DNA of 20,000 nt from an uncultured virus (IMG/VR IMGVR_UViG_3300012933_000168) (taxonomy: Duplodnaviria; Heunggongvirae; Uroviricota; Caudoviricetes), in IMG/VR virus record IMGVR_UViG_3300012933_000168. One strand, given 5' to 3'. Made by a program: the position numbers and the translations under genes. Below the pieces are notes generated by a model. That model saw only the letters and a list, made by a program, of their open reading frames with translations. It searched no databases and was not told the origin of the DNA. Of the stretch, positions 1 to 20,000 are shown piece after piece; position 1 is the stretch's first letter; each line of letters starts with the position of its first letter.

Positions 1-56
1 AGCTCGTTCTCAAGAATCAGGGCTGTGTCGGTCTGCTCGTTAGTCATTTCGTTCAT
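1..56 (-). CDS. 5' part of a hypothetical protein running off the window (MNEMTNEQTDTALILENE...)
   Basis: ATG at 56 overlaps the TGA of the 53..262 ORF (ATGA coupling); frame is open to the window edge. Confidence 0.6.
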   Translation of the reverse strand, partial: MNEMTNEQTDTALILENE

Positions 57-262
57 TGTTTGTTCCATTGGTTTTGAATAACCATCTTTACGTTTTCTTT
101 GAAAGCGTACCCAGTCAAAAGTGGCACTGCAATTTGCGTGTGCAGGGGGCTTCCGTAGTTCATAAGCTCTTTGTAGATCGTGTCCACAATCAACTGCCTC
201 ACATCTAGTTGCAACTTCATATACGCCGCAGCTTGGTCGTCACTTGTAACTTCATCCATCAT
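53..262 (-). CDS. hypothetical phage protein (69 aa)
   Basis: ORF coupled (TAATG) to the nuclease gene, with an AGGAG SD upstream. Confidence 0.7.
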   Translation of the reverse strand: MMDEVTSDDQAAAYMKLQLDVRQLIVDTIYKELMNYGSPLHTQIAVPLLTGYAFKENVKMVIQNQWNKQ

Positions 263-933
263 TAACTCCTGTTATGTTCACACTGTTTCACTGCACAAAA
301 TCGGCATAAGGGGCCAGTCACGGGATTCCACACACCGTTCTCTAACGCTGCTTCGATTCGCGCAACATCTTGGGTGGGTTTCTCCATGTACTTGGCCACC
401 ATCTCGGCATGGTGCGTAGCCTTGACGAACTCCTTGCTCACCACGAACAGCAGTGCTGACTTGATGCGCTTGATATTGGGGTACTTCTTGAAGATGGCTG
501 TGGCCACCAAGTCCAACTGTTTCACGTCGGCATAACGGGCAGACTTGCTAGTTTTGTAGTCAACCGACCACGCCAACTCCTTCTCCTCGTCCAAGATGAC
601 CAAGTCGGCAATACCACGCCACCATGCCTCGGGTGCGTCAAACGCGCATGGCTCTAGGTCTTTGGTCAGGCCCAGCTCTTCCTCGCAAAGTTTGATCCCG
701 GGGATAGCAGCTAGAGCGTCTAGCGTATCTCTAAGATATTCAAAGGCCGGTGGAATATCTACGCCGTCACGGATGTACTCCTCCGCCACAGTGTGAGCCG
801 ACTTACCGTACAGCGTTGCCGTGGTGTCGGGCTCTTTCACATCCTTGGCTACCTTGGTGTGGTAGTACTTCTTCGGGCATTGTTGAAATGTCTTCAGGCT
901 ACTGAATGACCACTTAATTGATTGGGTTTGCAT
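262..933 (-). CDS. PD-(D/E)XK exonuclease, Cas4/RecB-like, with a probable Fe-S cluster
   Basis: N-terminal SFSSLKTFQQCPKKY; catalytic GIADLV...VDYKT; QL motif; C-terminal CRFCAVKQC giving the 1+3 Cys arrangement typical of Cas4/AddB-like nucleases. Confidence 0.88.
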   Translation of the reverse strand: MQTQSIKWSFSSLKTFQQCPKKYYHTKVAKDVKEPDTTATLYGKSAHTVAEEYIRDGVDIPPAFEYLRDTLDALAAIPGIKLCEEELGLTKDLEPCAFDAPEAWWRGIADLVILDEEKELAWSVDYKTSKSARYADVKQLDLVATAIFKKYPNIKRIKSALLFVVSKEFVKATHHAEMVAKYMEKPTQDVARIEAALENGVWNPVTGPLCRFCAVKQCEHNRS

Positions 934-1153
934 TTTTCTCTTTCAGTTTATTTACGATTGCCTCGACAAAATTGTTGACACCTTCAACCACCAAGTATTC
1001 TTGACCCGTGTATTGTTCGTATTCTTTATCCGCTGACAAAAGCCATTTACATCCTTCAATGTCTTCGTCTGTTAACCCCACCCACTCACCTTTGCCGCAC
1101 TCGGGGCAGTACTCTTTAGCAATCTCCATAACTCTCTCCATATCCTGATTCAC
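914..1153 (-). CDS. hypothetical phage protein with CxxC and WVGLTDEDI motif
   Basis: ORF fills the gap between the polymerase and nuclease genes with short overlaps; the W-x-GLTDE motif is common in small phage proteins. Confidence 0.65.
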   Translation of the reverse strand: MNQDMERVMEIAKEYCPECGKGEWVGLTDEDIEGCKWLLSADKEYEQYTGQEYLVVEGVNNFVEAIVNKLKEKNANPIN

Positions 1154-2936
1154 AGTTCAAGGGCAACTCCATGCCCCACTTGGGTCGGATGCGCATACAC
1201 ATCTCGACGTATTCCACAGCAGTCTTAACTTCCTCGGTCTTGACGATACAAGCCACCGCGTCATGCACAGTCATCACAACGTGGTACTTCTTGGCAATCA
1301 TCAGCATTTGGTCGCCGATGATGATACGCGCTAGGGCTTGGCATACGTTTTCGATTACCTTCCCGCCGTAGATGCGGTTGGGGATAACGGCTCGGCCCTT
1401 CTTGGTGTCATACACAATCTCGGTTTTGCCTGTTTCCTCGTCGGCCTTCTGACGCAGGTTGGGGTAGCGGATATACAAGCCGTTGGGCAAGCGGATGCCG
1501 TCCTTACCTTCGATCTTCAAGATGCCGTCACGTCCTAACATTGTTAGCTGGCCCCTAAGAATCGCCTCCAGCGCCGTACCGGCTTCTTTCCACAGCTTCG
1601 TGATTCGTGGGTATGTAGCTCGATATGTGTCAATGATTCGTTTCGCCTCATCGAGCTCGACGATGACGCCGAAGTTCTTAAGCTGAGCTTGAAATTTCGC
1701 CGCGCCCATGCCGTACCCCGCCCCAAGAATCGTTGTCTTTCCAACAAAGCGCTCATCTTTCGATATATCCGCAACGTCCTTGCCGTAGATAGCCGATGCC
1801 ATGATTTTGTAAACGTCCTCGCCACGGTCAAATGCCTCCACTAAGTCGTCTTGCCCAGCTAGCCATGCTAGCGTACGGGCTTCAATTTGTGATGAGTCAG
1901 AGTCGATCATCAGATACCCCGCAGGTGCGAGGATAGATTTCTTCAGCGCTGACCCCCTCGGCAAGTTCTGAAGATTAAGTTTGTCATCGCCCCCCCATCG
2001 CCCAGTGTGGGCGGCGTAATAACGGAGGGGAACTGGCATGGCACCTCGCTGAGCAATCCCAATAAAACGTTCAGTTCTCGACTCCTCAATCGTAGATTTC
2101 GTACCCAGTCGGGCGGCGACGAGTGCTTGTACGGACGGATTCGGATGTTCGAGAAGTTCTTTGAACGCCTCGTCTGTCTTTGCGAAGGCATAGGTTTCCT
2201 TTCCAGTAGCAGGGCTCTTCTTCATCGGTGGCGCGACACCGAGTACCGTGAGTAGCTCGGCGAACTTGGGGTTGCTCATCAGCGTGTCTTTGTCGAAGTT
2301 CTCCAGCAGCTCAGCTTTGCGTTGCTGTTCTTTCAGCAGATGGACGCGCAACATACTCTCATCCAGTTGCAAGACTGGCTCGGTAAACATACGGATGGTC
2401 AGGTCGATCAAGCGCAACTCAGTCGGCGGGAAGTCTTGACTCATGCAGTTGAACAAGTCCCATGTCAGGCGCACGTCGTTCTTACAGTACTCACCATACT
2501 GGGCTAGCTGTTCCTTGGGGAAGTCAGTGCGGCGCAATCCCTTCGCATCGTTGACCTCAGTGCCCTTCTCGCCGATGCCGTAGAACTCCGCCAGAACCTT
2601 CAGGCTACCGCCTACGTTCGTACCGTGAAGAGCGCGGCCCATAGATAGCGTGTCAAGCCAACCCTTCGGCTTGATTTGGAAATGCTCGGTCAGGATGAAC
2701 CCGTCGAACATAGCGTTGTGCGCCAGCGCAAGGGAGTTCTCCCAATCGAATTGCTTGAGGAACGCATACGTACCGATGGAGTCACCTGTGTACCACTCAG
2801 GTTCACCGTCATTGACCTGCACAGCCACACCCACAACTTCAAAGCGTGGGTCGCGTACGTATTCCTCAGTAGTCTGTTTAGAGAAGCCAAGGTCGGCCCC
2901 ATACGCCGACTCAAAGTCAATAGTAATAATATCCAT
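1116..2936 (-). CDS. polA: phage DNA polymerase, family A (3'-5' exonuclease + polymerase, no 5'-3' exonuclease)
   Basis: ExoI DFES, ExoII HNAMFD, ExoIII YCKND; HTGRW; NLQNLP; motif A DSSQIEAR; motif B RFVGKTTILGAGYG; motif C VHDA. Confidence 0.96.
   Translation of the reverse strand: MDIITIDFESAYGADLGFSKQTTEEYVRDPRFEVVGVAVQVNDGEPEWYTGDSIGTYAFLKQFDWENSLALAHNAMFDGFILTEHFQIKPKGWLDTLSMGRALHGTNVGGSLKVLAEFYGIGEKGTEVNDAKGLRRTDFPKEQLAQYGEYCKNDVRLTWDLFNCMSQDFPPTELRLIDLTIRMFTEPVLQLDESMLRVHLLKEQQRKAELLENFDKDTLMSNPKFAELLTVLGVAPPMKKSPATGKETYAFAKTDEAFKELLEHPNPSVQALVAARLGTKSTIEESRTERFIGIAQRGAMPVPLRYYAAHTGRWGGDDKLNLQNLPRGSALKKSILAPAGYLMIDSDSSQIEARTLAWLAGQDDLVEAFDRGEDVYKIMASAIYGKDVADISKDERFVGKTTILGAGYGMGAAKFQAQLKNFGVIVELDEAKRIIDTYRATYPRITKLWKEAGTALEAILRGQLTMLGRDGILKIEGKDGIRLPNGLYIRYPNLRQKADEETGKTEIVYDTKKGRAVIPNRIYGGKVIENVCQALARIIIGDQMLMIAKKYHVVMTVHDAVACIVKTEEVKTAVEYVEMCMRIRPKWGMELPLNCESGYGESYGDC
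1535..1547. repeat. 13-bp palindrome CTAACATTGTTAG inside polA (encodes LTML)
   Basis: Exact match read from the sequence. Confidence 0.95.
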
Positions 2937-3424
2937 CAGTACGATTCCCCTCTAACAATTAAACTAATCACTCTTTGGCTTACATCGAATTTGTTCGCCA
3001 GTTGTTTTTGTGTGAGCCCATGCACCTCGTAAGCCCTGCGGATTTCCGCAGCTTGCTTGTTGGTCAGCTTTGCATTTGCATGATTCTCACCCTTGGGTTG
3101 CGCCCTACGCTTCTTAGCATAGGCGTCTAGTTGGTTGTCTGCGTACGAGCCAATGAAGAAATGCGTTGGGTTACAGCACTTGCGGTTGTCACACTTGTGC
3201 AGTACGTGGGCTTTCTCCTTCGAGTTAGTCGGCCTCGCTGGGTCTGCTACCAAATCGCTAAGCCAAGCGGCAACCCTGTGTGCCGTGTACGTCTTACCGT
3301 GCCACGCCACCGTACCGTAACCTGTGTTGTTACACGCACCCTGCCACTCCCAACACCCGTTGCGCTGACGCCTATCCCCTTGGACTCGCGCCCAAAAAGA
3401 TTCTGCTGTTTGCTTTTTTGCCAC
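2936..3424 (-). CDS. HNH (homing-type) endonuclease with C-terminal HTH
   Basis: CWEWQG...GYG...AHRVA...HKCDNRKCCNPTH...N; C-terminal KLT...IR...LTQKQLANKFDVSQRVISLIVRG HTH; GTG start behind AGGAG. Confidence 0.9.
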   Translation of the reverse strand: MAKKQTAESFWARVQGDRRQRNGCWEWQGACNNTGYGTVAWHGKTYTAHRVAAWLSDLVADPARPTNSKEKAHVLHKCDNRKCCNPTHFFIGSYADNQLDAYAKKRRAQPKGENHANAKLTNKQAAEIRRAYEVHGLTQKQLANKFDVSQRVISLIVRGESY

Positions 3425-3433
3425 GTTAGACTC

Positions 3434-3568
3434 CTAAAACGTATTCGTATCCAGTGTACCACCTTCTTTGATAGCCCACCAAATATCCACCGCTTTTTTA
3501 ACGCGCTCTTTGTCTACGCCCTGTTGCCATAGGTATTCCATGACGAGGGCAAGTTGCTCGGCGGTCAT
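3434..3568 (-). CDS. small hypothetical protein (44 aa, MTAEQLALVMEYLWQQG...)
   Basis: Translated by hand (below the ORF-track cutoff); ATGA-coupled to the upstream gene and fills the gap. Confidence 0.6.
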   Translation of the reverse strand: MTAEQLALVMEYLWQQGVDKERVKKAVDIWWAIKEGGTLDTNTF

Positions 3569-4062
3569 TTAAAAATTCCTGAAAGAAAACCGCCGCTGTT
3601 GGTTGTTATACCTGTTGAGTTTTGCGCGGCGTTTTGTATGGGATGGATTTGGCCGGGAGCGCCAATTTGTGCTGTTGTATATGTACCTGTGCTGTTCATC
3701 ATTTGATTCTGAATCATCGCCCTTTGTTGGGCTTGGTACATCTGCTGTTTCATCTTCAACCGCTCCATCTCAGCTTCACGTTCTTCCGCGCCGTCGTCAA
3801 AGATTTTCTCCATGACTTCCTTCTCCATGCGGGTGCGGTGGTACTTCTTCCATGCTTCGAGCAGTGCCTCTTTGTCGGCATCGTTCAGAAACCAGTAGGC
3901 GTATCTCTTACCCTCGTCGAGTCCAGCCAACCCGTAAAGAGCGCCAGCCGTTTCGCCAAACTTGGCCTTGTTGTATAGCTCCCCGTTGTAAACGTCAAAG
4001 TCTTCGGGGTGTGATTCCATCCGTGCAATCAGCACGGTCACTGCGTTAGATAGTTCGCTCAT
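3565..4062 (-). CDS. hypothetical protein, ARMESHPEDF family, with Q/M/T-rich tail
   Basis: 165-aa ORF with an N-terminus paralogous to the adjacent gene. Confidence 0.8.
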   Translation of the reverse strand: MSELSNAVTVLIARMESHPEDFDVYNGELYNKAKFGETAGALYGLAGLDEGKRYAYWFLNDADKEALLEAWKKYHRTRMEKEVMEKIFDDGAEEREAEMERLKMKQQMYQAQQRAMIQNQMMNSTGTYTTAQIGAPGQIHPIQNAAQNSTGITTNSGGFLSGIFK

Positions 4063-4418
4063 TTTGCTGGCCCGTTCATGCGTTTAATCATCTCCGCTTG
4101 TGCGGCGTTGATAATCATCTTCGTTGGGGGTTGGTACGTGTTCGCCATGAGGGTCTTCGTCACACTTTCGTCGGCGTACTCGTCTTCCGTTTCGTCAGGC
4201 ATGATTGTGGCTATCGCCTTATGCGTAATCTCCAAGCGACGAACCTTGGTCATGCCCGAATGGAGCGCGGCCTTCTCAGGCTCACTCATTACCTCGCGCA
4301 AGTTCTCGCTAAAAATCCAGCGCCACTTGCTGTTCGTCTCCCCCAAGCCAAAGAACTCTTCGGGGTGTGTTTCCATACGGGCCAAGATGATGCCCACGCC
4401 TTCGTTTACTTCACTCAT
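4059..4418 (-). CDS. hypothetical protein, ARMETHPEEF family (paralog of 3565..4062)
   Basis: Start moved to ATG 4418 (AGGAG SD at 4426-4430); similar N-terminus to its neighbour. Confidence 0.78.
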   Translation of the reverse strand: MSEVNEGVGIILARMETHPEEFFGLGETNSKWRWIFSENLREVMSEPEKAALHSGMTKVRRLEITHKAIATIMPDETEDEYADESVTKTLMANTYQPPTKMIINAAQAEMIKRMNGPAK

Positions 4419-4710
4419 TTCCAAACTCCTTGATGTACGCTTCAAAATTCTCTAGGTTCGATTCCCGAACCACCCACGCATCGCCTTCGGCTTTCTCAAT
4501 ATCTCGGATGTTCTTCTCTTGCAACGCTGTCGGTATACCTTTACCGGCTTTCGCTTCAACTGCTAAGAACTTGCCCTTGATACAACACAAGAAGTCAGGG
4601 ACTCCACTGTTGCCGTACCCCGTGCCCATCGGCATCGCGTAGTACACGCCGTGTTCTTTCAGAATCTTCTTTATCTTCTCTTTGACTTTCGCTTCGGGTG
4701 TTGATGCCAT
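4411..4710 (-). CDS. VRR-NUC domain nuclease (Holliday-junction resolvase-like)
   Basis: PEAKVKEKIKKIL...GVPDFLCC..GKFLAVEAKAGKG...LQ pattern. Confidence 0.88.
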   Translation of the reverse strand: MASTPEAKVKEKIKKILKEHGVYYAMPMGTGYGNSGVPDFLCCIKGKFLAVEAKAGKGIPTALQEKNIRDIEKAEGDAWVVRESNLENFEAYIKEFGNE

Positions 4711-4736
4711 GATACTCTCTAATTAGACTTTGTCAA
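4709..4736 (-). promoter_or_regulatory. possible sigma70 promoter (TTGACA-16 nt-TATCAT)
   Basis: Perfect -35 at 4731-4736, but the spacer is 16 nt and the -10 candidate overlaps the VRR-NUC ATG. Confidence 0.4.
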
Positions 4737-4741
4737 GAGGG

Positions 4742-4754
4742 CTAACATTGTTAG
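4742..4754. repeat. 13-bp palindrome, intergenic, extended by GGG/CCC arms (4739-4757)
   Basis: Exact match; 5 bp from a TTGACA. Confidence 0.95.
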
Positions 4755-4770
4755 CCCCCCGTGTTTTTAC

Positions 4771-5391
4771 TTAAACTTGGCCGCGCTCTTTCAAGATAGC
4801 CATACCTGCATACACGATAGCGCCGAACACTTCTTGCTCAAATGCTTCGCCTGTGCGGGTACTCGCGGCCTCTTCCAATTTCTTGGTGGCTTGGCCTGTT
4901 GCAAAACCACGACCGTGCATCTTGGTGTAGTGCGCCCAAGGTTGTTCCAAGAATGGAGTACGCGCACCGCCATGACGTTCGCCTTTACCGTGCATAGCTT
5001 GCTTGATCGCATCCATGAATACGTGGTACAGCGGGTGGTCTTCAACGCGGTCGGCTTGCGGTTCTTCCATTGTGATGCGCTCGACGTTCTCCATCAGCAT
5101 CTTGCCTGTCACGGGGTGCATACGTTGACGGCCTTTGGTCAGTTCGTAGATTCGCTCGGCCTCTTCCTTGAACGGCATCGCGGGTTCTTTGCTCGTGGTC
5201 GTAGTTACGTGCCTCCACTTCAACTGCTTCGGCACTTTCACGCTCAGCTTCTTGTCGTCGTGGCGGATAGCGTATACGTAAGCGGGGGTAATACCACACG
5301 CCTTAGCTACATCGACGGCGGTTGCCTTTGGGTGCGCCGCTTGGTATGCGCGGACTTTAGATGCTTTGCTCGGTTTAGTCGCTGTTGTCAT
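4771..5391 (-). CDS. protein with N-terminal HTH and a C-terminal phage helical domain (QAMHGKGERHG motif)
   Basis: ATAVDVAKACGITPAYVYAIR resembles an HTH; start at 5391 chosen from the GGAG SD (ORF track starts at 5421). Confidence 0.7.
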   Translation of the reverse strand: MTTATKPSKASKVRAYQAAHPKATAVDVAKACGITPAYVYAIRHDDKKLSVKVPKQLKWRHVTTTTSKEPAMPFKEEAERIYELTKGRQRMHPVTGKMLMENVERITMEEPQADRVEDHPLYHVFMDAIKQAMHGKGERHGGARTPFLEQPWAHYTKMHGRGFATGQATKKLEEAASTRTGEAFEQEVFGAIVYAGMAILKERGQV

Positions 5392-5392
5392 T

Positions 5393-5590
5393 TCAATATT
5401 CTCCAGTTTGGGTTTGTACATAGTTGGTTAGAACTTCTCGGATTTTGGCTTGCTTGTTGGGAAAGGTCTCGAAATACTCGATCACCTCTCGCGGCAAACG
5501 CAAGCTCGTATTAACAAAGGTCGGCTTCTTACCGGGACCGCGCCCTTGTCGTTTTTTCTCGGGTTTCAGATATTCAATTCCAGTTGTCAT
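5393..5590 (-). CDS. BrnA-antitoxin-like ribbon-helix-helix DNA-binding protein
   Basis: GRGPGKKP...TSLRLPREVIEYF...QAKIREVL resembles the BrnA/RHH pattern GRP..K...LRL..DV...F.....Q.RIN..L. Confidence 0.65.
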   Translation of the reverse strand: MTTGIEYLKPEKKRQGRGPGKKPTFVNTSLRLPREVIEYFETFPNKQAKIREVLTNYVQTQTGEY

Positions 5591-5700
5591 AGCAGTGCTT
5601 CCTCTTCATCAGGGAAAAAAGTTGTGTTTGAGTTTTTCGGAAAGAGTTTTGGATTGAGCCTTGTGAACGGCCACCAAGCGTTCAGCTCGGCCTGAGTCAA
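5587..5700 (-). CDS. possible small protein (37 aa, TTG start; ...AELNAWWPFTR...EEEALL)
   Basis: Its stop is ATGA-coupled to the RHH gene, but it overlaps the tail of 5609..5875. Confidence 0.4.
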   Translation of the reverse strand: MTQAELNAWWPFTRLNPKLFPKNSNTTFFPDEEEALL

Positions 5701-5875
5701 TCGGCGTGATGGCGATACGGACTTTGACGGGGAACAATGTTTCTCCGTTTGCTTGCGCCCACTCTTTAGCGGCTTTTCTCGCGTCGAACATGATGTAGCC
5801 GATACCTTCGTCAACCTTGACATAGTTTCCTTTCAGTGTGCGTAGTGTGTACTTGGTTACGTGTACTGTTTGCAT
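5609..5875 (-). CDS. hypothetical protein (88 aa)
   Basis: TAATG coupling with the upstream gene; GAGGT SD. Confidence 0.65.
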   Translation of the reverse strand: MQTVHVTKYTLRTLKGNYVKVDEGIGYIMFDARKAAKEWAQANGETLFPVKVRIAITPIDSGRAERLVAVHKAQSKTLSEKLKHNFFP

Positions 5876-6141
5876 TACGACACCTCTTTGTTAATATTTT
5901 CATCAATCCATGCCTGTACCTCTGACCCGCTCCACATCTTGCGAAGCATCGTAGGAAACAGGACGCGTTGGCGTTGGGGTGTATTTTTAAGCTGCTCAAC
6001 GTCATGCACAGCATTACTCCAAGACATGATTACGCACTTGGGGTGGTCAACGATTGCGCCGACCTCATCACCCGGAATTACGTCCCGATACACCACGGTC
6101 AGGTATTTACCGCTACGGTCAGGTTTCCAATCGCTCTGCAT
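5875..6141 (-). CDS. hypothetical phage protein (PTMLRKMWSGSEVQAWI motif)
   Basis: Coupled ORF with AGGAG SD. Confidence 0.72.
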   Translation of the reverse strand: MQSDWKPDRSGKYLTVVYRDVIPGDEVGAIVDHPKCVIMSWSNAVHDVEQLKNTPQRQRVLFPTMLRKMWSGSEVQAWIDENINKEVS

Positions 6142-6614
6142 TACATCTTCTCCTTGATAGGCCGCATCCGTTTGGCGCGGTACTCCTGCTCTACTATCTT
6201 CATCGCCAGCTCCATGTCACGCACCGTGGTGTTCTCCAGTTGTGCGTCGTGAATTTCCATGACTAGGTTCATAGCCTTGAGTTCCTCGGCCTTCAATATG
6301 AAGCGGCCACTCTCCACACCGCGTTTACCGACAGCGTGAAGTGCATCCAAGCCAGCCTTAATTTCGTCTTTCCAATCGTGGCCAAGCTCAGGGCGCAACA
6401 TGATGTACGCCTCACACATATTGAACGCGCCAATCAGTACGTCAATAGTCGCTACCGTTGCATCACCACGACGCAATATGTCCATCGCATCGTGGTTCTT
6501 GATTCGCAGGTCGGCACTCAGTGACACACTTGTAAACGGTTTCATGCCAGCCAGCACCCAGCTCACTGGGTCAGGGAACACACCCTTGGGGCGATACTTA
6601 GAACGCTTTCTCAT
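6141..6614 (-). CDS. hypothetical phage protein (157 aa, basic N-terminus MRKRSKYRPK)
   Basis: Coupled ORF on the coding strand. Confidence 0.8.
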   Translation of the reverse strand: MRKRSKYRPKGVFPDPVSWVLAGMKPFTSVSLSADLRIKNHDAMDILRRGDATVATIDVLIGAFNMCEAYIMLRPELGHDWKDEIKAGLDALHAVGKRGVESGRFILKAEELKAMNLVMEIHDAQLENTTVRDMELAMKIVEQEYRAKRMRPIKEKM

Positions 6615-7129
6615 TTCTTTGCCCTCAAAATAAACTTCAATGTGTCTGCGTCTTCCTCAGCCGCCACAATTTCAAAGTCGGCCTTGTAGATACTGCGGAA
6701 GTCACTCATGGATGTTTTGCCCACAGCAACGTAGCGCCACTGCTCCAAGAACACCAACTGCTCCTTCTGCATCACACGGGTATGTGACGGGTCGCCCAAT
6801 GCCCACACCGAATGACGTGACGGGCACGTAGCCAGCAGGTAGCCGTTAGGTTTCAACACGCGCCAAAAGTCTGAGAACTGCCAAAAGAAAAACTTGTAGT
6901 CTCCCTGTGCGCCAGTATGCTCAAGCACCTCGTAAGCGTGAATCTCGTCAAAGGTATTCGCCTCGAACGGCAAACCCGACGGGCTGGTCAAGTCCCACAC
7001 TACATCAGGCTTGTGGTCGTCGTTGTAGTCCAGCGTAGTCAGGCTGCTCCACGTATCAGCATCGGTAGGGTTGGCCTTCAGGCGCTTGCCCTTGTCGCTC
7101 CCGCAACCAATCAACAGCTCGGTCTTCAT
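6611..7129 (-). CDS. class I SAM-dependent methyltransferase (Methyltransf_11-like)
   Basis: LLIGCGS motif I, LPFEANTFDEIHAYEVLEH, WRVLKPNG; start at ATG 7129 is ATGA-coupled. Confidence 0.82.
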   Translation of the reverse strand: MKTELLIGCGSDKGKRLKANPTDADTWSSLTTLDYNDDHKPDVVWDLTSPSGLPFEANTFDEIHAYEVLEHTGAQGDYKFFFWQFSDFWRVLKPNGYLLATCPSRHSVWALGDPSHTRVMQKEQLVFLEQWRYVAVGKTSMSDFRSIYKADFEIVAAEEDADTLKFILRAKK

Positions 7130-7416
7130 ACGCCCATACCTCGCATCGTCATCACCACAGCAATCTGCTCGGCGAGTGGTCGGCTCTCGTCCAAGATGTA
7201 GTACTCGGTCTTCCAATCAGGGCCGTGGCTATTCCGCTGATACGACTGCACCTCTAGCATCTTGCCGTTCATCACATCCATCACAGCCACGCGCACCTTG
7301 GGGCGTGGTTTGTCCACAGCTTCGTCTGCCGTTGCCAAAGCAGGTGCATAAAACTCTCGCTCACGGTCTTTGTCGGTCATCACCCACGTAATAAATTTTT
7401 TCAGCGCCTTCTTCAT
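7126..7416 (-). CDS. hypothetical protein (96 aa)
   Basis: Coupled ORF with GGAG SD. Confidence 0.72.
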   Translation of the reverse strand: MKKALKKFITWVMTDKDREREFYAPALATADEAVDKPRPKVRVAVMDVMNGKMLEVQSYQRNSHGPDWKTEYYILDESRPLAEQIAVVMTMRGMGV

Positions 7417-7580
7417 TTCTTCTCTCCTTGTTCACGTTGGATTCGTTCAAACTCGTCGTCTTCTGCCTTGGCATCATCCTGCTTTTTCTTGTTTCCCCAA
7501 ATCAAATCGTAGTTACTGCCGTATTTATTTTGATCTGTTGGGCGTTGGGTATCACCCTTGCCGCCATCACCGTGTGTCAT
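7413..7580 (-). CDS. small phage protein (55 aa, GGKGDTQRP...YGSNYDLIWG)
   Basis: Translated by hand; ATGA-coupled at both ends; resembles the GGKG..RP...N(Y/W)D.I(F/W) small phage protein pattern. Confidence 0.7.
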   Translation of the reverse strand: MTHGDGGKGDTQRPTDQNKYGSNYDLIWGNKKKQDDAKAEDDEFERIQREQGEKK

Positions 7581-7846
7581 TGCTTCACTCCTTTGGGCAT
7601 ACCTGCACCACTGAAATAGTTGAAGTCCCTCGGCTTGAGCGCGAGTTCCTTTTTCTTGGCTAGGTCTAACCGTGCTTGTTCCTTGGAAATCTTTACGGAT
7701 AGCGACTTAGTCACAGTCTTCAATGGTTTCCTGTTGACCTTCAGCTTCTTCTCCTCACGCACTTCGCGGTTAGCCGCATGGGTGCGAAAGTCTTTCATCA
7801 GGTCAGGCATATACGTCTTCACGTAGTCGGGGTGGAACGCGTTCAT
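7577..7846 (-). CDS. basic hypothetical protein (89 aa, MNAFHPDY...)
   Basis: ATGA-coupled start at 7846 with GGAG SD. Confidence 0.7.
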   Translation of the reverse strand: MNAFHPDYVKTYMPDLMKDFRTHAANREVREEKKLKVNRKPLKTVTKSLSVKISKEQARLDLAKKKELALKPRDFNYFSGAGMPKGVKQ

Positions 7847-8049
7847 GGCACTCTCCTTTCCATCATGTTGCACTTCTTACAGAATCGCATCTGTGTTTTG
7901 TTTTCTTCCTTGGTCTCCCACATACCCCAGTTGTGTCGGCACCAGTCGTTGTTCAGCCATCGTTCAAAGATAACCTTCCCCATAACCCACACAGCACATA
8001 CGGCAACCGTAAAGCCAAACGTGCTGGCAACAAGCCAAAATTCATTCAT
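7843..8049 (-). CDS. small membrane protein with C-terminal CxH...CxxC
   Basis: Hydrophobic N-terminus followed by WCRHNW...FCKKC; start 8049 is coupled. Confidence 0.65.
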   Translation of the reverse strand: MNEFWLVASTFGFTVAVCAVWVMGKVIFERWLNNDWCRHNWGMWETKEENKTQMRFCKKCNMMERRVP

Positions 8050-8282
8050 TGCATAGCCCTCAGTTGTGCGAACAAGCCCCAAAACTTGGCGGTCTTCGGG
8101 TCTTCCTCACCTGCATCCAATGCGTTACACACGCTCTCGGCTTCCTCCACCAGCTTCTTCATCACCTCGGCCACGTTCGCACCTTGCTCAAAGCCCAGTT
8201 CGTAGGCGTTGCCCATTGCCGTGATGGTGTTCTCATCACAGCTAACACTGCGTAACAGCGTAGTCATATCGTCTTTTGTCAT
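8046..8282 (-). CDS. hypothetical protein (78 aa)
   Basis: Coupled ORF on the coding strand. Confidence 0.68.
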   Translation of the reverse strand: MTKDDMTTLLRSVSCDENTITAMGNAYELGFEQGANVAEVMKKLVEEAESVCNALDAGEEDPKTAKFWGLFAQLRAMQ

Positions 8283-8283
8283 A

Positions 8284-8415
8284 TCAATCTTTCAAGAACC
8301 ATGTTTCTAAAAATTCGTTCACTGCTAGGTACACAAAGATGATGCCAATAAACATCACGATGCCCACACCCATCAGTAAACAAATCAACCCAATGTTTAC
8401 CAAGTCGCTATCCAT
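8284..8415 (-). CDS. small single-pass membrane protein (43 aa, MDSDLVNIGLICLLMGVGIVMFIGIIFVYL...)
   Basis: Translated by hand; TAATG-coupled; one long hydrophobic stretch. Confidence 0.65.
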   Translation of the reverse strand: MDSDLVNIGLICLLMGVGIVMFIGIIFVYLAVNEFLETWFLKD

Positions 8416-8621
8416 TACACCTGCTCCTTACGTGCAAAGTCCACACGCATGAACAGAGCCCAACCAAACAGCCCAGTGCTGATAGCGTAGAACATCCTGT
8501 CAGTACGCTCCCACATGAACGGGTCTGTGTCTGCGCCCACGATAGCCATGAACGGGTACACCATCAGCGCCGACACTATGAACGGCACGATACAAGTCAA
8601 TATTTCTTTCAGTTCTTTCAT
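8415..8621 (-). CDS. small two-TM membrane protein (68 aa)
   Basis: Two hydrophobic segments; coupled ORF. Confidence 0.7.
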   Translation of the reverse strand: MKELKEILTCIVPFIVSALMVYPFMAIVGADTDPFMWERTDRMFYAISTGLFGWALFMRVDFARKEQV

Positions 8622-8800
8622 TTGAATTTCCTCGTTAGGTTTTTGTCAGCCCACTCTGTGAACTTCTTGTCTGTGTTTGCTATCTTGCTGGCGCTCTTTG
8701 GCGGCGGTATCTTCCTCGGCTTCGGCTTGGGTTTCGGTTTAACCAACTCCCCGTTCTCGTACTTAGGCCAAGGTGCGTTAGGTGCTAGTACTGTTTTCAT
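8618..8800 (-). CDS. basic Pro/Lys-rich protein (60 aa, MKTVLAPNAPWP...)
   Basis: AAGGAG SD before ATG 8800; KPKPKPKP low-complexity stretch. Confidence 0.62.
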   Translation of the reverse strand: MKTVLAPNAPWPKYENGELVKPKPKPKPRKIPPPKSASKIANTDKKFTEWADKNLTRKFK

Positions 8801-9020
8801 TCTTCTCCTTGTGTTCAGTGGCCATACGGCGGTACTGAGAAATGTTGTTCTTGATTGCGCGGGGGTCGGCACTTGAGTTCTTACTGATGATCTGAGCTTG
8901 TGGAAAGTCAGCGAACACAATAAGAAAGTGCGAACCGTTGCGTGGATGGACTTCAGTTATCGTCAGTCCAGCCTTCTCGTACTCAACTAGTTGCTTGCGT
9001 AGGACTTTCGGGAACTTCAT
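8778..9020 (-). CDS. HicA-like (dsRBD-fold) small protein
   Basis: helix-G-x(6-8)-GSH-strand pattern and DPRAIKN...YRR C-terminal helix; ATGA-coupled start at 9020. Confidence 0.5.
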   Translation of the reverse strand: MKFPKVLRKQLVEYEKAGLTITEVHPRNGSHFLIVFADFPQAQIISKNSSADPRAIKNNISQYRRMATEHKEKNENSTST

Positions 9021-9220
9021 ACCACTAGCTTCACCAATATGCCGATGACTAACAATGTTAGGGCGTAGAGAATAATGTCGTTGATAGTCGGCGCGGGGCG
9101 CTTGTGCGCAATCCACCATTCACCTAGGCGGTCTTGGGGGAACGCCTCTTCTAGTGTGCGTGGGTAGCATCGGGTTGTAGGCCAACCTTCAAATTTGGGG
9201 TTTGGTTTCTTCATCTTCAT
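9017..9220 (-). CDS. small membrane-anchored phage protein (TTRCYPRTLEEAFP motif + C-terminal TM)
   Basis: ORF track; hydrophobic C-terminus. Confidence 0.7.
   Translation of the reverse strand: MKMKKPNPKFEGWPTTRCYPRTLEEAFPQDRLGEWWIAHKRPAPTINDIILYALTLLVIGILVKLVV
9049..9061. repeat. 13-bp palindrome CTAACAATGTTAG (inverted centre), intragenic
   Basis: Exact match. Confidence 0.95.
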
Positions 9221-10022
9221 TCTCCAAAATCAACACAAAACTTTCATCATTAACTCGGCAACCTATACCAGTTACCATCGCTTCCTTCTCCACCAGCTTG
9301 AGCATACCTAGCTTGCCGCGTAGCTCGACGGGTAAAGTCACATCATCATACAGTTGTACATTGTCACGTATCTTAACAATATATTTGCTGTCTGCCAATA
9401 CCACCAATGCAGTTCTGTTGTTCTGAAACGCCTTAATAGTTTCGGCAATCGTCACCATGTCGGCTCGGACATCCTCTAACATTGTTAGGTGTTCCAGCAT
9501 AGCTGTATTGTGGTTGTGCTTCAGCTCCAAGATGTACTGACTCATGTTGGCTTTTGCCCACTTATACAAGTCGTTCTCAATCGGACGCTCATGCTCACGT
9601 TGCTTGCTTTGGTTGCGATAGCTTTGATTCTCCAGTACACCCTCGGCTACCACTAACGCTTTGTTGACACGCTCGGATAGATTCATCGGGCCGAATGTCT
9701 TCTTCACTCGCAGGTACGCTTTGTCTACCTTGTCGGTGTGGTATGCGTTCTTACGTGTGTTGTTAGCACCAATGCGGTCGTTACGCACAAACAGCTTCTG
9801 ACTACTGCCGTACCACTCAGAGCCGATATAGCCCAGCTCCTCACTACCATCTACCACACGGAATGTACGGAACCCCACCACCTCGACAGTCCATAGTGGA
9901 TGCTTGGTCGCCACTTCCCACGCCAGCATCTTGGCCTCGCCATGTAGCTGGTTCTCGTCAATCGGTTTCTCATTCTTACCCATACGCACGTTGGGCAACT
10001 TCATCAATTCAATAGCCATCAT
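9189..10022 (-). CDS. hypothetical phage protein (277 aa)
   Basis: Long ORF with GAGG SD; no motif recognised. Confidence 0.82.
   Translation of the reverse strand: MMAIELMKLPNVRMGKNEKPIDENQLHGEAKMLAWEVATKHPLWTVEVVGFRTFRVVDGSEELGYIGSEWYGSSQKLFVRNDRIGANNTRKNAYHTDKVDKAYLRVKKTFGPMNLSERVNKALVVAEGVLENQSYRNQSKQREHERPIENDLYKWAKANMSQYILELKHNHNTAMLEHLTMLEDVRADMVTIAETIKAFQNNRTALVVLADSKYIVKIRDNVQLYDDVTLPVELRGKLGMLKLVEKEAMVTGIGCRVNDESFVLILENEDEETKPQI
9476..9488. repeat. 13-bp palindrome, intragenic (encodes LTML)
   Basis: Exact match. Confidence 0.95.
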
Positions 10023-10193
10023 TCAATCCTCTCTTAATAAATCTAACCACATCTTTACTTCGCTGGGCTTCACCCACTTCTTCAACACCTTGGTGCTGTG
10101 ATGGAAACCCCAAAAGGTCTCACGCACAATGAAGTAGCGGTTGGTCTTCCCTGTCTCGTGCCGCTTGGCAAGATACTTTACGTTGTCATCCAT
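10023..10193 (-). CDS. small hypothetical protein (56 aa, MDDNVKYLAKRH...WLDLLRED)
   Basis: Translated by hand; fills the gap; GGAG upstream. Confidence 0.62.
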   Translation of the reverse strand: MDDNVKYLAKRHETGKTNRYFIVRETFWGFHHSTKVLKKWVKPSEVKMWLDLLRED

Positions 10194-10417
10194 ACATCTT
10201 TTTCTCCGTTAAACAAAATCAAATTCAAATACGCGACAGCTTCATCGTCTGACAAATCCCGTGCCACTACTTCAGTAGTCCAACCACTTCGGGGGCCCAT
10301 ACTTGTACGGGTGATAGACCACCCTGTCGGTTGGCTGGCTAGCCCATACTCATGTATGGCGTTACTACTGTTCACGCGCCACGCATACCCCTGCGTTAAT
10401 TGTTCTTTGACTACCAT
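10178..10417 (-). CDS. small hypothetical protein (79 aa)
   Basis: ORF on the coding strand; C-terminal EVVARDL..EA...L motif shared with other small ORFs. Confidence 0.65.
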   Translation of the reverse strand: MVVKEQLTQGYAWRVNSSNAIHEYGLASQPTGWSITRTSMGPRSGWTTEVVARDLSDDEAVAYLNLILFNGEKDVWMTT

Positions 10418-11268
10418 TCAAACTTCTGCAAAATCGCATCTACCTTGTTCTTCAAGTTCTCACGAACCATCGAACTCTCTTTGATGTACTCAATGTCAGC
10501 ACCGAGCATCGTCTGCTCCAACTGCTTACGTGCTTCCTCCAGCTTGGGGTCGTTCGTAATGTTCATCTTGTCCAGCAAGCCACACAAGTCCACAGCATTG
10601 GTCACGAGCGAGTCGTGGTAACGCTTCTTGGTATCGCCAAACTCATCCTCGTCCTTCAGCTTCTCTGACATGGCGGTCAACACACTGTGCAGTCGCTCCC
10701 ATGGGGTACGCATAGCCTCGGCCAATCGCTCGTCGAACTTGGCTTCATAGTTAGACTTCATCTCCTCTAACTCATTCGCTGATATGTCCAAGCGAAAGTC
10801 ACCAGACTCAGGTATCGGGTCAATCGCCATACGGAAACCGAACTTCATCTGCACCTCTGCAATGTCAGGGTAGTCACTCGCTCGGTACATCGTGCCCAAG
10901 TGCGTCTGTGCTTCGCTAACCAACTGCGGGTAGGCGATAAAGAAGTTACTGCACATCTGCTTGAACTGTGCCTCGTAGTTGTTCATCGTCTGCTTGTATT
11001 CCATGAACAGCTTGGTCGGCAACAGTCGCTGGCCCTTGTCGGCCCAAGGCATCGTGTGCTGGTTGTGATAGAGGCGTATACGCGCCGCCAGCTTCTCAAT
11101 GTCTTTGCGTAGTGACGTACCTGCAAACAGATTCTTCCTTGTCTGCGAGGCATCACGTACTGCTGACGCATTGGCATTTACTGTGTCCGTCATCTCTCGG
11201 TCAACCTTGTTGGCTGGCCACACACTTATGTTCAGTTCCACTAGAACCGCGCTTGATGCAATACTCAT
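10411..11268 (-). CDS. DUF3150-like phage protein
   Basis: LVELNISVW...K.D, TLPW-like TMPWADKGQRLLP, DYP...V..KF, NITNDPKL motifs; this type of protein often occurs near AAA/vWA genes. Confidence 0.7.
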   Translation of the reverse strand: MSIASSAVLVELNISVWPANKVDREMTDTVNANASAVRDASQTRKNLFAGTSLRKDIEKLAARIRLYHNQHTMPWADKGQRLLPTKLFMEYKQTMNNYEAQFKQMCSNFFIAYPQLVSEAQTHLGTMYRASDYPDIAEVQMKFGFRMAIDPIPESGDFRLDISANELEEMKSNYEAKFDERLAEAMRTPWERLHSVLTAMSEKLKDEDEFGDTKKRYHDSLVTNAVDLCGLLDKMNITNDPKLEEARKQLEQTMLGADIEYIKESSMVRENLKNKVDAILQKFEW

Positions 11269-11729
11269 TTCATTTCTCCTTCAGGTTTCATATCTAACAA
11301 CTTCAACTGTCGTGCAATGTCGCACACTTCCTCTTTCACCCACTCGAACGTGCGGTAGGTATCTCTCATGTGATGGCTAATGTCTGTCTCGGTGTACTCC
11401 ATCAACGTAGCCACCAGCTTCGGGCTAAAGTCCCCTGCGTGTGAGCAGTCGAACCCAACCACCCACTCGTCTGTCTCCTTGTCTTTCTCCGAGTACGTCA
11501 GCCCACCATGCGCTTCAATACCCCTATCGTTGAGCCAGTCGTAGTTGAACCCGTACGCCTTGTGCCCCCTTGGTATAGCCACGTACCCGTTCAGGTGTCC
11601 GAGCGTTCCATGTCGCCACACTGTGCACTTGTACCCAGTCAGGTCATGTACCCACTCCTCGTTGTCAGGCTCGTGTTCCCACGGGCGGTCGCTTATCAGC
11701 AACTTCATCTTCTGTTCTGCATCTAACAT
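11265..11729 (-). CDS. conserved phage protein (GHLNGYV...HGGLTY...GFDCSHAGD family)
   Basis: Recognisable widespread phage motif set; the ATG lies inside a palindrome copy. Confidence 0.82.
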   Translation of the reverse strand: MLDAEQKMKLLISDRPWEHEPDNEEWVHDLTGYKCTVWRHGTLGHLNGYVAIPRGHKAYGFNYDWLNDRGIEAHGGLTYSEKDKETDEWVVGFDCSHAGDFSPKLVATLMEYTETDISHHMRDTYRTFEWVKEEVCDIARQLKLLDMKPEGEMK

Positions 11730-11735
11730 TGTTAG
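11723..11735. repeat. 13-bp palindrome at a stop/start junction
   Basis: Exact match; contains TAA (11732-11734) and ATG (11729). Confidence 0.95.
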
Positions 11736-11968
11736 CCTCCTTCATGTTTCGCGTTACTCAATAGCATCTTCACCATTCCGTGTGCTACTTCTTCACCTTC
11801 GTAGATACCCATAGGTTGCTTCTCTCCTCTCAATCCAATGGCGTACTTGTGCGAGTCGGTGATGAAGTCGCGTTGCCACTGCACCCAAAAGCCAATCTGA
11901 CCCAATGCCATGTTTGCGGATACCCACTTCATCTCGTGCTCATGCTCGTCTCTACTACTTATAGCCAT
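11732..11968 (-). CDS. small hypothetical protein (78 aa, MAISSRDE...)
   Basis: GGAGGAG SD before ATG 11968; the TAA stop lies inside a palindrome copy. Confidence 0.7.
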   Translation of the reverse strand: MAISSRDEHEHEMKWVSANMALGQIGFWVQWQRDFITDSHKYAIGLRGEKQPMGIYEGEEVAHGMVKMLLSNAKHEGG

Positions 11969-12216
11969 CACTCCTCCTTCTTCAGTAGCTTCATGTAGTT
12001 CTTCATTTCTTTCTCGTTCAACCCCCACGCCACACGCATCCCATCCTTGCCGTAGATAGTCCACTTCCCATACTTGCGCTTGGAGTAGTAGTCGGGGTTG
12101 TACTTGTACCATTGCTCTTGGAACACGTTGGCCACCGTACCCCGCATACTCCGCGTCAATGCCTCGGCGTACTGCTTGCCAATCCTCTCCAGCATTTCAT
12201 CTTCTAGCGTACTCAT
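11968..12216 (-). CDS. small hypothetical protein (82 aa)
   Basis: Coupled ORF; C-terminal VAWGL.EKEM...MKLL motif. Confidence 0.7.
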   Translation of the reverse strand: MSTLEDEMLERIGKQYAEALTRSMRGTVANVFQEQWYKYNPDYYSKRKYGKWTIYGKDGMRVAWGLNEKEMKNYMKLLKKEE

Positions 12217-12217
12217 A

Positions 12218-12442
12218 TCAATCCTCGGGCTTTCCCGCCAGCTTGTACATGGCGTAGGTGTCTCTGCTAATCAGCTTCGCGTTCATTTGCTCCTCCAGCA
12301 TAAAGATGTGGTGTGTCGCCCCTGTCGCTCCGTTGTACTTGCATCGGTACTTCTCCGCCTTCTCAAGTATCTTCATCAACGCCATCGCATCCTCGACTGG
12401 CAACACCATGTCCCCGTAGGGCATCGTCACAATCATCGGCAT
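12218..12442 (-). CDS. small hypothetical protein (~74 aa)
   Basis: Start at 12442 follows GGAAGG; the ORF track extends to 12463. Confidence 0.68.
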   Translation of the reverse strand: MPMIVTMPYGDMVLPVEDAMALMKILEKAEKYRCKYNGATGATHHIFMLEEQMNAKLISRDTYAMYKLAGKPED

Positions 12443-12443
12443 A

Positions 12444-12689
12444 TCAATCCTTCCATAATTCAAACAACTTCAACGTACCCTTCAGTCCATCGAACGTCAG
12501 GTTCCTGTGCACTTCATCCGTGCCGTCAAGCCTTACCCATCCACCCTTCGCGGGTTTCAATCGCCCTATGAAGTGAAAGCGCAGGTTGTAACGCCACGGC
12601 CTCCACCACACTCGGCTGACTGACCACGCATATAACTGAGATGGATGGTCGGGCGGCACCATGTACATATCCCCGCACTTAATCTTCAT
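12444..12689 (-). CDS. small hypothetical protein (81 aa)
   Basis: ORF directly after the vWA gene. Confidence 0.65.
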   Translation of the reverse strand: MKIKCGDMYMVPPDHPSQLYAWSVSRVWWRPWRYNLRFHFIGRLKPAKGGWVRLDGTDEVHRNLTFDGLKGTLKLFELWKD

Positions 12690-12691
12690 GT

Positions 12692-13906
12692 TTAGACTTC
12701 GAGGTAGATTGTTTTACCGTTGTCGGACACTGCGCTTGTGTTGCCACCACTGATGACCCACATAGTCGGCGCTGTCCACTCGCTACCCCAGTTCGGTACG
12801 TAGCCGTCAGTCAGCACAATCACACACTCGGGCACGATGTTCTCGTCTTTCAGGTACTGAGATACACAGCTTGGGTCTGTACCACCACCGCCTCGTGGCT
12901 TGGTCGAGCTAACAATGTTAGATACATCACCACCCTCGTACTTCTCATGCCCTGCCACATGGCCGTCCCAGTAAATCAAGTCCACCACCTCGGGGCTGAC
13001 TTCCTCGGCGATACCCTGTACCTCGGATAAGAACTCGGCAAGCTCAGGCCCACCGATAGAACCCGATGTGTCGATAGCCACAACCAAGTGACCAACCTTC
13101 TCGCCAATCATGCTGGGCATATACATACCTGTGCTGAGGAATCGGCGGTTCACACGACGCCATGAGCTTGTGTCTTTGTTAGAACACGTAGCCTTAACGA
13201 AGTCGCGCAACACTTCACGCCAATCAATCTTGGGTGCAAGTAAGTCTTCCAGTTCACGGTCGAGCATCCCACCGCCTTTGCCAGCGTTCTTCTGATGTGC
13301 AATCAAGCCTTGACGAATCGCTTGGTCAATCTCACGCGCCAACTCTTTCTTCTCGTCCTCGGTCAGGTTCTCAGCGCCTTCCCAATCATGTTCATCGAAG
13401 CCGTCACCACCGCCACCGTTGGGGTCGTTCTTCTTCTCCTCTTTGAGAATGTCGTAGACCTGCTTGGTGTTCATGCCACGGAATCGTTCGTCAACCAAGC
13501 CCATGAAGTCACCCTTCTTAGCCTTGGGGTGTCCTGTGTCCTCGGCGTAGCGTGGCATAGCGATGACTGACTCGTTCGGGTCTAAGTCCTTGAGCATCAA
13601 GTTAATCACGTAGTCCATAGCTTGATTAGCCAACTGCGCGTCCTCGGTGTGCAACTTAGTCCACGTTGTCAGGTGGCGGTACATCTTGTGCCCAGCCTCA
13701 TGCGCAATCACAAATGCCAGTTCCCTGTCGCTCATCTTCTTAACGAACGCACGGCCATACATCTCGTCGCGTCCGTTGGTACACGCTGTCGGAATGTCAT
13801 CGCGTACATGGGTCTTGCCCACCATCATCACGCCTTGTAGTAGTGCGAACTTGGGGTTGCGCATTACTGTGATTTTTGCTTTCTGCAATTTACGTTCTTC
13901 TAACAT
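12692..13906 (-). CDS. DUF2201-like protein: N-terminal HExxH metallopeptidase-like domain + C-terminal vWA domain
   Basis: TACTNG, HEAGH, ANQAMDYVIN; MIDAS DTSGS, GGGGTD, LTDG. Confidence 0.9.
   Translation of the reverse strand: MLEERKLQKAKITVMRNPKFALLQGVMMVGKTHVRDDIPTACTNGRDEMYGRAFVKKMSDRELAFVIAHEAGHKMYRHLTTWTKLHTEDAQLANQAMDYVINLMLKDLDPNESVIAMPRYAEDTGHPKAKKGDFMGLVDERFRGMNTKQVYDILKEEKKNDPNGGGGDGFDEHDWEGAENLTEDEKKELAREIDQAIRQGLIAHQKNAGKGGGMLDRELEDLLAPKIDWREVLRDFVKATCSNKDTSSWRRVNRRFLSTGMYMPSMIGEKVGHLVVAIDTSGSIGGPELAEFLSEVQGIAEEVSPEVVDLIYWDGHVAGHEKYEGGDVSNIVSSTKPRGGGGTDPSCVSQYLKDENIVPECVIVLTDGYVPNWGSEWTAPTMWVISGGNTSAVSDNGKTIYLEV
12909..12921. repeat. 13-bp palindrome (inverted centre) inside the vWA domain (SNIVS)
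   Basis: Exact match. Confidence 0.95.
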
Positions 13907-13912
13907 TGTTAG
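13900..13912. repeat. 13-bp palindrome over the vWA gene start codon
   Basis: Exact match; ATG 13906 with AAGGAG directly upstream. Confidence 0.95.
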
Positions 13913-13920
13913 CTCCTTGT

Positions 13921-14295
13921 TTAAAAATCTGAATTGATACTTCTAGCCACACTCAACCGATAGTCGGAATAGTCCGAACGGTTCTGCTCAATGTCATCGG
14001 TGTCCTCACCGATACGCACGAACTCGTAAGCCCAGCGCCTCTCGCTAGCTTCCTCTCCATCGGCTAACTCCAAGAAGTTAGATGCGAACCTGTTGAACGC
14101 TTGCACATCGGGGTAGCTGTCGTACCACTTCCATCCATCGCCTTCAAACATATACCCCGCATACCTACCGTTGTCTATTGGATGTAGGTCGCCCTTCAAC
14201 TCGTCGGGAAAGTTCTCGTCCACGTACAGTTTCAGTACTGGCGCGTGTTCCTTCGGCGCATAGAACGCCGCCTTTATGTCACTGCGATAGCCCAT
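13921..14295 (-). CDS. hypothetical phage protein (MGYRSD...KWY..YPDV...F.RIGED family)
   Basis: GAGGAGG SD before ATG 14295. Confidence 0.78.
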   Translation of the reverse strand: MGYRSDIKAAFYAPKEHAPVLKLYVDENFPDELKGDLHPIDNGRYAGYMFEGDGWKWYDSYPDVQAFNRFASNFLELADGEEASERRWAYEFVRIGEDTDDIEQNRSDYSDYRLSVARSINSDF

Positions 14296-14518
14296 CGTTT
14301 TCCTCCTCAATACTGTTTAACAAAATACACATAGCATCGGCCTTGTCCTTCGTCTCATACTTACCCATGCCGATGTTGTCGAACTTGCGTCTGTCGCATA
14401 CCTCCCACCCCTTGAGTTGCAGGTATCCTGTTACTGAGTCAGGCTCAGTTACCCATCGTGTGAAGTACCTGTTCAAGTTCCCATGTCCGTCTGTGTACTC
14501 GTCTCTCATGGAATCCAA
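14279..14518 (-). CDS. small hypothetical protein (79 aa)
   Basis: ORF on the coding strand with short overlaps to its neighbours. Confidence 0.65.
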   Translation of the reverse strand: MDSMRDEYTDGHGNLNRYFTRWVTEPDSVTGYLQLKGWEVCDRRKFDNIGMGKYETKDKADAMCILLNSIEEENDGLSQ

Positions 14519-14862
14519 CTCGACTTCTGCTTGTATGCCCTTGCCAATACTTCAGCCTCGTTAATCAACATGAACAACGTAGCCTCCATCTGTGCAGGGT
14601 CGGATGTTTCCAGCAGTACCTCGCGCTTCTTTTTCGGTAGGTCGGTCTGCGTGTGTTGCGCTGTCGGTGTCTCTTGCTCCCACTTGACCAACACGCATCG
14701 GTACTCGGGGTGCAATGCGCTGTACAACATACGGCGCTCAATGTTTAGTTGATAGCCCCACATCATGCGGTTCAAGTACTTGAACATATCGTTGCACTTC
14801 TCCCATTCGAGCGGCCAGTCCATGTGCTTGTTCTTGTGGTTGTTCATCTGTGCATATAACAT
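14506..14862 (-). CDS. hypothetical protein (118 aa, MLYAQMNNHK...)
   Basis: Start reassigned to ATG 14862 inside the palindrome variant, 2 nt after the upstream TAA, with a GGAGAG SD. Confidence 0.72.
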   Translation of the reverse strand: MLYAQMNNHKNKHMDWPLEWEKCNDMFKYLNRMMWGYQLNIERRMLYSALHPEYRCVLVKWEQETPTAQHTQTDLPKKKREVLLETSDPAQMEATLFMLINEAEVLARAYKQKSSWIP

Positions 14863-14868
14863 TGTTAG
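14856..14868. repeat. palindrome variant ATAACATTGTTAG (1 mismatch) at a stop/start junction
   Basis: 12/13 match; TAA 14865-14867 and ATG 14862. Confidence 0.9.
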
Positions 14869-15068
14869 TCTCTCCACATCGTTAGCTTCTTGTACTCTTT
14901 CACCTGTCGGCGTACCTGTATGTGAATAGCCACAACCTCCGCCTCGTTGCCGAGTTGTTTTTGTAGGGCATCCACAACGTGTTTCCACTCCCCTGCTTGA
15001 GTGTGGCTATCCATAATCAACGTCGCCGCATCACGCACGAGTTGGTCGGTGTCAATCGTCACTAACAT
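14865..15068 (-). CDS. small hypothetical protein (67 aa) bounded by palindromes at both start and stop
   Basis: ATG in the 15062 copy and TAA in the 14856 copy. Confidence 0.72.
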   Translation of the reverse strand: MLVTIDTDQLVRDAATLIMDSHTQAGEWKHVVDALQKQLGNEAEVVAIHIQVRRQVKEYKKLTMWRD

Positions 15069-15074
15069 TGTTAG
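15062..15074. repeat. 13-bp palindrome over a start codon
   Basis: Exact match; ATG 15068. Confidence 0.95.
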
Positions 15075-15081
15075 TCTCCTA

Positions 15082-15099
15082 GGCGGGGTTTCCCCCGCC
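15082..15099 (-). other. GC-rich RNA hairpin with GAAA tetraloop (GGCGGGG-GAAA-CCCCGCC)
   Basis: Perfect 7-bp stem just after the AAA gene stop; no U-tract, so not a clear intrinsic terminator. Confidence 0.6.
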
Positions 15100-15106
15100 G
15101 TTCTCG

Positions 15107-16177
15107 TTACAGCAAGTCTTGGTTCTTAGCGACCCAGTCGGCGAACGCCTTAGCGCCGAACGCGATGGATTGTTTCGATGGTGTCTTAGCAATGTTGATT
15201 GCGAACACGGCTTGCCACTCTGCGTCGAAGCGTTCCAAGTACTCCATGAATGGGGCGATGTTGGTCTTGTCGATACGAGCGATTGCACCGAAGATAACGA
15301 TGGCACAAGCGCCAGGACTTGTCGGTACTTTCGTATGCTTAGGGTCTTTGATGGTGTCCTCCCATGATGGAAGTTGGTCAGAGAACTCGATGTACGCTTG
15401 CATATCACGAGCCGCCGCTTCACCAATCGCACCACTGAGCGCCGCGATAACAGAGTCAGAGTCATTCTGCTTACGGGTACTAACAATGTTAGATGCCGTT
15501 GCCAGTGAACGAGGAGACACGAACGCAACCTGTGGCTTCTTGGGGTTGAAGATGTACGGGTTGTCGCCTTGTCCTGCGTCGGTATAGCTAGCCATTGCGT
15601 GAGGGAATCGGTTAACCCACGCCAACACCTCAGCCGCGATGCCGTTGTTCATGCCCCACTCAATCCATTCCTCAGATGTTGGCTTGGCAATAGTCACGGG
15701 CACGATACGGTTCAAGCTGTGCGCCTTCATGTTGTCGCCCACACCATCGGTCGATAAGTTACCAGTCAGGAAACAGATTGTGTCCTTGGGCAATGGGATG
15801 TCACCGAGTCGTGGGTTTGCCTTCTCAAGCATGGGGTGCAACATATTCTTAACTGGGTCAGCGCCTTTGCTGAACTCGTCAAGCATGATGACCATTGGCT
15901 TGCCTGTATGAATACCGAAACGTGCGTTGGGGTAGTAGCGGGTCGTCTTAGTCTCGTGGTCAATCACGGGCATTGCAATGTCGCCCAAGTCCATGTTCGG
16001 TACGTCGATGTACGCATGGTCGTAGCCTAGTGGTGCGGCGATTGCTTCTAGCAGAGAAGACTTACCAATTCCGGGCTCACCTCGTAGCATGAAGCGGGTA
16101 CTTGGGTTGGTGCGAATCAGGTTCGCGGCTTGCTTCAATGTGATGGTCTTACCAAATTTAACTTCTGACATTTTCAT
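15107..16177 (-). CDS. MoxR/AAA_5-like AAA+ ATPase
   Basis: Walker A GEPGIGKS, Walker B IMLDE, sensor TGN, R-finger SLNR, SPRS sensor 2. Confidence 0.9.
   Translation of the reverse strand: MKMSEVKFGKTITLKQAANLIRTNPSTRFMLRGEPGIGKSSLLEAIAAPLGYDHAYIDVPNMDLGDIAMPVIDHETKTTRYYPNARFGIHTGKPMVIMLDEFSKGADPVKNMLHPMLEKANPRLGDIPLPKDTICFLTGNLSTDGVGDNMKAHSLNRIVPVTIAKPTSEEWIEWGMNNGIAAEVLAWVNRFPHAMASYTDAGQGDNPYIFNPKKPQVAFVSPRSLATASNIVSTRKQNDSDSVIAALSGAIGEAAARDMQAYIEFSDQLPSWEDTIKDPKHTKVPTSPGACAIVIFGAIARIDKTNIAPFMEYLERFDAEWQAVFAINIAKTPSKQSIAFGAKAFADWVAKNQDLL
15480..15492. repeat. 13-bp palindrome (inverted centre) inside the AAA gene (SNIVS)
   Basis: Exact match. Confidence 0.95.
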
Positions 16178-16219
16178 TTCCTTCGTTGATTACTGCTAAC
16201 GCAGTTGTTATCTCTATGC

Positions 16220-16232
16220 CTAACATTGTTAG
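16220..16232. repeat. 13-bp palindrome in the AAA operon 5' leader (extends to 17 bp, 16218-16234)
   Basis: Exact match GCCTAACATTGTTAGGC. Confidence 0.95.
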
Positions 16233-16285
16233 GCGACTCGTTTAAGTTCACTTGCTGGTGGGCGATAGTTATTCGCCAAGCCTTT

Positions 16286-16314
16286 ATTGTATCACAAATA
16301 CTTGACAATGTCAA
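16286..16314 (-). promoter_or_regulatory. sigma70-type promoter TTGACA-17 nt-TACAAT driving the AAA/vWA operon
   Basis: -35 at 16309-16314 and -10 at 16286-16291 with exact 17-nt spacing, in the largest intergenic gap. Confidence 0.82.
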
Positions 16315-16326
16315 GACCTTTGCTCC

Positions 16327-16674
16327 TCAATTCCTACCTTTGCTCTCGCTAACATTGTTAGGTTGTTCGTACCTGTTGAACTCCTCAGCCCACCATGCGT
16401 GTTCTAAGAAGAATTGGTTCTTGTGTTTCGGATATACCCTGCGTAGGCTAGTCACAGCACTCCGCATCAAGTCCTCTACATTCAGCATCACTCGGCGGCA
16501 GTCTTGCAACTGCTCGGGTGTCGTGTCGGGGTGACGCATCAACTTGAGCACACAGCTATCAGCCTTGGCCTTGTACTGCATAGTCTCTCGCCATATCTGC
16601 TTACACCTAACCAACTTCTCAGTCGGCGTAGTTGTATCTCGTGGCATCCCTGTTGGTGTGTTGGTATCTAACAT
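16327..16674 (-). CDS. hypothetical protein (115 aa)
   Basis: ATG inside palindrome 16668; a second palindrome lies near the 3' end. Confidence 0.72.
   Translation of the reverse strand: MLDTNTPTGMPRDTTTPTEKLVRCKQIWRETMQYKAKADSCVLKLMRHPDTTPEQLQDCRRVMLNVEDLMRSAVTSLRRVYPKHKNQFFLEHAWWAEEFNRYEQPNNVSESKGRN
16349..16361. repeat. 13-bp palindrome about 35 bp upstream of the -35 box
   Basis: Exact match. Confidence 0.95.
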
Positions 16675-16680
16675 TGTTAG
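16668..16680. repeat. 13-bp palindrome at a stop/start junction
   Basis: Exact match; TAA 16677-16679 and ATG 16674. Confidence 0.95.
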
Positions 16681-16865
16681 AGCCCATGCTTCTTCTTGAA
16701 CCTGTCGAACTGCCCAAAGATTCCCTCTCGCTCCTCGGGGTGCATGAACAGTATCTTGAGCATCACGCCTAAGCTATTCGCCTTCTCCCTCTCACGGAAG
16801 TAGAAGATAGTCGCGCCCACCGCCCAGCCCAGCAGGAAACATTCCGCATCACTCAGTCCAAACAT
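16677..16865 (-). CDS. small protein with N-terminal hydrophobic segment (62 aa)
   Basis: GGAGG SD; the TAA lies inside palindrome 16668. Confidence 0.7.
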   Translation of the reverse strand: MFGLSDAECFLLGWAVGATIFYFREREKANSLGVMLKILFMHPEEREGIFGQFDRFKKKHGL

Positions 16866-16866
16866 A

Positions 16867-17883
16867 TCAATCCTCCTCAGTCATTACGTAGTCGGCATAC
16901 TTGTGCGTAGGTACTTTGCCCTCGGGCAACGCCACCTTCTTGAACACCTTGTCGCTGAACATCTTGAACAGAATCCTGTCCAACACCTTCTCGAATTGGT
17001 CAACACCCAACGTCACCTGTGACTCCATGCTGTCGCGCCAATACAAGCTCTGTTCCTGAACAAACAGAATGTTGAACGCAATCCAATAGTTTTGGTGGCG
17101 TGCGTTGTCATCTTGGTCATTCCGTACTAGGTCGAAGAACTCAGCGGTTGCCTGTCGGTAGTTACTCCACGCCTCATCCTTGTCCTCGGGTCGGTAGTAC
17201 TTGGGCTTCTCGGTTATCTTCCACTTGTTGCCCACATCGGGTCGGCATCCGCCATTTACATCCTGAGACTTGCCAAACACCTCAATCAATTCCCCATACG
17301 TTGTTTTGACCACAGAGAAACCCTCACGCCCCCAAACGCCTTGAATCTCCTCACCCTTGAGCTTGATGACTCCAGCCAAGTAGTCACGGAATTGGCTCAC
17401 GGACTTCCTAACATTGTTAGAGTCCTTGCGGCTCACTCGGTAGTCGTAAAGCGTCTGCGTTTCTTTTGGCAACCATCCGCCGTTTGCCGTGCGAACTAAT
17501 GCCAGTTCCCCCTTGGCGGGTAGCATCGCCTTCGCGTTCGTACCTGAGAAGCCCAAGACCACCTGACCCTTGACTCGGTACGCACCCACGCCACTCAGCA
17601 CTCGGCTAATGAATTGGCACGTCGATGCACTTGGCCAGTTGTCTATGTTGATGATGACCTCATCCTCCACCGTGAACTTAATCACGGGCGTTTGGTACAG
17701 CACACACTCGATTGCGTTTGTCCATACGTTCTTACGGATAGAGTAGGTGTCCACGTCACGACGCTCACCCAGTGGTCGCTTGTCCTCAGCCCTGCCCTTG
17801 ATTGGCTTGCTGTTGTCGAACTTCTTTACTGCCTCGGCGTAGTCGCGTACCTTCGGCACTCTCATTACTGTTGCGTATCCCAT
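16867..17883 (-). CDS. hypothetical phage protein (338 aa)
   Basis: Long ORF with AGGAG SD; no motif recognised. Confidence 0.85.
   Translation of the reverse strand: MGYATVMRVPKVRDYAEAVKKFDNSKPIKGRAEDKRPLGERRDVDTYSIRKNVWTNAIECVLYQTPVIKFTVEDEVIINIDNWPSASTCQFISRVLSGVGAYRVKGQVVLGFSGTNAKAMLPAKGELALVRTANGGWLPKETQTLYDYRVSRKDSNNVRKSVSQFRDYLAGVIKLKGEEIQGVWGREGFSVVKTTYGELIEVFGKSQDVNGGCRPDVGNKWKITEKPKYYRPEDKDEAWSNYRQATAEFFDLVRNDQDDNARHQNYWIAFNILFVQEQSLYWRDSMESQVTLGVDQFEKVLDRILFKMFSDKVFKKVALPEGKVPTHKYADYVMTEED
17408..17420. repeat. 13-bp palindrome, intragenic (SNNVR)
   Basis: Exact match. Confidence 0.95.
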
Positions 17884-17887
17884 TTCA

Positions 17888-18085
17888 TTACTCCTTTAAA
17901 AGTTTCTCGTATTTCTCTACCCACTCAATCGCTTGCTCGTTCGTTGGTATGCCCTCGGCGACGTACTCCCACTTGTGCCCGTTGGCAAACCTCCGAGCTT
18001 GTGGCTCCCATTGGTACCTGCGCTTGACCATCAACTCTCCGTCATGCCACCTCACGATGCACCAGTCAGGCTCCCTCTCTAACAT
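17888..18085 (-). CDS. small protein, putative paralog family (65 aa)
   Basis: ATG in palindrome 18079; WCIVR...EYVAEG...A...KLLKE. Confidence 0.72.
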   Translation of the reverse strand: MLEREPDWCIVRWHDGELMVKRRYQWEPQARRFANGHKWEYVAEGIPTNEQAIEWVEKYEKLLKE

Positions 18086-18091
18086 TGTTAG
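18079..18091. repeat. 13-bp palindrome over a start codon
   Basis: Exact match; ATG 18085. Confidence 0.95.
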
Positions 18092-18098
18092 CCCTCCT

Positions 18099-18386
18099 TC
18101 ATGGGAACATATCCCAAGCAGATGTGCGGTCGACTAACGTGTGGTCTGCTACCGCGTCGTAATCCACCTCGAAGCGCATCATGTAGTCATGCCGCGCCAG
18201 CTTCGCCATTGCAATCAGCCTCTCCTTGTCTGTGCCCTCGGCTACTATCTCGGCGGTGTCCTCGGTCTCGCCTCTGTCTTTGAGTTGGTTCCAACACCGA
18301 ACCGTTGTCTTGCTGGCTAGCCGTTTCAGGTACACCCTCGCATCTCCATCGGAGAAACTCACCAGCACATAATTCACCTTCTTCAT
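18099..18386 (-). CDS. small protein, putative paralog family (95 aa)
   Basis: YVLV...EIVAEGTDKERLIAMAKL; ATGA-coupled. Confidence 0.72.
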   Translation of the reverse strand: MKKVNYVLVSFSDGDARVYLKRLASKTTVRCWNQLKDRGETEDTAEIVAEGTDKERLIAMAKLARHDYMMRFEVDYDAVADHTLVDRTSAWDMFP

Positions 18387-18577
18387 ACGCTAGCCAGTGC
18401 AACCGTTGCCCTGTCTCGTAGTTGCATCATCAGCCCTTGCGGGTTGCGCCCTAGCTTCGCGGCCAGTTGGTACATGGCGTTGCGCTTGGCATTGTTCGGG
18501 TTGGTTGCTGTCGTGTACATCGTCAGGATTTCCCCTGCGTTGTTGACTGTCACCTTGAACTTGTACTTCTCTAACAT
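18383..18577 (-). CDS. small hypothetical protein (64 aa)
   Basis: ATG in palindrome 18571. Confidence 0.72.
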   Translation of the reverse strand: MLEKYKFKVTVNNAGEILTMYTTATNPNNAKRNAMYQLAAKLGRNPQGLMMQLRDRATVALASV

Positions 18578-18583
18578 TGTTAG
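18571..18583. repeat. 13-bp palindrome at a stop/start junction
   Basis: Exact match; TAA 18580-18582 and ATG 18577. Confidence 0.95.
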
Positions 18584-18780
18584 GTCTCCTCTGTTAATGC
18601 TTTGAATCTCATAATCTCCATCGTGTCGTCGCTCTCGGCGATAACCTCGGCTTCGTATGCCCCACGATAGAACGCTTTCTTTTGGAACTCATTCCATCTC
18701 TGCCTGTCCAGCATGAAACAATTCCCGTCCACCTTCATGCGTATCAGCACCCAAAACTTAGGCTTCTCGTGGTTGTCCAT
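18580..18780 (-). CDS. small protein, putative paralog family (66 aa)
   Basis: WVLIR...EVIAESDD...; TAA in palindrome 18571. Confidence 0.72.
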   Translation of the reverse strand: MDNHEKPKFWVLIRMKVDGNCFMLDRQRWNEFQKKAFYRGAYEAEVIAESDDTMEIMRFKALTEET

Positions 18781-18782
18781 GA

Positions 18783-18971
18783 TTACTCTCCCTTCGCCAG
18801 TTGCACGGCTTTCTTCGCCAGCTCGTAGTCGTCGGTCTCCATCATCACTTCGCGCTTATACAAGTCCGAGTCCTTGTGTGCTTGGTTTAGCTCCCACTGC
18901 CCTCTCGTGCGTATGAAGAACTCCACGTCCCCCACCGCACTTGTGCGTCGGTACACCACCCAATCCTTCAC
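18783..18971 (-). CDS. small protein, putative paralog family (~62 aa)
   Basis: Probable GTGA-coupled start at 18971 (ORF track starts at 19040); WVVYR...EVMMETDDYELAKKAVQL. Confidence 0.65.
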   Translation of the reverse strand: MKDWVVYRRTSAVGDVEFFIRTRGQWELNQAHKDSDLYKREVMMETDDYELAKKAVQLAKGE

Positions 18972-19165
18972 ACCCTTGGCCCTCGTACAAAGCTCCGCAA
19001 CTTCACCATCTGTATAGTGGCGTAGGTGTATCTGCGGCATAAGTCGGCGTAGTCGGCTTCGCTTGTGTCCTCGTTCATGGCTATCTCGGTGAACTGCCTC
19101 GTCATGTCTGCGTACGCCGCCTCCATGTTGAGGTACTCGGTAATCTGCTCTGCGTTAAATTTCAT
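18968..19165 (-). CDS. small hypothetical protein (65 aa)
   Basis: AAGGAG SD; coupled ORF. Confidence 0.65.
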   Translation of the reverse strand: MKFNAEQITEYLNMEAAYADMTRQFTEIAMNEDTSEADYADLCRRYTYATIQMVKLRSFVRGPRV

Positions 19166-19358
19166 CTTCGTTCTCCTTCGGTTCGTTCGCTAACTCTGTT
19201 AGGTTGATTGCATCTACTAGCGTATGCCCTCGACTAACAAACTCGCATTTGGTGTTGGGTGTCTCTTGCACGTAGTTGTCCCATGTAATGTCTCGGATGT
19301 ACTCCAGCAGTCGTCTTGCATACCCTGTTCGGTAAATCACGTACTCGGCTTCATCCAT
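19155..19358 (-). CDS. small protein, putative paralog family (67 aa)
   Basis: YVIYR...EFVSRGHT..DA..L..L. Confidence 0.7.
   Translation of the reverse strand: MDEAEYVIYRTGYARRLLEYIRDITWDNYVQETPNTKCEFVSRGHTLVDAINLTELANEPKENEDEI
19190..19202. repeat. degenerate copy CTAACTCTGTTAG (5-bp arms intact)
   Basis: 11/13 match. Confidence 0.5.
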
Positions 19359-19593
19359 CCTCTTGCTCCTTCATTAGTTTGAGCATCCCTCGCAGGACTT
19401 TCTCGGGCTGGTCGTCACACAAAATAGTGTGTGCTCTTATCCACGGCTTAGTAAGCAGGGGCTTGTACTCCATCCCGTACCCGCTGAACGGCCACTCATA
19501 CTTGACCAACGCATACTTGTACTTCTTGCGCCTCTTTTCCTGCTCACGCAGACTCTTATCTTTCCCCGCACCTTCGCTGCTTTTATCTAACAT
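19351..19593 (-). CDS. small protein, putative paralog family (80 aa, MLDKSSE...)
   Basis: Start reassigned to ATG 19593 inside palindrome 19587, with a GAGGAG SD. Confidence 0.7.
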   Translation of the reverse strand: MLDKSSEGAGKDKSLREQEKRRKKYKYALVKYEWPFSGYGMEYKPLLTKPWIRAHTILCDDQPEKVLRGMLKLMKEQEDG

Positions 19594-19599
19594 TGTTAG
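19587..19599. repeat. 13-bp palindrome at a stop/start junction
   Basis: Exact match; TAA 19596-19598 and ATG 19593. Confidence 0.95.
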
Positions 19600-19814
19600 G
19601 TCTCCTCGTCTCGGGCTAGTCTGCAAAACTGCTGGGCTTGTCTCAGGGTCAGGCCACGGGCCACAGTCGCATACTTCTCCTTGAGAATCGGCCAGTCACG
19701 GTCGTTCTGTGATACGTCCTCCCAGTGTTCGTACTCGTCTTGGCCCATGTGAACCAAACTACTCCCACTGTGATAAATCACGTACTTCTTACGCGTCTCT
19801 TGGGTCGCCGTCAT
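19596..19814 (-). CDS. small protein, putative paralog family (72 aa)
   Basis: YVIY...TVARGLT..QA..F..L; TAA in palindrome 19587; GGAGG SD. Confidence 0.72.
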   Translation of the reverse strand: MTATQETRKKYVIYHSGSSLVHMGQDEYEHWEDVSQNDRDWPILKEKYATVARGLTLRQAQQFCRLARDEET

Positions 19815-19998
19815 TTGTCAGCCTCCACATCATGTCCATCCTGTCGCGCAGGGGCTTGGTCTTCTCGGCATACAGTTCGTTGAGCGCCCTGCCCACTGTG
19901 TAGTTCACATCGTTGCGGCTCGTCATCATCGACGCCGCCTCACCTAGCATCGCGTCTAGGTCAATAATCAATCGGCCTAAGCCTTCGCCTTCGTACAT
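19789..19998 (-). CDS. small hypothetical protein (69 aa; start may lie outside the window)
   Basis: ORF track; on the coding strand. Confidence 0.6.
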   Translation of the reverse strand: MYEGEGLGRLIIDLDAMLGEAASMMTSRNDVNYTVGRALNELYAEKTKPLRDRMDMMWRLTNDGDPRDA

Positions 19999-20000
19999 AT

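Follow-up and report, generated by a model that had tools for sequence, protein, structure and literature searches.

Dispersed 13-bp palindromes under selection in the early arm of an uncultured freshwater phage and its relatives: candidate operators of a first early protein

The stoperators and operators of Cluster A mycobacteriophages, which are temperate, are bound by the immunity repressor (gp71 in L5), and they are asymmetric and oriented relative to transcription. The IncP plasmid RK2 has 12 copies of a 13-bp palindrome, the O_B site, which is bound by KorB and acts near or far from promoters; phage P1 has dispersed, asymmetric C1 operators. Cluster O mycobacteriophages reportedly carry dozens of dispersed copies of a 17-bp dyad repeat, and bacterial chromosomes are organized through the sites of MatP (matS), SlmA and Noc, which are palindromes of 12–14 bp in 20–70 dispersed copies. 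At the RNA level, the operators of T4 RegA and of the MS2 coat protein (on the replicase start) are RNA-only, asymmetric and confined to initiation regions. In T4-type phages, promoter-early stem-loop cassettes have been proposed to promote early-gene shuffling.

Here we describe a palindrome array that is real and under selection in a 20,000-nucleotide (nt) stretch of DNA (the window), which is the early and replication arm of an uncultured freshwater phage of about 64 kb. The array resembles Cluster A stoperators in having many copies (more than 20 for stoperators) of a 13-bp site, dispersed in transcribed regions and often at junctions, with a putative single phage regulator and spellings that co-vary with it. 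It differs from them in having symmetric sites that occur in both centre orientations, keep to one arm and extend into conserved coding sequence; moreover, the candidate binder, unlike gp71, is a first early protein that does not look like an HTH protein and belongs to no named family, and no integrase was found in four near-complete relatives. A single regulator acting at twelve or more dispersed sites would also recall P1 C1 and RK2 KorB, but the site sequences differ and a Pfam domain search of the 54 open reading frames (ORFs) of the window found no ParB/KorB-type or C1-type domain. Cluster O repeats are similarly short, dyad-symmetric and dispersed in a phage genome, although they differ in sequence, host phylum and distribution from the palindromes here, which occupy the early arm only, fall into spacing classes and have a candidate binder. 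As with matS, SlmA and Noc sites, the palindromes mark one domain in both coding and non-coding DNA; they differ from these sites in sequence, in belonging to a 64-kb phage and in being tied to promoter geometry.

The window contains 16 perfect copies of CTAACAWTGTTAG, whereas 200 dinucleotide-preserving shuffles of it gave a mean of 0.01 and a maximum of 1, none reaching 16. An exact search returned the same 16 positions as the original prediction, and at up to two mismatches the sole additions were the two variants it had listed, ATAACATTGTTAG at 14856–14868 (one mismatch) and CTAACTCTGTTAG at 19190–19202 (two mismatches), giving 18 sites against 0.40 expected. The rightward skew that it had described was also recovered, with 2 copies in the first 9 kb and 14 in 9049–19599. 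The one-mismatch variant retains the core TAACA-N-TGTTA, which is the invariant part of the palindrome, and an orthologous copy is kept in two relatives (L080 and L085); the two-mismatch variant is weak and possibly of chance origin. On the minus strand, which carries all 45 genes called in the window, the sequence is CTAACAATGTTAG in 13 of the 16 copies, which therefore contain a TAA stop and an ATG start. Where copies are unconstrained, between genes, the palindrome lengthens to 15 bp: of 120 unique intergenic sites in related loci, 86 have the form C-CTAACAWTGTTAG-G, and the flanks beyond ±1 are free of constraint. A set of 31 non-redundant loci yielded 349 perfect copies, with a further 77 at one mismatch and 12 at two.

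Relatives were collected without reference to the motif, using as a clade marker the AAA (MoxR-like) ATPase encoded at 15107–16177 (minus strand). The clade in which the palindrome is kept is large (308 ATPase relatives in IMG/VR), and 45 of 60 motif-seeded IMG/VR loci have 4–17 copies. Five relatives of 52–64 kb carry 12–16 copies each, most of them within 10–17 kb of the early arm (12 of 12 in G005 and 13 of 13 in G006, with one or two copies outside it in G002, G003 and G004), and a reversed-pattern control found no match in these five; contrary to the original prediction, the array is not genome-wide. Nor is it stoperator-like in orientation, because the sites are true palindromes and both centre orientations are used. 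Conservation in close relatives extends to the system, whereas the exact spelling varies: besides the window's TAACA-N-TGTTA (N1), there are three sister spellings, TAACA-NN-TGTTA (N2), TAACA-NNN-TGTTA (N3) and TGACA-NN-TGTCA (D). The 82 ATPase-collected or reference loci comprise 42 N1, 23 N2, 2 N3, 2 D, 6 mixed and 7 with few sites, and several genomes mix N1 and N2 sites.

Within genes, the palindrome can be followed codon by codon. The ATPase site (15480–15492; coordinates of sites are given without strand) lies at codon 230, in the peptide ASNIVS, and ASNIV(R/S) is unchanged in nearly all rows compared. ASNIV is written as TCTAACATTGTTAG in 41 of 44 N1-dominant genomes, 9 of 25 N2-dominant, 0 of 2 D and 0 of 2 N3, the remaining genomes encoding the peptide with synonymous codons; in L084 and L085, synonymous changes have removed the site. 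In the gene for a DUF2201_N/DUF2201 protein (metallopeptidase-like and VWA-like; 12692–13906, minus strand), the site at 12909–12921 (codon ~330, peptide SNIVS) has become CTGACATTTGTCAG in place in L080, L084 and L085: CTAACA-T-TGTTAG in the window corresponds to CTGACA-TT-TGTCAG, a conversion that altered both half-sites and the spacer, with an adjacent 1-nt deletion restoring the frame. Other interior copies are the one at 9049–9061, within a 113-aa ORF in the second reading frame (coding-strand centre T), which is kept in G002; that at 9476–9488, in frame at codon 180 of a conserved 277-aa gene, found in L080 and missing from G002; and that at 17408–17420, in the second frame at codon 156 of a conserved 338-aa gene, found in L080 and missing from G002, L084 and L085. 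The copy at 1535–1547, in frame at codon 465 of 606 (peptide LTML) in the gene for the family A DNA polymerase PolA (1116–2936, minus strand), is specific to the window, the G002 orthologue having no site there. Same-codon copies in conserved genes persist across genomes that are 66–84% identical in DNA. On this comparative evidence, interior sites are maintained by codon choice and conserved at the nucleotide level against synonymous drift.

Seven of the 16 window copies contain a start codon, six of them with a GGAG-type sequence just upstream. At the stop/start junction at 11723–11735, with GGAGG just upstream, the TAA closes ORF 11732–12112 and the ATG opens a MazG-like gene (11265–11729); in L084 the orthologous site is of N2 type, and in L080 it is a hybrid. 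Equivalent junctions are found at 16668–16680 (TAA of ORF 16677–16865, ATG of ORF 16327–16674) and at 18571–18583 (TAA of ORF 18580–18780, ATG of ORF 18383–18577). At 19587–19599 the TAA closes ORF 19596–19814, and ORF 19351–19626 probably begins at the in-frame ATG that comes after GAGGAGA. The site at 13900–13912 contains the DUF2201/VWA start codon right behind AAGGAG, that at 15062–15074 contains the ATG of ORF 14865–15068 after a GNRA-loop hairpin and AGGAGA, and that at 18079–18091 contains the start codon of ORF 17888–18085 behind GAAGGAGGG.

The remaining copies lie close to promoters. An intergenic site at 4742–4754, within a G/C-extended hairpin (RNA fold −16.3 kcal/mol) and kept in G002, ends 5 bp upstream of the −35 of a strong sigma70-like promoter, TTGACA-16-TATCAT (4709–4736, minus strand; 11 of 12 matches). 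The strong sigma70-like promoter TTGACA-17-TACAAT with TG (16286–16314, minus strand) of the ATPase gene is bracketed by a site in the gene's 5′ untranslated region (5′UTR; 16220–16232), centred ~60 nt downstream of the −10 end, and by one near the end of a 115-aa ORF (16349–16361), centred ~70 nt upstream of it. The −35 of this promoter itself falls within a palindrome, CTTGACATTGTCAAG (16301–16315), and TGACAnTGTCA occurs once in the window, at 16303. Across the relatives, sites are found in 5′UTRs ~55 nt past sigma70-like promoters, at stop/start junctions, next to terminators and inside conserved genes. A site lies within 150 nt of 155 of the 186 unique strong sigma70-like promoters; 96 promoters have one 40–92 nt past the −10 and 51 have one 40–118 nt upstream, and the zone from about −60 to +30 is nearly empty (6 site positions).

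We tentatively favour a reading in which the palindromes would be double-stranded DNA operators of one two-fold symmetric protein controlling early transcription, the most likely protein being the first early gene product, here named gpE1. This all-helical protein of ~165–180 aa is encoded just past the right end of the window by a gene that is itself bracketed by sites. In 40 loci that extend 6 kb or more upstream of the ATPase, N1 sites are paired with gpE1 family f18 in 23, N2 with f24 in 12 and D with f24 in 1, the two families being homologous (hhalign probability 97%); a third, diverged gpE1, 27% identical, occurs in an N3 genome. Another of the 40, L136, has few sites and no gpE1 and retains the universal early families 0, 1, 2, 3, 5, 8 and 10. 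Spelling class appears from these loci to track the two gpE1 families, with exceptions and few independent transitions: L080, L087 and L101 have f24 yet mostly N1 sites, and L153 has 6 N1 sites and a first protein non-homologous to gpE1 (hhalign probability 0.1). The ATPase tree has 6 gpE1-family changes and 4 spacing-class changes, which form 6 independent pairs on all branches and just 2 on well-supported branches, so a sign test is unable to reach significance, and descent confounds the link between class and family.

Modelled as a symmetric homodimer, gpE1 scored 0.60 against 0.00 for the best of three controls, in runs with at least 67% contact agreement and a partner pLDDT of at least 67; the score mark was reached by 20 of 30 solved same-chain pairs and 1 of 23 solved single chains. 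No recognizable DNA-binding fold or named family emerged for gpE1 from Pfam and PHROGs (no match), PDB profiles (0 hits), Foldseek (best E-value 1.1) or VIA (best Z 6.2, which is noise for helical models). Mixed N1/N2 genomes, and the differing spacer of the site upstream of the gpE1 promoter in class-N2 genomes, are awkward for a rigid dimer.

That gpE1 or another phage protein instead reads the motif as a hairpin or single strand in early mRNAs, repressing translation or altering the stability or processing of many early messages, is in our view unlikely. RegA and the MS2 coat protein offer the parallel of a phage-made repressor whose target, a short sequence or hairpin, overlaps the AUG in several early messages, and sites that lie a few nucleotides before the Shine–Dalgarno sequence in 5′UTRs, or contain the AUG (48 of 450 unique N1 and 103 of 284 unique N2 sites), fit an RNA-level reading as well as a DNA one; most copies (402 of 450 unique N1 sites), unlike the RegA and MS2 operators, are away from starts, and copies deep within genes are conserved in position. 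Spacer length varies from 1 to 3 nt (3- to 5-nt hairpin loops), at times even within a single genome, and there are copies at the tip of terminator-like hairpins or behind stable GNRA-loop hairpins, as might be expected of an RNA element. The bare core hairpin, however, is only marginally stable (−1.6 to −2.9 kcal/mol) and in 5 of the 8 contexts folded does not outdo shuffles. The outer pair shows no compensatory covariation (797 of 1,020 flank pairs within genomes complementary against 797.9 expected), and the half-sites behave independently, both being kept as sequence rather than as pairing. The N2 centre is A-rich on the coding strand (AA 245 versus TT 49), a bias that falls to 29:17, near the compositional skew, in ‘other intergenic’ N2 sites. 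There are also copies upstream of the first early promoter and immediately behind terminators, where sense RNA is least expected.

Somewhat less probable again is that the phage carries, in its early arm, sites of a host transcription factor or nucleoid protein, which would couple early expression to host state or soak up the factor, the spelling classes reflecting different hosts. In the metagenome-assembled genome (MAG) G007 (3.8 Mb, titled Dinoroseobacter sp.), exact CTAACAWTGTTAG occurs 21 times over 12 contigs (control count 0), against none in 80 other genomes of its family. Because of these 21 copies, the caveat of a host regulator retains its force, and they count against gpE1 operators too, since G007 has no gpE1 homologue at E-values up to 1. 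Its sites are intergenic and often paired 60–113 bp apart, and the likeness to matS-type arrays is stronger for G007 than for the phage; the exceptions to the gpE1-to-class mapping also speak for a host factor. However, the motif is present in just 1 of 14 other genomes of the genus, as a single copy, and, being near-absent from family and genus, is therefore not a conserved regulon; among the matches listed, those on other genome contigs are scattered singletons. The G007 element is also longer, TTAACrCG-CCTAACAWTGTTAGG-CGyGTTAA, in contrast to the free flanks of the phage sites, and phages whose ATPases are 98–99% identical differ in spelling, which would demand host jumps with wholesale rewriting. 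The site-less L136 also has no gpE1.

It is improbable that the palindromes are cassette borders, miniature mobile sequences or nuclease targets (of the HNH endonuclease, Hjc-like protein or PD-(D/E)XK nuclease encoded in the window) that promote early-gene shuffling: such a role would suit the many copies exactly at stop/start junctions, the early arm that is highly mosaic between relatives, the near-perfect copies with few degenerate ones expected of a spreading element or stringent nuclease, and the site pairs flanking a terminator in both phage and G007, but the same-codon copies were re-spelled in place and not inserted, fixed promoter geometry is unexpected for cassette borders, and 13–15 bp is short for homologous exchange.

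Binding of a dimeric protein along the early region, as first proposed, remains the best-supported reading, the evidence for it being comparative, without the genome-wide extent and stoperator-like orientation. We take as support for a dimeric binder the conserved motif, its early-arm confinement, the codon choice, the independent half-sites and the gpE1 homodimer model, and we infer binding on DNA, gpE1 as the binder, and repression or timing of early transcription as the effect. If the palindromes are DNA operators of gpE1, a strong host-type promoter would drive immediate synthesis of the protein, which would then fill 12–20 sites over the first 10–17 kb of the early arm, ~55 nt downstream or ~60–90 nt upstream of early promoters, at junctions, next to terminators and within genes. 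Acting as a roadblock, perhaps with looping, this occupancy would lower or gate the traffic of host RNA polymerase through the early genes, including the gene for gpE1 itself.

The original prediction had claimed 16 perfect copies of the palindrome CTAACAWTGTTAG, and every one of them is present at its exact coordinate. Across 200 dinucleotide-preserving shuffles of the window the mean was 0.01 copies, and 16 were reached in none. Allowing up to two mismatches added only the copies at 14856 (one mismatch) and 19190 (two mismatches), for a total of 18 against 0.40 expected; the palindrome family is therefore unusually sharp. Genes were predicted with a codon-usage gene caller trained on long open reading frames (ORFs) of related loci, and all 45 called genes lie on the minus strand, on which 13 of the 16 copies read CTAACAATGTTAG, containing both TAA and ATG. 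A start codon falls within seven copies (11723, 13900, 15062, 16668, 18079, 18571 and 19587), six of which have a GGAG-type sequence directly 5′, and in four (11723, 16668, 18571 and 19587) the TAA also serves as the stop codon of the preceding gene. The others are intragenic, either in frame (1535, in PolA, and 9476) or in the second frame (9049, 12909, 15480, 16349 and 17408), or intergenic (4742 and 16220). The third frame of the palindrome reads TAA and is used by none of the intragenic copies. The MoxR-like AAA ATPase (15107–16177, minus strand) and the DUF2201 metallopeptidase/VWA-like protein (12692–13906, minus strand) are a conserved pair in the clade, and the palindromes inside both genes encode the identical peptide SNIVS. 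At 15075–15100 and in many related loci, a stop codon and the palindrome preceding the next gene are often separated by a stable G/C hairpin that has a GAAA-, GCAA- or TTCG-type loop and lacks a T-run, a layout that resembles RNA 3′-end protectors or processing signals.

When IMG/VR was scanned for GGAGN plus the motif, 60 loci came back, of which 45 carry 4–17 copies. Five relatives of 52–64 kb hold 12–16 copies each (reversed-pattern control, 0). Most of these copies fall within 10–17 kb of the early arm; three of the genomes have one or two outliers each, and one outlier in the relative G002 sits at a convergent junction, just before the final terminator of the early arm. A set of 31 non-redundant loci (477 kb) contains 349 perfect, 77 one-mismatch and 12 two-mismatch copies, and because the one-mismatch forms vary mostly at the outermost C/G or at the centre, the invariant core is TAACA-N-TGTTA. 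The next outer bases are C...G in 86 of 120 intergenic copies, creating a 15-bp palindrome, and no covariation of hairpin-extension pairing was detected beyond this 15-mer. We also collected relatives through the ATPase, with no motif seeding, and kept the best 80 of 308 matches (alignment A1). Only 46 of these best 80 contain at least three perfect 13-mers; the remainder carry 10–20 copies of TAACA-NN-TGTTA or, in two cases, TAACA-NNN-TGTTA. The two loci whose ATPases are nearest to that of the window (L084 and L085, 97–98% identical) have CTGACA-NN-TGTCAG. Denoting TAACA half-sites with spacers of 1, 2 or 3 nt as N1, N2 and N3, and TGACA-NN-TGTCA as D, we labelled 82 loci as 42 N1, 23 N2, 2 N3, 2 D, 6 mixed and 7 with few sites, some genomes combining classes. 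Further scans added to the D genomes and recovered an N3 genome of 61 kb that carries 16 sites. The array is real, strongly selected and clade-wide, and its symmetric sites have discrete, switchable spellings.

At one position of the ATPase, nearly all alignment rows have the same peptide, ASNIV(R/S). It is encoded by TCTAACATTGTTAG in 41 of 44 N1-dominant and 9 of 25 N2-dominant genomes, and in none of the two D and two N3 genomes; other genomes use synonymous codons for ASNIV, such as TCC AAC ATC GTC or TCG AAC ATT GTC CGG. Inside the DUF2201 gene, CTAACA-T-TGTTAG in the window corresponds to CTGACA-TT-TGTCAG in L080, L084 and L085, a conversion in which both half-sites and the spacer are altered together, an adjacent one-base deletion restores the frame and the peptide changes from SNIVSS to SDICQT. 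At the start of the same gene, the N1 site has been broken up in both L084 and L080, and a D site lies 21 nt upstream. At the MazG-like start, the window has an N1 site, L084 an N2 site and L080 a half-and-half hybrid. These in-place changes in the ATPase, DUF2201 and MazG-like genes indicate that sites are re-spelled to a genome-level specificity. Judged from these alignments, selection acts on the nucleotides of the sites.

The sites keep a regular distance from promoters. In the 82 loci there are 186 unique strong σ70-like promoters on the coding strand, 155 of which have a site within 150 nt, and strong host-type promoters are present in the window. The region from about −60 to +30 is nearly site-free (6 site positions); a site lies 40–92 nt past the −10 at 96 promoters, most commonly at 56–62 nt, and 40–118 nt upstream at 51, with 14 promoters having sites on both sides. 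These 14 bracketing pairs, 111–163 bp apart, show no evident pattern of helical phasing. In the window, the sites at 16349 and 16220 flank the ATPase promoter (16314..16286), and the site at 4742 stands 5 bp before the −35 of the promoter at 4736..4709. Because the sites fall outside the polymerase footprint, at about +45 to +55, they are better explained by a roadblock or loop than by simple occlusion of the promoter.

A separate palindrome of 15 bp, CTTGACATTGTCAAG (16301–16315; half-site TGACA, spacer 1), contains the −35 of the strong ATPase promoter. Of the 82 loci, 14, among them the window, have a single TGACA-N-TGTCA and one further locus has two; this palindrome may be a conserved promoter feature or a weak site of the D-type half-site. 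In related loci (for example L094:4100–4300 and L090:6100–6300), the first early promoter has a conserved box, ATTATTGTTCACG, that separates its −35 from the palindrome upstream, and a conserved small hairpin (CATGCAAAC...GCATC) follows the transcript start of the first early gene. The recurrent motif (A/T)ACCAGTTC(C/T)C, followed by a GGTCGGC-like sequence, occurs just 3′ of units made of a terminator plus a palindrome that lie close to where the early arm begins, for example near 4720–4760 in L013 and near 11195–11240 in L022.

We scanned 54 window ORFs with Pfam and PHROGs, which, besides the ATPase and the DUF2201 protein, identified on the minus strand a PD-(D/E)XK exonuclease (262–933), a family A DNA polymerase (1116–2936), an HNH (His-Me finger) endonuclease with a C-terminal helix–turn–helix (HTH; 2936–3424), an Hjc-like protein (4411–4710) and a MazG-like protein (11265–11729); many small ORFs have no family in either database. 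The only DNA-binding candidate among the 54 ORFs in these scans is the HTH tail of the HNH endonuclease, which we rejected as a general binder, its gene not being conserved across the clade tables. The endonuclease gene lies directly upstream of, and abuts, the polymerase gene, a position like that of a homing endonuclease. No Rfam 15 family matched either strand of the window at the gathering score. Megablast of the window against GenBank phages found no match; the window's polymerase shares 36–38% identity with polymerases from Rhizobium and Pseudomonas podophages, cultured relatives found through the terminase reach only 49–57% identity, and the cultured phage DSL-LC04 (PMC10611076) has 0 copies of the core motif. 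Among full relatives, the nearest is G002 (IMG/VR; 64,157 bp; 127-bp end repeat), with about 84% DNA identity. Its structural arm (terminase, portal, capsid and a 2,001-aa DarB-like protein) is on one strand, and the early and replication arm is on the other, divergent from it; the window corresponds to G002 44.4–62.1 kb, that is, the early arm minus its first ~2 kb. The 2,001-aa protein, at the end of the structural arm (L062:11712–17717), matches PHROG 10089 (E = 2.4e-71), the match being to the C-terminal part of DarB-like antirestriction and giant virion proteins. No tyrosine or serine recombinase was found in four near-complete relatives, and the phages of this clade are apparently virulent. 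DNA runs containing parts of the window are labelled as freshwater or aquatic metagenomes (shares of at most 0.31), and no RNA run was among those listed for it.

The palindromes may well be DNA operators of the phage's first early protein, controlling early transcription, a reading that we adopt tentatively. This protein, here called gpE1 (~165–180 aa), is encoded by the first gene of the early arm, outside the window (in G002, 27–542, minus strand). The gene is itself bracketed, with a site upstream of its promoter, often one in the 5′ untranslated region and one or two past the stop codon. Two gpE1 families, f18 and f24, are homologous (hhalign probability 97%, E = 6.5e-11). When class was compared with gpE1 family in the 40 loci that have at least 6 kb upstream of the ATPase, f18 occurred with N1 in 23 genomes, f24 with N2 in 12 and f24 with D in one. 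L136 has almost no sites and no gpE1, yet retains the other universal early families. Misfits among the 40 are L080 and L087 (f24 with mostly N1 sites) and L153 (N1 sites, with a first protein that is not homologous to gpE1), and L101 is another f24 genome with N1 sites. One N3 genome has a third, diverged gpE1, and two distinct f24 sub-types occur among D genomes. The ATPase tree shows six family changes and four class changes, and since only two independent pairs fall on well-supported branches, no significance can be claimed for gpE1 family against spacing class. As far as this tree indicates, the link between family and spelling is weakened by descent; G002 and L084, whose ATPases are near-identical, differ in several other small proteins too.

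No Pfam family above the cut-off, PHROG family or PDB sequence relative was found for gpE1, and its 309 homologues are all hypothetical, unnamed metagenomic proteins. In the Atlas it falls among unnamed viral clusters only, the nearest named family being DUF3102 at 0.83, a lead only. An AlphaFold2 model (pLDDT 77.5) is all-helical, with a four-helix N-terminal domain, a disordered acidic linker and a C-terminal helical hairpin, and fold searches with this model gave no match above noise. Residues 80–101 of gpE1 form a conserved helix (NPSxxWxRVRK). The two-copy model passes the mark (score 0.60; best of three controls, 0.00), which was reached by 20 of 30 proteins solved as one-chain pairs and by 1 of 23 solved single. 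Contact agreement between runs was at least 67% and partner pLDDT at least 67, and the modelled interface is symmetric, formed by residues 13–42 and 64–87. The model supports a putative two-fold symmetry of gpE1. In L110, a paralogous gpE1 pair (5279–5854 and 6538–7029, both f18) is encoded with each gene behind its own promoter-and-palindrome unit. The next large early-arm ORF of G002 after the first gene (L064:3014–3511; 63014–63511, minus strand) encodes a 166-aa protein with a ribbon–helix–helix just above the Pfam cut-off (E = 4e-4); we rejected it as a general binder because its family is present in only 4 of the 82 loci.

DNA is a more likely level of site recognition than RNA. An operator acting in the transcript, which we regard as unlikely, would suit the many sites that adjoin or contain a ribosome-binding region, the coexistence of 1–3-nt spacers and the terminator-like hairpins capped by some copies. 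In its favour, starts lie inside 48 of 450 unique N1 and 103 of 284 unique N2 sites; the rest lie inside ORFs or elsewhere, unlike T4 RegA-type operators, which occupy only mRNA initiation regions and overlap the AUG. The outer flank positions have independent preferences, with no within-genome complementarity beyond expectation (797 of 1,020 against 797.9), and the bare RNA hairpin is weak, at −1.6 to −2.9 kcal/mol in five of eight contexts and no better than shuffles; hairpins that fold well occur only in copies with G/C extensions (−9.3 and −16.3 kcal/mol). Sites are also found ahead of the first early promoter and immediately after terminators, a further point for DNA.

It is rather improbable that the palindromes are sites of a host factor, a reading kept alive by a single bacterial genome. 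We scanned 185,579 species genomes with the 15-mer and, among the matches listed, found scattered singles across phyla, except for one 3.8-Mb metagenome-assembled genome, G007 (titled Dinoroseobacter sp.; loci L438–L453), which has 21 exact copies of CTAACAWTGTTAG on 12 contigs (control, 0). These copies are intergenic, usually in pairs 60–113 bp apart around a hairpin (for example L438:2005–2115, L439:1965–2100, L440:2055–2185, L442:1955–2075 and L442:6900–7000), and form part of a longer palindrome, TTAACrCG-CCTAACAWTGTTAGG-CGyGTTAA. In some of their flanks the sequence is TTAA-N7-TTAAC, which resembles a CtrA box. The motif was absent from 80 other genomes of the family of G007, and of 14 other genomes of its genus, 13 lacked it and one had a single copy. 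Neither a gpE1 homologue nor any NN-spacer site was found in G007, and its DNA shows no similarity to the window. Its array may mark a host.

For DNA operators bound by gpE1, the nearest counterparts by function would be, by analogy, the stoperator/operator arrays of Cluster A mycobacteriophages and the dispersed operators of P1 C1 and RK2 KorB; symmetric sites, apparent virulence, a binder candidate from a new family and differing sequences place the phage array outside all three. Cluster A stoperators are asymmetric 13-bp sites in one orientation relative to transcription, bound by the immunity repressor of a temperate phage. In orientation the phage array is not stoperator-like, since the site is a perfect palindrome; of 600 N1 sites read on the coding strand, 335 have A at the centre and 245 have T (65 A vs 53 T in other intergenic N1 sites). 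What is shared is the many dispersed copies within transcription units, 12–16 per phage genome here, and spelling classes that correspond to gpE1 families, though there are exceptions and independent transitions are few. The matS consensus bound by MatP, GTGACRNYGTCAC, differs from the phage palindrome, and no MatP-like Pfam domain was found in the window ORFs; a ParB/KorB-type Pfam domain is likewise absent from the 54 window ORFs and from gpE1. N4-type hairpin promoters, which have a 5–7-bp stem and a 3-nt loop and are read by a virion RNA polymerase, fit the palindrome in stem and loop size; 12–20 phage copies in both orientations are unlike promoters. No RNA polymerase was found among the PHROGs-scanned G002 proteins (19 of 42 of at least 140 aa), and a search for the T7-type RNA polymerase family PF00940 gave no match anywhere, its controls being equally silent. 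Literature records retrieved for the core string concerned only primers or unrelated matter, and those returned by a query for phage palindrome operators held nothing pertinent. The promoter-early stem–loop (PeSL) cassettes of T4-type phages are units of an early promoter and stem–loop that flank ORFs in hyperplastic regions and shuffle with recombination breakpoints at repeats; the phage palindromes do accompany promoters and terminators. That they are themselves recombination or nuclease-target sites is very improbable.

To our knowledge, regulator-site arrays inside transcription units have been studied well only in a few temperate phages. The same array logic is now seen in a freshwater clade that is abundant, uncultured and apparently virulent and has 308 relatives in IMG/VR. 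A further reading, to which we give a slim chance, is that gpE1 and the array form a fast-evolving lock-and-key identity system with specificity groups defined by spelling, a heteroimmunity without lysogeny. A group would then be set by the half-site, TAACA or TGACA, and a spacer of 1, 2 or 3 nt; the protein of a resident phage would shut the early arm of a same-group latecomer and not those of other groups; rivalry among co-circulating relatives would drive re-spelling of the whole arm, even in conserved genes; and the 21 copies in G007 would be a host decoy or sensor, or a host source of borrowed specificity. More generally, the identical palindrome in one bacterial genome may indicate the host or phage–host interplay. 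The operator reading of gpE1 is unusually testable, combining a candidate regulator without a known fold, symmetric sites codon-written into conserved genes and discrete classes, and the natural site conversions and class table supply ready predictions on binding specificity. If confirmed, it would provide a compact, orthogonal set of regulators and operators, and spelling would become a marker for sorting the phages of this clade into regulatory groups.

Follow-up and report, generated by a model that had tools for sequence, protein, structure and literature searches.

Why does one short palindrome supply the start codons of eight open reading frames in a phage genome? The question is raised by IMGVR_UViG_3300012933_000168, an uncultured freshwater phage. 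A stretch of 20,000 nt was analysed (the window), and all window genes are located on the minus strand. The palindrome CTAACA-A/T-TGTTAG (CTAACAATGTTAG/CTAACATTGTTAG) has 16 exact copies in these 20 kb, whereas 200 shuffles gave an expectation of 0.00. With one mismatch and any centre allowed, there are 18 copies (two of them one-mismatch) against 0.04 expected. The geometry is a 6-1-6 palindrome of 13 bp and hence not an asymmetric site of the L5 type. The motif strings were not found in any searchable paper. The copies are probably operators on dsDNA, read by a phage regulator of two-fold symmetry and set into tight gene junctions as the cheapest place.

Palindromes fused to gene junctions

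The initial annotation had described the palindrome as a gene junction module, and its reading of the starts and stops holds. Along the minus strand, the eight start-bearing copies read C-TAA-CA-ATG-TTA-G. They supply the ATG at 19593, 18577, 18085, 16674, 15068, 14862, 13906 and 11729. Each opens an ORF of 64–404 codons, and the proteins begin, in this order, with MLD, MLE, MLE, MLD, MLV, MLY, MLE and MLD. In five copies, the TAA within the site is the stop codon of the upstream ORF (19596, 18580, 16677, 14865 and 11732). An SD of the GGAG/GAGG type ends 0–3 nt before the palindrome at seven of the eight start sites; the copy at 16668 has none.

All of these features are on the minus strand. 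At the fused junction 19587..19599, TAA 19596–19598 stops ORF 19596–19814 and ATG 19591–19593 starts ORF 19351–19593, with the SD GAGGAG 2 nt upstream. The fused junction at 18571..18583 stops ORF 18580–18780 and starts ORF 18383–18577 behind an upstream SD GAGGAG. The one at 11723..11735 stops ORF 11732–11968 and starts ORF 11265–11729, with an adjoining SD GGAGG. A one-mismatch fused junction at 14856..14868 stops ORF 14865–15068 and starts ORF 14506–14862. Its final base is T and not G, and this degenerate form is kept in orthologues. Fusion to a start is found at 18079..18091 (ORF 17888–18085; SD GGAGGG adjoining, TGA stop of the upstream gene 8 nt earlier), at 15062..15074 (ORF 14865–15068; SD AGGAG 1 nt upstream) and at 13900..13912 (DUF2201 metallopeptidase/VWA gene 12692–13906; SD AAGGAG adjoining). 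The junction copy at 16668..16680 stops ORF 16677–16865 and opens an orphan ORF, 16327–16674, without SD. Because no homologue of this ORF was present among 80 related loci, the one support for a start at 16674 is its stop–start adjacency.

For five of the other starts, orthologue alignments were evaluated in distinct contexts. The orthologues align from their first residue and share the fused module in 40 of 59 contexts (13906 gene), 14 of 15 (11729 gene), 8 of 9 (14862 gene), 2 of 2 (15068 gene) and 2 of 7 (18577 gene). The junction of the 13906 gene is fused in 40 of the 59 contexts, has the site before the SD and a separate ATG in 10 and lacks the site in 9. Fusion to the start is optional, and the fused junction is one placement mode of a wider element. 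Translational coupling across TAA-CA-ATG is plausible, but only to the degree that it is for any two genes in such close contact.

Copies away from start codons

Ten window copies, which the initial annotation had not listed, are located away from starts, also within genes and 5′ of promoters, again on the minus strand. Intragenic copies are at 17408..17420 in a 338-aa ORF (16867–17883, frame S-N-N-V-R), at 9476..9488 in ORF 9189–10022 (frame L-T-M-L-E) and at 1535..1547 in the family A DNA polymerase gene 1116–2936 (frame L-T-M-L-G). T-centred intragenic copies are at 15480..15492 in an AAA ATPase gene (frame S-N-I-V-S), at 12909..12921 in the VWA gene (frame S-N-I-V-S-S) and at 9049..9061 within small ORFs at 8778–9214. 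In relatives with the 13-bp type, a copy lies at roughly the same distance from the ATPase gene start as 15480. The one-mismatch copy CTAACAGAGTTAG at 19190..19202, in the 3′ part of ORF 19155–19358, may be a degenerate site or a chance match.

The remaining copies are placed at promoters. A sigma-70-like promoter, TTGACA-17-TACAAT (16286..16314, minus strand; 11/12, TG-extended), is flanked by the copies 16349 and 16220, with 129 bp between their centres. The copy at 16349..16361 lies 35 nt upstream of the −35 element in the 3′ end of the orphan ORF. The copy at 16220..16232 precedes the AAA ATPase gene (15107–16177) within its 5′ leader, where flanking G-C pairs lengthen the stem of the copy. 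A second sigma-70-like promoter, TTGACA-16-TATCAT (4709..4736, minus strand; 11/12), is preceded by an intergenic copy at 4742..4754. This copy is extended to a 19-bp palindrome (GGG...CCC) and ends 5 nt upstream of the −35 element. Both 11/12 promoters in the window have a copy within 60 bp, with three copies in total so placed.

The site in related phages

The palindrome or a variant was present in 79 of 80 related IMG/VR loci, the exact 13-mer in 63. Variants include a 14-bp spacing form and CTGACA-NN-TGTCAG. The core is TAACA-N1-2-TGTTA, with a less strict outer C/G. One-mismatch variants (269) deviate at the outermost base in 177 cases, at the innermost base in 70 and at positions 2–5 in 22; the innermost mismatches are suspected to be partly cross-matches between 13-bp and 14-bp sites. 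Stop and ATG are retained by three of four variants, as TAA..ATG in the CTAACA forms of 13 and 14 bp and as TGA..ATG in the CTGACA form. The fourth, a 14-bp form with the sequence CTAACAATTGTTAG, keeps the stop, has no ATG and is fused to a start in 0 of 14 cases. Palindromic symmetry and a paired change from A-T to G-C would be expected just as much of an RNA or DNA hairpin as of an operator.

In five of five complete relatives of 62–67 kb, whose ‘direct terminal repeats’ are the IMG/VR class of the contig ends, 9–16 copies span about 9–16 kb, with one outlier in one genome. The array begins at a divergent promoter region, where the plus-strand arm starts. The site-bearing region is the early arm. 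Its first gene is called family A here, a label unrelated to the family A DNA polymerase. A core site is located 106–202 nt (most 136–171) upstream of the family A start codon in 31 of 37 distinct relatives, where it precedes the −35 element of the first early promoter, family A's own. A second site is in the 5′ leader of the gene in 12 of 37 relatives, and 24 of 37 have a site at or just past the family A stop.

Strand sense was assessed with 574 dereplicated sites. The 13-bp copies unfused to a start are A-centred in 166, T-centred in 153 and C- or G-centred in 10 cases, which points to a dyad site without strand sense. In relatives, 138 of 377 13-bp sites are intragenic. The ATG within the site opens an ORF in 67 of these 377 and, for the 14-bp form, in 78 of 190 sites. 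Placements across relatives include a position between stop and SD. On the coding strand, 14-bp sites off ATG-opened ORFs have AA more often than TT (47 vs. 25), and 13-bp junction sites have A more often than T (103 vs. 64); short-ORF starts or some strand sense may cause these biases. The 13-bp intragenic sites lean the opposite way (A 47, T 86, p ~0.0009), which is tentatively attributed to repeated counting of orthologous ATPase and VWA sites.

The site has also changed in place. In the VWA gene, the relative L005 has the CTGACA variant CTGACATTTGTCAG (SDICQT) where the window has CTAACATTGTTAG (SNIVSS), and the total length is kept. On this comparison, the conversion indicates selection on nucleotides at a fixed place. 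Several genomes (L001, L002, L003, L008, L028 and L055) mix 13-bp, 14-bp and CTGACA sites. Hybrid sites comprise two of the G.U type and two of the A.C type, and wobble-compatible single changes are rare.

Function of the palindrome

A dispersed dyad-symmetric site in many copies, proximal and distal to promoters, is as found in the operator arrays of dimeric regulators. A phage-encoded regulator of two-fold symmetry would read an operator repeated along the early arm. Early sigma-70 promoters are flanked by copies at about −65 and +50, and further copies follow every 0.1–1.2 kb downstream, sparser with distance. With the build-up of the regulator, the sites would become occupied, and initiation would be repressed and/or elongation blocked over the whole early block. 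The copy number, the restriction to the early arm, the placement, conservation and in-place conversion of the sites and the weakness of the RNA hairpin are observed; protein binding, the identity of the reader and repression as the direction of the effect are what we infer. The early genes abut or overlap and therefore leave almost no free room for a 13-bp site. Since the left arm contains TAA and the centre is spanned by ATG, the palindrome can overlay a junction; stop, SD-to-ATG spacer and start would then come from the same palindrome. The overlay would cost a residue 2 fixed as Leu and a first base of codon 3 fixed as G, and the eight ‘ML’ starts would be this embedding. Placement of a DNA site at junctions for least cost had been the second choice of the initial annotation. 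It fits the weak hairpin, the copies away from starts, those upstream of a −35 element and the shifting or absent sites at orthologous junctions.

Its first choice had been that the mRNA folds as CUAAC-AAU-GUUAG and that this hairpin hides the AUG, either as a translational operator or as a coupling device. A phage protein would bind the CUAAC-loop-GUUAG hairpin in early mRNAs and block or couple initiation at the embedded AUG. Elements that are recognised by a protein and include an initiation codon are the targets of the MS2 coat protein at the replicase start and of T4 RegA; these are confined to mRNA initiation regions. The palindrome can likewise include the initiation codon. Such a role would agree with the start codon directly after the SD in 8 of 18 window copies (seven of the eight with SD), with the fusion retained at orthologous junctions (40/59, 14/15 and 8/9 contexts), with stop and ATG preserved in three palindrome variants and with the AA over TT bias (47 vs. 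25) on the coding strand of 14-bp sites off ATG-opened ORFs. We nevertheless consider it unlikely. The hairpin is marginal: a 5-bp stem with a 3-nt loop has about −2.4 kcal/mol, does not exceed shuffled sequences at seven of eight starts (z −0.01 to −1.0) and places A and U of the start codon in the loop, exposed and not occluded. Unlike the MS2 and RegA operators, the element is also found upstream of promoters, in genes and in both orientations. Most copies are elsewhere than at starts: 10 of 18 in the window and 59–82% of the dereplicated copies of relatives are not at ATG-opened ORFs, and the first early promoter has its site upstream of the −35 element in 31 of 37 relatives. Copies with a T centre lack an AUG and are as common as A-centred copies away from starts (153 vs. 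166). Orthologous junctions keep the gene with the site before the SD and a separate ATG, or without any site. The loop varies in sequence and length (AAU, AUU, AAAU, AUUU, AAUU and others), and the few hybrids and single changes described above form no wobble-tolerant pattern. CTAACA-type fused starts persist in L005, a CTGACA-type relative (two of two non-cognate sites), and the one non-cognate site of L004 is apparently unfused. A protein that recognises the RNA form in addition is conceivable.

As another DNA function in place of transcription control, the array could pace or protect the first DNA entering the cell, serve partition- or condensation-type loading, or represent replication sites. 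Copies limited to one arm, a density that drops with distance and intragenic positions retained despite their coding cost would suit such roles; the latter suggest that spacing or density may outweigh promoter proximity. Yet the best-conserved copies bracket promoters, none of the 52 window ORFs scanned had a ParB, replication-initiator or similar domain, and the genome ends are known only as the IMG/VR contig-end class (direct terminal repeats). This places the probability of another DNA role at a low level. Recombination between phages offers a further explanation, in which identical SD, palindrome and ATG provide microhomology as a shared junction cassette, by analogy with the promoter-stem-loop cassettes of T4-type phages. 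The early arm is indeed highly mosaic: L005 has some window proteins at 93%–100% and misses others, site types are mixed within genomes, and some alignment blocks begin or end at a site (e.g., 11735, 15076 and 16681). However, the sites are at gene borders, where mosaic joints occur regardless. Nine high-identity block ends were near the 12 junctions with a site and eight near the 40 site-free junctions, a count that is uninformative because six of the nine coincide with the conserved ATPase gene's start. Shuffling leaves in-place conversion and the copies within genes and upstream of promoters unexplained, which makes the cassette very improbable as the main function. A further reading is a dual code favoured by selection. 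The early-arm regulator would recognise the same 13–14 nt in the DNA that the ribosome uses in the mRNA as stop, spacer and start. A single protein, which might bind the nascent hairpin as well as the duplex, could then stop both transcription and translation at identical nucleotides for about one in three early genes, and the cassette would let early genes swap together with their control site. This is a speculative reading to which we assign little probability.

Candidate regulator

For the dsDNA operators, the best candidate reader is the family A protein, the first gene product of the early arm. It is helical, unannotated and has about 170 aa. The family A gene of the window phage itself is located beyond the window. 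Among relatives, our own ORF caller gave 43 loci with a large upstream minus-strand ORF, which serves as a crude indication that the arm start is covered; 42 of them contain family A. The protein is predicted to pair. Its homodimer model reached 0.78 against 0.00 for the best control, and the runs agreed in at least 82% of contacts, with a partner pLDDT of at least 79. Solved one-chain pairs attained this mark in 20 of 30 cases and single chains in 1 of 23. No recognisable DNA-binding fold or domain was detected in family A: Pfam and PHROGs were empty, Foldseek gave no match at E ≤ 0.001, and a ParB-like domain was absent. The best VIA match (Z 7.6, 82 residues, rmsd 3.7 Å) was a helical KaiA domain, which is within helical-bundle noise. 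A protein collection contained 1382 relatives at E ≤ 0.001, all unnamed or ‘hypothetical’ but one.

The family A tree is partly congruent with site type. A clade of 30 has the 13-bp type throughout save L030, and a clade of 17 has the 14-bp or CTGACA type save L023 and L060. L002 and L004, which have CTGACA sites and an ATPase about 98% identical to that of the window, share one family A subclade with L084, where the stop of family A is the TGA of the site. G002/L003, with CTAACA sites and an ATPase at 97%, have a family A of the other clade. Among the L004 ORFs with relatives in at least 15 non-CTGACA loci, only family A was at about 70% within the type and at most 38% outside. This association of clades with site types is correlative and draws on few independent events, one half-site change and about two or three spacing changes, with the exceptions L023/L060 and L030.

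Comparison with known systems and significance

KorB operators of IncP plasmids are 13-bp palindromes in about a dozen copies, located at or far from promoters or in genes, and one dimeric ParB-family regulator controls many operons through them. The palindrome resembles them in length, symmetry, copy number and its promoter-near, distant and intragenic placement. It differs in being part of a phage early arm and not of a plasmid, and neither the window proteins nor family A have a ParB-like domain.

Cluster A mycobacteriophages (L5 gp71-type) are described with more than 20 copies of one 13-bp operator/stoperator at promoters and in short intergenic spaces, and the stoperators are proposed to halt initiation and elongation over a long genome stretch (PMC9283540). 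As described there, the L5 sites are asymmetric, oriented with transcription and genome-wide, and serve lysogenic immunity; their reader is a monomer with an HTH and a second domain (PMC9283540). The window likewise has many 13-bp copies at promoters (three within 60 bp of two) and junctions (eight fused). In contrast to that account, its site is palindromic, lacks strand sense (A 166, T 153), is limited to the early arm and lies over start and stop codons, and its candidate reader is an unrelated protein of helical structure for which pairing is predicted. No member of the gp71-type HTH immunity repressor family was found by Pfam and PHROGs among the 52 ORFs of the window portion of the genome or in family A.

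Cluster O mycobacteriophages have 17-bp dyad repeats, 5′-TGTTCGGNNNCCGAACA (TGTTCGG-N3-CCGAACA), with dozens per genome, many of them intergenic and about one third in coding regions, without meaningful orientation and of unknown function (PMC4351075). They are reported as genome-wide, denser at one end and not closely linked to translation starts (PMC4351075). Compared with that description, the invariant arms, the variable A/T-rich centre, the missing strand sense and the partly intragenic position are shared, whereas half-sites and geometry (7-3-7 there, 6-1/2-6 here) and the start codon in 8 of 18 copies are not. The initial annotation had named the start-associated sequences (SAS) of Cluster K mycobacteriophages as a non-palindromic analogue, which agrees with its description: 5′-GGGATAGGAGCCC is a 13-bp repeat of the non-structural genome half, tied to ATG starts and sometimes containing the upstream stop (PMC3203893). 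The SAS is reported as non-palindromic, in one orientation, with the SD core inside and 3–7 bp before the start in virtually all copies (PMC3203893). Length, confinement to part of the genome, the tie to ATG starts and the occasional stop are in common with the SAS as described. The palindrome differs by its symmetry, by its occurrence in both orientations, by the SD outside and the ATG inside the repeat and by the location of most copies of relatives off starts.

If the operator reading is true, an uncultured phage group controls its whole early block via one short palindrome and one uncharacterised regulator. A regulatory DNA word would be overlaid on coding and translation signals in a genome without spare room, and this word could be rewritten in place upon a change of specificity, even within an enzyme gene. 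The compact operator–regulator pair with natural specificity variants would offer potential orthogonal switches. For gene callers and motif hunters, it is a caution that what looks like an ‘SD + ATG’ motif may be an operator on DNA. Sequencing runs that share parts of the window are mostly aquatic, freshwater metagenomes, and none of them has more than 31% of the sampled words.

Palindrome copies and the junction module

The 13-bp palindrome CTAACA[A/T]TGTTAG has 16 exact copies in the window, against 0.00 expected. With one mismatch allowed, 18 copies were found against 0.04 expected. On the coding strand, eight copies read C-TAA-CA-ATG-TTA-G and their ATG opens an ORF. The TAA is also the stop codon of the preceding ORF in five of these eight. 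A GGAG or GAGG motif ends 0–3 nt 5′ of the palindrome in seven, so the left arm becomes a spacer of 6–9 nt between SD and ATG. This module had been described in the initial annotation; every coordinate was correct, and the eight ATG starts, the five shared TAA stops and the seven SDs were confirmed on the coding strand. The copy at 16668 lacks an SD and opens an orphan ORF.

Ten more copies lie away from starts. Six are located within minus-strand ORFs: a 338-aa ORF, the ATPase gene (15107–16177), the VWA gene (12692–13906), ORF 9189–10022, the small ORFs at 8778–9214 and the DNA polymerase gene (1116–2936). One copy with a single mismatch lies in ORF 19155–19358 (minus strand). The remaining three sit beside the window's two best sigma-70-like promoters, which lie on the minus strand: copies 16349 and 16220 bracket the ATPase promoter at 16314–16286 (11/12), and 5 nt separate the end of copy 4742 from the −35 of the second promoter, at 4736–4709 (11/12). 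T-centred copies do not use TTG as a start, and only two of them have an SD together with a long ORF.

A 15-bp palindrome, CTTGACATTGTCAAG, also makes up the ATPase promoter's −35 region (16301–16315, minus strand). At its core is TGACA-T-TGTCA, similar to the CTGACA-type half-sites seen in relatives, with a 1-nt spacing. Positions 15082–15099, between the ATPase stop codon and the following gene's SD-palindrome, contain a G + C-rich hairpin. The coding strand reads GGCGGGGGAAACCCCGCC there and has no T-run after it.

Distribution in related phages

The window ATPase identified 80 related IMG/VR loci (66–98% protein identity), in which ORFs were called by crude rules. The exact 13-mer is present in 63 of the 80 loci. 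The others carry the 14-bp variants CTAACA-NN-TGTTAG or CTGACA-NN-TGTCAG; L058, covering mainly the region 3′ of the ATPase, is the sole locus without any form. In CTAACA-NN-TGTTAG, the centre is mostly AA or TT; AT, AC, GA and others occur too. Several genomes have mixed site types. In five complete genomes of 62–67 kb, 9–16 exact 13-bp copies are located within 9–16 kb, with a single outlier. The array starts at the boundary between a block of large leftward genes and one of small rightward genes. The copies are confined to the span from this boundary, which places the element in a single transcription arm. Most of that arm is in the window, where copy density declines from 19.6 kb toward 1.5 kb.

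Among 574 dereplicated sites, the site ATG opens an ORF of at least 35 codons at 67 of 377 13-bp sites and 78 of 190 14-bp sites, counts that overstate the number of events because related loci are not phylogenetically independent. Long ORFs contain 138 of the 377 13-bp sites. Leaving out start-fused copies, the 13-bp centre is A in 166, T in 153 and C or G in 10 cases. The 13-bp site has no overall strand sense, though subsets are skewed. Away from ATG-opened ORFs, junction copies have A over T (103 vs. 64) and 14-bp copies AA over TT (47 vs. 25). Intragenic 13-bp copies have T over A (86 vs. 47), an excess tentatively attributed to repeated counting of orthologous ATPase and VWA sites.

Evidence for selection on the site as DNA

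The site within the VWA gene changed its type in place. The window has TCT AAC ATT GTT AGC TCG (SNIVSS), and L005, a relative that nonetheless has many window proteins at 93–100%, has TCT GAC ATT TGT CAG ACG (SDICQT) at the same place. The 1-nt longer spacer is offset just downstream. The ATPase-internal copy keeps a roughly constant offset from the gene start in relatives of the 13-bp type; three relatives with 14-bp and CTGACA types (L020, L080 and L005) have a copy at the ATPase stop codon instead. Among 269 one-mismatch variants, 177 differ at the outermost base and 70 at the innermost base, the latter suspected to be partly cross-matches between 13- and 14-bp forms. Positions 2–5 are nearly invariant (22 of 269).

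A core site precedes the first rightward gene by 106–202 nt (mostly 136–171 nt) in 31 of 37 distinct relatives. It is located about 22–43 nt upstream of the −35 of this gene's promoter (TTGAGT-17-TATAAT with TG in L036) and is thus not transcribed from that promoter. A second copy lies in the leader in 12 of the 37 relatives, and a copy lies at or just past the stop codon of the gene in 24. Such a bracketing of a promoter by sites is seen again around the ATPase promoter of the window. In-place rewriting, kept offsets, the core mismatch pattern and the copies upstream of promoters count as evidence that the nucleotides are selected as DNA.

A conserved A/T-rich box, TTAATTATTGTT, is located between the first palindrome and the −35 of the first early promoter, at about 5150–5170 in L049, at about 6158–6175 in L036 and in most loci whose first promoter region was compared. 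It may be an UP element. In L036, the promoter scan flagged the first site together with TTAATTATTGTT as terminator-like.

Proposed function and alternatives

The palindromes are probably double-stranded DNA operators of an early-arm regulator. The operators would bracket promoters and dot the operons. Binding of the regulator would shut down the early block, with the first gene being autoregulated; DNA loops joining the bracketing sites, together with roadblocks, may be the means. With the junction module, a 13-bp operator would be fitted into operons that have no intergenic DNA.

The initial annotation had favoured an mRNA hairpin that hides the AUG, with a DNA site as the alternative. When 41 nt spanning each of these starts were folded for the eight copies, a 5-bp stem with a 3-nt loop was obtained at about −2.4 kcal/mol. 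Its z-scores are −0.01 to −1.0 at seven of the eight starts, and at several starts the minimum-energy fold of the 41 nt is not the hairpin. The loop of this hairpin includes the A and U of the AUG and would expose the start codon instead of hiding it. These values speak against occlusion. Strong stems form only at the non-start copies 16220 (−9.8 kcal/mol) and 4742 (−16.9 kcal/mol), because flanking G-C pairs lengthen them. Wobble-compatible changes were not preferred among the one-mismatch variants, and the hybrid sites, four only, comprise two of G.U type and two of A.C type. Control at the RNA level is unlikely overall, and so, to the same degree, is a DNA-level role other than that of an operator. 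A recombination cassette is highly improbable; a comparison of recombination joints with sites did not discriminate. Explanations outside those considered have a slim chance.

Start fusion at orthologous junctions

The start of the VWA gene is fused to the site in 40 of 59 distinct contexts, that of the 11729 gene in 14 of 15 and that of the 14862 gene in 8 of 9. The latter always has the same degenerate last base, which is required by its Tyr codon. Fusion at orthologous junctions is long-standing and stable, yet dispensable. At the VWA junction, the site is located between the upstream stop codon and a separate SD-ATG in 10 of the 59 contexts, and no site is present within 45 nt in nine. The L004 orthologue of the 18577 gene starts with MEKH after a plain SD, compared with MLEKY in the window; the embedding costs one extra Leu.

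An ATG is missing from the fully symmetric 14-bp form CTAACAATTGTTAG, whose 14 copies all looked unfused to a start. No SD was seen by eye at these copies, and three have a TTG-opened ORF of 43–77 codons. A TTG start in the AATT-centred copies was ruled out on the basis of these 0 of 14 fusions, with SDs judged by eye. The CTGACA form is used as C-TGA-CAA-ATG-TCA-G and provides TGA stops and starts of the type MS. The dispensability, the unfused form without ATG and the MS starts together indicate an opportunistic fusion, which occurs whenever the local palindrome has the needed codons. New here are the anatomy and the evolutionary behaviour of this stop-spacer-start embedding.

Candidate reader of the site

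The window's own regulator gene is located outside the window. In the relatives, the first rightward gene of the arm encodes a protein, family A, of 157–186 aa in most loci. It is present in 42 of the 43 loci with a called large upstream minus-strand ORF, a crude marker for coverage of the arm start. No Pfam or PHROG family matches family A, and none of its 1382 relatives at E ≤ 0.001 is informatively named. The tree has two deep clades. A clade of 30 rows has 13-bp sites, with the exception of L030, and a clade of 17 rows has 14-bp or CTGACA sites, with the exceptions of L023 and L060. The covariation of clade and site type represents few independent switches. The family A types were contrasted on a near-constant ATPase background (97–98% identity to the window): G002/L003, with CTAACA sites, has a clade-II protein; L002 and L004, with CTGACA sites, form a distinct clade-I subclade. 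L004 ORFs with relatives in at least 15 non-CTGACA loci were screened, and only family A combined about 70% identity among members of the CTGACA type with 38% or less to the others.

The AlphaFold model of family A is all-helical (pLDDT 81), comprising a four-helix N-terminal domain and a C-terminal helical hairpin joined by an acidic linker. Foldseek gave no match at E ≤ 0.001. The best VIA Z was 7.6 (82 residues, rmsd 3.7 Å) to a KaiA domain, an uninformative level for helical bundles. The nearest named Atlas clusters, DUF3102 (0.83) and a Streptomyces phage repressor c domain (0.81), are leads only, as both score below 0.9. A two-copy model reached 0.78, compared with 0.00 for the best control; at least 82% of contacts recur between runs, with a partner pLDDT of at least 79. 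The mark for two-copy models was reached by 20 of 30 solved one-chain pairs and 1 of 23 single chains, counts that hold only roughly because our own alignment was used. The modelling supports a two-fold symmetric protein. There is about an even chance that family A is the site reader.

L084 is a third member of the L002/L004 subclade. Three CTGACA sites flank its family A gene, and one of them supplies the stop codon of the gene. A promoter nearly identical to the ATPase promoter of the window is located 5′ of this gene. The 45.9-kb record L084 ends just past the family A gene, and its last 13 nt are the first 13 nt of L005 (19.3 kb), the record closest to the window. Joined, L084 and L005 would span about 65 kb, one genome length.

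Two other proteins were considered as readers. Family B has about 170 aa and two repeats resembling ribbon-helix-helix motifs (weak matches to RHH_1 and CopG-like domains); it is encoded near the arm start of CTGACA-type relatives (L002, 3129–3641; L005, 415–924). As a general reader it was rejected: only 5 of 80 loci have it, and L004, with its 10 CTGACA sites, does not. An extra gene for 71–77 aa follows the ATPase in three loci with CTGACA sites, L002, L004 (8838–9053) and L005 (about 6074–6295). It starts past a site and ends in the stop codon of the next; its sole further relative is in L003 (42%). The 71-aa protein was rejected as well, being CTGACA-specific, not universal and with no DNA-binding signature seen; it is a possible reader for the CTGACA type alone.

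Related systems and gene content

The L5-type stoperators share the logic of the window sites; they differ in being asymmetric, oriented, monomer-read and genome-wide (PMC9283540). The nearest published look-alike of the palindrome array is the set of 17-bp dyad repeats of Cluster O, described there as of still unknown function (PMC4351075). The start-associated sequences of Cluster K, the analogue proposed in the initial annotation, differ by being non-palindromic, by including the SD and by lying virtually always at starts (PMC3203893). A string search and a few topic queries found none of four motif strings in the searchable literature.

The window represents the early and replication region of a phage, with all credible genes on the minus strand and many ORFs of 55–125 codons without a family. 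Annotated proteins are a MoxR-like AAA ATPase (15107–16177), a DUF2201 metallopeptidase/VWA protein (12692–13906), a small methyltransferase-like protein, a PD-(D/E)XK nuclease, a His-Me/HNH endonuclease with a C-terminal HTH (2936–3424) and a family A DNA polymerase (1116–2936), all on the minus strand. Rfam detected no families and ARAGORN no tRNAs in the window. Searches of the phage collection gave no DNA-level match to window 11000–20000 and only distant protein relatives, with at most 27% identity for the ATPase. For the DNA polymerase, identity is 37% to the enzymes of Rhizobium phage RHph_TM3_14A and of relatives of Pseudomonas phage KPP25. The ATPase and DUF2201 metallopeptidase/VWA pair (12692–16177) are the best-conserved early-arm genes; many records with distant ATPase relatives in the phage collection are about 70–78 kb, from phages of Pseudomonas, Vibrio, Erwinia, Acinetobacter and other hosts.

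An exact 42-mer of the window had no match in metagenome contigs, and the protein of ORF 19596–19814 had none in metagenome or viral contigs. Sequencing runs with parts of the window, at most 31% of the sampled words, were mostly aquatic and freshwater metagenomes, with no RNA run among those listed.

The His-Me/HNH endonuclease gene (2936–3424, minus strand) abuts the DNA polymerase gene directly upstream. Among the six closest loci, it is present only in L006 (91%), and it resembles an inserted free-standing homing endonuclease. The L002 early arm has a 237-aa ORF (4338–5051) with a GIY-YIG-like N-terminus, assigned by eye only; this ORF is a candidate for another kind of mobile endonuclease among these phages.
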